Program-made: the position numbers and the translations under genes
NCBI GenBank assembly: GCA_037379345.1
Contig: CM074511.1
Span: 4,340,001 to 4,404,000 of the forward strand
DNA: 64,000 bases
From: Perna viridis
Lineage: Eukaryota
Reading direction: 5' to 3'
Part shown: positions 1 through 64,000 of the stretch, piece after piece
How positions within the stretch are numbered: position 1 is the first letter of the stretch
How the letters are laid out: the number at the start of each line of letters is the position of its first letter
Notes under the pieces: generated by a model
The model's database searches: none
Told to the model about the DNA's origin: nothing
What the model saw: only the letters and a program-made list of their open reading frames with translations

Positions 1-65
1 TGATATTCCTGGAGACTTTCGTCGAAAGTCAGTCCTTCGGTGATAGTGAGCATATCGGCCATCAT
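1..65 (-). CDS. N-terminus of probable Polinton major capsid protein (PY, double jelly-roll), truncated by window edge
   Basis: Minus strand reads MMADMLTITEGLTFDESLQEY, resembling the D-(I/M)-L-x-I...(F/V)-D-(E/D)-S-(I/L)-x-x-Y start I recall for Polinton MCPs; preceded by the TAGATAAAT motif. Only 21 codons visible. Confidence 0.6.
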   Translation of the reverse strand, partial: MMADMLTITEGLTFDESLQEY

Positions 66-69
66 ATAT

Positions 70-417
70 TTATCTATAGCGCTGGACGAAGTCATGGATG
101 GTGGCGATGCCCCCACCCGAGATGAGATTATTGAGACGGACCTGCTGCTGTGAGGTCCTCTTGACCTTGGAGGATGGTGCTTGGAGTGCATTTTTCTTGC
201 GAGTCACTCGATGGACGACGTGGTCATCGGCCTTGGTCGCACCTTTCTCCACGCCTTTCAGGGCTGCATTGGAAGCGGCGCTCACGGCCTTGCTACCCAG
301 CGTCTTCGCGGCGGAAGAGGTAAGCACACGTCCGGCCAGACTGGTGATGGTATCGAATAGTCCTCGTCCGCCGACTGCATACTTCCGACGATAACCGTGA
401 TTCACTACTAAAGGCAT
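70..417 (-). CDS. Small basic Polinton protein (putative virion core / membrane-active precursor)
   Basis: 115 aa, K/R/A/S-rich; GG-type motifs (YAVGG-RG, LISGG-G) resembling adenain sites; amphipathic GLFDTITSLAGRVL after the first. Confidence 0.7.
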   Translation of the reverse strand: MPLVVNHGYRRKYAVGGRGLFDTITSLAGRVLTSSAAKTLGSKAVSAASNAALKGVEKGATKADDHVVHRVTRKKNALQAPSSKVKRTSQQQVRLNNLISGGGIATIHDFVQRYR

Positions 418-428
418 CGTAAATTTAT

Positions 429-1030
429 CTAGAGGAGCCCCCGATGCAGCTTCTCGTACTCATCCCTGCTGATATGACCGGACTTCCTCATGGCGTCGAG
501 GATGGCCATGATTTCGTTGCGCACCCCGTCTTCCACGTCGAAATCTTTGGGGTGTTTCAGGACCATAAGCTCCCACAGGCCGGGGGTGCCCTTATAGCGC
601 TCGCCATCGATGAAGATATCGTCTCCGTCGGAGGTGACGGGCAGACTTCCGATCATGATGTAGCCGTCATCCACTCGCAATCCAAAGGTATGGTCGGCCT
701 TGGGAGTCATACTGACCTGGAGATAGTGCGTCGCTCGCGGACCGAGGCTGGTACTCAATGCTTGCTCGATGGGCAGTGGGTCGTCGTCGTCCCCGGCAGC
801 AGGGAAAGGAGGGGTAAGGGCAGGCATCGGGGCAGGCAGAGCAAGTGGGATTTCTTCGATCTTTTTGGTGATCTGGGAGGCAGTCTCCTTTTGCGACTCG
901 ACCACGGGCTTGAATATCTTTGAGAGGTCGCGACTGAGTCCGATCTTATCTAGGCGACGCTGCATATCGCTAGCCTGGATGCTAAGCTTGGTCTCCTGCA
1001 AGTCCCTAGCAAGCGCCTCATGTTCAGCCC
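429..1030 (-). pseudogene. Conserved Polinton accessory protein (YKGTPGLWEL family), N-terminally and probably internally deleted
   Basis: Motifs LSKIFKPVVESQ, DHTFGL, IG...DDIFIDGERYKGTPGLWEL, GVRNEI...ISRDEY; the 5' end is replaced by short direct repeats at ~1022-1105. Confidence 0.7.
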
Positions 1031-1181
1031 ATCGCCCCTTAGCGTTCAGCCCATCGCCCCCCATCGCCCCATAGCGTTTGATCGAACGCCCCATAGCGTT
1101 GGATCAATCATTCTCCCATGCTTTTTGCCTCCTGCCTCAGCGGGATGCAAAAACCGTGGATTCCCGAAGTGATGGCGGATC

Positions 1182-1717
1182 CTACGCACTTTCCATGCAT
1201 TTGGAGGAGCAGAAAGGCTCGTGGCCGATCCTCCTCTGGGCTTTGCGGAGATCGTACTCTCCCACAATCCTCACTTTTACGCCCGACCAGAGGGTGGCAA
1301 ATTTGGGTACGTATATAATCTCGTGGATACGGTGCAAGACCTTACCGCGGGCAATCTTAGCACCACACCGATAGCATACCTCGGGGAAAAGCTTCAAATG
1401 TCTCTTGCACTTATCACTGCCCGATATGGAGGGATACGTGCACTGATGGCCGCGGACGGTCTTGATGCAGCATGGGAGTCCGGGCGGTTGCTTAGGTTTG
1501 CGGGAGGGCTGAAAATTATAGGCCCTTCCTTCGAAATCCTGATCATCGATGCGGTGAGCGTACCTTTCAGCTCCACATCTACTGCAGCAATACCCCGGGA
1601 TATCGCCATTAATAAGCACGCGCTCCCACCGGTGCTTGCATTCAGGGGGTGGTCGTGGGGGCTTGGGGGCATTCTCCCGATCCAAGTCCAGTTGAAAAAT
1701 TCCTGCAAGTGATCCAT
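1182..1717 (-). pseudogene. Cys/His-rich multi-zinc-finger protein; probable 1-nt frameshift near 1692
   Basis: ATG at 1717 (MDHLQEFF) follows an AGATAAA motif and joins the 1685-1182 frame by one frameshift; ECKH...CCSRCG, C-x7/8-C-x10-C-x2-H, CYRCG and FCSSKC motifs. Confidence 0.55.
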
Positions 1718-1725
1718 TCTTTATC

Positions 1726-2687
1726 TTAGACTCGATAGAAATCGTCTAGATTGCATCGATATTTCCCATCCGTCTTGGAGCTTGTGAGATCGATGGTCAT
1801 AAATCCGTGAGACTTGGCCCAGCAGTGATTGCATAGGGCATCGAATTGAGCCGAGGTGAGATGGCCGCAATGGTCCCGGCGGATATGATCGCGATTTTTG
1901 GCATCCTGGTCAAAGAGGCAGACGAAGTTTGCATTCTCCCGGATCGATTGCCGCGGGAGCTTGAAGTAATTTTGGCAGCTTGTGAGATCGATGGTCATAA
2001 ATCCGTGAGACTTGGCCCAGCAGTGATTGCATAGGGCATCGAATTGAGCCGAGGTGAGATGGCCGCAATGGTCCCGGCGGATATGATCGCGATTTTTGGC
2101 ATCCTGGTCAAAGAGGCAGACGAAGTTTGCATTCTCCCGGATCGATTGCCGCGGGAGCTTGAAGTAATTTTGGCAGAGGTAGAAGCAGTCCACGTTATTA
2201 TGGCGACCGCGCACGTAGTAGTCTTCGCACTTGCTCTGCTTGCTCAGCATCAAGTCGTCGAAGACCATGAGGTTCTTGCGGGTGGGATCGAGCTCTCGAG
2301 GATCCGGCACATCGCTCACCTGCTCAAAGAAGAAAGGTTCGATACCGCTAGGCTTGGTCGGCGGCTTCATCATCTGCACCACGTCGACCAAAGAGTGGGG
2401 GTAGCGATCCTTGATGGAGAGAAGGTTGCGGATATCGTCTTTCGAAAACCCCTTCCCAGCGTCTGCCACAGTAGCTGGTAGATGGGCTGGTGGAGCGATT
2501 TACCGAAGACGTAGAGGCGATCGTAGTCGAGCCATCCATCGCGCAGGAGGAGGTTATTCAGCAGCGTCGTCTTGCCGCAGTCCGACTTTCCGATGATCAG
2601 ACCTCGGATGGATCGCTGCGGGAGGAGAAAGTGGTTATGCCGACGACTCGCGGTGGGCTCATCGTAGGTAAGGTCTTCAACGTCCAT
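1726..2687 (-). pseudogene. A32/FtsK-type DNA packaging ATPase, frameshifted (~2455), with an internal 198-bp duplication
   Basis: Walker A GKSDCGKT (D where G is usual), Walker B LMVFDD, RGRH motif, QNYFKLPRQSIRENAN; split over ORFs 2370..2687 and 1726..2469. Confidence 0.92.
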
Positions 2688-2704
2688 TTATCTATATAAA
2701 ATGG

Positions 2705-4108
2705 GAGTGCAAGCGGCCGACCGAGACAGAAAGTCGCTATGAGACCACCACCAACAATGGGAGGCGGCGGAGGGGTGGGCTATGCGCCGTTTGCGGGGCT
2801 AGGAAGTCTCAGTTCCTCCGAGGGAGCGAGGGTGCGGGACTCGTAAATAAGATGATCAACCATCTGCCCGTGGAGATGCATCTGCCGGGACATAATTTTA
2901 CCGGGCCGGGCACCCAGCTCCATAAGCGTCTAAATGCAGATGGCACCCCCAAGGTTTGGTCGAAGCCCATTAATCGGGTGGATCAGGCCGCCTATCGGCA
3001 CGATCTCTGCTACGCCAAGCATAAGGATACTGCCGCTCGCAATTCCATCTGCGATAAGGCCATGCTAGCCTCACTGGACGCCATTCCCAATCCCACCGTC
3101 CGGGAGCGCATGGACCGCAGCATCGTGAAGCCCATCATCGGCACCAAAGCACGATTTGGGCTGGGAGTGCGGGAAAAAAAAGTACGATGGTCGGACGAAC
3201 TAGCCGAAGAGCTGCATAAGCCAGTCCGACGCAAATTCCAGAAGCGTCGCGTGGTGGTAGGTGGGGTGGATGAGACCTGGGCTGCCGATCTCGTGGATAT
3301 GAGCGCCTTCTCCCGCGATAACCGAGGCTTCAAGTATCTCCTGAGCATCATCGACGTCTTTTCAAAGTACGGCTGGTTGGTATCGCTCAAGGATAAGAAA
3401 GGCGCCACGATACGAGATGCCTTCCGGACCGTCTTCAAGGATCGCACGCCCGAGAAGCTATGGACCGATAAGGGCACGGAATTTTACAATCGTGAGGTGA
3501 AGGATCTGCTTCGGAAGCACGACGTCGATCTCTACTCCACCGAGAATGAGGAAAAATCGAGCGTGGTGGAGCGCTGGAATCGTACCATGAAGGAAAAGAT
3601 GTTCAAATACTTCTCGGCCAATTCCACGCGGGCCTACCTTCCCGTCCTGGACGATCTCGTCCGCCAGTATAATACCACCAAGCATCGATCCATCAAGATG
3701 ACCCTTACCGCGGCCAGCCAGAAAGAGCACGAGTCCAAGGTCTTCTGGAATCTCTACGGAGACCTCCCACCCATGCAGCCTCAGCGATTCAATGTCGGCG
3801 ATAAGGTCCGGATCACCAGGAAGAAGGGCATCTTCGAGAAGGGATGTACTCCGCGCTGGACGAAGGAAGTCTTCACCATTGCCCAGACCCTATCGACGCA
3901 GCCGCCCACCTATCGTCTCACAGACTATGAGGGTGAGGAAATCAAGGGATCCTTTTATGAGCCCGAGCTCCAGCACACCGACCAGGATATCTATCGCATC
4001 GAGAAAGTCTTGCGCCGGCGGACCCGAGGAGGGACGAAGGAAATCTACGTCAAGTGGAGAGGCTACCCCAAAGAATTCAATTCCTGGATCAAAGAGTCCG
4101 ACTTGTAA
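2705..4108 (+). CDS. Polyprotein: Zn-ribbon / parvovirus VP1u-like PLA2 domain / rve (DDE) integrase / chromodomain
   Basis: Frame open from 2705 (ECKRPT...NGR...CAVCGARKSQF) into ATG 2852; LPGHNFTGPGT...DQAAYRHDLCY (PLA2-like); WAADLVD / WTDKGTEF / VVERWNRT (D,D,E); C-terminal YRIEKVL...YVKWRGYPKEFNSW (chromo). The ATG at 2701 is out of frame by one base. Confidence 0.93.
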   Translation, partial: ECKRPTETESRYETTTNNGRRRRGGLCAVCGARKSQFLRGSEGAGLVNKMINHLPVEMHLPGHNFTGPGTQLHKRLNADGTPKVWSKPINRVDQAAYRHDLCYAKHKDTAARNSICDKAMLASLDAIPNPTVRERMDRSIVKPIIGTKARFGLGVREKKVRWSDELAEELHKPVRRKFQKRRVVVGGVDETWAADLVDMSAFSRDNRGFKYLLSIIDVFSKYGWLVSLKDKKGATIRDAFRTVFKDRTPEKLWTDKGTEFYNREVKDLLRKHDVDLYSTENEEKSSVVERWNRTMKEKMFKYFSANSTRAYLPVLDDLVRQYNTTKHRSIKMTLTAASQKEHESKVFWNLYGDLPPMQPQRFNVGDKVRITRKKGIFEKGCTPRWTKEVFTIAQTLSTQPPTYRLTDYEGEEIKGSFYEPELQHTDQDIYRIEKVLRRRTRGGTKEIYVKWRGYPKEFNSWIKESDL

Positions 4109-4161
4109 TGATCCCCAGCAGGCTTTCCGGTCTCGATCAAAGGAGACCAGAAAGTCTTGAT

Positions 4162-4602
4162 TTACACATGCTTCAGTTCGACGAAGAGCCTTAATGCGTC
4201 TAGATCCTCTTTCAAGCGGTCGTAAAGTGCTTTTGTGATGGGCTCGTTATCAGTCCGGGGGAGTGGGAGATTTAGTAGGTGATACTTTCGCATGTCTAGA
4301 TCCGAATTCACCTTACCGCTGTCTGACTTATCGACTTTGCCATCTTCTACGGCCATCAGCTTTTTGGTCAGGTCTTTGATCGATGCGTCATGCTCCTTTT
4401 GCATCTGCTTAATCTCCGAATCTAGCTCATCGATGTCTTTCATGCTGTCTTTCAATTGTTGGCTGACCCATCGCTTCGTCACGGCGTCCGAGCTGTCTCG
4501 GGGCAAACCGAGGCTGGTGATCCGATGATCTTTCATATCGAGATCCTGAAGCATCCGCCAGACGGGCATGCGCTTTCTCGAGTGAGATCCAAACTTATCC
4601 AT
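4162..4602 (-). CDS. Putative fibre/spike-like protein (two neck-type repeats around a coiled coil)
   Basis: DLDMKDHRITSLGLPRDSSDAVTKRWV and DLDMRKYHLLNLPLPRTDNEPITKALYD resemble the I-x-N-L-x-x-P...DA(A/V)TKxYVD repeats of phage tail fibres and trimeric adhesin necks; heptad-rich middle. Confidence 0.6.
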   Translation of the reverse strand: MDKFGSHSRKRMPVWRMLQDLDMKDHRITSLGLPRDSSDAVTKRWVSQQLKDSMKDIDELDSEIKQMQKEHDASIKDLTKKLMAVEDGKVDKSDSGKVNSDLDMRKYHLLNLPLPRTDNEPITKALYDRLKEDLDALRLFVELKHV

Positions 4603-4606
4603 TTAT

Positions 4607-5020
4607 CTATAGTCCGAAGATCACCTCCTCGAGCGTCCGACCTTCCGATAAGAGCTTCAGTACGTGCAGGCAAAAGTGCCCGCAGACCACGTCGCCGCGC
4701 CACTGGAGCTCATCGGTATTATATCGAATTTCCGGCTGCAGATAGTCGACCATCTCGTCGGGTGGAGGCAGGCCGTAGGAGTCGAAGTAGACTTTGAATC
4801 CTCCACACTTATGCCAGCATGTCCAGTGCGTGCCCTGACCATGACGATCGTCGTGATTCAGGATACCGCACTCGGTGGGATGGGGGTTGGGTGGTAGGGC
4901 ATCGCGCATGAATATTCCTCTGAATCGAGGGATGCCTAGGGCTGTGGCAGCTTCTTCCAGCTCTACGTTGGAGAGGGGCTTGTGGGGGAGGAGGATACCA
5001 TGCACTCGTATGCTGCTTAT
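4607..5020 (-). pseudogene. Adenain-type (clan CE) cysteine maturation protease; start codon apparently mutated ATG>ATA
   Basis: GTHW (His), YFDSYG (Asp), LQ...VCGHFC (Gln, Cys) intact; frame extends to TAGATAA-ATA-AGC-AGC-ATA-CGA-GTG, with ATA at 5020-5018 where neighbouring genes have TAAATG. Confidence 0.88.
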
Positions 5021-5024
5021 TTAT

Positions 5025-8000
5025 CTATGGATGGGCAGGCGAAGCCGACGAAGTCCCGCACCCGTCAGAGCCTGAGAAGTGCAGATTTTTCCCGAGGTTC
5101 ATGGGCCTCGAGAAATTCTGAGTGGAGGGGGATGGGTTGGGGATGGTCGCCTCAGTCGCGGGAGATTCGGTAGTGACCATGCGCAAGGGTGCTGATACCG
5201 TCGGGGAGGATGTGGCGCTTATCGTCCTTGGCTGAGAGAGCAATCTTGTTTATCTCCCCGGCGTAGATCTGATGGAGATGGCTGCGAAGGATGCTCATCG
5301 GTCGGTGGATCTCCTGCTGAGTCTCAAGGCATCGCTTGTAATCCTCGAAGGCGATGCTACCTTGATGACGCTCTTGGTGACTCCCTTCGCCTTCTTGGTG
5401 GTCTGACCGTCATTCATTTTGAAGGCGTATAGCTTGGCCCGGAGCCCCACGAATTCGGCCATGATCTTACCGCTGCATTCGTCTTTGAACATCCCGATGA
5501 CCTTCTTATTCACGCCGGTGGGGATGTCGGAGGGATGCTCGGCCGGGTAGTATCGAATTTTTCCTACACGTGCGGTGTGATATCCTTGTAGAAGTTGGCG
5601 GTCTGGATCTCGTAAGCCAAGCTATCGGTGTCGGTGAAAAGTAGTCGGGCACGATCACCGTACATCTCCTTCACGAATCCGTAGTGGAAGTCGTACATAA
5701 GGAGCTTCGAGATGTCCAATATGCACGCTCCCAGGTAGACGGGCTTATCGAACTTCAGCTTGGTCTTCTTCATATGAACGGCTGCTAGATTCTCGGTGAA
5801 GACGACGCGACGATCGAAGTTGGGCTCGGCCACTAGCTTCAGGGCCTGCTTCTCGGTGGTGACCAGCCTGACGTCGACGTCCGGATATTCTCCATGGTCT
5901 TGCTGAAGACCGAATTATTCATGAGCTTGAAGAAGTCCTTCTCGGAGTCGGTCTTGGCCCGGGCGCGAAGAGTGGTATTCAGATCGATGTATTTCTTGAG
6001 CCATGGAGATTGGCTGAATCCGATGATGCGATGGACTTTGGTGAGCTTCATCCCCCTCTCCAGATACATCTTGAGATTACGATAGTGAAGGGTATATTTC
6101 TCACGCTTGCCCAGGTGAGGCACGAGCTTGTGCACTTTGCCGACCTCCACGTTCTCGGGCGCGAGAGGGTAGTCTTTGTGGGCGTCGTGAAGATCTTGAG
6201 GATATTCCAGATCGCATTCCACCATGGCGTCGTACTCGTGGTCGTCGGGATATTCCAGGATCTTCTCGATCTCCTCCGGCTCCATCCACTCGAAGTCTCC
6301 CGTGGGAAGGGACTGCACCATCGCCCACCCGTAGAGATTGTTGGCGTCGAGGTAGGTCAGATACTTGGTGGGCTGGGAGGCGTCGTACGTGGTCATGTAG
6401 GGTTTGTTGGCCTTGCGTAGCGGTGGGTGATCATGGCGACACCCCCTCTGGTTGCCCTCTCGAACATCATCAACATGTCCGGATCGGAGAGCAGCTCCAA
6501 TCTCACCTCCGTGGTTTTGAGGGCGGCGTCGTAGGATAGCCCGGGGGATGTGAAGTAGTGGGCGGGATCGAGTCCGTAGTGGGTCAAGCAGATATCCCTG
6601 AAATCCTCAAAGATGTCGGTCAGCAGCAGCACGTCAGTCTCGAGATAGAGGTCGTGATAATTGCGTATGTTTTTGCACCCGAAGGTCTCCCAGACCCTCT
6701 GAGCGTGTGCGTAATCCTCATCACTGATATGCTCTCCGGAGAGCGTGCTGAAGAAGGCTTCTTTGGTTGGGAGCTGAGTATCTTCCAGCTTGACCGGCCC
6801 ATCCATATAATCGTAGGGAAATACCCCCTTCCGAATCATTAGCTCGTGGCGATCGCCGAATCTCGCCTTCACGGTCGCGAATTGGTCGGGGTGAGATTCT
6901 TAGCTAGGGTATCCAGGCTGTTGAGCATAAACCTGCACGAATCGACGAATCTCATCTCCAGATCGTCCACCTGCTTGGAGAAGCTGATATACTTCTCGTC
7001 GTTATTGGGGATGCAGTTGATCTTACCCTCGGTGTGGCCAGGCTCCTTGACGAAGATATGAGCGTTGTATCCGCTCAAATTGTGGAAGAAGATGGGGACG
7101 TGCTTCGGAAGCTGGAAATCCAGATTGCACTGGTTGTGCGCTGCGCCGCGATATTTCCCGGTGAGGTGGTCGTGATCCCGGACCTTATCCCCTCTCAATG
7201 CATCGCCACAGATGTGGCAGCGCGTGCTTGCTTCGAAGCGCGCCTTATCGTCGTCGGTCATCTCCATGGGCTTATTCTCCTTGTATAGTTTGGAGATGGC
7301 GCACACTTCTTCCTTCTTTCTTGTACGCATTGTACAAATTTCTTGGCCGCATCCTCCCCGCAGTAGACGACTGGATCTTTGTAGTCGCCGTGAGCGTATT
7401 TCACGTAATAGCAGAAACCCGAGGGTCGCTGCAGTTGATAGGCCTTCGTGTAGGAGTGTGATGGAACCGGCTGACAGATGTTGAGCTTCTCCGTGAAGCA
7501 CTCGAAATCCGCGTATATCGCGAAGGGGACTCTCATCATCTTGAGATTATGGAAGGTTATGGTGGCTCCTTCTTCCGGCATCTCGATCTCTTTCTGGGTG
7601 CAATACTCCATGTGCTCGTCCAAGATGTCCTGCCTGGAAAAGTGGGAGAGGCATCTGCGGCAGAAGAAGAGCTCGTGACCAAGCTCTGAGATTTGGGAGC
7701 TCAAGAGTCGTGAGAGGCTCTTGATCCAGCAGTAATGCTGCTTATCTTCGCTAGTCAGGAAGAGAAGATCTACGTGGGTGGAACCCGTATTCTGGATATC
7801 TTGAGTGGGTAAACCTGGATATCCTCTTCACCATCCTCACCCTTCTTCACCCCATTAAACCTATAGACGTTGACGTTGATGGTGGGATTCTGCCTCTCGA
7901 ATTTATCAATCGCCTTGAGCGAGACCGGGAAGTTGATGCCTTCGAAATTCAGCTCATCCTCCCATTTCTTGTACTGAGATACGCGGTTGGCTGATTTCTG

Positions 8001-8716
8001 ATCGACTTCTTCATGATGTAGGGCTGCCAGCACCGCCCACTGGAAGCAGCGATCATCCTCATTGTTCACGTTGACGATCGCCTTCTTTTTTGCGAGTGCT
8101 GATGGAGTCGGAATGAAGGAACCCCCCTTGAGCGGCTTGAATTGGTTGAGGTGGATTTCTAGCTTCTCGACGCGGCTGAAAGTCCACCCACTCCCTTCCC
8201 GCATGTATCTTGCCATACTTTCCTTGATCTTCGCGATCATGAAAGCGATCTCCAATTCGAGGTCAGATGACTGGTGAGGGTAGCAAGAGATGATCGAAAG
8301 TAGGGGATAACGTACGTATTTTTTCCAGTCGCGGGATTGGTCCTCACCAGCTCTGCTAGAAGTACTAAGTTCACCTTCAATCCCTTCTTTTTGGGCAAGC
8401 GCATCGGAGATGGTGGTGGTGATGGTGCTCCGACTTACCTTCAGAAAAGTGCTCACGTCGTGCGGCTTCGCGGGTTCTATGACGACCGTGCCAAATACGC
8501 CATTCAGTGCTTGACGCCTATCGGTGACCTTGATCTCATCCTCGACTGGGGTGCTTTTGATGTCCTCTTCCACCAGCTGGAGCAGATCCTCTCTCTTGAG
8601 CTGGGAGTACTTGGTGAGGCCACGATTCTTTGCCAGTGCTTTGAGCAGCTGCTTCTTGCTGAAGACTTCCTGGCGGGCAAATCTACGGGTGGTTTTCTCC
8701 TCGATGAGCTTCACGA
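5025..8716 (-). pseudogene. Protein-primed family B DNA polymerase (pPolB) with endonuclease-VII-like insert; multiple frameshifts, 5' end lost
   Basis: ExoI YADFEC, ExoII FHNLSGYNAH, ExoIII YLETDVLLL, PolA YLDANNLYG, PolB KLMNNSVFSKT, PolC FTDTDS, IGMFKDE; CHIC...VRDHDHLTGKYRGAAHNQCN insert; in-frame TAG at 5564-5566. Confidence 0.95.
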
Positions 8717-9363
8717 CAGAATGTGTCGCGTTACGTACTGAAATTGCGTCAATGAAAGCAGAGACAAAAATCATAACAGTCAAAAAAGGAAATTACAAAA
8801 ATAATGAAAGCGAAAGAAAAGCTAATTAGCGATATTGAAGTTATTCAGAGAGAATCAATGCGAGACAATTTACTTTTTCATGGAATAAAAGAGTCAACCG
8901 ATGAAGATTGTGTTGAGATTGTAAAAGAAATTTGTCAGTCAAAGCTTGAGATTGAGGATGATTTAACATCAAAACGGCATTTCGTCTCGGTAAAGTTAAA
9001 CGCTCTGAAAATGAAGATACGGTCCAAAACAAAGAACTAAGCAGGCCAATTCTTGTGAAATTTAGTGATAGGCAGAAACGTGATTCGGTTCGTAGAAAAA
9101 GTTTCAGATTGAAGGGTTCCGACATCTCAATAACTGATCATTTCCCAAAAACGGTGGTGGATAAAAGGCGTTCATTAATTCCGTTTCTGAAGCAAGATCG
9201 TGATGCGGAGGTTAAAGCTGTTCTAATACGTGATAAGTTGTTCATTGGAGGTGTAGTATATTCTGGTGGTTCAATCGAGGACGCGATTAAAGAAGTCACA
9301 AGTCAAAAAATGAAAATTGTTGATAAACATAAAAATAAACCCCATGAAAAAAAACGCAAGTGA
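8717..9363 (+). pseudogene. LINE ORF1 remnant (coiled coil + L1/Transposase_22-like RRM and C-terminal domain)
   Basis: SMRDNLLFHGIKE...EDCVEIVKEIC, RPILVKF, LKGSDISITDHFP, DKLFIGG; frameshifted. Confidence 0.8.
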
Positions 9364-9433
9364 TGCCAGTGGGGCCACGGGCGGTCCTGACGATAATGCG
9401 ATGACATAGAATTCGTCGGAATTATATGTTACA

Positions 9434-12400
9434 AATCTTAAGTGTTTAGACTGGAATATAAATGGTGGTTTTGAAAATAAAATAAAAGATATCAGATTTA
9501 AAAATTTCTTAAGCACTTATGATATTGTATTTCTCTCTGAGTGTTGGATTAATGATACTTGTGATGTAGAAGTTAATGGGTATAAATGTAAATCAATCCC
9601 ATTAGCCAGAAAAAAGTATAAACAAGGATGTGGTTTATTTGTTATGATTAGAAATTCACTTGACAAATTTGTTACTATACTTGATATTTTTTATGAAACT
9701 ATAGTATGGTTAAAAGTATCCAAGGAACTCACAGGCAATGAACATGACTATTTGTTATCTTGTGTGTATGTCCCACCACAGAGATCTTCATTCTATAAGG
9801 TACACGATATAGATTTGTTTTATGAACTAGAGGCCCAGGTTGCAAGATACTCTGATGTTAGCCCAAACATTTTTATTATAGGTGATTGTAATTCTAGAAC
9901 TGGTAATTTATGTGATTTTGTTTGTAATGATGTAGTACATGATAATGTTTTAGATAGAATATGTGAATGTTTTACTTACGTTGCTGACGAGACTCTGCCT
10001 GACAGGAGTAATCCTGATTCTGCGACCAATGACTACGGTATACAGCTTATAAACTTATGTAAGAGCAGTGGTTTACGAATCTTGAACGGTCGTCATGCCG
10101 ATGGTATGGCAAATGACATTACGTACAGTCCTTGAGGTATGAGTGTGATTGACTATGTGCTATCAAAACCGAGTAACTTCAAGTTTGTATCACAATTTAT
10201 AACTAGTAACTTCCCAACATTTAGTGATCACGCACCTTTACATATTCAATTAGAAATAAACTTTTGTACAGAAAGTGTTAATAACGAACATAGTAATAAC
10301 CCAGGGAATGAAGCTGTGATTTTCAAATGGAATGATGATTTTAAGGACCCGTGCTTTAATGCACTGTTAGTTAATTCTGATATATTGAATGCAACAATTA
10401 ATCATTTTGAATTTGCTTCCCAGGAACAAATGGACTAGCCCCGTGCAGGTCCGGGTGTTAAAAGAATAGGCCTGCAGCAGCGCCAAGCTTGTCGTATAAG
10501 GCGACTAAATAGTGCTCAGAAACCTAGCCGGGGGCTAGGCGCTCTGCCCACAGAGCAACTGGGATGTGTGCCCCAGGTGGTGGAATGGGGTACCCCTGGC
10601 GTGTTACATGCTGGGGTTGTCAGGCTATAATACGGAAAACCTGACCGCAAACCATAGTGGTGCACCGTGTTGGGAAAGTTGCCACGTTCCTCGTACGTTA
10701 AAGAACCCTGCTGTGGTATTCGATAGGAGTAGAAACCTTTGCGCTCCGCCACAGGAGGCTAAATTGCCCGACCTTGCCCTTCCCCCCTTTTTCCAGTGGC
10801 AATCAAAATTTGTCGACCCTATTGTTCTTGTGTCCCATCCTTTTTTTTTCATTTCATGTTCATTTTATCATCCATTTCATGTTCATCGTCTGAATATAGC
10901 TGAAGTATTGCTGCTCGGACGTTAAATCCCAACAAACAAACAAACAAACAAACAAATGGACTATAGTATAAATCATTGTTCAGAGACCTTTGTAAATGTT
11001 ATGTCTCCATTCTTCAGACAAAACAAAAGACAGAATCGTAAACCTGACACAATCCATGAAGATAAACCGTGGTTCGATCGAAGGTGTAAAGAACTTTATT
11101 CAAGCTATCATTCAGCGCTGTTTATATTTAACAGAGGCAAAATCTCAATCATAACGCTTTAAACAATGCTAAAAAAGAATACAACTTCTATGAACGTAAA
11201 TGTAACCGTCTTTATAAGCGACAGCAAGGTGATATGCTCAATAAACTTAGGATTAATAATTCAAAGCTGTTTTATGCAAAATTTAGGAAAAAAAATACTA
11301 GGAACTGTGATTTGAATGCAACTGATTTTTTTGAATATTTCAAAAATCTAGTTTCTGATGTATCAGACGGTGATGTTGATCTGGAGATGCCCGACAATGA
11401 ATGTATTTTTGAAGTCTTGGACTCGCATATTTCTTCTGATGAGATCATCGGCGCCATTAGTCAGTTGAAACGTGAGAAAAGTCATGGCCCTGATTGTTTC
11501 TTAAACGAATTTTTCATCGAATACAAGAACATTATGTTACCATATTTACGCACAATTTTTAACGCAGTGCTTGATTCTGGTTATTTTCCGGCATCATGGA
11601 CTGATGCTATTCTTGTTCCTGTTTTTAAATCTGGTGATGTCAACGATCCAGGAAACTATCGTGGTATAAGTCTTGTCAGTAACCTAGGTAAATTGTTTAC
11701 TACAATATTGAATCTTAGAATCTAAAATGGGCATCGAGTAACGATATGTTAACTGATGCACAATTTGGTTTTCGTAGTGGTTATAGTACTGCAGATGCAA
11801 TATTTTGTGTATATTCTGCTATAGAAAATGTATTGTGCAAAGGAAATAGATTATATTGTTGTTTTGTAGATTATAAGAAGGCGTTCGATTCAATAGATCG
11901 CATGTGTTTATGGTATAAAGTTGCTAAATTGGGAATTAGAGGAAAATTACTTACAGTTCTGAAATCCATGTATAACAATGTTAGAACATGTATTCGCTAT
12001 AATGGGTTTAATTCTGATTTTTTCACCAATAGTTTATTTTCATTTTATGTTAATGATTTTGAGCTCGAGTTTATCTTAGAAGGTATTACACCACTAGAAT
12101 TTCAAAATATTACACTTTTCTTATTAATGTATGCTGATGATATGATTTTAATGTCTGAATCAATTAATGGGTTGCAAAATATGCTTAACACTTTGTCGAA
12201 CTATACAGAAAAATGGGGTCTTATTGTTAACATAAGGAAAACTAAGATAGTTATATTTCGTAGAGGTGGAGCTGTTAGAGCTCAAGAGGAATGGTTTTAT
12301 AATGGTAATAGATTGGATATTGTAGACAAATTCTGTTATTTGGGTGTATTGTTGCGTTACAATTGTAAATTTCTTATAACACAAAGGCATTGTGCTGAAC

Positions 12401-13317
12401 AGGGTAGAAAAGCCAGGTTTGGCTTACGGAAAACTACATCATCTTTATTTTTGAATGTTTTTACTATGCTGAATCTATTTGACACTTACGTAGTTAGTGC
12501 ATTATTGTATGGTTGTGAAATATGGGGTGCACATAAAGCCCCAATGGTTGAAAAAGTACATTTAGATTATTGTAAGATGATACTTGGAGTGAAAAGGACA
12601 ACATGTAACGTCATGATTTATTATGAACTTGGAAGATATCCTTTACAATATGAAAGTTATTTTAGAATGATAAAATTGTGGTATAAAATTTTGAAAAGTG
12701 ATAACTGTATTTTGCAGTCTTGCTACAAAGAATTGGTAGATATTTGTGCCAATCATAACAACTGGGCACGATGTATTAAGCAAATATTATATCGTATAGG
12801 TTTATATTACCTGTGGGGCAATCAATTTGATATTACTTTAGATAAGTTTTGTGTATATGTTATCAAAAAACGTTTGTTTGTTCATGCTCAACAAGATCTT
12901 TACTCTGTATTAGATGCTACTTCAAAAGGTAGAATTTATAAATACGTAGTTTCTAATGCTGAACTTCAATTTTATTTGAAAAAATGTGTTATCCCTGTTG
13001 TTTATCGTAAATATATCACTAAAATCAGATTGTCTGCGCACATTCTGTTTATTGAAACAGGGCGGTATTATAATACTAGTAGAGATACTAGACTTTGTAA
13101 TATGTGTCAAATGAATGTAATTGAGGACGAGTTTCACTTCATTTTACAATGTAACTGTTATATTGATTTACGTAAAAGATTTATAAAAAAGTATTATTGG
13201 TCTAGGCCTTCCGCCTTTAAACTTGTTCAACTACTAGCTGTTGAAAACACAAAAGAGTTATGCAACTTAGGCAAATATTTATGTCATGCATTTACAATAA
13301 GAAACGCATCTATATAA
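9434..13317 (+). pseudogene. LINE ORF2 (APE endonuclease + reverse transcriptase), interrupted by a SINE, stops and frameshifts
   Basis: WNING, LSECW, VYVPP, IGDCNSRTG, SVIDY, SDHAP; PGNYRGISL, QFGFR, FVDYKKAFDS, LMYADD, YLGV; RLSAH..IETGRY..C..C..EDEFHF..C. The QGxxLSP motif is deleted (FFTNSLFSFYVND). Confidence 0.92.
10438..10950 (+). mobile_element. SINE-like element, copy A (structured non-tRNA head, (AAAC)n tail)
   Basis: Perfect 13-bp TSD AACAAATGGACTA at 10425-10437 and 10951-10963; interrupts LINE ORF2; closely similar to copies B-D. Confidence 0.93.
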
Positions 13318-14550
13318 TATTGTAACAATAATTTCTGACGTCTATATGTCATTATATATTTTTTGTTCACCTTATACTGATAAACTGTAAAGTTTAAAGT
13401 TAATTAAGAATTGAATTGAATGTAAAACCATTAATTTTATTTTTTTCATGCTCGTTATCAAGCACTTCAATTATAATTTAATGTTATTTAATTAATGTAA
13501 TTGTAATTTTGTAATTTGTATTTAAGGTAATTAAAATTAAGTATGATATTTGTTGAATTATATTATATTGCTCTGCGTTCGAAAAGTAGTCTTGTACCAA
13601 TTAGAGAATCTCAACATATTGATGGCAACAAATATTTTTCTAGAAGCTGAATACGTAACTGTTCAGCCATACACTTCAGAATCATACAAAATACTACATA
13701 GATCAAAAAGATGGATATTAATTTTGATAATACTTAAATTTCCATATTATACAACTTTTTTCTATGGCGCAATATTTGTGATACTCAGATCATGATACTA
13801 GTTAACTTAGTGGCGGAAAAATGGGATGGTCCTAAACGAACGTCAATTAGCCAGAAATTTTATGACTTTTTTCATCCCCGAATCATACTCCAACAGTGTT
13901 AGAGGTTGTCTGGAAAGCTATTTTCTAACTTGGTATGCTGCTTGCATTGTAGGACCCGAGTAGAGTTTCAACTAATAGTGTGCAGGGCCGGATTCAGACA
14001 CTTTGAGAACTTAGGAAAAAAATTCCTATACAAGGGGGTGCTAACCTCCTGCACCCCTCTGGATCCGCCACTGGTGTGCTTAACATCAACATGCCGTGAG
14101 TGATCTCTATGACTTAATAACGGCAAGTTTTGATTCAAATATAAATCAACACATATAACAAGATAAGAAATGATTTAACGATTTTTCTTACAAATTCTGC
14201 ATCATTCGTGTTTGATAAAGTAAAAATTGATGTAGTCGTTAGTAATTTTTACCACACTAATGCAAAGTAATTCTTTTTTTTTTCTACAAATGTGTGTGTA
14301 TGCTTTCTTTTCATTTTCTCCAAATCGTCTGATCAAAATACTGGGTAGTAATTTCAAGAAGGTACATGTAGGTATATGAGGCCTTCATGTCTTTCTGACC
14401 AAGATCTCTGAGATGTTCTCCATACTATTACTTTTCAGCAGAAATGTGAGATGCATTCTAAAATAGTACTCAATTAAATAGCGTCTACCCATGGCTGTAA
14501 ACTTCCAGAAAAATGGAGTTGAATAACAAACAGCTTTTAATTTATAGTTA

Positions 14551-14676
14551 ATAATTTGATATAACAAGTTTATAATTTGATATAACAAATTAATAATTTG
14601 ATATAAAAAGTTGGTAATTTGATATAACAGATAAATAATTTGATATAATAAATAAATAATTTGATATAACAAATTA
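14551..14676. repeat. 21-bp tandem repeat x6 (ataatttgatataacaaatta), probably internal to a MITE remnant ending ~14714
   Basis: Six units read directly; followed by aaataccatgtccccaatacgcttctgta, which looks like a terminal sequence. Confidence 0.8.
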
Positions 14677-15175
14677 AAAAAAAAGAAATACCATGTCCCC
14701 AATACGCTTCTGTAGGTTGGGGTCCCGGCCAACTACTTTATTTTATTTAAGAATTGGCAATAATTAAAATGTTGTCTATTGAAAAATAACCTACATTTTC
14801 CACGTGCATATTGTTTATTAAACATGAGAAAGGTAGCTCTGAATTGAACTGAAAAGGGCGTGTCAATATTTTTTTATCCATTGAGATATAACAGAATTAT
14901 GTAAACCAATCAGATTACAGTATTTATCTCAAATTAATTTATTTTATTTTAGTCCGGTGTATTGTGGGATCACCCCTGAATTCGCAACAGAATTAACCCC
15001 TGAATACATTATTATATGCAAACTTTTGAATATTCCCACTTCGAAACTTCGAGCAGAACACGTATGTAGCTAAATATAGATTATTGTTTACTTCCTGCAA
15101 ATGTTTCGAAATATAATAAGATTTCAAAAACGCAGTATGTACATACATTCATGAGCATTGTCTGCAAGCTTTATA

Positions 15176-17710
15176 ATGGTAAGCTGTAATTTAAAGTTAC
15201 TGTAAGGTTTTAAAGAAATTCTGAGTGAACATGTTAAATGTATATAGTTTTCATGTTAATATTTGGTGTGCTTATTTGGTTTGTGTCAAGACCAAATAAC
15301 CGGTGTACCTATTCGGTTTGTGTCATGACAATTTATTGTAAATGTGTTGGTGCAGTATGTTTTTACATTGTAAAATGAGCTCTTTTTTTTCAGATACGCC
15401 ATGCACTTTGTATATTGCTTTTTCTTCTTTGTATCTTAGCAGAGACCTCAACCGCAGTCGGTCGTGGTGAGTAGAATTTTGGTTTAAGTGTAAAACAACG
15501 TTAATACCTATTTGATATAAGTCTGCTCCACTCAATAACTGTAATGTACATTTTGGGATAGAGTAGTTTTTGTTTGTCCAGAAAAAAACCACGAAAGATA
15601 AGACTTAGTTTTAACCAACATGATGCACAGTAATTAACTCCCTTAGAAAATACCCTTAGAGGATACACAATATCTTGAAGCTGAAAGTATAGGCAGTACA
15701 TGTATACTATAGATTCTATAGTATCTGAAGTTCAGATGCTAAGTTCGATTTTACGAAAGTAAAAGTACGATGTCATGATTTTTCTCCGACGTGACCTTGT
15801 TTTTCACCGATGCATCCTACTCCAGCAATGTTAGAGGTTGTCTGGCAAGCTATTTTCTGACTTGGTGCCGGGTATGGAGGAACGGAATTCCAACCTCTTA
15901 CATTGTAGGAGTACGATGCATCCTTGGTAATTTTCGATGATAAATGATAATAAAAATTTAAATCAGAGTTCGTCTTCTGGAGTTTAAATTCCCTTATGGA
16001 AATATCTGTAAAAACTGAATTCAGATGAGTGTCAAACGATTGATTGACTTCAGTTAAACGTCTTTTGCAAAGTTTATGTATTGCAGACCCAGAGGGTAAT
16101 ATGAATTTTTATCCATACGTAGTATAGGTAAAAGAAAATAAAAATACCCCAAAAATATTATCAATTCCCAGTATCTCCCAAAATACCACACTTTGAAACG
16201 ACAAAAAAGGTTTAAAATATTCTCGTTAAAATACTAAATCATATTCCATAATTGATAATCTTCAAAGATCATTAATTAACACAGTTTGCAAAATATGAAT
16301 TAAGGTACCCCCTAAATATCATATATATTTTTTTCAATAAATACCAAAAATTAAAAACATTGACCCCTCAAAATTAGTTCCAGTCTAGAACCAGCATTTG
16401 AGTATGTCGCTCAACTCGACACAAGCCAACAAGTTGTGACTATATCTCCATATGACGCGCACTTGGCCGAGAAACAATGTATAGCAATTTTAAAGTCTTT
16501 GCTCAGAATCGACCGGGGATCGAACCTTCATTCTCCTCCCACTGGAGGTGGTTGAATGTCCAGTGATCATATTTCACATTTCAAATGCATGATATTTAAA
16601 CTTTCCGAAAGTATGTTTTAATGCATTTAATGAAATACAGAAATTTTTGTGTGTTTTATTATTTTTTCAAGGGAACCTGAACCGCTAAAATCTTGAGATA
16701 AAGTTTTATTAACGACACTTCGTAGCAAAACAAGGACAAGAAAATATTCATCAGTAAAAATTGTTCCATTCACCCTTTGTTTTGTTTAGTGTACCTTTTT
16801 AAAGATTTGAGTTAAATTATCCTTGGAATAATTCGAGAGAATGCAGTTAGCTAAAAAAATGAATGCAAATATTCAAATCGTCTGCGAAAATTTAAAATCG
16901 TCGGTGAAAACTGTCTTTTGGAGGCCACCATGTATTTAGTGGAAGCTTACGTATACATGTATTTGTATAACCTAATTATTGTAATTAAGAAACAGGAATC
17001 TGCCCATAAGGCTTGAATTGAGGTAGAACAGTCAATTGTAGTTCTCTTTCCAAAAACAAACTGAGGTAGAACAGTCAACTGTAGTTCTCTTTCCAAAAAC
17101 AAACCATGTTATGAAATAAGAGAAGTCCACACGGAGGTGAGGTTTCAGAAAAATTGAAAAAAAGTGTTTTAATTTTGAAAAAAATATCGTGAAATTCGAG
17201 TTAAAATATGTCAGTTGAAAGTAACTGTTCAATGTTTTTACAGATCAGATTCCTGTCGCAGCCTCATCCACGATTACACTGAACGAGTTAACACTAGGTT
17301 TAATATGTATTTCTATAGCAATTGTATTGGTGCTTGTTATATTTTCTTGTGGAGGCTGTGACGACATGGATGGTGATGTCGGAACAGAAAACCACCCGGC
17401 ATGCGGCAAACAAAGCAGTAGTTTTAGTCCCATTGTTGCCGACGCTAACACGTCAGTTTTAATGTCTTCCCATACAATGGGCGATAACTTTAACTCTTCC
17501 ATGATCCCTCCACAAAATTTACCTTATTCTTTGCATCCGGGGTCTGCTCAAGGCTTTACTGGATATCAGACTGGTTACCAGACAAATGAAGCATCAGCAC
17601 CACAAGCTCAAGCACCATTGTTGGGGAATCAAAGACCAGTCGTTGAGCCACCCCCGCCTTCCTACGAACAAGTGCGGAGACAGGATAGCCATCCAAATTA
17701 TGGATTTTGA
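15176..17710 (+). CDS. 3-exon gene for a ~180-aa type I single-pass membrane protein with PPxY motif; exons 15176-15178, 15394-15466, 17244-17710
   Basis: ATG|gtaagc, ttttcag|ATA...G|gtgagt, tttacag|AT; phases match. Product MIRHALCILLFLLCILAETSTA (signal) VGRDQIP...LTLGLICISIAIVLVLVIFSC (TM)...PPPPSYEQV...NYGF*. Confidence 0.72.
16385..16548 (-). mobile_element. Degenerate tRNA-derived SINE fragment
   Basis: Minus-strand GGTTCGATCCCC B-box (ggggatcgaacc on plus) followed by a degenerate SINE-like core. Confidence 0.45.
17020..17104. repeat. 43-bp tandem duplication in intron
   Basis: gaggtagaacagtcaa(t/c)tgtagttctctttccaaaaacaaac occurs twice head to tail. Confidence 0.85.
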
Positions 17711-19893
17711 GAGTGAAATGTGCATTAAATTTATTATATATACTTTAAGTACTATTCTGTGTAAGAATCGGGCAATAGATAGCATACCATTATTCTCAAT
17801 TTGTTGTTTTTTAATTAAAAAATATTCAATACATTTAGAAAACAACTGAAAACCTATTTAAATTTATCATGAAGCATCTGTGACTAAGATATTTTTGACT
17901 GCTTATATAGGGAAAAAGTGCGGGAAAATTTTCCCACCATTTTCAATAGTGCATTTCAACTCATTTTGGCCTATCATTACCTTACAAACACTTTGATGGT
18001 TATTTCTTGAGGTTATAAGATATTAATACTTATAGTTGGATAATGCAATAAATTTTCTGCGTTTTTATCTTCATGTGCCACAACTTATACACAATTTGCC
18101 TGAATCTTAAACAGAGAAGTACTTAATTGTCCGATGTGATACTGTTGATATGTGTCTTAGATTTGTTCTTAAATTCTTAATTTCTTATTATAAAAAAGTC
18201 ATATCAGTTAAAAAGTATTGGGCATTTCCATGGTTACCAAAGACGGAGTGATCAATAGACCTTGTATATGTTTTGTACTAAATGTTTCTGTCGCTGTAAT
18301 TAGAAGGAATTTTGTTCGTATTCCTTTGTATATGTTCATCTACTGGTCCCTATACATGTAGTAGGGATAATTTTATGTTTATGTTGTGTTTTTTTTATTT
18401 GGTTGTCAATCCTTTTATATATGTTATGTATATTATTATTTAATCCTTTATTTAGTTTATATTTGCCAGTATTTTTACTATTATATAAAATAAAACTTTT
18501 AACATAAATTAACAGTTTTCCTCAAAGAGACAGATATTAAATCAATTTGAAACCGACACAATTAATATCTGCTTGTAATAAATAAACATGTTGAAAGTGA
18601 ATAAACAGTTGTAAAAGGAGGACTACTATCTCAGTGAAAGAAATAAAACGTGTTCTATAAATTCCTTATGCTTGAGCAGAGACATAATTATGTGTATTAT
18701 ATGTCTCTGGCTCGAGCGGGCGGTGTGTTACCACAGATCATTTATATAAATCATTCGATATTAAGGGTAACCACATAACTAAATGCAATTAAGCGACCGG
18801 AAAATCGTACCCAGCTTTTATAGAAACATCTGTTAACGCCCCCTCTCCAGTTAATCTGTATATGGGGGAAATCTGATGCTCTTATTGCCATTATATATTC
18901 TATTGTATTAGAGCCCAAATAGGTCAAGCGTACTGTCCAATGTAATTCAGTATTGAACTAAATATGTTTAGAGTATTTCAGTAATGACAATGCTCTATCA
19001 GTCGAAAACATCTGCATAGACAGTGCGGTAGCTGTGAAATTTGAGAAGTGATAAAACCATACTCCAAATTTTTAATATAAAAAGAGAACAAACGAAAGTA
19101 ATCGCGTTTGTGGCAAATCTTTGTCGTTTTTATCAATTGGTGTAATGGATCTGCATGGTATCCTTTTTCCAAAGTTTTTTTTTTTAATAAATTTTAATAA
19201 ATGCAATGCAGATAAAAAATACTGCATGAATCGATAATTGTTTAAGATAATACGGTGCATGGTAGATTAACTAAGAAATGATGTCAATTTTCACTTGCTT
19301 AAGTATGTTAGTTGCACAGTAAAGAAGACCTTATGAAAGTGAAGAAACAAGTTGGCGATCAGGGGGCACAGTTTTTATTTCATTGGAATGCACATACTTC
19401 GTTGGTACAATGTCCACTACGTATGACTAGTTTGTTGTCGATATTAGAAATATTCTCTTTGTTTTTTTTCACCGGCAAAACAGTTTGAAAACGACGATGT
19501 CTTCCATCGAAATGAGTTTCTACAAGTAACAATTTAAACCACTTTGTTCTATTTCTCTTCTAGAAACAGTTATTGACAGTTCTTATAGTTCTAATTTATC
19601 TTTAGTTGAGGAATCTAGCCTAAAATGGTTTACAGGGGTAATACGAAGATTATACCAAATCAAGAAGTTATGATATTTAACCCATCTGTATATCTTTTTA
19701 ATATCAACATTGAACGCTTTTAACTCCATAAAAATCAATTTACATAAGGACCCGTTTTAACTGCAAGCACTGACAGCATCGGAGAAAACGAATTCGATAA
19801 ATATATCAGATCCGATTATAAAATATAGTAATTGAAAAACATTCTAGGTACAGCATATAAATGTAGCAGTAAAAAGTTAATTCATATCACTGA

Positions 19894-20392
19894 TTGATTG
19901 ATTGATTGATTGATTGTTGAGGTTTAACGCCCGAGCAGCAATATTTCAGCTATATCCAGGTGATGAACATGAAATGATGATGATGAAAAATGGGATGGGA
20001 CACGAGGATAATGGGTCGAGAAATTTTGATTGCCACTAGAAATAGGGAGGGATGGGTAGGGTCGGGCAATTTAGCCTCCTGTGTAAGAGCGCAAAGGTCC
20101 CTACTATCGAATATCAAAGTAGGGTTCTTTAACGTACAAGGAACGTGGCATCTTTCCCAACACTGTGCACCACTATGGTATGCGGTCAGGTTTTCCGTAT
20201 TATAGCCTGACGACCACAGCATGTAACACGCCAGGGGTACCCTATTCCACCACCTGGAGCACACAATCCAGTTGCTCTGTGGGCAGAGCGCCTAGCCCCC
20301 GGCCAGGGTTCTGAGCACTATTTAGTCGCCTTTTACGACAAGCTTAGCGCTGCTGCAGGTCTATTCTTTTTATAACCGGACACGTACGAAGC
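19894..20392 (-). mobile_element. SINE-like element, copy B
   Basis: Reverse-complement match to copy A; (AATC)n tail; imperfect TSD catat(c/t)actga at 19883-19893 and 20397-20407. Confidence 0.9.
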
Positions 20393-23300
20393 ACTACATA
20401 TTACTGAAGTGGTGCAAGTGAACGATTATAACAAGCAATAACTTCATAAATTAACATTGTAAAGGATTTTTTTTTTGTATTATAAAAATGCTGGAAAGTT
20501 GATTCAAATTCCACCAGAGAACCATGAATTCACATCTAAGGAATAAGCAAAGGCAGGATGACATCAAGACATTACGTAGCTCTCAAGATAATCGTGCAAA
20601 ATGTGATTCATGGCTGAAACGCCTACATTTTTCTACTTTTTATATTTTGTCCAAAATGTTAAAGAAAATGGAAGTTAGCATGTTGCTTTTCATATAACCC
20701 TTGTCCCTTGTTCTTAAGAGATAAAAAGTATATAGAATGTACTGTAGAATTCAAAATTAAGGGAGATAACTCTGTAAATGACACTAAAATACAATAGTAA
20801 CTGTTGGTTTTTCAACGTGGACTACCTCCTAACGGCAGACACATTGGAATGAATAATTATACATTTCATCATCTAGACCTATAAAGCATCTTAACGAAAA
20901 AATTAAATAACGTGTAGCCTTTTTTTTTGGGGGGGGGGGTGGGGGGTGTATCACATAACACAGAATTTCATGATTTTTACCAAGACTATTACTTAATAGC
21001 AAGTGAATCTGTCTTATACTTACTTATCCACTAAGCAGCGATGGTGGTAGGAAATGGCTTGAAAAATAGTAGAATAACTAAAACCCATACACAATTATTA
21101 TCTTATTCCAATGTTATACCTTATTATGCTTCATTCCCTGTGCGACTACAAGAAAAAAACTTGATAAACCATCAAAACAAGGCACGAAACCTGACATGGA
21201 AGATCAAGTTGCTAAATTAGGATCAAACAAATGTACTTGTAAAACGTGGATATGGATCAAGGAATAGAATTGGCGAAAGGCTTATAAAGTTCTCCCTTTA
21301 TCTGCAATTTTGTGGTGAGATTCATTTTATTTCATCGTGGAAGTTTCTATAAACATAATTGAAATCGCATAACTTTTGATACAACAATAAGATACATGTA
21401 AAAAAAGAACATAAGACACCAAAGTCAAGAGAGGAGCTGAGAAAGATAAAATAAAAGTGAAAGTAAAAGATCCTTAAACGGAAAAAATATCTAAAAGACA
21501 ATTCAAGACAAGAAGACATTAGAAAACTCGACATTCACGTTAGATAATTTGTTTCAACTGCTAGGGGATCTTGAAGGGCAAAATGAAACACTTTAGATTG
21601 AAATTGGAAGGAAGACTAAGAATAAATTGGACAATGCAAAGTTAACATACTGAATTAAGCAACTTTAAACTCGAGTATTACAGTTAACAAAGCTGACTAG
21701 TCATTTCTCTCCCACCGCGAAGAAAAGTCCAAACTCATAAGATGCAACAATATGTGTATTACTGGAAAAAAACGGTACTGTGAGGATGTCAACACATCTT
21801 CAAGACAATACACTTGTAACAATGACAAACAAACAAACCAACAAAGAACAAACAAACAAAATAAACAAACTGAAAAAATACAAACGAACAAACCAAAAAA
21901 AAAAAAAAAAAAAAACCCTGAGAGTTGGTCAAGGAGGATTTAAGAGAACGGGACCGTTAACCCTCAAACGCGATTAAAGGTGGTACTCTCTACACACATA
22001 TATATATATCTGACGAGTATTCTAAAATAGTGGGTTTTAGTTGTTTTCCGTTGTTACAGAACATACAATGTACATTTTGTTACATAAATAGTTGCAGTAT
22101 TGTAGTACTTAACAAAAAGTTCCAGTAGTATCATAGCCATAAATACAATAACTATTTTTACAACCTCTTAAAACATTACAACACGAATGATTGGAGTTTA
22201 ATAAAAATATAAGATGTTTTGCACAGAACTTCTATCATACTATATAACTTTACATTAAGGTTTATGATAGATTCATTAGTATTCACATTCAAAATATATG
22301 TCATTTATAGTAGAAATTTATGTGATCCCAGCCTCCATCAGATAAGTACCATATTTAAAGTTTTCTCAGCTAGTGATCTAAAGGATTTTATTGAAGGAGG
22401 AAAGTTTTAGGAAGTTTTTTTTTAGCATTAAGAATGAAGATGTACAGGTCGAATTCTTTATTTTCATAATAAGGACAGATATCAAAGAAACGGATTTCGT
22501 CTTCAGTGTTATTAGGACGGCGCTTTTCACAAATTATACCCACTAACGGAGTGAAAGGCCTTTCTGTTTCTATTTTGAGTTTGTGGGAACTAATCCGAAA
22601 CTTGGTTAAATGCTTTCTAATTTTAACACCCTTTAAAGCCTAAACATAGTTCTCAAAACAGAAATTATGTTTTTCGTTGGAGATATTTTCTCGGCTTTAC
22701 TCCCTCATCAATGAGTTTAAGTCTGGTTTTAATAGACAAATCAAGATGCAGATTTCGAAGATCATCTTTAACTCTTTAACCTACTTTTTCAAAGTTACTA
22801 ATATTTGAGACCTTTGGAAATCTGTACCAATTTAAATGCATTCACCATGGCTGAAAACCAGGAGTCTGTGCTAGCCTCATACGATTCATTAGTATAAATG
22901 AATGAGTTTTAAGGTACCACTAGGTAAATTTTCAAGCCTACATAAATATGTTATCAAAGCTTTAAAGCTATCTAATATTACAGGAAATCTTTCAATTTCA
23001 GACATTGAAACAAAATTGGATTTTTTCTGTGAGTAGGAGCATTGCTTAAATAAAATGCTTCTCTATCTTAGCTTCAGGAGAAAAACTTGACATTTTTGAG
23101 AATTCACAGAGATGTTCTGAATTGACTTCACACTTCGGAGAGAGGGGAAATCAGCTTTAAGTTTGCACATTGCTTTAAGGGCTTTCATGTTCCCGTCTTG
23201 CTTCTGTAAAGTATCCAGAGGGTGTGAAAGTAATGACGAACACCTGTGTGCTTAGAACAATCCAAGATAGAGTGACCAAAAGAGAATATGAACTTCCAAG

Positions 23301-25245
23301 GTTTATCAACTATTAAAATAACAATTTTTGATATGGAGATATCAATGCCTCAGTTGAAACAAAAATTATCAAGCATGTTTTGATTCCTTTGCAAACCATC
23401 GGATTTTCATTGTATAAATTTAACATTTAGATTTAGATCTTCCTATATATTATAATGCTGCTGATGAGAGATTACGCCTTGTAATACGTACACATCATAT
23501 CAAAATTTGTAATATATATATGATTGGTATATTTGTAATTAGTAGATCTAGATCACACATACAATCATTAAACAATTATCCCCATACTGTAGTAGTGTAC
23601 TGTTTATTATAAATCCTTTCTTCCTTGTGAAAACTCGTGTAATCCACATTGCCAATGATAGTACTTGATTGTGTAATACACAAAACGTCAGACAGATATA
23701 TGACATATATAAGCAATTTTTTGAAAGTTTTTGCTGATGACAGCCCTAATGGTCGATAAAATTTATATGTGTATCGATCATTAGGGCTAAGTCATCAGCA
23801 AAATCTTGATCTTTCCAGAAATAATCAAAGTACTGAAGTACTGAGTCAATGAAGCCTTCATAGTATGCTCTGTTTCTTACTGCACAATCACATTTCTAAT
23901 CATAAAAATGATTGTAATATTTTAAACTAGGGAAAGTAATGTTTCTACCATTCTTTCTAGAAGAACATTTTTTTCAAAGACCGTTTATTAGCTGAGTAGC
24001 AATGGCTTCTTGAGTTGACAAAACGAATGGGGGAAAATGACCCACAACCTTTTCTTACTTTTCACACACGCAGATTTGACAATACACATTTAAAAATATA
24101 CATGTTAATTTACTCTTCCATGTTTTTTTTTTTTTTTTTGCTTTTTTATATCACTTCACTACAACGATTTTGCTTTTACTTATCATAGAACTGAAGCAAA
24201 TATTTATTCATCTCCAAGTTCTCCCTTAGTCATACATGGACAAAGACTCTTTAGTTAAACCACTGTTGAATCCCGTGTTCCAGTGTCAAAGCATGTAAAT
24301 TTGCCATTTCTGCTGTCTTATTACTTTCAAAATGAATTATGACCATACAATCAGACCAAAACATCAACATAGTAGTTCACCCAAAACCAAGGTTCTTTCA
24401 CCTCTACTACATGTAAATAGAGTTACTAACAGAGCCATAAAATGGAGCAGTCCTGAGAGACGCAAAAAGGGTATTCAAGACTGTGATAGTAATAATCTGT
24501 ATTCTCATGTCATTCAAACAACTTGTATCTCCCAGTACTAATGGACCCCATATATTTATTTAATGGCTAAATCGGATAACTAGCAAATCCTCTATTAAAT
24601 GCAATGCTGTCAAAATATTCTAAATAAACAGAAACTGAAAACTTTTGGTTATGAACATTTTTACTATTTATTCTAAATTTAGATAAAAACAAATACGTTA
24701 CACAGTTTTCAACATGTGTTGTTAGTTGTAAATATGTGTATATGTATTAAGACGACAAACAATGATATGAATACATCATGAATACATCAATTGAAACTAG
24801 GTTTTTGTACTGTTTACAACTAACACATTGTAAACAAGCCTTATCTTTAAAAAAAAGATAGCCAACGCAGTAAAATTTGTTCTTTTTACTTATAATTTTC
24901 TACATTTCATTCTGAAAATGACTGCTTCGGAAAAAGAACATATGTTACAAGTATTTCTTGGTACATACAATGTATGTATAGCATGCAATACCTATACTTT
25001 AGCTGTTGTTGCATAATTATAAACTTATTCAAAAAGTTCAAACCTTCTCAAGTTTGTAACATGAATATAATCATACATTAAACAGTAAAAAAGGGTAAAT
25101 TATCAGGGCTATGAGCTCATGATAGATTCATACCTATTTATCATAAACTAACAGAATACAAAGAACATTTTACAAATATTATACATCAATGATATAAAAA
25201 AATTAAACATGATGAATACAGAACATTTGCTATTGAGGTGCATGC

Positions 25246-25420
25246 GGGTGGCTAGTTAAAATGGCACCTATGTAAATGATTAAAATTGCATATGGTCAAA
25301 ATGGCACCTATGTGAATAATTAAAATGGCACCTAATATGGTCAAAATGGCACCTATGTGAATAATTAAAATGGCACCTAATATAGTCAAAATGGCACTTA
25401 TTTTCTATAAAATGGTACTT
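25246..25420. repeat. Array of AAAATGGCACCTA motifs; likely subterminal repeats of a DNA transposon end
   Basis: Six or more copies, mostly at ~21-24-bp spacing, directly after gggtggctagtt. Confidence 0.6.
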
Positions 25421-27289
25421 GGTTATTATTTTATTTTTTAAAATAAATTAGAAATGCCATATAGACCCAACCAATGACAGAATAAATGTTTATTTTCATT
25501 AAACATACCAATGTGGAGTAACACAAGCACACACATGACACACACACATATTTAGTCATAAATATTACCAATAAAATATTTTTATTATTTATATTATGTA
25601 TTATTTAATTTGAAGAGCTAATTTCATTATTAAAAGAAAATATTCAAGTTTTGATTGCAAATTCATTAAGTAAATTAGTTTGGGATTATGGCTTTGTTTA
25701 TTTGATTGGTAATACGGGTATTATTATAATTATTCAATTAGATTATTTCGCTTCTTCAATTACCATCTTGATATGTCCTGATATCCACATTACTTTTATA
25801 AAATTTAGAAGTTTTATAAGATTATTTATAAAAAAATAAATGTTATATTTGCTTCTGTATTTTAATCTAGTTTTTATCCGTGATAAAAATTGCACACCTT
25901 ATTTTTTGGTATTTCATTTAATTTCACAAAGTATTTTTATTGCGTTACATATTTTCCCATTTTTATATATAATTCAATGAAAATAATAAAATATGTGAAC
26001 AAAATATTGTAAATGAAAGGACAAAATGAAATTTATTCAGGTGAAATTAGAAATCCAAGATGGCGGGATGACGCGAGGGTACTAGCGGGGGCCTCAGATA
26101 CAGAAAAAAAATATCCATTCTTTCCCTTAAGATAATCAAAACTTGTTCGCAAGTAGTATCTGTAAATAACGATGAATTGTGTCTACATCAGGGAGTGTTT
26201 TCGTGCAGTTTGGGGTCCACTTCAGCTTCAGAAACTTTTCCTCTAAGGTCACGTGAGATATTCATACGCATGAGATAGCCGGTGACTGTAAAAAAATGTT
26301 CACCACGTGATCAACAGTCCAAAGAAACAAGTCATTAAATAGTGCGTATTACATGGATTTCTAAATAAAATGGAAGATGCGAAATTTCCCTTGCATGCTG
26401 TTTGATTAACTATCAATTTCATGGTTATTTTCACTCCTTTCAATTTCACGTTTCACTCTTTCCCATTCACAATGGTATCGATCGCGGAGGCATGTGAGTG
26501 CTACCGCAAATTATGATATTTAGCAAGACTTTAATGTGATGCCTAGGTCAATTTCAGCCACTGTCGTGGCTTCATTGACAAAAAACGACCGATTCAGCAC
26601 TAGATGTAAATTTTGAACAAAGCAGTTTTAAGATCAGTGTTCAAAGACAGAATTAGTGGTATAGAACAGAACAAACGGTTCAAATGAACAAGAATACGTT
26701 CCACTGCACTGGGAAGTTATCACTGATAGATGAGCTGAGAGACTGGTCATATAACAAATAATTAAAGAGCTAAAACAAAACTATTGAACTGATGATATCT
26801 AGTCAAAATGAAAATCCGTATAACAAATGAACTATCAGGGTTTGAAATCACTGCATTGGTCCTGGCTTTATACAGGCATTTCCGATAGAAATAGTAAGTT
26901 AAAAATGAAGATAGTAAATACTTGCAGAGGTCATTAAAAGGTCTTTCATAAGTGTAAAACACATTTAAGTAACCCCTGAATGGCCCCAACAATGAAAAGT
27001 AATAAAGGCTATGGTAACTAAACGATGACACTCCTTTAAAATGAACTAAAAAGTCACATAACGACACGAAGACACTGTAATGACCAACATTAGGGCGAAG
27101 TCATTCATTTTTAACCATGCATCATGCTGCAAAGCGCAACTTGGAAATAGTGAACAAACATCCGAAATCGACAAAACGAGATTAATGAAACGAAAAATTA
27201 CCAAGAACATGCTTCATTCAAGACGCGTCAAGATCAAGATGGAAATAATAATGTACAAGTAAAAACTACAGAAAATACATTATCTATGA

Positions 27290-27480
27290 TCTATTTGTCA
27301 GGAACAGAATATTTCTTAATAAGATCTGGATATCGGAAATACAATTTTTTTTTGGCAGCGTATTTTTATAACCTTGGTCTGTTAAGCAATGATGACCCAT
27401 TAAGAAGCCGTAGTAGTCACTATCATCTCTGATATATACACCATGAGGACAAAACTGAAATTGTATGTACACATGTCCTT
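27290..27480 (-). mobile_element. Highly degenerate Penelope-like 3' ORF fragment
   Basis: HGVYI...LTDQGY resembles the YGVFIS...LLKQGY segment of the other Penelope-like copies. Confidence 0.4.
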
Positions 27481-28060
27481 CCAATACTATTTTGAAAAAA
27501 ATCTACTTTTATTTTGGATTTGGCTTAATAATGAATCTGATTAGTGTTCGGTTTGTTGTTACCATTATTGATGGTATCAGATTTCAAACGATTTTCTCCG
27601 AAGACCGTTTGATCTGGACCAAGTCGAGGAAAACCAAAGTTCAAACTCAGAAGAAAAGTTGATGCTAAAATATTGCATGTGCACATCAAAAGAAGTAAGC
27701 TCAACTCTGTATAAAATTTTATGGCTCAATTTATAACATTGATTTTCAATGTGGAACCTTCCAGGCAGCATAATTTCTGTTTTAATACAAGGAAGGATAC
27801 CACTTCCCAGAATCTTTGATGTTTATATATTTTGTTTTATTCAAAATGCCCAACAAGTATAAATGCATTAAATATTCATATTGATATTATTTCCTTATAG
27901 TATTGTTTTGAAGTTCTAAAATATATAATATAAATCGATGTTTTAATAGAAATTGTGATTTTATCTATTATGCATTCAATTTTGTATTAAGAATCCAGAA
28001 GTTGACAAGAAAATTTCAAAATCTCTACATGGTTTTGAAATACTTTAAAGTTTCACCAAA

Positions 28061-31000
28061 ATGAATGCCAGCGACCCGGCAATAGGTGATTTGGAATGGG
28101 GACAGTGTATGTTAACGGGCGTTTTAATAAGGCTGTTGAATATAAACCTTCTACAATGTGCCAAATACTGCAGGAGGACTCCCAAATGTTTCTCTATAAA
28201 CTACAGATACAAGTGGGACATGTGTGATTTGGTCTCGGAATACAACATTGACACCTCAAATATAGATAAAAACCAGTTAACTACCGAAATAGGTTGTGTC
28301 CACAGCTATATATCTTCATGGTCGGAGGTAAGATTGAAAATATTTGGAACTAATCCAAAAAAATTCTCCCGGCTCTATATTAAACTAGGATAGCTTAAAA
28401 AGAAATGTACAAGTTTTCTTACAATAGCAATAGCATAAATGTGATGAGTTTATTTGACAAAAATCCAAGACGGAAACGGAATTATGGCTATTGCCACTAT
28501 ACGACACCTAAGATACATAATGTCTCCGTAGATGGTCTTCCTCCTTTCATACAAAAAAAACACATTCGAACCAAACTCTTTTCTATACCATCCACTTTAC
28601 TACACTCCATTTACAAAACAAGTCTTGACACTCCTGTTTCTGGACATACCCCATCATTACACAAACTTTTTGCCATCATTTTGGATATTGGTTTCCACAG
28701 ACTCTTTAAACCAGTTTGTGTAAAAATCAAGATGAAGAAAAAAGATCATTTCTTCCACTACCTTTGTTAACAAAGGTATAGATGCAATTAATTTGGCTAA
28801 CATCCTCCATCACAAAAACGTTACCAACAAAATTCCCCCATATTTCAAGAACAAATTAATACCGATTATTTCATATTCTTATACTTAACCTATTGCATAA
28901 AAAAATCAGTTATAAAAGGCTATTTCAGAACCTCGAGATTGATGACTTCAACGCTAAACCACCTGACTTTTCTTGCAAAAACTCTCCATTCGAATAAAGT
29001 CCTTCCGGTCGATCGTTACAGGATACTTACCCATCATCGAAAACGGATCTGCGTAATATCCTTTTCTAAAGGTTCCAAGTACCGTGATCCACGCTCCATA
29101 AATTTGAGTTATAACTTTAAAGTACTTAATGATGCCGTGAAGGACAACGCAAAAAAATGGATAAAACGAGGACAAGAGGGCATTGATTCTCTGCCAGAGT
29201 GGGTATATAAAGGCCGTGAGGTCTTTAATTTTAAGACGATTGAAAGTGTTAAGTAGGTCAATGAGTGCCAATATTACACCAGTTATCAAAGATCCCGATG
29301 TAGCAAAAACATTTTCTACTATACATGACAAATATGTTGTCGTACCAGCAGATAAAACCCAAAACAACATTGTTTTTGTCCGCAAAACGTTTTACATCCA
29401 ATGTTTATTATCAGAGGTAGACGTAGAAAATAATAGCAGTGAAAAGACCTACCACACTCTCCAAAGAAGAGATAGTCGAAAACCATAAATATGTGTTATC
29501 CTCTTTTGGTATTCCTTCACTCTTATGAGGCTGACTTTATAATTGATCTGATCCGAAAGAAGGAACATCGTTTGTCTCGATCCTTTAATCTCAGTTTCCG
29601 CAATAAAGATGAGGTATTATTGTTAAACAATCCTAGTTTCACATCCACCCCAAACAATAAACTAGAAATGAGTGATACTACAGATGTTGTGAAGTCAGCC
29701 TCATATATTGACCTACACTTAGAGATCGATGGTAAAGGAATACTACTGACCAAACTATACGACAAACTTGATGATTTTCATTCAGTATTGGCAACTTTCC
29801 TTTCATCTGTGGCAACATCCTTTCAGCACCTTCGGATGGAGATTTCATGTCACAACTCATACTTACGTTATGCCAGAGTTTGCCGTAACTACGAAGACTT
29901 TTTGTATCGCGCTAGACTTCTTACCATTAGGCTTCTGGAACAGGATTATATTGCTACAAGATTGAATTCATCAACACAGAAGTTTTATGGTCGTCATCAT
30001 GAACTCGTGGATCGTTACGATGTATCCATCTGCACCATGAAAACTGATTTGTTCAACGTGTCATAGTTTTCCATTCCTCTTTCGGCTACCCTGGACAATC
30101 TTTTATGAGCAAGACGGCGGGTGTTTCTAAAAAAGCAGAGGACGCTTACTTTTGTAACTTTTTATGTATTATTTTAGTTACTTTATGTTCTTTGTTGTGT
30201 ATGTCTGTTTTCAATGTCTGGTCTCTGTCCCTGGATAAGATTTTTTTTTATTTCCGCTAGAATCTTGGTTCCCTTGATTACTCGTTTTCATCAGATAGGC
30301 AGACCAACGCATGCACGTACTGTTACATATTTGTTTCATTTGTAGGAATTGGTGCCACAATGTGTGAACATTATATGTACGGATGGTTATACATGTAATC
30401 CTAACGGCAGTTGCGATGTCGCTTGTAAGTAAAATAACATGTGTAGATGTAAACTGCGATCTAGCCCCCCTTTGCCAAATCACACGTCATTAGAATGTTA
30501 ATTCTCAGTTTTCACAGAAAAACTATCCTTAGAATTCGCAGTTATACTTCGTTGTTACAAATTGTGAAAAGAAAGAAAATGAAACTCTGAATTCTAATTT
30601 ACTTTTTATCGAAACGAAAGTTCAAAGTTAAAATAATATTTTAATCAGTTGATTCATTAATTCATGTCTATCACTGAACTATTTTAACTCCACCATATGT
30701 TTCACATGCCTGTTCATAGTCAGGAGATGGTCATTAATAATGTGCTTTCTGCTCGTTATTCAACTTTCAAATTATATTTTTAAGAAGTGTCATCGATCTG
30801 TTTCCGTGGGTTTGATTACAGTTTTGTTGTCGGGGCCTTTCAGAGTTAACTTGTTGAAGACCTTTTGGTGACCACTAAAAGTATTTCGTAGTTTGGTTAT
30901 ACGCATTTTGCCATATCCGATCTATTTTGCTACGAATCCCGCTTAATCATATGTGACACAGAAAAAAAAATTCAAAGGGATACAGGCAGTCAATAAATTC

Positions 31001-34000
31001 TTAAATTTAAAGAGAGTCCATACTATAGTACATGTAACTCGATACTTTCTTGAGGCATGACCATTATAACGTGCATATCTAAGAATATGTTTAAATGCAC
31101 ACCTTACCGGTATTATATGACTGGTATGTCAAGTTCAGAATGATTGCACCCTTTGTTCATTACCCATATCGATACAATTATTCAATTTTTATTTGTTTGC
31201 TGACAAGTTCAACTTTTTATCAATGCTGAATACGAAAGCTGTTCCAGAAATTTCAAATATAAAAGCGTCTAGAATGACTGCACTCAACAAACCGAAAGGT
31301 CGATCTAAGGTAGTACTCAACATTGTAACCACGTCTATTTATTGAAATAAAAATGTTTTAAGGCAGCAACCATTTGATTTTCGAGGAGGGAGAGGGCTAT
31401 ATACAGTCAACTGAGAGCAAAACACAACATTTTTTTAACATTACTGGCGACAAATGATTTTTTTTTCTAAAAATAAGAGAAAAAAATTTCCCAAAACATT
31501 CATACCCCATAAAAATCAATTCTTCACTGCCCAAGATACCTAGACAATGAAACAAGTATGGAACGTTGAGACCACGTCTATATGTGGAAATGTTTTAAGG
31601 CAGCATCCTTTTGTTTTCGGGGAGGGAGAGGGGACTAGGAATTTTTTCTCATAAAAACATGGGGAAATCAGTATCAGTGCATTTTTTAAAGAAGTTTTTC
31701 CATAAGACGAAAACAAATAATTTCTTCCAATGTACGGTTAAAGATGAGAGCAAAACAAACACATTTTTAACGTTCCTGGCGGCAATGATTTTTTTCTTAA
31801 AATACGGGAAAGAAACTCCCCCCCTCCAAAAAAAACCTATAACCTCCCCTATAACAACTTAAACACTATAACAGTGAAATCCATAACTGTAACTGTTTAC
31901 TTCACACCAAAGAAAACAAATCTTTTTTCAAAATATTGGCAATATCCATGAAAAAAATTAATTTACATTGTAGTGTATCGTAGTAACATGGACAGTTTCA
32001 AAAGCTTTTTATCCATTCAGTACGGACCGAATGTCACTTAATCTACTTCATGCATCAGATGCTCTAAAATCCAGTATCTTGTTCTATTTTTTTTTAATCT
32101 TTTTTTTTATTTTGACCGATTGAGTTTTGTCTAAGAAATTGTTGTCATTGTATGTACTATACTGTATCCAAGTACAAATATAGATCTACATTGAACTTTT
32201 TAGATTGTCATCACAAACTCAAGCCGCATAACGCTTTTGTGGTAGAAAAATTTGGAACATATAGAAACAAGGGTTATGGAATACATCATAAATGTATACC
32301 TATGTATCACATGGTTGGACAAAAAATAGCTGTATGTACTGAGCTAGAAAATGGTAAACTACATTGGGATATCAAGTTTGCATGCTATCCAGGTAACAAG
32401 ACAGATTTCATTGAGATGACTATGTATTATCAAGCAAGGATTGGATTATTATAGTAGTGTACTACTTAGTATTATAATCCTTATATCAGTTCAAATAAAT
32501 GCAGTTTATGAACGAATTTGGCATCAGCCTCATAAACTCATGTACATTCAAGGGTTGATGTCATTAGATGATAACGGGATATCAACTTCTTATGGTATCA
32601 AGAGATTTGTCTGGGGATTAGTATCGAATGTAAAAACCTGTATAGACTGAACTGGGCTTTTTTGGTGAAATCAAGAGTAACCACGCTTAAAGCAAACCAG
32701 ATGCTATATTACAATGGAACGTGAACATAGCAAATAAACACAGACAGAAAGAAAAACATTATATATTCTAAGATAGAAAAACAAATTGACCAAATGCTTA
32801 TTTGGAAGAATAAGTGAACACGCAACAAATGTACATTACGACCGACAGTATCACACAATTTCGTGCAAATTTGTTCCTTTCAGAGTATTGTCCTAAGGAT
32901 TACATATTTGATCCTGAACTTTCTGTATGTTTTAAACTGTACCCTACTTCGTCAACGTATAGTAAGTCGGTAGCAGCTTGTGAGAAAGAGGGATCAAAAC
33001 TGATGAAGATTGATTCCCAGAAAACACAAACTATGGTAGAATACCACCTACGAGAGTGTAGGTATCATTTTAGTCAATTAGGACATAATTAACTGAAGTT
33101 TAAATACATATATTTATTTTATATATAGTTATCATTAATAGCGTCTGTTCTAAATTTTTATACTAAAGTTATCAAGTTGTCAACAGAAGGCCAATGGGGT
33201 AAGATGCCATATTCATGGCTGTTTCATAAACTTCAGCACAAATTTGAACATTCAGATGTTCAAATCATTATTTCAATCAGAAGTTCTTGTATAGCTTTGA
33301 CAAAATCTAGATTTTCATCGATTTTTTTATCTGCAAATTGAGATATTAATCAAACCGACCGATGGCTCTCTAATTCTTTAAAGCTGGCAGTGTAGTTTTT
33401 ATATAAAACATACCAAGCATCAGAACTACTTAAATGCAAAGGAATATCTAAATAAAAATAAAATGTATACAAGAAGTACACATAACCAAACAAATTGAAA
33501 TACGAAGCTAAATGCAGCATCCAATTTTCATAGTGTATTATATAAGGAGTGAATTTTGTAATTCGGCAAACCGGTAAATAATCTATGTTTTATTTTCAAG
33601 TAAGACAAGTCAGATTACTGAGCTTATCAAACATGATCGAAAACACAAGAGGTTCTAATGCGTAAATTTTAGGTGTTCACACCTTGCAAAAGACCATTAA
33701 AAGTTAAAAGAAAAACAACTGTATCAATGACGTCATACTAAATGCTGATTCTGCCTAGAACACGCGAGGTTTAACAGGGCATGTTTATTTTAGGGCATGA
33801 ACAGGTTCCAAATACGAACTACGAGTACATATTCATCCAGGGAAAGAACACGGAAGAGGGCGTTTGGATTTTTGATGACTCGACCTCTTTGGAATTTTTC
33901 AATTGGGACGAAGAACAAAGGCAACCAGATTTAACCGAGGATACTAATTATCTTAGTCTTGGTATTCATCACAAATTCAAATGGCATGATGTGAAGCAAG

Positions 34001-34059
34001 ATTTCACTGGTATACCTCTATGTCAGAAACAGGAACCATTTATCATTGATGAAATATAG
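28061..34059 (+). CDS. Lectin paralog 1: PAN/apple - 4-Cys module - sushi/CCP - C-type lectin (QPD, WHD); exons 28061-28327, 30346-30424, 32204-32392, 32884-33057, 33794-34059; 5' end unresolved
   Basis: All junctions GT/AG and phase-consistent (0,1,1,1). CAKYCRRTPKCFSINY...CDL (PAN); YC..C..AVC..W..C (sushi); CP...CFKL...ACEKEG.LMKIDS and FIQG...W.F...FFNW...QPD...WHD...LCQ (CTLD). Confidence 0.85.
28400..30285 (+). mobile_element. Penelope-like (Naiad-type) retroelement remnant in intron 1 of paralog 1, internally deleted
   Basis: DKYVVVPADK, LHSYEADF, SASYIDL, TKLYDK, KFYGRHHELVDRY; homologous to 46020-48783. Confidence 0.88.
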
Positions 34060-34254
34060 AAAATAACATTGAATGATGACCTCTATAGAAAGTTGTATAT
34101 GATAGAAATTTAGAGTCATAACTTTATAAACAAGTTTTTATTTTATATTTATAATGCTTTCTTTATTATTGAAAACAATGAAAACACATTCTTTTGTTGT
34201 AAAGGTTCTGTTTTATGCATTTGCTTTCTTGTTGCATTTCACAAAAACAGAAAG

Positions 34255-34660
34255 AAATGAATTTTCGTTAGTTTTCAAAGATCTCCATGAAGCCAAAACA
34301 TTGTCCACTAAACATGACAATATGTACCAGCAGATAAAGCCCAAAAACACCATTATTTTCGTCTGCAATACACATTTTTATCGATGATAATAGAAAACAA
34401 CAGCAGTAAAAAGACATATACTGCTACCACACTCTCTAAAGTAAAGATAGTGGAAAACCACAAATCCGTTCTTTCCTTTTTTCGTCTCTCTACTAAATCA
34501 ATAAAAGTGATATTCGGTCAATATGTTGGATTCCATAGCTCTACAAGAATCCATACAAACAAAGCTTTATAGCCTGATCTGCAAAAGTTACAAGAGATTG
34601 CCGAAACTATACGGACTTTTTTGTACCGTGCTTGACTTCTAACGATGAGGCTTCTGGAAT
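34255..34660 (+). mobile_element. Penelope-like fragments
   Basis: KTYTATTLSK..IVENHKSVLS; patchy match to the 47 kb copy. Confidence 0.7.
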
Positions 34661-35186
34661 AAAGTTATGTTGCTACAAGATAATAGACATAGGTCTCATG
34701 GGCCATTGTACTGGGCGATGCGTTCTATTTCAGTCCATCTCTTATCCATTTTGTAATATTTACCTCTTTTTTATAGGTGTTTCAAAGTCAACATATTTTC
34801 CTTTTTCCCTTGATGACTTCGTGTCAGAGCCTGCTGGGAAATGCTTAAGTCCTGACTCATCCATCTCCAAATCTCTGCGTTCTTTGTCTACATGTATTTG
34901 TTTCGTAATTTTCCACGACTCCGCTGTCCAATGGATACGATTTTGTGATTGATTCGTTGTTGTATTTATTATCCAATCAATTGTCAGAAGTAAATGAAAG
35001 GTGGAGATAATCATCATTGTCGGACTCAAGTTATGATATTTGCGTCAGTTGTCATGTATAATTCTACAATTCATTCCTACATAGATACTCTTGATGATAT
35101 TCGCGATCCTACTAGAAGCATCATAATGTATAAGTAGCTTCCAGATGGTTTATGTCAACAATGTCAAAAGCCTTCTCACTATTGAA

Positions 35187-35420
35187 AGAGTGATCAAGGG
35201 AACCAAGGTTATAGCGGTAATCAAAAGAATGTAATCCAAGGACAAAGACCAGACATGGAAAACAGACATACACAACAAAGAACATAAAGTAACTAAAATC
35301 ATACATACAAAGTAACAAAAGTAAATGAGCAACTCGGACTCCACTAAAAACTGGGAGCATGGACCAGGTGCACCGGTAGGGTAGGCGTCCTCTTCTTTTC
35401 TAGAAACACCCGCCTAGTTG
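35187..35420 (-). mobile_element. Solo 3'-UTR of the Penelope-like family
   Basis: Reverse-complement match to ~48550-48783. Confidence 0.85.
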
Positions 35421-36422
35421 GTGTGAAATGCTTAAAGGTTATATAGAGAGAAGAATTCCATTCTTTATGAGGTTGTATTTTCCAGAGAGCTTTTTGTGTT
35501 TTTTTTTTATTTTCAAATTACCGTCTTAGTTCGCTTATTCATTCTCTTCTGTAATGCTATCCTTTTTTCTTTTATCCTCCCTGTTTTTTTGGTTTGTTGG
35601 TTTGTTCGCTACACTGTACTCATCCGATGGATAAGCCTTCCACACCTTTGTTCTGCTGTTGTGAACAGGTGTCTTTCACTCGTATATTTGTCAAATGCAT
35701 TCTTTCTAAGGCAGTGTCTCTTTCACTCCCTCCCACAAAGTGTCTGCTCATCATCTTATCTTCTCTCTGCTCTTGCAATACCCGCTATCGGTTCTTTAGT
35801 TCATCTCTGACTTCCTGTGTACTTTCTTTATATCTTTAATAGTTTGAGCTTATACCTAGCTATAACAAGGTGTGATTTAACTATATTTTTGCTGTCAGTA
35901 AGTCATGAGGATCTCCTAAATATGATCAATCAGATTTTTGTAGTGTGGTCAAGAGACACCCATATTGTTTCCTGGATTTTTGCATGGACGAAAATTGTGC
36001 CCGGAACACCAACTTGTTCATTGCAAATGAGTCAGCTAGCCTTACCCCATTTGCATATATATCACCAAGACCATAAGCCTTTAGGTCTTTCTTTACACAA
36101 GAGACAAGAAGAATTCGGTTGGCATTCTAATTTTTAACATACATGAAAAGATGAAAAATGTTAGATTCACTTGTCTGTTTGTATTTCATTATTTTTTTAT
36201 TTTATTGAATTCATTTGATAAGCTTTAAAACCATGCATGTATAAAATAATCATTCTATAATCTAAAAATTTCTAAAATAATTCATTATAAATCGATTTTA
36301 CTAAAGAAATGAAGATTTTCAATCTGTTATATTTATTGATTTCTGCAATAAAAGTCTGACAACAGCTATATTTATTTATTTATATATACATATACTAGCA
36401 TCTAAGAGAAAACTTTAGCTTA

Positions 36423-39400
36423 ATGAATAATAACGCACTGGCAATAGGTGATTTGGAATGGGGACAGTGTATGTTAACGGGTGTTTTAATAAGGCTCGGA
36501 CAGCTAAGTCTTCTGCAATGCGCTAAATATTGCAGAAGGATCCCAATGTGTTTTTCTATAAATTATAGATACAATTGGGATCTGTGTGATTTGATCTCGG
36601 AATACAACACTGACACCTCAAATATTGATAAAAACCAGTTAACTGCCGAAATAGGTTGTGTTCACAGCTATATATCTTCATGGCCGAAGGTAAGTCATCA
36701 TTCATATGTTGGCATTGAACACTCAGAAAAACTTAACAATAAACCGTAAGGCTAAGGATTCTAGAGAGTATGGTCCGCTCAAATGTTAAAAAATAATTTT
36801 TTTTATATTTCAAGGAAAATTATCCAATCGTAATACAACGCGTACGGCGGCAATGTTTTACACTTAATTTTGCATAAATGTCATAAGTAGATGGTGATGC
36901 CCACTTTGTTAATGATTTAAAGGCAGATTTCAGACAAAGACGGCGACGGATACATAGTAATGAAGAAAATCTCATTCACTGGTCCAGTTGAGCTAAAAAG
37001 CTAGTCGCTTATGGTTTCATCTTAACACTTGTCATAGGTCATAGAAAATTTTCTAGTTATAAAATACAGATATACATTTATTGTGTTGGTTCTTGTGTTT
37101 CATCTTTTCTGTATTAAATGGGTATACTACGCAACTACATGATTTTATTTATTGAATTATAGGATATAGTCCCAGAATGTGTTAACAACGCGTGTCCTGG
37201 TGGCCATGCATGCAAACATGACGGCAGTTGCGTTCCTTCTTGTAAGTTCTTTCATATAGAAAAGGAACGGTGCTAAATTTTGTGTCAACCTTTTTTATTT
37301 ATTCTTAAATCAAAAATAAATTACGCCGAGGTTCAGATCACAAATGTAACAAATTGATAAAAGCATAATAGCATAATTCATTGGAGAAATAAAAATAATT
37401 ACCCGTGAGCGTTGTAAACGCAATGACTCAGCACGTGTATATAAATTAGTTAAATTGCTTTGGCAATTGATAGTATTCCCACATTAATGGCTCGTTTGAT
37501 ATTATTCTCACATTATTGGCACGATTGATAGTATATTTCCGAAGTTTCGACAGTATAGTAGGAAATTATTGTATTGACGGTACTAGTGAAATGTTTCATG
37601 GGATAGTTATCACGTGATGAAGATTTTGAGCGGGAATATGTTCCCTTTGTTATCACATTCTAGCCAACACTTGACTGGTCAACACTCAAGTTTCAGTGAA
37701 AATATAGCAGATATATTTTTTTGTCTTTGCTTAAATTTTATTATTATGATTATAATTTTTCTTTCAATAATATTTGATAAATATGTCATAGACATAATAT
37801 TCTATCTGATGTTTTCCAATCTTCTAAACATATACTTCGTCCAGGTATAACTCTTGAGACGGTCTTTTGAATTGGGTATGGACACAGGTTTCCAAAGAAC
37901 TTTACTACATATTAAGTAGTTGCACTTTTGATAAACACGGGATTACCCCTTTTTATAGAGAAATTGTTAGGTGTTCCATACAGCTTTATAAAGTTTTTTC
38001 CACAAGTAAAAATATGATTTTTTTGCATTCTTAGGTCTAAATTAACTATCAGTATGAAACGTCATTCTGCTATAATATAAGCATTGTTAAGATGCACTAA
38101 CGTAACAGATATATCAATAGCGAAATTCAAACTAACGAACAGCACGAACCAGACTAACCAACATCATGAACCAGACTAAAGAACATCATAAACCAAACTA
38201 ACGAACATCATGAACCAGACTAAAGAACATAAAAAACCAAACTAGCGAACACCACGCACCAGACTAACGAACATAATGAACCAGACTAAAGAACAGCACG
38301 AACCAAACTAACGAACAGCACGAACCAGACTAACGAACAGCACAAACCAGACTAACGAACATCATGAACCAGACTAAAGAACATCACGAACCAAACTAGC
38401 GAACAGCACGAACCAGACTAACGAATAGCACGAACCAAACTAACGAACAGTTCTAACCAGAATAATGAACAGCACGAACCAAACTAAAAACTGAGTGTAA
38501 AGTCAGTTGCTCCAGAAGGGTAAGCAGTTCATGGTTCTTGTATGACACCCACCGTGCTATTCGTTGAAGGTCAAGATGGGTGATATGATATCAATAGCAG
38601 ATGGAAACCATTGTTATACTGGACACAGACATTCCTTGTCGGTCAATCGGACCATGGAATCCACTGTAGAACTTTTATGATATCTATCTTCATCTGGATT
38701 GATTTTTTCTGAAGCCACTGAGGCATGCCTAGAAAATGTTAATGTCAAGAAACCAAATCAAAGTTATAGTCGCATTTTTCTAGATTAGCTTATGGGCTCC
38801 ATACTGAAATGGAAAAGGTTGTTAAATGACTTTCCTACAATCTTTTGTTTTTAATTTGCTGAACAATACAAAGGATTGTCAAAAATATTGAGACCTTTCA
38901 ACTGACCAAGTTGATGAATCCTTACCTGTAAATATTTTAAAAACCAGATCTTGTCTAAAGCAGCTATCTGGTTTATTCAATTTTTCATTGGTGAGGGGAG
39001 TTGAAATTTGATGAATGAAATTTTGTTTTGTGTTCTGTTGACAAGGCTGAAAGAATAGTTTAAAATATCCATTTTTATCTTAACCACACTGCATAAAAAT
39101 CTCATATATATTATAAGAATGAGACCTCAATTCATGTTTATTCCGTCTTTCATACAAATGGAATAGTCCAATTAAGATGGGCCCCGTGCAGGTCCGGGTG
39201 TCAAAAGAATAGGCCCGCAGCAGCGGTAAGCTTGTCGTAAAAGGCGACTAAAAAGTGATCAGAACCCTAGCCGGAGGCTAGGGCACTCTGCCCGCAGAGC
39301 AACTAGGTTGTGTGCTCCAGGAGGTGAAATGGGGTACCCCTGGTGTATTACATGCTGGGGTTGTCAGGCTATAATACGGAAAACCTGACCGCAAACCATA

Positions 39401-42400
39401 GTGGTGCAACGTGTTGGGAAAGATGCCACGTTAAAGAACACTTCTGTGGTATTCTCCCGAAGTAGGGACCACAGGGCCCAGTGGCAATCAAAATTTGTCG
39501 ACCCCTTTATCCTTGTGTCCCATCCCATTTTTCATTTCATGTTAATTTTATCATCCATTTTATGTTCATCGTCTGGCTATAGCTGAGATATTGCTGCTCG
39601 GGCGTTAAACCCGACAATCAATCAATCAATCCTATGAATATGGCCTTTTGATAAAAGGTGTATGATTCCTACTACATTTAAGGAACAAGTGTTATACAAA
39701 ATGTGATCAGTTTGAGGTTCAAATGAATTACAATTTCTGAAATACTGCCACGAGTTTTTTAAATGAATTAATTGCTTAATAAAATGTGCATTTAGTGGAG
39801 TCGAAGTTGCTCATTTATTTTTGTTACTATGGATGCCGCGGAGGACTACGCAAGAAAACGGATAAAACCAAAACAAGAAGGCATTGATTCTTTGTCAAAG
39901 TGGATAAAAAAAATTAAAAATCTTCATTTTTGAAACGAAAGTACAAACATGTAAAACATTGAGTATTAATGCTACATCAGTTTTCGAAGACCCCGAAGAC
40001 ATTGTTTACTATATATGACAAATATGTTGTCGTACCAGCAGACAAAGCCCAAAACAACATTGGTTTTTGTCTGCAAAACGTATTACATCCAATGTTTATT
40101 ATCAGAGGCAGGCGTAGAAAATAACAGCAGTGATAAGACATATACTGCCATTACACTCTCCCAACACGTGTTAGTGGATAACCATAAATATGTGATATCC
40201 TCTTTTGGTTTCTCTACCAAAGACGATGGCTGTGATTTACCGTCTATGTAATGGATTTCTAAACTCCACAAGAATCCATACAAACAAAGTTACATAGCTG
40301 GATCTGCAAAATGTACCACCGAAGCTCTTTCAAAACTTAACTTCTATACCCACAGCTATCAAAGAGGGTCTCCAGTCTTACCACAACACTTGTTATTGGT
40401 ATTAATTCAATGTGGATCCTTTTGGAATCCCTCAATTCAAGATTATTATCAGAATATAATAGCATTAAAACCTATGGTTTTTCAACACTGTGTACTTCTA
40501 TTCCCCATACTCAGTGAAAATCCCGACTCAAAAATATTATACATCATTGTTTCTCAAAAAAAAAAGATGGTACACCTAGATATAAATATATAGTTCTTGG
40601 TAGAAATTTTTTATACTCTGTTAAAAATATTTCCAAATCATCTTCCAAATATACAGAAGATGTTTGCAAAGTAGATGTTTTGGAGGAGTATATATTCTGA
40701 ATACAAAAACCAGTACTGAATGGATTCAGATTTGAGATGGAATGATTCAAATAAATAGTAGCATCAAATTATTGCTTCAATTTATGGTTTATTTCATGAA
40801 AATGTTACTATAACAAGTTAATTGGTTTTTCGTTATTGTCGTTATGTTGACATTTCATATTTGTTATCCAGTTGGGGGGGGGGGGGGGGCTGTGGGTTTA
40901 AAGTTTTTTTTAATCTTGGAAAAATAAAACAGAATTTTCCCGACCATTAGTTTTCCACATTAACACTTATGTTTGCAAGTACAAAAAAGCCATTGAATAT
41001 ATTTCTGTTAACTGGTTAATCCAATAAAGAAATAACAAAAAATTAAAAGTTAAAAAAGCACAAAATTCCCCCAAACACATTGTGAGTAATTTTCATAAGC
41101 TGAGAATTTTCCATAAGATTTAAAAATAGAGAGGATTGGCTGCTTTCCACATGCCCAAGTAAATCTTCATAGGTGAGTTGCTAACTAACATCAACTGTTA
41201 CAATAGCAACTGGTCGTTTTTAATGTCCCAATAGCTTTGTCAATTTTTTGTATTGTTCAGCAGATTGATAACAAAAGAGTGTCATGGTTGCAGTCGCTAT
41301 AACAATGTTAAAATAAATGTATTTGTGTTTATTCTAGAGTTTAGTTGAAAGTAATCCGTTTAAAAAACTGGCTCGAACATTAAGTCTGAATTGGAAAACA
41401 GACCGGAACACTGTTATTTGTAAAGCTGTGGTGTCTCCAGATGTGAATCATAGCACGCTCATATCTGAATGGATAGTGCCCCGACAATCCTAACAAAGTG
41501 AACCCAATCGCACATTCAGTCTGTTGACCATTTCCTTCAGTACAAAAATTCTTAACATTACAAACTTATCAAACCATCTTCGATCAATTTAAATGATATA
41601 TTGACTATAACGATGACGAAAACATTGTACTATATCAAAAGGTGGAATTAAGAATGGCAAAACAAGCAACATTCTAATAACCTACTTTTTCTTCCCTGGT
41701 AACCTACACACAAAAAGTCATGATGACTTAAGTTGCAAATCGACGAAATTAATCTACTTATGTAGTCTTGTATATGTCGGTGAAACACAAAAGCGAATGT
41801 GTGGTCATATTTAGAACTAATACCTACAAATTTCCGACCGTTTATGGACATTTTAATCAATAGAATCATTCAATCCTCTCTATGGAAGTTCGTATTATTG
41901 AAAAAAAAAGTTTTAAGTAGGTCAAAGAGTATTAATGCTTCATCAATTTCAAAGACTCCGATGTAGCCAAGTATATATGACAAATATGTTGTCTTACCAG
42001 CATACAAAGCCCAAAACAATCGAAGACAATAATAGCAGTAATAAGGCATATACTACCACACTCTCTTGAGATACTGTAAACCGGGACAGTTCGCGAGTTT
42101 TATGTTCTCTATTTTCGTGGTAAATCCCGTAACGCGGAAATAAACTCTCATAAATATTTTCGTCAAGGGAAATTATAGTACAATTTGGGGAAAGATTGCG
42201 AATTCAAAACTGCGCAAAACGTATTCATTGCATAAACCACGAAAAAAAGACGGCTAAAAATTACTCGGTTTACAGTAGTAAAAACATAAAGCCGTGTTAT
42301 ATCCTCTTTTGGTCTCTCTATAGATCTATACAGTGGATTCCAAAACTCTACAAAAATTTCAAACAAGCAACGCGTCATAACTGGATCTGCAAAACGTACC

Positions 42401-45400
42401 ACCAACTCTCTTTCAAAACGTTTTACTTCTGTACTCACATCATTATACCAAGTTGTTACACCAGAAAAGACAGTATACCTATATACAGAAGTGAAGTACT
42501 AGGAACCGATTCCTCATACTTTGTAAAAAATCGACTCCAACAGTAATCAAGGGAAGCAAGGTTATAGCGTAAATAAAAAGAATGCAATCCAGGGACAAAG
42601 ACTAGACATGGAAAACAAACATACACAACAAAGAAAATAAAGAAACTAAAATCATACATACAAAGTAACAAAAGCAAATTAGCAACTCGGACTCCCCTAA
42701 AAACTGGGGGCATGGACCAGGTGCACCGGTAAGGTAAACGTCCTCTGCTTTTCTAGAAACACCCACCGATTGCTCATAAAATGTCAAGTCCGGGATAGAC
42801 GAAAGAGGAAAGGAAAACTTTGAAATCATCTTCTTAATATAACGAAGAACAAGTATTCAAAATGCTGGAATTTATGGTCGACAACATATTTATCCAGTGT
42901 GGTGGACGCGTTTGTCGACAAAAGATCGGCATTCTAATGGAAACAAATTGTACCCCACTTGCTGACATATTCCTTCATTCTCATGAGGCTTAACTTTATA
43001 GCTTATCTAATCCAAAAGAAGGAACATAGATTAGCCCGATCTTACTATCTCAATTTCCGCTATAAATATGGCGTGTCGTCGTTACAGTTAGTCTCCCTTT
43101 CCTCTTTCGTCTATCCTAGACCGGCGAACTCAGTGTGTGTCTTTAAAAAAAGGACGCTTAATCTACCGGTGCACCTGGACCATGCTCCCAGCTTTTAGTG
43201 GGGTCCGAGTTGCTCAATTACTTAAATATCTTTGTACGTTTTATTTTGGTAATTTCATGTTCTTTGTTGTGTGTATTTTTCTATGTCGATTGCAATGTTT
43301 TGATTTCACTGAAAATTGCAGTTGCACAAAACTCGAAAACCCTTGGACACTGATGCTTTTTCCTCGTATTACACAGGGTAAAACTTCTCTGCGTTGGATT
43401 TTGTTTGAATGCTTGAATGATTCTGACGAGAGGTTACTTCTTGAAACACGTGAACAGCATACTTAAATTCTTATTTTTTTTTACCTTGCAGATTGTCATC
43501 AAAAACTCAACGTGCATAATGCTTTAGTGGTGGAACAATATGGACTCTATAGAAACATTGGTTTTGGAATACGTCATGAATGTAAGCCTGGTTACCATAT
43601 GGTTGGAAGACCTGTTGCAGTATGTAGAGAGCTAGAAAATAAAAATTATGACTGGGGTGTCGAATTCACATGTTATCCAGGTAAAACACTTGCAAATGAT
43701 AGGTGCAGGCGATATCAATTGCATTTATTCTAGATGTATATGAGTAAATTGTTGCTGTACGGGGAATCAAAAATAAAAGTTTTAATGCAAAAATATGAAG
43801 TTAATTTTAGAATATAGCATCTATTTGTTGCGGTTTCAAGGTATCTGGTTTATTACCGAACGGGGCACTATATTCATGTGCTATTCAGGTAAATAATTGT
43901 AGTTTAATAACGAATAGGACTCATATCCCAGGTCTATTATAATCCCGATTCTCGTAGAAATAGTTTTTTCATGTTTATTACGTATTTTGCGAGCACTGTA
44001 AAACTTTTCCTGTGACGGCTATAAAACTGGGTAAAAATTATCTATCATGTCGGAATTGAGACCGTCACATGTCTTTGACGTTGGTCATATGTTTATTACA
44101 GTTATACCATGGTCTAAAGACGTCTGAAGCACGTTATATTAGATACTTTATTACCAATCAGCCATTGCACTAAAAATCCATAAGAGTAAAATTACTAGTG
44201 GTCATAAGTTATGAAGTCATATTCGAGCAAAGGAAATTTGAATATTTATAGATAATAGCTAAATGGATAAACAAAGTTAATTATAGGATAATCAAAATTC
44301 CAGATCGAGCTTAGTTTCAAACTAGTGAAAACAATATTTAAAAAAAAACTGATAAAAAAAATCGACGAACAACTTTAAATAGTCGAAAAGGACACAGAAG
44401 AAACTAACAAATCATTAAAAATTAGTTTTTCACTATCACATACATTTTTTTCTCTTTCTTTTCATAAACGTGAAAGAATTAACTTTAGAGCGGTTGGTAA
44501 CGTAAGGGAGAGATTTAATGATAACCTGACAATGTTCCCACTCTACATTAACTACAGATTCACAATCCGGCAATATAACTCAATTTAAAAAATCATGTTT
44601 TATTCTTAATGCTTCAGAATACTGTAACACAGATTACTTCTTTGACCTTGAACTTTCATTATGTTTTAAACTGTATAATACGACATCAACATATACAGAA
44701 TCGAAAGCAACTTGTGAGATGGACGACTCCCAGTTGATGAGGATTGACTCTCATAAAACTCAGATCAAAATAGAGAATTACCTACGTGAGTGTATGTTTA
44801 TTTCATGTTTATTGTTAAAATTAGCTAGTTGTGAACTAAAACAGGAAAAGCTACGTTTGTAAGTTTAAAACAAAACTCGCAGCTAGACCGATTATATAAG
44901 ATGACGTTGAAGGTTTCAGAATTAAAGAATACAGTGAACTTTTAAAACTAGTTTGATGCATTGGTAGAAACATAAAAAAGCAATTCTTGAATTCTCAATT
45001 GATTTTTCCTAAACGTTTTTAACCTCACATCTTAAAAAAATGAGTTGAAGGTACTGTCTGTCCAAACCTTTAAAACTGCTCTTGCTTTTTGTACACACAT
45101 ATTGATATCGTATAAAAGAAATTTTCAAAAACTTGTTGAAAAGAGGATATGTACGCGTTCATACTTTTTCCAGTGGGTAACTTTAGCAGACAGGAAGAAA
45201 CAAAGGATTGATTCACGACACACAATTGTCTGATGTTTGGTCTTCAGACCAGCAGTTCGTATTGTACAAATTTTCGATATGTCTTCTACTAAGAAAAGAA
45301 AAAAAAATGAACTTTCCATTTTCAGGTAATGAAAAGCTTCCGAAATCGGATGTAGAATATATTTTTATCCAGGGTATGAAGGGCGGTTATTTTAGAGACG

Positions 45401-45603
45401 TAAATAAAGGTTGGATATTTGAAGACGACACAACCATGAGTTTTTTCAACTGGGATAAAACTGAACCAGATTTAACAGCTCCGATTAATTATCTCAGTTT
45501 ACACATTAAATACAACTTTAAATGTCATGATATTTGGGATAACTTTAAGGGTATGCCACTCTGTCAGAAAAGGGAAAAAAGATCCATGTTTTCGGTCTCC
45601 TAA
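36423..45603 (+). CDS. Lectin paralog 2 (EPD, CHD); exons 36423-36689, 37163-37241, 43492-43680, 44618-44791, 45326-45603; 5' end unresolved
   Basis: Exons 1-4 have the same lengths as in paralog 1 (267, 79, 189, 174), GT/AG, same phases; exon 1 nearly identical in protein. Confidence 0.85.
38129..38487. repeat. 21-bp minisatellite (~17 units, gaacagcacgaaccagactaa-type)
   Basis: Tandem units read directly; the last unit is part of the adjacent Penelope-like 3'-UTR. Confidence 0.9.
38467..38690 (-). mobile_element. 3' end of a second, divergent Penelope-like family
   Basis: Minus strand KFYSGFHGPIDRQGMSV (cf. KFYGRHHELVDRYGVSI), followed by the GGGTG...GCTTACCCTTCTGGAGCA motif. Confidence 0.65.
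39181..39630 (+). mobile_element. SINE-like element, copy C (small internal deletions)
   Basis: Starts gccccgtgcaggtccggg, ends (AATC)n; degenerate TSD ccaattaagatgg / cctatgaatatgg. Confidence 0.9.
39791..40670 (+). mobile_element. Penelope-like remnant
   Basis: MDAAEDYARK, PADK, DLPSM*WISKLHKNPYKQ; homologous to ~46960-47830. Confidence 0.85.
42072..42277. mobile_element. Tc1/mariner-type MITE (coordinates include the TA TSD)
   Basis: TA-CTGTAAACCG ... CGGTTTACAG-TA; splits Penelope-like coding sequence. Confidence 0.82.
42543..42820 (-). mobile_element. Solo Penelope-like 3'-UTR inserted antisense into another copy
   Basis: Reverse complement of 48505-48783; the flanks rejoin as the SSYFVKN..KSSS coding segment. 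Confidence 0.85.
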
Positions 45604-46019
45604 CAAAATTTTCTGTTTTTTTTTTTTGTTTTTTTTTTAAATTTTACTAAGTTAAATTATTTGCAATACATCTTTGAAATCTTAGTTTTGCATTTTGTGT
45701 TGCATGTTTGCCACATTAAAGCCATACGGAAGGTTTGTTGTTTTTTACCAATTTTCTAGGAAATTTAAGTTAGATATGGGTGACCTTGTCAAAATAGTGT
45801 GTCAGGGTATATTCCATGGAGAGAATTGGATGTGTTATTGGGTGAATTTTAAGGTGTGTTTGTTTGTTGTTTCAGTTCATTTATTTTGACCTTACATCTG
45901 AATGGAGATGGTTAAGGCCAGATACTACTATTTTAACCTACTGACAGGAGATGTTTAGTCATTTGGGTTCGAAATAATAGTCGATGGCGTCTTTAAATCC
46001 TTAACATCCTTAAATTGTT

Positions 46020-48783
46020 CGGGAATTAACACCACCAAATTCCCGACAGTTTATCAACACTTTAATCAAGAAGATCCTTCAATCCTCTTCACGAAAGTTC
46101 GTATTTTAGAATAAATTTACCATCCTACGAACAGTCCCGTTCTAAGTAAATACTATCGTAGGGAAAGAGAGGAGTACTGGATACGCAGACTAGGTACTGC
46201 AATACCTTACGACATCAAAAGTATAGGAAACCTTTCAAGCCAATATAACAATAGCATAAATGTGATGAATTTATTTGACACAAATCCAAGACGGGAAATG
46301 AGTCATGGCCATCGCCACTATACGTCACCTAAGTTACATGATGTCTCCATAGATGGTCTCCTTCCTTTCATACAAAAACCTTTTGGACTTCATCACATTA
46401 GAACCAAACTTTATTCTATACCTCTCACTCTACTACACTCCCTTTACAAAACAAGTCTTGACACTCCTGTTTCTGACCCCACCTCATCATTATACAGACT
46501 TGTTGCCATCATTTTGGATATTGGTTTCCACAGACTCTTTAAACCAGTTTGTGTGAAAAGTCAAGATGAAGAAAAACGATCATTTCTTCCACTACCGTTT
46601 GTCAACAAAGGTATAGATGCAATTAATTTGGCTAATATCCTCCATCACAAAAACGTTAACAACAAAATTCCCCATGTTTCAAAGACAAATCCATACCAAT
46701 TATTTCATATTCCTATACTTCACCCAGTGCATCCAAAATTTTCAATTATAAAAGGCTATTGCAGAATCTCGAGATTGAGGACTTCAAGGCTAAACCATCT
46801 GACTGTTCTTGCAAAACCTCTCCATTCAAATATGGTCCTTCTGGTCACGTCGTTAGGGCGATTTAACCATCGTCGAAAACGAATCTCTGCGTAATATCCT
46901 TTCTAAATGTCTCAAGTACCGTGAACCACGCTTCATAAATTGGAATTATATCTTTAAAGTTCTTATGGATGCCGTCGAGGACTATGCAAGAAAATGGATA
47001 AAACGAGAACAAGAAGACATTGATCAGACTCTGTCAGAGTGGTTAAAGGCCGTGAGATCTTTAATTTTGAAACGAATGAAAGTTTTAAGTAGGTCAATGA
47101 GTGCCAAGGCTACATCCGTTTTTAAAGACCTCGATGTACAAAAACATTGTCTACTATACATGACAAATATGTTGTCTACGAGCAGACAAAGCCCAAAACA
47201 ACATTGTTTTTGTCCGCAAAACGTTTTACATCCAATGTTTATTATCAGAGGTAGACGTATAAAATAATAGCAGTGATAAGACATATACTGCTACCAATTG
47301 ATTGTGGAAAACCATAAACCTGTGCTATCCTCTTTTGGTCTCTCTACCAAAAACGATGATTGTGATTTACCATCTATGTACTGGATTCCTAAACTCCACA
47401 AGAATCCATACAAACAACGTTTCATAGCTGGATCTGCAAAATGTACCACCAAACCTCTTTCAAAACGTTTAACTTCTATACTCACAACTGTCAAAGAGGG
47501 TCTGCAGTCCTACCACAACACTTGTTACTCCCGTAGTGGTATTAATTCAATGTGGATCCTGAAAAATTCTTAAGATCTTTTGGAAACAATTAGTTCAAGA
47601 CTATTATCCGAATATAATAGCATTAAATCCTATAATTTTTCAACACTGTATACTTTTATTCTCCATACTCAGTTATAATCCCGACTTAAAAACATTATAC
47701 ATCGTTGTTTTTTTCCAAAAACGATGTTGCACCTAGATACAAATATATAGTTCTTGGTAGAGATTCCTCATACTTTGTAAGAAATAATTCAAAATCATCT
47801 TCCAAATATACAGAGGAAGATGTTTACAAAATACTGGAATTTTTAATTGACAACATATTTGTCCAGTGTGGTGGACGTGTTTTTCAACAAACGGTCGGCA
47901 TTCCAATGGGACCAAATTGTCCTCCTTTACTTGCTGACCTATTCCTTCACTCTTATGAGGCTGACTTTATAGCTGATCTGATCAGAAAGAAAGAATATCG
48001 TTTGGCTAGATCCTTTAATCTCATTTTCCGCTGTATAGATGACGAATTATCTTTAAACAATCCTAATTTCGGGATTTGATACATCGCATCTACCCAAAAG
48101 AACTTGAGATAAAGGATACTACAGACACTGTGAAGTCAGCCTCATATCTTGACCTACACTGAGAAATCGATGGTAAAGGAAAACTATTGATCAAACTTTA
48201 CGACAAACGTGATGACTTTTCATTCGGAATTGTCAACTTTCCTTTCATCAGTGGCAACATCCCTTCGGCACCTGCGTATGGAGTGTTCATATCACTACTC
48301 ATACGTTATGCCAGAGCTTGCCGAAACTACGCAGACTTCTTGTATCGCACTAGAACTCTAACAAATAGGCTTCTGAAACAGGATTATGTTGCTACAAGAT
48401 TGAAGTCATCACTACAGAAGTTTTATGGTCGTCATCGTGAACTAGTGGATCAATATGGTGTATCCATCTGCACCATGAAAACTGATTTATTCAACGGGTC
48501 ATAGTTTTCCTTTCCTCGTTTGTCTACCCCAGACTTGACTTTTTATGAGCAACTCGACGGGTGTTTCTAGAAAAGCAGAGGACGCTCACCCTACCGGTGC
48601 ACCTGGTCCATGCTCCCAGTTTTTCGTGGAGTCCGAGTTGCTCATTTGCTTTTGTTACTTTGTATGTATGATTTTAGTTACTGTATGTTCTTTGTTGTGT
48701 GTGTCTGTTTCCCATGTCTGGTCTTTGTTCCTGGATTACATTCTTTTTATTACCGCTATAACCTTGGTTCTCTTGTTTACTCA
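46020..48783 (+). mobile_element. Most complete Penelope-like (Naiad-type) copy: C-terminal half of GIY-YIG, linker, RT, 3'-UTR; frameshifted
   Basis: YQHFNQ...RREREEYWIRRLGTAIPY (GIY-YIG end); LPSMYWIPKLHKNP; QQTVGIPMGPNC; FRCIDD (from YIDD); LYDKRDDF; stop at 48504. Confidence 0.92.
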
Positions 48784-49446
48784 TTAATAAAAGTAGGAAA
48801 TATTGTCGCGTTTTTCTTCGCATCTTGTTACAAAGATCACAAGAAAAACTATAACGTGTAAACTTTCAGTTCGTGTTCAATAAAAACCTATCCATCAATC
48901 AGATCATATCACCGATTCGAATGGGACCAGAAGAAGAAACCCCTGTCTTGACTTTTACTAACTTAATTTAATGATCACTTAACAGAACATCTGTTGAGCA
49001 ACAAGCACATTGAAATATCACAATATTTAAACATCTTTCTTTTGGGCCTTGATTTTGAATGTCACTGAATTCGTTCGATTCTATTCTCTCATCTTTTGAA
49101 TTGTAAATATGATCAAGTTTACAGTGTTTGCTGGTGTGGGTCTGTGCAATTCATTTGCGCGCATATTAATGGCAACTTGATCTTCTTGGTTCTTGAAAGT
49201 CATTCTGCAACCATCTTTAAAATCTATGATGCATTCTGACTTTAAATTTGTCGACGTATGAAAATTTCGTGACACTTGAAAATCACGAACTGTCAGTGTC
49301 ATGGATAACAAGGTCGTCGACAATACCTGGCCAAATACGGGCATCATTAAGAATATTTTGACGAAAGAATATTGGCTTTAAGAAATGTATCGCATTCGTC
49401 TAAAAGAATATCAAGTGATTTTGGGCGGAAATCAAAAGAGTATAAT

Positions 49447-49995
49447 CTAAGGACAACGATCTGACAGAGAAAATAGACACAAACAACCAAGAACATGAAT
49501 TACAAATATAATACGTACAAAGAAAAAATAAATGAGCAACTCGGGCTCATCTAAAAACAAGGAGCATAGACTAGATGCACAGGCAGGGTAAAAATCCTCT
49601 GCTTTTCCAGAAAACACCCGCCAAGTTGCCAAGAAATGTCACTTTCGGTGCAGACAAAAGAGAGTAATCAAGGGAACCAAGGTTATAGCGGTAATCAAAA
49701 GAATGTAATTCATGGACAAAGAGCAGACTCGGAAAACAGATAAATACAATAAAGAACATAAAATAACCAAAACAGTATATACAAAGCACCATAACCAAAT
49801 GAGCAACTCTGACTACACTTAAAACTGGGACATGGACCAGGTGCACCGGTAGGGTAAGCGTCCTCTGTTTTTCGAGAAACACCCGCCGAGTTGCTCATAA
49901 AAGTCAAGTCCAGGGTAGGCGAAATGGGGAGGAAAACTATGACACATTGAACAAATCAGTTTTCATGATGCAGATAGATACACCGTAACGATCCA
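49447..49995 (-). mobile_element. Two tandem Penelope-like 3' ends
   Basis: 49660-49995 and 49447-49630 both match the ORF end / 3'-UTR in reverse complement. Confidence 0.85.
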
Positions 49996-51187
49996 TTTTG
50001 TTTCGAACTAACATGAAATATACATGTAGGCAGCTTGAGATTTAGACTACAAAAAGTGTACATGAAGTATTTATCAGATAGCAGCGACTGCAAATGAGCC
50101 AAACTCTAAACGAAAAATAATTTAATAAAAAGTGTCCTCGACATTAAATATTTTTTACTTTTGAAAACGTCATTGAACATTCATTTGATTTTAGGGAGAT
50201 CTGGCTAGTTGCGCGTTTACTATGGCGAACTCCAAATTATAATTTTGTGTTGCAGGAACAATATCAGTATCATAATTCAATCTCAATCTTATTGATGAAA
50301 TGTATACTTTAGACAAACATTTATTTTCAACACAATATCTCAAGTCTCGAGATATGATGTGGAGCGATCGGCTTGCCATTAAACGTTTACAACGTGACAT
50401 AACAAGTAAATCGTCTTTTAGTAGCATTGTATGTTCTGTACATGATCACTGAAGGGGACAAAATATCAATACTTTAACATAACCAAAATAGCTACAAAAT
50501 CTTTCAGAATATGTCATTTATTCAAAACTTTATAGTTTGAAAAAATTGTATGTATATAAAACGCACTCAAGTATGTATGCATTCGACCGACATTCGGGTT
50601 GACTTAAAATGTGGAGTTTGTATTCACAATTGCAGTGACAGAGCCTGAAGGGCGTCCGGGGTTTGGAAATCCCATTTTTTGTAAAAGTTTGCTAACTGCA
50701 TGCAAAATTAGGACAAAAACGAGCTATTGATAGCCTTGTATCCCGCCTTTTCTCCGTCCACCCTCCTCTTTTTAATCTCTGGACCCGCCTCTTCTGTCGA
50801 ATTAATCTGCTTATCGAAGCACTCCACATAATATGAAATTCAAAATGTTGTGTTAAATAGTCGATCTACAGTAAAGATATGTACTGTGAAGTAGATATGA
50901 TTTTCATCTGCATTAATTATAAATAATTTCTCCCGTCCTTTACGGTCTGTCACAAAAGGTTCTATTCGGGTGAGTATCGCCGAGTTATGTTCGTTTACGG
51001 CAAGTTCCGACAAATTAGTGGAAATCTCGTAGACGAAACTTAAAATTGATGTTGAAAATAACAATAAATTAAGAATAAAATCTATACAACGAACAGGACA
51101 ATCAAAAGGTTATCATGAATTACCAAAATATAATAACTCATGCCACATCTGAAATCAAAACCATGCTAGTCTAGTCAATCTACCATG

Positions 51188-54100
51188 TCAAATTTTTTTC
51201 TGACATAACGGAAAACCTTTGTAATTGTCACCTGTATCATGCCATCTAAAATCATCCTCTTTATAAAGTGATATGAAGTTTATATTATATTTGTAATCAG
51301 GTTGGACAATAGGATTATTTCCCCAATCAAAGAAACCCATTAGAGATCTTTCATCGAAATACCATATGGTTTCACTTCGGTGGTTTTTGCCCTGAATAAA
51401 GACGAATTGAACTGATTCTAAATTCTGACTCCCTGTAAAATAGAACAATGACTATTAATAGATTGCGTGTAGTACGACGAGGCACTATAAGGTAGTTTTT
51501 GGTATATTTTTTACCAGATATGATTGATTGATTGTTGGGGTTTAACGTCCGAGCAGCAATATTTCAGCTATATTCAGACGATGAACATGAATTGGATGAT
51601 AAAATGAACATGAAATGATGATGACATGAAAAATGGGATGGGAAACAAGGATAATGGGGTCGACAAATTTTGATTGCCACTGGAAATAGGGAGAGATGGG
51701 TATGGTCGGGCAATTTAGCCTCCTGTGGCGGAGCCCTATGGTTCCTAATCCGGGAGAATACCACAGTAGGGTTTTTTAACGTGCGAGGAACGTGGCATCT
51801 TTCCCAACACGGTGCACCACTATGGTTTGCGGTCAGGTTTTCTGTATTATAGCCTGACAACCCCAGCATGTAACACACCAGGGGTACCCCATTCCACCAC
51901 CTGGGGCACACAAGCCAGTTGCTCTGTGGGCAGAGCGCCCTAGCCCCCGGCTAATGTTCTGAGCACTATTTAGTCGCCTTTTACGACAAGCTTAGCGCTG
52001 CTGCAGGCCTATTCTTTTGACACCCGGACCTGCACGGGTATTCTTACCAGATATATTAGGTATTTAAAAAATGAATCATTTTTTAAATACCTTCATGATC
52101 ATTTCCTGGATTACATTCTTTTGATTACCGCTATAACCTTGGTTCCCTTGATTACTCTTTCAATGTTCGTTTCATGTGCATGAATTAACTTTATATTGTT
52201 ATGTGTCCCCTCTCGATTGTTAATGACTGCACTTTGCACGTGTGAATATAGATGTGACACACTTGACTGGCATTAGAATATCTGAGATTTTATTTTATTT
52301 TTTCATTTTACGCATTCTATTTATATTAGTATCATAAAAGCAGATTTTTTAAATTATGATACATAAGCATGATACAAGTGAGAACTGTTGTTGGTCAATA
52401 ATAGAATCATGTTAACTGTGAATATTATTGTATCAAGCGAGAACTAACATGATTTACGTATATTCTAAATTCAATCTTTTTCTTGAAGTACAAGGCCCTG
52501 CCTTTTCAACTTTTTTTCTCAATATAATAGGAGATAACAATATATAACATTACTTATAAATAATGTAACATACGCAGATATTGCCGAATATGGTTATTTA
52601 GGTTGATAGAATCTATGCGAATTAACTCAGTGCCTTCCAAGATACATCTTTTCCTTGATTCGTAATACAAACGACTCGTATCACGATGTAACTTGAAACA
52701 GGTACCAGTAAAAGAATCATATTGGTAACCCAGGTCATTGGGACACTCATCTATAATGGATAAATTTAGGGTTGAACAAATATGGATAGGCAAATTTCAG
52801 TTCAACCAAATTAAATCACCAATATATTTTCAGTTGTGAATTTCGTTAAATGTTTGATACAGACTTCTTAATGACAAACAAAATTATTGTTAAGTCGAAA
52901 CTAGTTATTGTATATAACATTCATAAACCATGAATACATACTGAATATTGCATGTCAAATTCTGTATCACATGCTGCATCAACCCTCGACCTATATCACC
53001 CCGCGGGCCGGTGGTCCTTGGGGTGATATAGGAGTCTTAGGTTGATACCACATGTGATGCAGATTTTAACATGTCATGTTCATTATATCATATATTTTAA
53101 CCATACTTCAAGTATGGTGTGTGAAGGGGTGTGATATAAGGTATGCTATGTATGTCTACGGGTGTGATATAGGGTATGCGATATAGGTCTGAGGGTGTGA
53201 TATAGGGTATGCGATATTGGTCTAAGGGTGTGATATAGGGTATGCGATATAGGGCTAGTGGTGTGATATAGGATATGCAATAAAGGATAGACGATATAGG
53301 GTTTAAACAAACACTTATAATGCATATACAAAAAAGTTATATTTTAATTTAAATATATGATATAAAATTATATAGATGAAAAGAAAATAATATGAGAAAT
53401 AATCATTCTTGATAAAATGTAAGAAGTACAAATGGAAAACGAGGAGTAATAATAAAATAACCGAACTGAAATCTAATCAATAATCAAAGAAAAGTCCGTA
53501 TAACAATTGAAAATACCAGAGTAAAAGTTGAAAACCACAAAAATAGTCCTGATTTGAACAAGCATTTCAAATTGAAAGGTGGGTTAAACCAGGTTTTAGA
53601 GCTCGGTTAAAGCACAGTTTGATATACTATGAACATTGAGCTGCAAGACTTGTATGATATCATTTGATATTATCTGGGTAACACACAAATTTAACGTCCC
53701 AAACAGTTTTTCCTAAGCTTAGCATTGTACAAACGGCCACTGGTTTTCCGGCCATGTAAAATCCCTTGTAGCAGCTGTGACGTATACCATATCCAATCTT
53801 TCTATGAAGACCAAACTGTTCTGTCACATTGGCATTTATCGTCTCCAGTTTTTGTGTGCAATCTACAAGTTTATACATTGCAGTTTATACCTTTCATGGC
53901 GAGATAAATTCAATTTACGAATGACAGTCACAACTCTTAAAGTTTATATCATCCATTTTTATTACGTATGAAAATTAAATTTTAACAAAAAGAACGGGAC
54001 GTGAAAAAAATGGTATAATTTTTTTTTAAAAAAGATTTTTTTATAACGTTATCTCAAGCGAATCTATATACCTACAAGACAATTGACATTTCTTTCTCCC

Positions 54101-54964
54101 TGAATTGTCTATGACGCAGACCTCACCTTCATTGCAGGCGTGGTTTGTGCAGACATCGTGCGATTCCTGTAACAAATGTACATGATAAAAATAAGTTTAA
54201 TTCTTGAATATCGGTAATAACCAAATTAAAAAAGAAAGAAGAACGAGCACACAGTGCATCTGTCACAATAACATTACATTGGTCCATACAAATTTTTATT
54301 GGATGACTTTAGATAATATGAAATGACTAAATTCAAGAAAAGACTTTGAAGTTTGAAAAAAGTAAATGAAAAAAACAAAAACAAAACAAAACAGGCTTGC
54401 CTATTACCTCCGAATATTGACACATTATATGGCGATTCATCCATAAAAGTGTGGGCATTTATGACATTGCTCTTCAGTTTTTATATATCATGCCGTTTAT
54501 ATGCACAAATTGTACATATTGATCCATATTTCTACGGAATTCGTGTGTATACTCAGATCAAGATTTAATTTCCCGTGTATAATATTTTAATCCTAATAAG
54601 TACACAACCATATAAGCCTTACTTCTGGCCATGTAGATATTTTTGTATTCACACAGCCTTGTTCGGGGCTTAAGTGGTTGATACTCCATGTAGGACTATC
54701 AGTGGTCGGTTTGAAGTCCAGGTTAGTCTCACCAACTAAATCACATATGTGCCATTTGTATCTATAGTTGATGGAAAAACAATTTGATGTCCGTCTACAT
54801 TCTCTCAAGCATTGTAGAATGCTAACTTCGAACAACCTTAACAAGACACCAGTTTTTGTACACTTTCCCCAGTTCATATCACCCATCTGCTTCATCATAG
54901 ATTCAACTGACCATAAAAGCAACAATACAAAAATGTACTGTAACACAGTACTGAAAAGATTCAT
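51188..54964 (-). CDS. Lectin paralog 3 (signal peptide, QPD, WHD); exons 54964-54623, 54166-54076, 53862-53674, 52750-52574, 51432-51188; exon-3 donor reads AT instead of GT
   Basis: MNLFSTVLQYIFVLLLLWSVES signal; same domain order and intron phases as paralogs 1 and 2; sushi exon again 189 nt. Confidence 0.82.
51522..52038 (-). mobile_element. SINE-like element, copy D (in last intron of paralog 3)
   Basis: Reverse-complement match to copy A; TSD ttaccagatat at 51511-51521 and 52044-52054. Confidence 0.92.
52951..53073. mobile_element. Short imperfect palindromic (MITE-like) element
   Basis: catgtcaaattctgtatcacatg...cctatatcaccc / gggtgatatagg...catgtgatgcagattttaacatg are reverse complements. 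Confidence 0.65.
53128..53300. repeat. 33-bp tandem repeat (~5 units, ggtgtgatatagggtatgcgatataggtctgag)
   Basis: Units start at 53128, 53161, 53194, 53227, 53260. Confidence 0.85.
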
Positions 54965-55813
54965 TCTTTAAACGAGTAATTTATACAAACAAAATGAACA
55001 TTTCTAATATCAGACCATCTAATATAATGAGAAACTATTAAATTATCAGATCATGGAAGAAAAAAAAATGAGTATATGAATCTTTTCAATATAATAGAAT
55101 TATTTATACATCATAAATAGCCTGATAAATATCTCTTCATCATCACGGCATGTCATTTGTTACAATTTCGAAATGTAATGAAATCCTTAATATCTAGTTT
55201 CTATATGCAGTATTAATATTTCAAGTTCAATTCTCAACTGCGATATATTTTCATGGGAAATGACATGAAACAGGTCTATGTTAGAAATATCTCTCCTTTG
55301 ATATTCAGTACCGAATATGTGAGATGATCAAAATAGATATTTTGATAACTAAGCCGTTAAAGTTGTAATAAACCTTGAAAATATGTTCATCTAATAAAAT
55401 ATTCAACTGGGTTACTAAAGATTATGGAACTTATAACAGTACAGAGAGAATACAACTATCCGTAATAACAAATGTCAGCATACTGTCAACAAGAGAAACC
55501 AAATTTCAATTAGTATGACGTCCTTTAAACACCAAAACAATATATTGCCCACTTTTCTATGCCTGGAGATTTTTAGATGCCAAATAGTCGTTTTTATAAT
55601 ATAAGAATAAAGAAAATCATGTTAGGCATGGTGGTGCGCACGCATGTTGGTCTTTATATTGTTTATATTTGTGTTTTATACCTCACAAACGCTCCGTGTA
55701 AAATACCCAACTCATATGTAAAGAAGTACATATTCATACGCATGAATTATTTATTGTATAACGTTAGTGTTTTCAATAATAGAAACAAACTATTTATGTC
55801 ATGTTGTAAGTAA

Positions 55814-56879
55814 AGGTTACAGACCACCAATTCAACCAATGAGCATTTGGAACGTAGGCAAAAATAGTCCTACGCAGAAATTACCCCTGTTCCTCATAGT
55901 GCTGTGAAAAAAGTTCTCATCTCATTTAAAAAAATTAAACAGTTTCTGAAAGGAAAAACATTTCTGTACATTTTATAGGTGCATTTTGCTTCTTGTGATG
56001 TGAAGCCTAATCTCCATAATGATTTCTAAATATACCCCTATCTTGTGAAAACACTGGGATTTCCCATGCTATTTATAGACACTTCACTTCCGGTGACCAG
56101 TATTGCACTGCAAGTCTGCTAACCCCACATGCCATTCTGAGGATTGTGAGCTGACATATGTAGAATCATGCTGATATATAGTCCTCTGCAGGTTAAAGTT
56201 AAGGTAAAGTCCAGAGAAGCCATTGAATATTGTGAAATTAGCATAGAAGCCTATGGGAAGTGGAATTAGTGGTTTTTAGCCTAAAAAACACCAAACATTA
56301 ATGACGCCATTTTTCAAGGAAAAAAACACCATATGTAAAGAACATATTTTCAATGACAGACTCAAATGTTAATGACATGTTTTAAATAACAAACACCAAA
56401 TGCTAATTACAGGCTAAAAACCACTAATTCCACTTTCCATAGGCTTCTATGCTAATTTCACAATATTCAATGGCTTCTCTGGACTTTACCTTAACTTTAA
56501 CCTGCAGAGGACTATATATCAGCATGATTCTACATATGTCAGCCCACAATCCTCAGAATGGCATGTGGGGTTAGCAGACTTGCAGTGCATTACTGGTCAC
56601 CGGAAGTGAAGGGTCTATAAATAGCATGGGAAATCCCATTGTTTTCACAAGATAGGGGTATATTTAAAAATCATTATGGAGATTAGGCTTCACATCACAA
56701 GAAGCAAAATGCACCTATAAAATACACAGAAATGTTTTTCCTTTCAGAAACTGTTTAATTTTTTTAAATAAGATGAGAACTTTTTTCACAGCACTATGAG
56801 GAACAGGGGTAATTTCTGCGTAGGACTATTTTTGCCTACGTTCCAAATGCTCATTGGTTGAATTGGTGGTCTGTAACCT
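55814..56879. mobile_element. Foldback/MITE-like element: 469-bp near-perfect inverted arms (55814-56282, 56411-56879) around a 128-bp spacer
   Basis: aggttacagaccacc...ggtttttagcct versus aggctaaaaacc...ggtggtctgtaacct, with only scattered mismatches; no clean TSD. Confidence 0.93.
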
Positions 56880-56881
56880 AC

Positions 56882-57145
56882 ATGCTCACCACGAGAACCG
56901 GTTTGTTCAACGTGTCGTAGTTTTCCTTACCTCTTTCGTCTACCCCTGACTTTTTATGTGCAACTTGGTGGGTGTTCCTAGGAAAGCAGAGGACGCTTAC
57001 CCTATTGCTACACCTGGTCCATTCTCCCAGTTTCTCTTTTGTTTTTTTGTACGTACTATTTTGGTTATTTTATGTTCTTTGTTGTGTGTGTGTGTTTATT
57101 TGATTTAATCTCCTCTAGAAACTAGTTTCCCTAGATTATTCTTTC
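56882..57145 (+). mobile_element. Penelope-like 3' end fragment
   Basis: ttgttcaacgtgtcgtag...gcagaggacgcttaccct match to the family 3' end. Confidence 0.75.
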
Positions 57146-57681
57146 AAAAACACGAACTTAATATGAATGACACATATTCAATAACATGATAACAAATACA
57201 AGTTATCAACAAGATATTACAGTAACATATTACAGTAACAGAAACCAATGGCATGTCATTTTTTCAATACCAAGTATTAATCTGGATAACAGATACAAAA
57301 TATTATGATATTGTTTTGTATATCTGAGATTTTTTTCATTAGAATATCCAAGACATATCTTGATAACAGGTGCTTAGTTCCTATCTTAAGAGTTCAATAA
57401 CAGACACTAAATGCCAATGTGATTACTGTCACAAAATTTGCAAGACATATTTCCAATCATATACACCAAACATAATTAGGATTTATCATTTGAATGAGTA
57501 TAGTGCTGATACTTGTTTTTGAAAATCAAATATAAAAAAAAAAGATTAAAATGAGATCGTGAAAAAATAACAACAAAGAAACCAGACCAATGCAACCCTG
57601 TATTGTTTCGTAACTGTTAAGCGGTATTATATTCATATCTTCATGCTGATGCTATAAAGATTTGGCTGCTTCATATAAGAA

Positions 57682-57867
57682 ACAGTCAGAATCTTGAGAA
57701 CATTCACAAGAAATTTCAACTGTCAGAATCTTGAGAACATTCACGTGAAACTTCAAGAGTCAGAATCTTGAGAACATTCACACGAAACTTCGACAGTCAG
57801 AATCTTGAGAACATTCACATGAAACTTAAACAGTCAGAATCTTGAGAACATTCACGTGAATCTTCAA
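57682..57867. repeat. 37-bp tandem repeat x5
   Basis: gtcagaatcttgagaacattcac at 57685, 57722, 57759, 57796, 57833. Confidence 0.92.
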
Positions 57868-58334
57868 GTGCAATCAAACACGAGTTAACAAGTACAAATT
57901 GGAGACAAAAGAAAAAACATGGTAATAAACTGTTGGTAGTTGGAACAATACTCAAAAATGTGTATTAAAACGACACTTTGATGTAATACATCATGAATTG
58001 ATATCTATTGTACTTTTGTATACTTTCCTTTAAAAAAAAACACTACGCACAATTGCCCCATTGGCCACTTCCTTTCCAATGTGGGAGGTCTCCTCAATAA
58101 ATGGATGTCCCAGAGTTGACATAAACATAAGGCATCACAGGCACAAAAGCTGCCATTAATTGAATCACCTCGGTGACCTCCCTTGCTTGCCACAAGTGTA
58201 GAATGTTGTAGTTTATGTTGACGATATCAGAGTAGACATCCTTTTGATCTTCATATTGGTTTAAACAGTGAATTTCTCAAAAGGTCTAGTCAGAGTTGTA
58301 TTTTTTTTCTTGTCAATAATTTTACTGCAAACCA

Positions 58335-58635
58335 TCTTGAGATAAAGGACACTACAGACACTATCAAGTAAGCCTAATATGTTGACCTACACTTAGGGAT
58401 CGATGGAAAACACATGGCCAAACAGTATGACAAACGCGCTGACTTCTCAATCCATATTGCCAACTTTTCTTTCATCTGTGGCAACATTCTTTCAGCACCT
58501 GCTTTTGTTTCTTTGTACGTGTTATTTTGGTTATTTCATGTTATTTGTTATCGGTGTCTATTTTCTCTGTCTGATCCTTTATCCTTGGAATGTGTAATTT
58601 TGATTTTCGCTCGAATTTTGATCACTCTTGTCCCC
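58335..58635 (+). mobile_element. Penelope-like fragment (RT thumb region + partial 3'-UTR)
   Basis: LEIKDTTDT..., YDKRADF...NFSFICGNILSAPA. Confidence 0.75.
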
Positions 58636-60541
58636 CGTGTAAAATCTTTTTTGCATAAAATAAGATAAAAAAAAATCATGTATACACGAAGGAAAAAATA
58701 AAGGATATGATGAAATGCGGCAAATATACCAGCGTATAATACAGATCACGAAAACATGGCAATTATATATTCAGAGATCACGAAAACGTCTTAAACGAGC
58801 GTAAACACGCCTTCAAGTAAGCTCTTGGAAAGGCTCGAAAAGAAAAGTTACTCTAGTATAATCCACGGTAACAGAATAGCAATTCTGCAAAGTCAATTAA
58901 GAAGTAATATAACGACACAGACACTTTATGGCACATTATGATCAACATATCACGACTGTAGACAGGTGCACGAATTTTATCAAATGGTTTAACTAGCTGA
59001 AAGTTTTAATCATCCCTTTCTTTAATGTAAGGTAAAAATAACTGAAACAACAAACACAAAAGTGTCATCCATCTGTTACCGTCGATTTTATTTCTTTTGC
59101 TGTCGGGGCCTTCAAGAGCTTACTTTATGGTGTGTTTGCACTTATTGAAGACCGTTTGGTGATCTATGTATTACTATTGTTTCGCCTTATCTGTCACTTT
59201 TTCTATTAGGAATATTACTATCTAGGAATGGAAAATTAATGATAGGAAAATTAGTCATTCTTTTGTAATAATTTTAGCATAGTTGCCATTTTCTAGTGTA
59301 ATTTCTTAATCAAGAAAAGAAGTATGAGTACTATTATTGTTAGGCAAGATTCTAATTAGATATAAGAAAAGAATATATCCCACTTAAAAAAATAACAAAC
59401 AACTGGTAGCAACAATAACCAACAGAAAGGTATTTGCTACTTGAGTATGTGGATAAGTCACATCTAAAAACCCGACAAATGACAGTATAAGGTAGCAAAC
59501 TTTTGATTTTCTTGGTGGGGAGGGTAGGGATTTTTTCCCTAGATAGCTGTTTTCCCTTTGTAAAAAAAATCAATATTTTTGTTTTTTAGTGATAATTCGA
59601 CATTACTTTTTTTCCTTCAATATATGGGTAATGAGCTGAGAGTAAATAAACAATTTCATTAATACAATGTTTACATTGCTGTAGACCAGCTCTAAAGTTT
59701 AGCCTTACCCAGAATTGATATGGTTATTGCCTAAACAAACATGAAATTGACAATGTAAACAATGAGATGCTAGATTATGATGTCACAAGATCACATTTTT
59801 ATAACTACAGAAAAATAGTATTGGCATTATAGGCAACAATCTGGGTGGTGTATACTCCCTTTAAAGATTTTGCATCAGAGTGGTTTCAATCTATTCCGTG
59901 TTTGTCTGAGTGGTTTCACAATACATGTACCTTGCTTGCCCTAGGTGTTTTCCCATATATATTTCTTTATAATTAGAATACTTGCTAAAGGAAGGGGTAC
60001 ATTTTGTATTAGACTTAAGATCACTTATTGTTTTTATCATATTCTGACATATTGGGTTGGCTTTTGTGGTATATGTGGTGTACATGAGAAAAAAAAAACT
60101 AGTTTTTTGTGCTAAAACCAATTATCACATATTGGATACAAGTTAAGTTTAAGATGGAAGTGTCTTAAGTATTTGTCCCTAGCTCTTTGTCATATTATCT
60201 TATTGAAACAACAAATTTTGTAATAGATACAAATACTTGTAAGTAGACTAATACAAAAAAAAACTCTTTAAAATTTTTTTTCAAGTTATTTTTTCTTGTT
60301 GACAATGTATTATTTATGAGACATAATAGTATAACAAGTTCTTTATACATAATTTTTATCAAGTGTGAAACCACTCAACTTTAAGTTGTACTGCAGACAC
60401 AAAATTTGAATGGACGGGCAGACAGAAAAGCTGATTACTGTTAGGTAAAAGTCTGTGGGATCCTAAGAAATTAGAGAATATTTGAAGAAGTTTTAATTGC
60501 TATAATATAGGTTTTTTTTTGCAGTCAGTTGTTCTGATGTC

Positions 60542-63500
60542 CTAAGTATTATTTCCCTGAGGTTGTTTCCTTGGTAACATATGTCGTTGTCTTAATGCTA
60601 GGGATCCAGTTGAGGACACAGGATTAGTCACATAAGGTATTTCTCCTTCACACTTCTGTAAAAAAAATAGAATAAAGTTCTGTTGGACAGCAGTATATAC
60701 CTAGATGTATAATATGATTTTCTATGATTGTAAATCAGGCTATTGATGGAGTAAACAATCTATTTTTAATAACAGCGGCCATGTTTTTTGACAGATAAAA
60801 AATCCCCACATCAGTTCTATACAGGATACCCCAAGAAACATTCATACCAAGTTTAATTCCTGTCAGGGCAGATGTGTTTTGAAAAATTGTTAACGACGAC
60901 GGAAGACGATGACGACAGATGCCAAGTGATGGCAATGGCTCACATGGCCTTTGGCCAAGTAAGCTAAAATAATATTGAAATGAGCCACTGGTTTATTTTT
61001 ATCAAAGAAATGGATTAAGTGTTATCAAAGCAAGTATTGATTTTTCCAAACAGATTAAAAGCCTAACATTCCAACTTTATAAATATGTCATAAAATATTC
61101 ATAGTAAAATATATATAGAAGAAAATGAAACTGCAAATATTAAATTATCAAATTATATTTTATTTACTGTGAGTCCTGCCTAAATTGAATCCCCTGTGTT
61201 TTACTTATACAGATTCAAAATGCATTTTAACTGAAGATGTCTGGTTTACACAGGTTTCCAGTTCATTTGGTTTTTGGTTCGGACAGGTTTTACTATTCAT
61301 TGTAGAAGAATTTTTAACAGATTCAAAAATGAGAAATACTTTAATTTATAATAGAAAGAATGTGAACATAAATAGAACTTAGAAAATTTTGCACTATCAA
61401 AAAATTGAACTCTATCTTGTGACTCCACATTTTATAGTATGCCCTAACTCTCTGTCTATATCTGTCTACATGTGTAAGAACTTACAAAATACATTTATGA
61501 CTTAAAATAATTTTCTGCTAAAGTGCTTGTTTTAAAGGAAGAATGTAACCTTTACTTTTTCATTATTGGGGACTTCTTGTTTCTGAGTACTTGACTTGAA
61601 ACACTAAAAACAGAGGTGTTCTTTGCAGAAATTTACTGAACATGCCAAACCAAATATGATCTACATACTGTTACCTGTTTGAGTAAGACTTGGTTAGGCA
61701 GGTTTATATTGCCCCTCAATATTGTATTTACTTTCTGTAACTCTTCTATATCCAATGGGGTAAGGATATGCAGTGTCTTCTTTGCAGGGTCTATGCTTTG
61801 GATTATACCTGAAAACATTCACAGAATATCTAATGAGCAGGGTGATAACCACCCTAAACAGGTCAAAACAAGACACCTAAAGCAATGTAATTAATGAGAG
61901 AGTAAATACTAATGGTTCAAGATGAGACAGTAAATACTGATGGTTTAAGATGAGACAGTAAATACTGATGGTTCAAGATGAGACAGTAAATATTGATGGT
62001 TAAAGATGAGACAGTAAATACCGACGGTTCAAGATGAGACAGTAAATACTCACTGTTCAAAATGAGACAGTAAATAATGACAGTTCGGGATGAGACAGTA
62101 GATACCTACTGTTCAAGATGAGACAGTAAATACTCATGGTTCAAAATGAGACAGTAAATACTGACAGTTTGAGATGAGACAGTAAATACCGACAGTTCAA
62201 GATGAGACAGTAAACACTGACGGTTCAAGATGAGACAGTAAATACCGACGGTTCAAGATGAAACAGTAAATATTGATGGTTAAAGATGAGACAGTAAACA
62301 CTGATGGTTAAAGATGAGACAGTAAATACCGATGGTTCAAGATGAGACAGTAAATACTCACTGTTCAAAATGAGACAGTAAATACTGAGAGTTCGAGATG
62401 AGACAGTAGATACCGATGGTTTAAGATGAGACAGTAAATACTCACGGTTCAAAATGAGACAGTAAATACTGACAGTTTAACATGAGACAGTAGATACCGA
62501 CAGTTCAAGATGAGACAGTAAATACTGATGGTTCAAGATGAAACAGTAAATATTGATGGTTAAAGATGAGACAGTAAATACTGATGGTTAAAGATGAGAC
62601 AGTAAATACCGACGGTTCAAGATGAGACAGTAAATACTCACTGTTCAAAATGAGACAGTAAATAATGACAGTTCGGGATGAGACAGTAGATACCTACTGT
62701 TCAAGATGAGACAGTAAATACTCATGGTTCAAAATGAGACAGTAAATACTGACAGTTTGAGATGAGACAGTAAATACTGATGGTTAAAGATGAGACAGTA
62801 AATACCGACGGTTCAAGATGAGACAGTAAATACTCACTGTTCAAAATGAGACAGTAAATAATGACAGTTCGGGATGAGACAGTAGATACCTACTGTTCAA
62901 GATGAGACAGTAAATACTCATGGTTCAAAATGAGACAGTAAATACTGACAGTTTGAGATGAGACAGTAAATACTGACAGTTCAAGATGAGACAGTAAACA
63001 CTGACGGTTCAAGATGAGACAGTAAATACCGACGGTTCAAGATGAAACAGTAAATATTGATGGTTAAAGATGAGACAGTAAATACTGATGGTTAAAGATG
63101 AGACAGTAAATACCGATGGTTCAAGATGAGACAGTAAATACTCACTGTTCAAAATGAGACAGTAAATACTGAGAGTTCGAGATGAGACAGTAGATACCGA
63201 CGGTTCAAGATGAGACAGTAAATACTCACGGTTCAAAATGAGACAGTAAATACTGACAGTTTAACATGAGACAGTAGATACCGACAGTTCAAGATGAGAC
63301 AGTAAATACTGATGGTTCAAGATGAAACAGTAAATATTGATGGTTAAAGATGAGACAGTAAATACTGATGGTTAAAGATGAGACAGTAAATACCGATGGT
63401 TCAAGATGAGACAGTAAATACTCACTGTTCAAAATGAGACAGTAAATACTGAGAGTTCGAGATGAGACAGTAGATACAGACGGTTCAAGATGAGACAGTA

Positions 63501-63939
63501 AATACTCACGGTTCAAAATCAGACAGTAAATACTGACAGTTTGAGATGAGACAGTAAATACTGACAGTTTAACATGAGACAGTAGATACCGACAGTTCAA
63601 GATGAGACAGTAAATACTGACGGTTCAAGATGAGACAGTAAATACCGACGGTTCAAGATGAGACAGTAAATACTAATGGTTCAAGATGAAACAGTAAATA
63701 CTGATGATTTGGGTGTGTAGCTTGCTCATAAAAATCAATGACTATCACATGTCCTCTTGAAAAAAAAATACTAATTTTTATATACATTTATGTATTTTTA
63801 CATTTAATTCTTCATTCACTAAAGGTTATAGAAAAAAATTAAAGTAAAAGAATTTGGAAAAATACAAACCAAATCCTAAACACTGGCAGACAGGTGTAGA
63901 TTTGAAGAAGTATGGTGTTTCTTCACTATCTCTCTCAGC
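60542..63939 (-). CDS. NOL9: Polynucleotide 5'-hydroxyl kinase NOL9, last three exons (63939-63870, 61808-61675, 60655-60542); gene continues beyond the window
   Basis: Spliced product ...TPVCQCLGFGIIQSIDPAKKTLHILTPLDIEELQKVNTILRGNINLPNQVLLKQKCEGEIPYVT... matches the NOL9/Grc3 C-terminus as I recall it (CLGFG..R.ID....(Y/L)HILTP...L..VN.L..G.I..P...PYVT); canonical splice sites, consistent phases. Confidence 0.85.
60765..60969 (+). mobile_element. Non-autonomous Helentron/HINE-like element end
   Basis: (GAC)n-like microsatellite, then gctcacatggcctttggccaagtaagctaaaa hairpin terminus; a more degenerate similar end lies at ~36930-37000. Confidence 0.55.
61893..63706. repeat. 28-bp satellite array (~65 units, gttcaagatgagacagtaaatactgacg) with higher-order structure, inside a NOL9 intron
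   Basis: Units read directly; the variant monomer ctcactg recurs at 62049, 62357, 62637, 62833, 63141, 63421. Confidence 0.96.
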
Positions 63940-64000
63940 CTGTGGACAATAAAACTGTTCATGAAACTTCAGTACAAGTATGAATGTATTTTTCTTGGCA

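Follow-up and report, generated by a model that had tools for sequence, protein, structure and literature searches.

The SINE family at the Perna viridis locus

The window analysed here, a 64-kb stretch of Perna viridis DNA, carries four copies of a ~510-bp SINE, delimited by sequence comparison. Copy 1 (10438..10950, + strand) consists of head, body and Nimb-type tail, and is inserted into an unrelated host LINE encoding endonuclease/reverse transcriptase (8962..13317, + strand), given here for context only. The others lie at 19894..20392 (copy 2, - strand), 39181..39631 (copy 3, + strand, with internal deletions) and 51521..52040 (copy 4, - strand), and are 90%, 86% and 79% identical to copy 1. 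All four copies proposed in an earlier sequence-only reading of this DNA are therefore real, at 79–90% identity. That reading had also assigned each of them target-site duplications (TSDs) and a head. We found that the TSDs are clear at 10438 and 52038, partial at 20392 and not found at 39181, and that decay has affected the first helix in the head of the copy at 20392.

The family is abundant. In the genome (723 Mb, 46 contigs), 10,862 sites match an 18-mer from the head hairpin exactly, as opposed to 0 for the reversed control. The 30 that come first by position are all members of this SINE family, and their alignments start at query position 1–4. The element is short, present in high copy number, flanked by TSDs and terminated by a simple repeat, as SINEs are; it is a high-copy SINE of the LP type, with an 80-nt conserved and covarying pseudoknot head. 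Two tandem arrays, with units of ~6 kb (G000:C12:15,061,000-15,108,000) and ~3 kb (C15:9,782,000-9,812,000), are built of SINE copies, the latter also of Nimb fragments.

In copy 1, all parts of which are on the + strand, a 13-nt TSD (5′ copy 10425..10437, 3′ copy 10951-10963) encloses the conserved head or LP domain (10438..10516), two further hairpins (10523..10556), a SINE body (10557..10888) and the tail (10889..10950). The body includes a 9-nt word (10670-78) that weakly matches mollusc CORE SINEs. The head lacks the Pol III layout with A and B boxes that marks SINEs headed by tRNA, 5S or 7SL sequences. No tRNA was detected in it by ARAGORN, and Rfam gave no match at gathering score in the window and only weak matches, away from the motif, in eight further motif loci, which bears out the earlier view that the head is not derived from a tRNA. 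The accompanying claim that Pol III boxes are missing holds for the B box, but one A-box-like word is found by pattern at 10578.

The head is composed of an H-type pseudoknot followed by a stem with an internal loop and a capped hairpin. Stem S1 (10440..10455; 10440-43 with 10452-55), placed by TSD ends and covariation, encloses the loop nucleotide U10444 and the 5′ strand of the pseudoknot helix S2 (10445..10475; 10445-51 with 10469-75), which is backed by covariation and a permutation test. A conserved linker word (10463-68) directly precedes the 3′ strand of S2. Farther downstream (10479..10516), delimited by permutations and the alignment, the closing stem P3 (10479-85 with 10510-16) surrounds an internal loop and the hairpin P4 (10491-94 with 10502-05, 7-nt loop). 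Every helix named in the sequence-only reading was recovered at its position. Of the eight loop pairs that it had drawn from 10444-51, the conserved S2 retains seven, as the eighth, involving U10444, is frequently disrupted in related sequences. The final two hairpins (10523-10556) are present, yet they are specific to the window SINE family, absent from other families and outside the shared motif. A single head copy folds no better than its own shuffles (z -0.75, with an energy model without pseudoknots), and hence the case for structure rests on covariation and not on energy.

The 5′ boundary of the element was surveyed in 52 copies, a set that leaves out the duplicate of window copy 1, window copy 2, seven tandem-array loci and three segmental duplicates. 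A TSD was found in 35 of them, 9–15 nt long in 33 of the 35. It ends 2 nt before S1 in 18 copies, 1 nt in seven, 3 nt in six and elsewhere in four; thus, in 31 of 35 cases it stops 1–3 nt before S1, which defines a sharp 5′ end. The element start is 2 nt before S1. Position -2 is G in 34 of 50 copies and -1 is C in 44 of 50, while bases farther upstream are mixed.

At the other end, the tail stem-loop (10889-10926) is followed by (CAAA/CAAT)n. Stem-loop layout, terminal words and a 4–5-nt repeat are common to the SINE tail, the tail of a Nimb-type LINE described below (L273) and that of a young Nimb LINE family of the same genome. Because the SINE and the Nimb LINEs have tail layout and terminal words in common, a Nimb LINE, of one family or another, is the likely mobilising partner. 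The end of the SINE tail (10918-10927) also resembles the 3′ half of the coremin xrRNA motif, possibly by chance.

Covariation of the head and its retroelement relatives

The search patterns with which relatives of the head were collected did not contain the pseudoknot. Among 24 representatives, hand-chosen and partly by eye, the S2 strand after the linker word forms on average 6.2 of 7 pairs when matched to the upstream loop of the same sequence, against 4.9 when matched to foreign loops, a difference reached by none of 20000 permutations, in statistics that ignore kinship. Eighteen of these representatives were aligned, leaving out two weak viral copies (both in contig L067) and four SINE copies. 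In the alignment 94.1% of paired cells are complementary, compared with 75.1% after shuffling and 27–52% in slid controls, and two-sided changes occur at all seven S2 pairs and at two of the four S1 pairs. P3 likewise prefers its own over foreign partners (20 of 20000 permutations were as good). P4 is invariant across the alignment, partly owing to the search design, as P4 was searched for. An older subfamily within the Perna viridis genome (L270) carries two compensatory changes in S2. Both viral L067 copies pair only 4–5 of 7 positions in S2, and only 65 of the 123 metagenome matches listed, a set with single decayed copies in it, pass a strict pseudoknot test. The proposed pseudoknot thus has covariation across families behind it, and these comparisons indicate that the head is a conserved RNA structure and not only a conserved sequence. 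In several metagenome subfamilies the S1 hairpin lies 60–140 nt upstream of the linker word, still at the apparent start of the element; consequently, the knot tolerates long linker insertions.

The head sequence and the SINE class are already in the literature, so the element is not novel as had been supposed. Matetovici et al. (2016; PMC4758252) described LP SINEs of molluscs in which the initial ~70 bp correspond to the 5′ ends of Nimb-17_LMi, I-3_DR and RTE-9_CPB, and suggested that this LP (“LINE promoter”) domain is a putative promoter. Judging by the accessible part of that work, the head is the same: the scallop alignment (supplementary fig. S2) and Pan_3 share the C-run start, the linker word and the hairpin core; by eye, the scallop sequences form the same pseudoknot with other pairs, and TSDs, a microsatellite tail and a LINE-derived head are likewise common to both. 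Homology of the window head to the Nimb-17 5′ domain was recognised by eye in that figure, and the same motif is present at the 5′ end of L273. What differs is that LP-SINEs are described there as carrying a promoter, with neither RNA structure nor viral occurrence in the portions available, and that the oyster LP families measure 256 bp as opposed to ~510 bp for the window family. The available part of Kojima (2018; PMC5786205) covers LINE 5′ pieces in SINEs without the LP motif, and that of Martelossi (2024; PMC11481361) leaves the term LP-SINE unmentioned. No paper on the RNA structure of the head or on viral copies was found by our search, outside which lay subscription journals, Repbase and Dfam. 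New, as far as that search reaches, are the conserved covarying RNA structure and the viral copies, while the SINE class and the head sequence are known.

We found that the motif also forms the 5′ end of an intact Nimb-type LINE on a GTDB scaffold (L273:1908-8036, G001:C4), with an ORF1 frame of 521 aa and an ORF2 frame of 1238 aa containing endonuclease, RT and RNase H. Model R1, whose training set included L273, gives this 5′ motif 74 bits. This supports the earlier suggestion that the SINE head was captured from a LINE 5′ end. The scaffold is labelled as a bivalve gill symbiont, a bacterial-type gene (PF19931) lies ~1.1 kb away and no TSD was seen; the LINE is there either through host contamination or as a real insertion. 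A head-bearing LINE was not found in the Perna viridis genome with two narrow patterns, whose two and four matches were all SINE copies.

A metagenome scan yielded at least 122 stretches, mostly animal-type SINE heads of several families, and the motif accordingly caps many animal SINE families. A bacterial home was considered and rejected, since seven of 19 GTDB matches look true by eye and sit in animal-type SINE/LINE context, most with simple-repeat tails, and the remaining 12 get no score or at most 20 bits. Short animal-type LP-head SINEs were also seen inside contigs assigned to bacterial genomes (L258, L267 and L269 on GTDB contigs, and L171), which are likely assembly chimeras. In L122, L160, L168, L181 and L185, the LP head is followed, by eye, by a tRNA-like segment, a layout as in scallop MESC SINEs.

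The motif in viruses

A 19-nt pattern run against the viral collection returned 10 matches, eight of them with the upstream linker word and the pseudoknot; a pattern requiring the linker word returned the same viral matches, eight of eight. The remaining two represent one phage-like sequence found twice, without pseudoknot and at 21 bits, and named phages gave no motif match. Wider patterns added only one true copy, the second in one contig, and by eye 24 of 32, 24 of 32 and 4 of 7 of their matches were due to chance.

Seven of the eight viral holders are short contigs, six of them distinct (two are 99% identical), and Pfam detected RNA-virus domains in five of the six distinct ones: a tetravirus-type capsid in L062 and L068, RdRP with a nodavirus-type capsid in L066, RdRP with an S-domain coat in L067 and RdRP alone in L064 and L069. 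In L061 no Pfam domain was found. All seven carry the motif on the coding strand, 6–123 nt past the last stop codon and at most 183 nt from the contig end; it is tandem in L061 and L067. The contig ends are without poly(A). In the eighth holder, a 212-kb DNA virus that we take to be an invertebrate iridescent virus, the motif is situated between two ORFs near a NAD-dependent ligase gene, ~130 nt upstream of one ORF. A role as stimulator of stop-codon readthrough was rejected, given that the distance from stop codon to motif ranges over 6–207 nt and that the SINEs have no ORF.

These viral copies bear on the published LP hypothesis, by which the head is an internal DNA promoter and the RNA fold is secondary or a second function. 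A location at the very 5′ terminus of LINEs and SINEs, the conserved sequence words, the copy ~130 nt upstream of an ORF in the DNA virus and the precedent of L1Tc, which combines promoter and ribozyme in one 77-bp stretch, are all in line with it. Yet the motif is carried by RNA viruses, which have no DNA stage, its base pairs covary, and subfamilies differ by more than 100 nt in how far the 5′ hairpin lies from the core, unlike the fixed spacing of a core promoter. We therefore regard a promoter as an improbable explanation.

Two further readings were weighed. The head might recruit ribosomes or a conserved host factor, acting as a cap-independent translation element in viral 3′ UTRs or LINE 5′ UTRs, and might help the SINE to reach the LINE protein. 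A hairpin domain that is nearly invariant from viruses to animals is expected of a binding site, although this invariance is partly built into the search patterns; contig ends without poly(A) agree with such an element, and HDV-like ribozymes at LINE 5′ ends have been proposed to act like IRESs, according to the available part of PMC6765202. Complementarity to the genome's own 18S rRNA is nonetheless at chance level (8 nt, with 401 of 500 shuffles as long), and a translation element alone leaves the SINE start 2 nt before S1 unexplained, which makes this reading rather unlikely. Still less is to be said for a recognition or protection signal for a polymerase (viral RdRP or LINE reverse transcriptase) or against 3′ decay, used differently in viruses and retroelements. 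Such a signal would suit a motif lying within ~200 nt of virus contig ends, and its presence in unrelated virus groups suggests that the motif likely moves as a mobile module; but the polymerases involved are unrelated and the most active Nimb family of the Perna viridis genome does without the motif, and we consider this the most remote of the readings.

Exonuclease block and self-cleavage as possible functions

The exact 5′ ends of promoter-less LINEs and of SINEs without Pol III promoters are an open question for most clades. Covariation and viral copies turn the LP domain into a short, defined RNA with clear predictions. Of the options named in the sequence-only reading, nuclease blocking now leads, while a ribozyme is weakened by the placement in RNA-virus 3′ UTRs and by mostly uncut RNA. 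We tentatively favour, at somewhat short of even confidence, an xrRNA-like head that would act as a roadblock to 5′-to-3′ exonucleases and fix or protect the start of the element. We favour this exonuclease block because it fits at once the exact retroelement start, the 3′ UTR of linear RNA viruses, the tandem copies and a 5′ end at the base of the first stem.

A SINE copy would be transcribed as part of a host transcript, or transcription would begin at the head itself. Once this RNA was decapped or cut, Xrn1/Xrn2 would degrade it as far as S1 and stop there, so that the remaining product would begin ~2 nt upstream of S1. Its tail stem-loop would be bound by a protein of a Nimb LINE, and this protein would copy the RNA into a new site by reverse transcription, creating a duplication of ~12 nt. 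Applied to viruses, such stalling would yield a short, non-coding 3′ RNA. That the heads represent a new xrRNA class passed among unrelated RNA viruses, a DNA virus and animal retrotransposons, with LINEs and SINEs carving their own RNA from host transcripts, is a bolder proposal, possible but doubtful.

The head does place a covarying pseudoknot at the 5′ boundary of the putatively protected RNA, as is characteristic of xrRNAs. As presented in the accessible part of PMC6299227, plant-virus xrRNAs bring Xrn1 to a halt at the base of P1, are known at the start of viral 3′ UTRs and have a downstream stem that is dispensable in vitro. Those of dianthoviruses, Luteoviridae and Tombusviridae resemble the LP head, as far as that source goes, in a 5′ stem whose loop pairs downstream, in conserved nucleotides before the 3′ pseudoknot strand, in a downstream stem-loop, in the position at the 3′ UTR start and in a 5′ end at the base of the first stem. 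In contrast to them, the LP head has no L2 internal loop, differs in sequence, conserves its downstream domain and occurs in cellular retroelements; the P1-L2-P2 arrangement with conserved L1 and L2B is not found, S1 being a 4-bp stem whose loop keeps one nucleotide. The coremin xrRNA-C, as available parts of PMC10520033 and PMC10321173 describe it, likewise contains a short hairpin, identical in the letters of its 3-bp stem, with a U/A-rich spacer after it, and occurs in tombus-like and noda-like viruses, whereas the LP head misfits its YGAD/YGNNAD loop, has another spacer and carries the hairpin downstream instead of 5′; the YGAD or YGNNAD loop with the conserved spacer is present in none of 18 representatives.

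By sequence comparison, the fold matches no described xrRNA class, and its most conserved part is the downstream hairpin domain, 3′ of the knot; both count against a block. So does a background finding, in the accessible part of PMC10321173, that ordinary H-type pseudoknots do not stop Xrn1. RNA 5′ ends, moreover, do not pile up at the head, or at any other position of the SINE, as read starts in the single raw RNA-seq run. The sharp 5′ end itself is predicted equally by a promoter or a ribozyme.

In the RNA-seq run, whose strandedness and selection are assumed, the SINE is covered on both strands, at ~2:1 in favour of the direction that is sense in most stranded libraries. At 10440-43 the depth is ~398 sense-assigned and 236 antisense-assigned reads, and 487 reads carry upstream flank in the four rows listed. 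As these exceed the 236 antisense-assigned reads, at least 251 of the ~398 sense-assigned reads must cross the 5′ boundary uncut. This read-through speaks neither for nor against an exonuclease block or a weak promoter; uncut sense RNA is in fact expected under a block, since it would matter only during decay.

The same reads weigh on the idea that the head is a new class of self-cleaving ribozyme, cutting just before the first G and freeing the element from host transcripts. S1 and S2 are fully paired in 22 of 30 genomic copies, and with so many boundary reads left uncut, efficient self-cleavage is moderately disfavoured, while slow or regulated cleavage is still compatible. In linear RNA virus genomes, cleavage would in addition remove the 3′ terminal 44–183 nt. 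No Rfam ribozyme matches the head, and core words of hammerhead, twister, pistol, hairpin and twister-sister ribozymes are present in 0 of 18 representatives. A ribozyme would, on the other hand, produce the sharp 5′ end and account for the invariant core, and the head stands where other LINEs carry HDV-like and twister ribozymes. HDV-like ribozymes at the 5′ ends of R2, RTE and L1Tc share with it this location, a pseudoknotted fold and a C-N-A-A word before the last stem, but the LP head is a simple H-type knot plus hairpin domain, with neither the nested double pseudoknot nor the P3/L3/P1.1 arrangement; its covarying helices come in another order than P1-P2-P3-L3-P1.1-P4, and Rfam gives no match. 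Also suggestive of a ribozyme is the young Nimb LINE family of the same genome, in which an HDV-like topology stands in the same place and two short words are common with the LP core. Altogether, we judge self-cleavage distinctly unlikely.

This young family is intact at 6.07 kb, with copies 96–99% alike, and has a different 5′ structure in place of the LP motif. In its 5′ region (L300:1401-1550, G000:C8), P1, P3 and P2 are paired at 7/7, 3/3 and 8/8 positions; the structure starts with C, is without the usual GG after P1 and, as in the LP head, locks the 5′ C-run in a pseudoknot. Rfam returned only weak matches for the region and none for its 5′ structure, and the corresponding pattern gave 17 matches in the viral collection, none of them convincing.

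Each leading outcome would be new if true, whether a cellular xrRNA family, a virus–LINE translation element or a ribozyme class. An exonuclease block would add a third way, besides promoters and ribozymes, of defining a retroelement 5′ end, present in more than 10,000 copies in one genome, and that many copies within host transcripts could also shape host RNA decay.

Several other features were observed in the window. Positions 1-8800 contain a broken Polinton/Maverick-like element with an integrase bearing chromo and PLA2-like domains and, by eye, ATPase-like and polymerase-like frames. Between 28000 and 55000, repeated PAN-domain exons (one tested) and, by eye, lectin-like exons are interspersed with pieces of a different retroelement family. 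At 55814-56879 lies a 469-nt inverted repeat (98%) whose arms are separated by 128 nt, and a 28-nt tandem array occupies 61780-64000.

What the first reader, a model, noticed from the sequence alone, without database searches (positions are those of the whole stretch)
28061..54964. Cluster of three genes with an unusual PAN/apple - 4-Cys - sushi - C-type lectin architecture
Seen: three 5-exon paralogs (two on +, one inverted) with identical intron phases and exons matching domain boundaries (the CTLD spans two exons), none visible as a single ORF. There is no TM segment, and the module order is roughly a selectin ectodomain (CTLD-EGF-sushi) reversed and capped by a PAN domain. Paralogs 1 and 2 have nearly identical PAN exons but clearly more divergent CTLD exons. 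Known: PAN, CCP and CTLD modules act in glycan/protein recognition and complement-like immunity, and bivalves expand such families. Inference: a secreted pattern-recognition family with a conserved N-terminal module and a diversifying sugar-binding end. I do not recognise it as a named family.
Basis: partly seen in the sequence, partly recalled or inferred. Interest (0 to 1): 0.7.

Follow-up and report, generated by a model that had tools for sequence, protein, structure and literature searches.

The report
Mussel lectin stalk with swappable heads
Three neighbouring genes of a likely mussel join a C-type lectin end to a three-domain front piece that elsewhere in the same genome carries a fibrinogen-type or an F-type lectin end instead, which likely makes them one variant of a mix-and-match set of recognition proteins, although each copy has a flaw and no transcript has been seen to join the parts.

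Summary
The three five-exon paralogs are real (PAN, 4-Cys EGF-like, sushi, two-exon C-type lectin domain; intron phases 0,1,1,1) and have been under purifying selection. Of 17 such sushi exons located in this genome, 10 are followed by fibrinogen-domain exons, 4 by F-type-lectin (F5/8 type C) exons and 3, these genes, by C-type lectin exons; every head whose first exon I inspected joins in phase 1. The lectin head comes from a separate, largely Pfam-dark family. 'Conserved PAN, diversifying lectin end' is not supported: dN/dS is 0.24 against 0.23; the heads simply have higher synonymous divergence, likely because the stalks of genes 1 and 2 were homogenised later. Caveats: genes 1 and 2 have no signal peptide, gene 3's sushi-to-lectin splice donor reads AT, one calcium ligand is lost, and splicing is untested. 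Closest precedents: oyster CgCLec-CCP and snail FREP/CREP/GREP. Verdict: new variant of a known kind; likely soluble recognition adaptor.

The parts
28061..28327 (+). Gene 1 exon 1: PAN/apple domain (6 Cys), starts at ATG, no signal peptide in frame
   Evidence: Pfam PAN_1 27.5 bits; boundaries
30346..30424 (+). Gene 1 exon 2: 4-Cys EGF-like module
32204..32392 (+). Gene 1 exon 3: sushi/CCP
   Evidence: Pfam Sushi E 0.039; alignment
32884..33057 (+). Gene 1 exon 4: first half of long-form C-type lectin domain; donor shifted 6 nt
   Evidence: Pfam Lectin_C E 8.5e-4, below cut-off
33794..34059 (+). Gene 1 exon 5: second half of lectin domain (QPD, WHD), stop
27911..27971 (+). Upstream stretch homologous to 36267-36330: TATA-like motif and/or decayed signal-peptide start
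   Evidence: 75% over 64 nt; 0 of 1000 shuffles as good
36267..36422 (+). Gene 2 upstream stretch: TATA-like motif, then an in-frame ATG at 36309 with a hydrophobic run, cut by two in-frame stops
36423..36689 (+). Gene 2 exon 1: PAN/apple, no intact signal peptide
   Evidence: Pfam PAN_1 25.4 bits
37163..37241 (+). Gene 2 exon 2: 4-Cys EGF-like
43492..43680 (+). Gene 2 exon 3: sushi/CCP
   Evidence: Pfam Sushi 26.9 bits, above cut-off
44618..44785 (+). Gene 2 exon 4: lectin domain first half
45326..45603 (+). Gene 2 exon 5: lectin domain second half (EPD, CHD), stop
54623..54964 (-). Gene 3 exon 1: signal-peptide-like N-terminus plus PAN/apple
   Evidence: Pfam PAN_1 23.3 bits; hydrophobic start
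54076..54166 (-). Gene 3 exon 2: 4-Cys EGF-like (weak FOLN match)
   Evidence: Pfam FOLN E 0.006
53674..53862 (-). Gene 3 exon 3: sushi/CCP
   Evidence: Pfam Sushi E 0.027
53672..53673 (-). Gene 3 intron-3 donor position reads AT, not GT; unspliced it would give a 211-aa protein without lectin head
52574..52750 (-). Gene 3 exon 4: lectin domain first half
51188..51432 (-). Gene 3 exon 5: lectin domain second half (QPD, WHD), stop

Best explanation
These three genes are the C-type-lectin-headed branch of a mussel gene family whose shared PAN-EGF-like-sushi front end carries a fibrinogen-type or F-type-lectin head elsewhere in the genome; the lectin head was likely attached by exon shuffling at the phase-1 intron after the sushi exon, and the protein likely works as a soluble adaptor whose head would bind a surface glycan or protein while the front end would dock a common partner such as a complement-like protease. 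Shown: gene structures, three head types on one front end, compatible phases, separate ancestry of the lectin exons, purifying selection. Inferred: direction of the swap, later homogenisation of the gene 1 and 2 stalks by conversion or unequal crossing-over, secretion, ligand binding, the partner.
For: Same front end plus fibrinogen domain in annotated Mytilus proteins P0007, P0151, P0152, P0154. In this genome, of 17 front-end sushi exons located, 10 are followed by fibrinogen exons, 4 by F5/8-type-C/F-type exons (above Pfam cut-off in 3 of 4), 3 by the lectin exons. Phases PAN 0, EGF-like 1, sushi 1 are shared; the first fibrinogen exon (3 genes inspected) and the first lectin exon of the donor family begin in phase 1; the F-type copies have a conserved phase-1 donor after sushi. 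Stalk tree of 17 rows: each head type is one group, 2 changes, the minimum; trio 100/97, F-type 99/97, the two together 90/87. Lectin tree of 11 rows: trio groups with C6 and C8 lectin genes at 97/94; the C6 gene has another kind of PAN exon joined directly to the lectin exons, with the same mid-domain intron. Model of a Mytilus stalk matches apple domains (Z 10.8, rmsd 2.3, 76 aligned) and complement CCPs (Z 6.1, rmsd 2.4, 57 aligned). dN/dS 0.2-0.6 per exon between genes 1 and 2. Precedent: oyster CgCLec-CCP binds bacteria and the CUB domain of CgMASPL-1 and promotes C3 cleavage (PMC8605247, passages).
Against: No copy is canonical as assembled: genes 1 and 2 lack a signal peptide and have no good acceptor for an upstream exon (11 candidate AGs score at most 1.8; 22 true acceptors score 2.8-12.3); gene 3's donor before the lectin exons is AT. 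The lectin domain lacks the inner disulfide and the glutamate that is a site-2 calcium ligand in the aligned antifreeze lectin, and WND is WHD/CHD, so calcium-dependent sugar binding is uncertain. No collagen or obvious coiled-coil for oligomerisation. The trees are unrooted: a PAN-only test does not reject grouping the trio with the other PAN type (p-AU 0.28), and nesting within the genome's fibrinogen-headed genes is not rejected (p-AU 0.18), so the direction of the swap is not shown. Nothing here ties the genes to immunity rather than feeding, shell or gamete recognition.
Confidence: 0.58

Rival explanations
1. The cluster was functional for a long time but is now decaying or haplotype-broken: genes 1 and 2 lost secretion, gene 3 lost its lectin junction, and little or no full-length secreted protein is made.
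For: One lesion in each copy; introns are filled with transposon fragments; several family members on C7, C9 and C15 carry stops or frameshifts. A simulated neutral drift of 2% still leaves the frame open in 39-43% of 1000 runs.
Against: Genes 1 and 2 keep open frames, all 18 shared cysteines and GT-AG at 8 of 8 introns; dN/dS 0.24 in PAN at dS 0.44; 0 of 1000 neutral runs stay open at 0.22 substitutions per site. Their upstream regions differ far more than the PAN exon, so loss of the in-exon signal peptide looks older than the end of selection.
Confidence: 0.2
2. The proteins are made but serve a non-immune recognition or matrix role (mucus particle capture, shell or byssus matrix, gamete binding), with a lectin fold that binds protein rather than sugar.
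For: Incomplete calcium site; bivalve C-type lectins are also linked to particle capture (PMC5549309, passages) and oyster F-type lectins to sperm-egg binding (PMC5712786, passages).
Against: All three heads on this stalk are typical pattern-recognition folds, and CCP plus lectin has a tested immune precedent (PMC8605247). Bivalve lectins with WHD or EPD motifs are listed as calcium-dependent (PMC12842671, table passage).
Confidence: 0.2
3. One reading: a conserved N-terminal module with a lectin end under diversifying selection.
For: PAN is the most similar exon between genes 1 and 2 (81% against 42-60%).
Against: Lectin dN/dS 0.23 equals PAN's 0.24; the highest ratio is in EGF-like plus sushi (0.57); synonymous differences are 42 of 115 sites in the stalk and 54 of 84 in the head (p=1.7e-4; p=0.021 with the indel-poor first lectin exon alone). 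Three sequences cannot reveal selection at single sites.
Confidence: 0.07

Closest known systems
Uncharacterised Mytilus PAN-sushi-fibrinogen proteins (P0007 = CAC5404895.1; P0151 = LOC134719319; P0153, P0154) and ESM Atlas molluscan clusters (PAN/Sushi 184 aa, 87 members; FReD/Sushi/PAN 425 aa, 53; PAN/Sushi 374 aa, 50)
   Same: Homologous PAN, 4-Cys EGF-like and sushi modules in the same order, 35-41% identical over the stalk; Atlas rows.
   Different: Head is a fibrinogen domain or not named; they keep a signal peptide and a two-cysteine linker before PAN, which the trio lacks.
CgCLec-CCP of Crassostrea gigas (PMC8605247)
   Same: One CCP plus one C-type lectin domain without collagen; model for how a CCP-lectin could start a complement-like cascade.
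Gastropod VIgLs: FREP, CREP, GREP (PMC10875847)
   Same: One secreted front end with interchangeable fibrinogen, C-type lectin or galectin heads; diversification by conversion and exon shuffling is reported.
   Different: Their front end is one or two IgSF domains; here it is PAN-EGF-like-sushi and the third head is F-type.
Collectins and ficolins (recalled; domain summary in PMC11312191)
   Same: C-type lectin and fibrinogen heads on a common stalk that recruits a protease.
   Different: Stalk is collagen and forms trimers; none here.
Selectins (recalled)
   Same: C-type lectin, EGF and sushi modules.
   Different: Opposite order, transmembrane anchor, many sushi repeats, 6-Cys EGF; no sign of common descent of the arrangement.

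Membership tests
C-type lectin-like domain | Fold and outer disulfides | tested here: met
   Profile of last exons matches 15 PDB sequences, all of this fold; long-form N-terminal pair and outer pair of cysteines present.
Calcium-dependent sugar-binding C-type lectin | Site-2 ligands (EPN/QPD, downstream Glu, WND) and inner disulfide | tested here: inconclusive
   QPD/EPD/QPD and the last Asp kept; Glu replaced by T/I/I; Asn by His; inner cysteine pair absent (ligand roles recalled). Binding not testable.
PAN/apple domain | Six-cysteine pattern and fold | tested here: met
   Pfam PAN_1 above cut-off in 3 of 3; homologue model Z 10.8 to an apple lectin.
Sushi/CCP | Four cysteines and tryptophan, CCP fold | tested here: met
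   Invariant in 11 of 11 aligned exons; Pfam above cut-off in gene 2; Z 6.1 for the homologue model.
Mussel PAN-EGF-like-sushi front-end family (unnamed) | Homologous three modules with intron phases 0,1,1 | tested here: met
Mussel PAN-EGF-like-sushi front-end family (unnamed) | Signal peptide in the PAN exon | tested here: not met
   Met in gene 3 only; absent in genes 1 and 2. Hydrophobicity scan only, no dedicated predictor.
CgCLec-CCP orthologue | Sequence orthology and MASP-like binding | not testable with these tools
   Only a gene id is given in the passages read.
VIgL (CREP) | IgSF domain(s) before the lectin domain | tested here: not met
   No Ig family among Pfam hits of 15 exons at E<=1; front end is PAN, EGF-like, sushi.
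Collectin/ficolin-like initiator | Collagen stalk | tested here: not met
   No Gly-X-Y repeat in the three spliced proteins.
Selectin | N-terminal lectin domain and transmembrane anchor | tested here: not met
   Lectin domain is C-terminal; no internal membrane segment.

The most novel reading that the evidence does not exclude
Bivalves have their own mix-and-match recognition platform, parallel to snail VIgLs and vertebrate collectins/ficolins: one PAN-EGF-like-sushi docking stalk fitted by exon shuffling at a single phase-1 intron with at least three unrelated lectin folds (fibrinogen, F-type, C-type), all feeding one complement-like partner, with recombination at that same intron still re-pairing stalks and heads.
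Probability: 0.3. Interest if true: 0.75.

Novelty: new variant of a known kind. Interest (0 to 1): 0.52.

Why it matters
Bivalves lack collagen-type collectins and ficolins, and what starts their complement-like pathway is open. A single stalk found with three different lectin folds in one genome is a direct, testable candidate: if the stalks share a partner, head swapping would be a way to add ligand range without changing the downstream step. The lectin subfamily involved is largely missed by Pfam (a full Mytilus member has no hit at E<=1), so domain surveys will have under-counted such genes. Multi-domain lectins are common in bivalves, which limits the surprise.

Tried and rejected
RNA: no RNA holder listed. 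Laying 4 of the 24 listed runs on 26500-46000 was swamped by transposon reads; none of the 15 joints shown (183 not shown) was a GT-AG exon junction; exon bins had near-zero depth and one 151-nt contig matched gene 2 exon 1 exactly, in a run whose RNA status is a guess: inconclusive. No read data were obtained for gene 3, so the AT donor is unchecked. Homologue searches with a PAN exon (0 of 42 candidates), a 14-exon PAN alignment (4 of 3789, all fibrinogen-headed), a 10-exon lectin alignment (2 of 4208, neither with the stalk) and a sushi exon (10 of the 150 listed proteins scanned) found no stalk-plus-C-type-lectin protein in another species; these searches are weak. The Atlas did not link the 374-aa cluster to this lectin type; an F-type head would fit its length as well. 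The model of P0158 was poor (mean pLDDT 58.5) and gave no match at E<=0.001, though its top rows were C-type lectins. I first read the C15 copies as headless (labels); a conserved donor and searches showed F-type heads, and I corrected this. Rejected: reversed selectin; diversifying head; a strong upstream signal-exon acceptor. Literature: nine completed searches gave no paper naming this architecture or the three-headed family; figures (for example Fig. 7 of PMC10140915) and subscription journals could not be seen.

Full report
Setting. The window lies on contig C1 of a 723-Mb, 46-contig genome. Best named homologues are Mytilus proteins, so the organism is likely a mytilid mussel (inference).

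Observation. Splicing by coordinates gives three five-exon genes with phases 0,1,1,1 and open frames of 324, 326 and 347 aa sharing 18 cysteines. Exon 1 is a PAN domain (Pfam cut-off passed in 3 of 3), exon 3 a sushi domain (passed in 1 of 3), exon 2 a four-cysteine EGF-like piece (weak FOLN match in gene 3). Exons 4-5 barely register in Pfam (1 of 6, below cut-off), but a profile of 10 last-exon sequences finds 15 PDB sequences, all C-type-lectin folds, best single-domain hit a type II antifreeze protein at E 5e-7. A complete Mytilus member of this lectin subfamily has no Pfam hit at E<=1.

The front end is shared. The sushi search returned P0007, a Mytilus protein with the same PAN, EGF-like and sushi modules followed by a fibrinogen domain; the PAN alignment found four more such proteins, one lacking sushi. 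In the own genome the PAN exon has 18 and 29 matches with two queries (lower bounds). I fetched 60 stretches around these, around the lectin matches and beside the window and located 17 front-end sushi exons: 10 on C7, C8 and C9 are followed by fibrinogen exons, 4 on C15 by F5/8-type-C exons, two of them after an extra six-cysteine EGF exon (Pfam cut-off passed in 3 of 4; the F-type fucose-binding motif, recalled, is complete in two), and 3 by C-type lectin exons. Several members are broken, three PAN exons had no downstream stalk exon in the DNA fetched, and one fibrinogen gene had no sushi hit. The more distant PAN matches on C5, C12, C14 and C15 had no stalk exons, except one degraded C15 copy that is counted above. 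Molluscan Atlas clusters with PAN plus sushi of 184, 374 and 425 aa show the front end is not confined to this genome. A model of a Mytilus stalk (pLDDT 82-96 over PAN and most of sushi) matches apple and CCP folds.

Origin of the head. The last exon has 14 matches in the genome. The nearest relatives with both exons are genes on C6 and C8 (97/94 in an 11-row tree with long branches). The C6, C10 and C11 genes have a different, distant PAN exon and no EGF-like or sushi exon, and share the intron in the middle of the lectin domain. Sushi ends in phase 1 in all three classes, and the first fibrinogen exon (3 genes inspected) and first lectin exon start in phase 1, so heads can be exchanged by intronic recombination without breaking the frame. 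In the stalk tree (17 rows; the partial long-branch C8 row left out) each head type is one group and two changes suffice. The root is unknown and two constraint tests were not rejected (p-AU 0.28; 0.18), so which head came first is not shown; the wider spread of the fibrinogen form makes the C-type form likely derived.

Selection. Between genes 1 and 2 (Nei-Gojobori): PAN dS 0.44, dN/dS 0.24; EGF-like plus sushi dS 0.55, 0.57; lectin dS 1.47, 0.23. Synonymous differences are fewer in the stalk than in the head (42/115 against 54/84, p=1.7e-4). This fits later homogenisation of the two stalks with a break in intron 3, the same intron at which heads differ, and does not fit a diversifying head. 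Comparisons with gene 3 are near saturation; indels in exon 5 may inflate its dS.

Flaws. Gene 3 has a signal-peptide-like start but an AT at the donor before the lectin exons; unspliced it yields a 211-aa stalk; in-frame GT sites nearby are far from the donor consensus. Genes 1 and 2 have canonical introns but start at PAN. Their upstream DNA shares a 64-nt homologous stretch holding a TATA-like motif and, in gene 2, an in-frame hydrophobic start cut by two stops; it may be a promoter or a decayed signal sequence. No good acceptor for an upstream exon was found. Neutral simulation shows long-term function but cannot exclude recent loss. Read data did not settle any junction.

Mechanism. Most likely a soluble adaptor: the lectin head binds a surface ligand (galactose-type motif in genes 1 and 3, but an incomplete calcium site), PAN may add a second glycan- or protein-binding face (its best fold match is a parasite apple-domain lectin; fold shows no function), and sushi offers a docking site for a complement-like partner as proposed for CgCLec-CCP. 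All functional steps are inferred.

Literature seen. Passages: PMC8605247, PMC10140915 (supplement list and part 1 of 5; it notes bivalve-specific lectin architectures including sushi, without naming this one in the passages), PMC12842671, PMC9835746, PMC5549309, PMC11312191, PMC10875847, PMC8905726, PMC5712786. Others as search listings only. Selectin and collectin architecture and lectin ligand numbering are recalled. An earlier scan note on a clam family with swappable heads (e1-9558308) points the same way; it is an unchecked lead, not support.

Verdict. Real genes; an undescribed C-type-lectin branch of an unnamed bivalve front-end family with at least three lectin heads. New variant of a known kind; interest 0.52.

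Noticed in passing
window 70-8800: GC-rich (53-55%) Polinton/Maverick-like element in pieces: Pfam hits for rve integrase with chromo and phospholipase-A2-like domains (2672-4108), DNA_pol_B_2 (5839-6606) and weak Pox_A32 ATPase (1726-2499). Observed only.
   Followed up: partly
window 8962-13317: LINE fragments: endonuclease and reverse transcriptase hits, interrupted by a 500-bp repeat.
   Followed up: partly
window 17225-17710: 161-aa open frame with a hydrophobic segment and a PPPPSY-type motif near its end; no Pfam hit; possibly the last exon of a membrane protein.
   Followed up: no
window 28424-30290, 39800-40700, 45950-50000; 10438, 19900, 39181, 51521: Retroelement-like fragments and a 500-bp repeat family fill the introns and spacers of the cluster and draw most RNA reads.
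   Followed up: no
window 55814-56879: Inverted repeat of 469 bp at 98% identity, MITE- or foldback-like.
   Followed up: no
window 61893-63710: Tandem array with a period of about 28 bp.
   Followed up: no
L036, L037, L038, L089 (G000:C7:39.01-39.03 Mb): Four stalk-fibrinogen genes keep only the intron after PAN; EGF-like, sushi and fibrinogen parts lie in one frame, as after partial retro-copying.
   Followed up: partly
L023, L025, L035, L076 (G000:C15): PAN-EGF-like-sushi-(EGF)-F-type lectin genes, a further undescribed architecture; two look broken.
   Followed up: partly
P0158; L053, L057, L059, L061, L062: A C-type lectin subfamily without the inner disulfide that Pfam largely misses.
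   Followed up: partly
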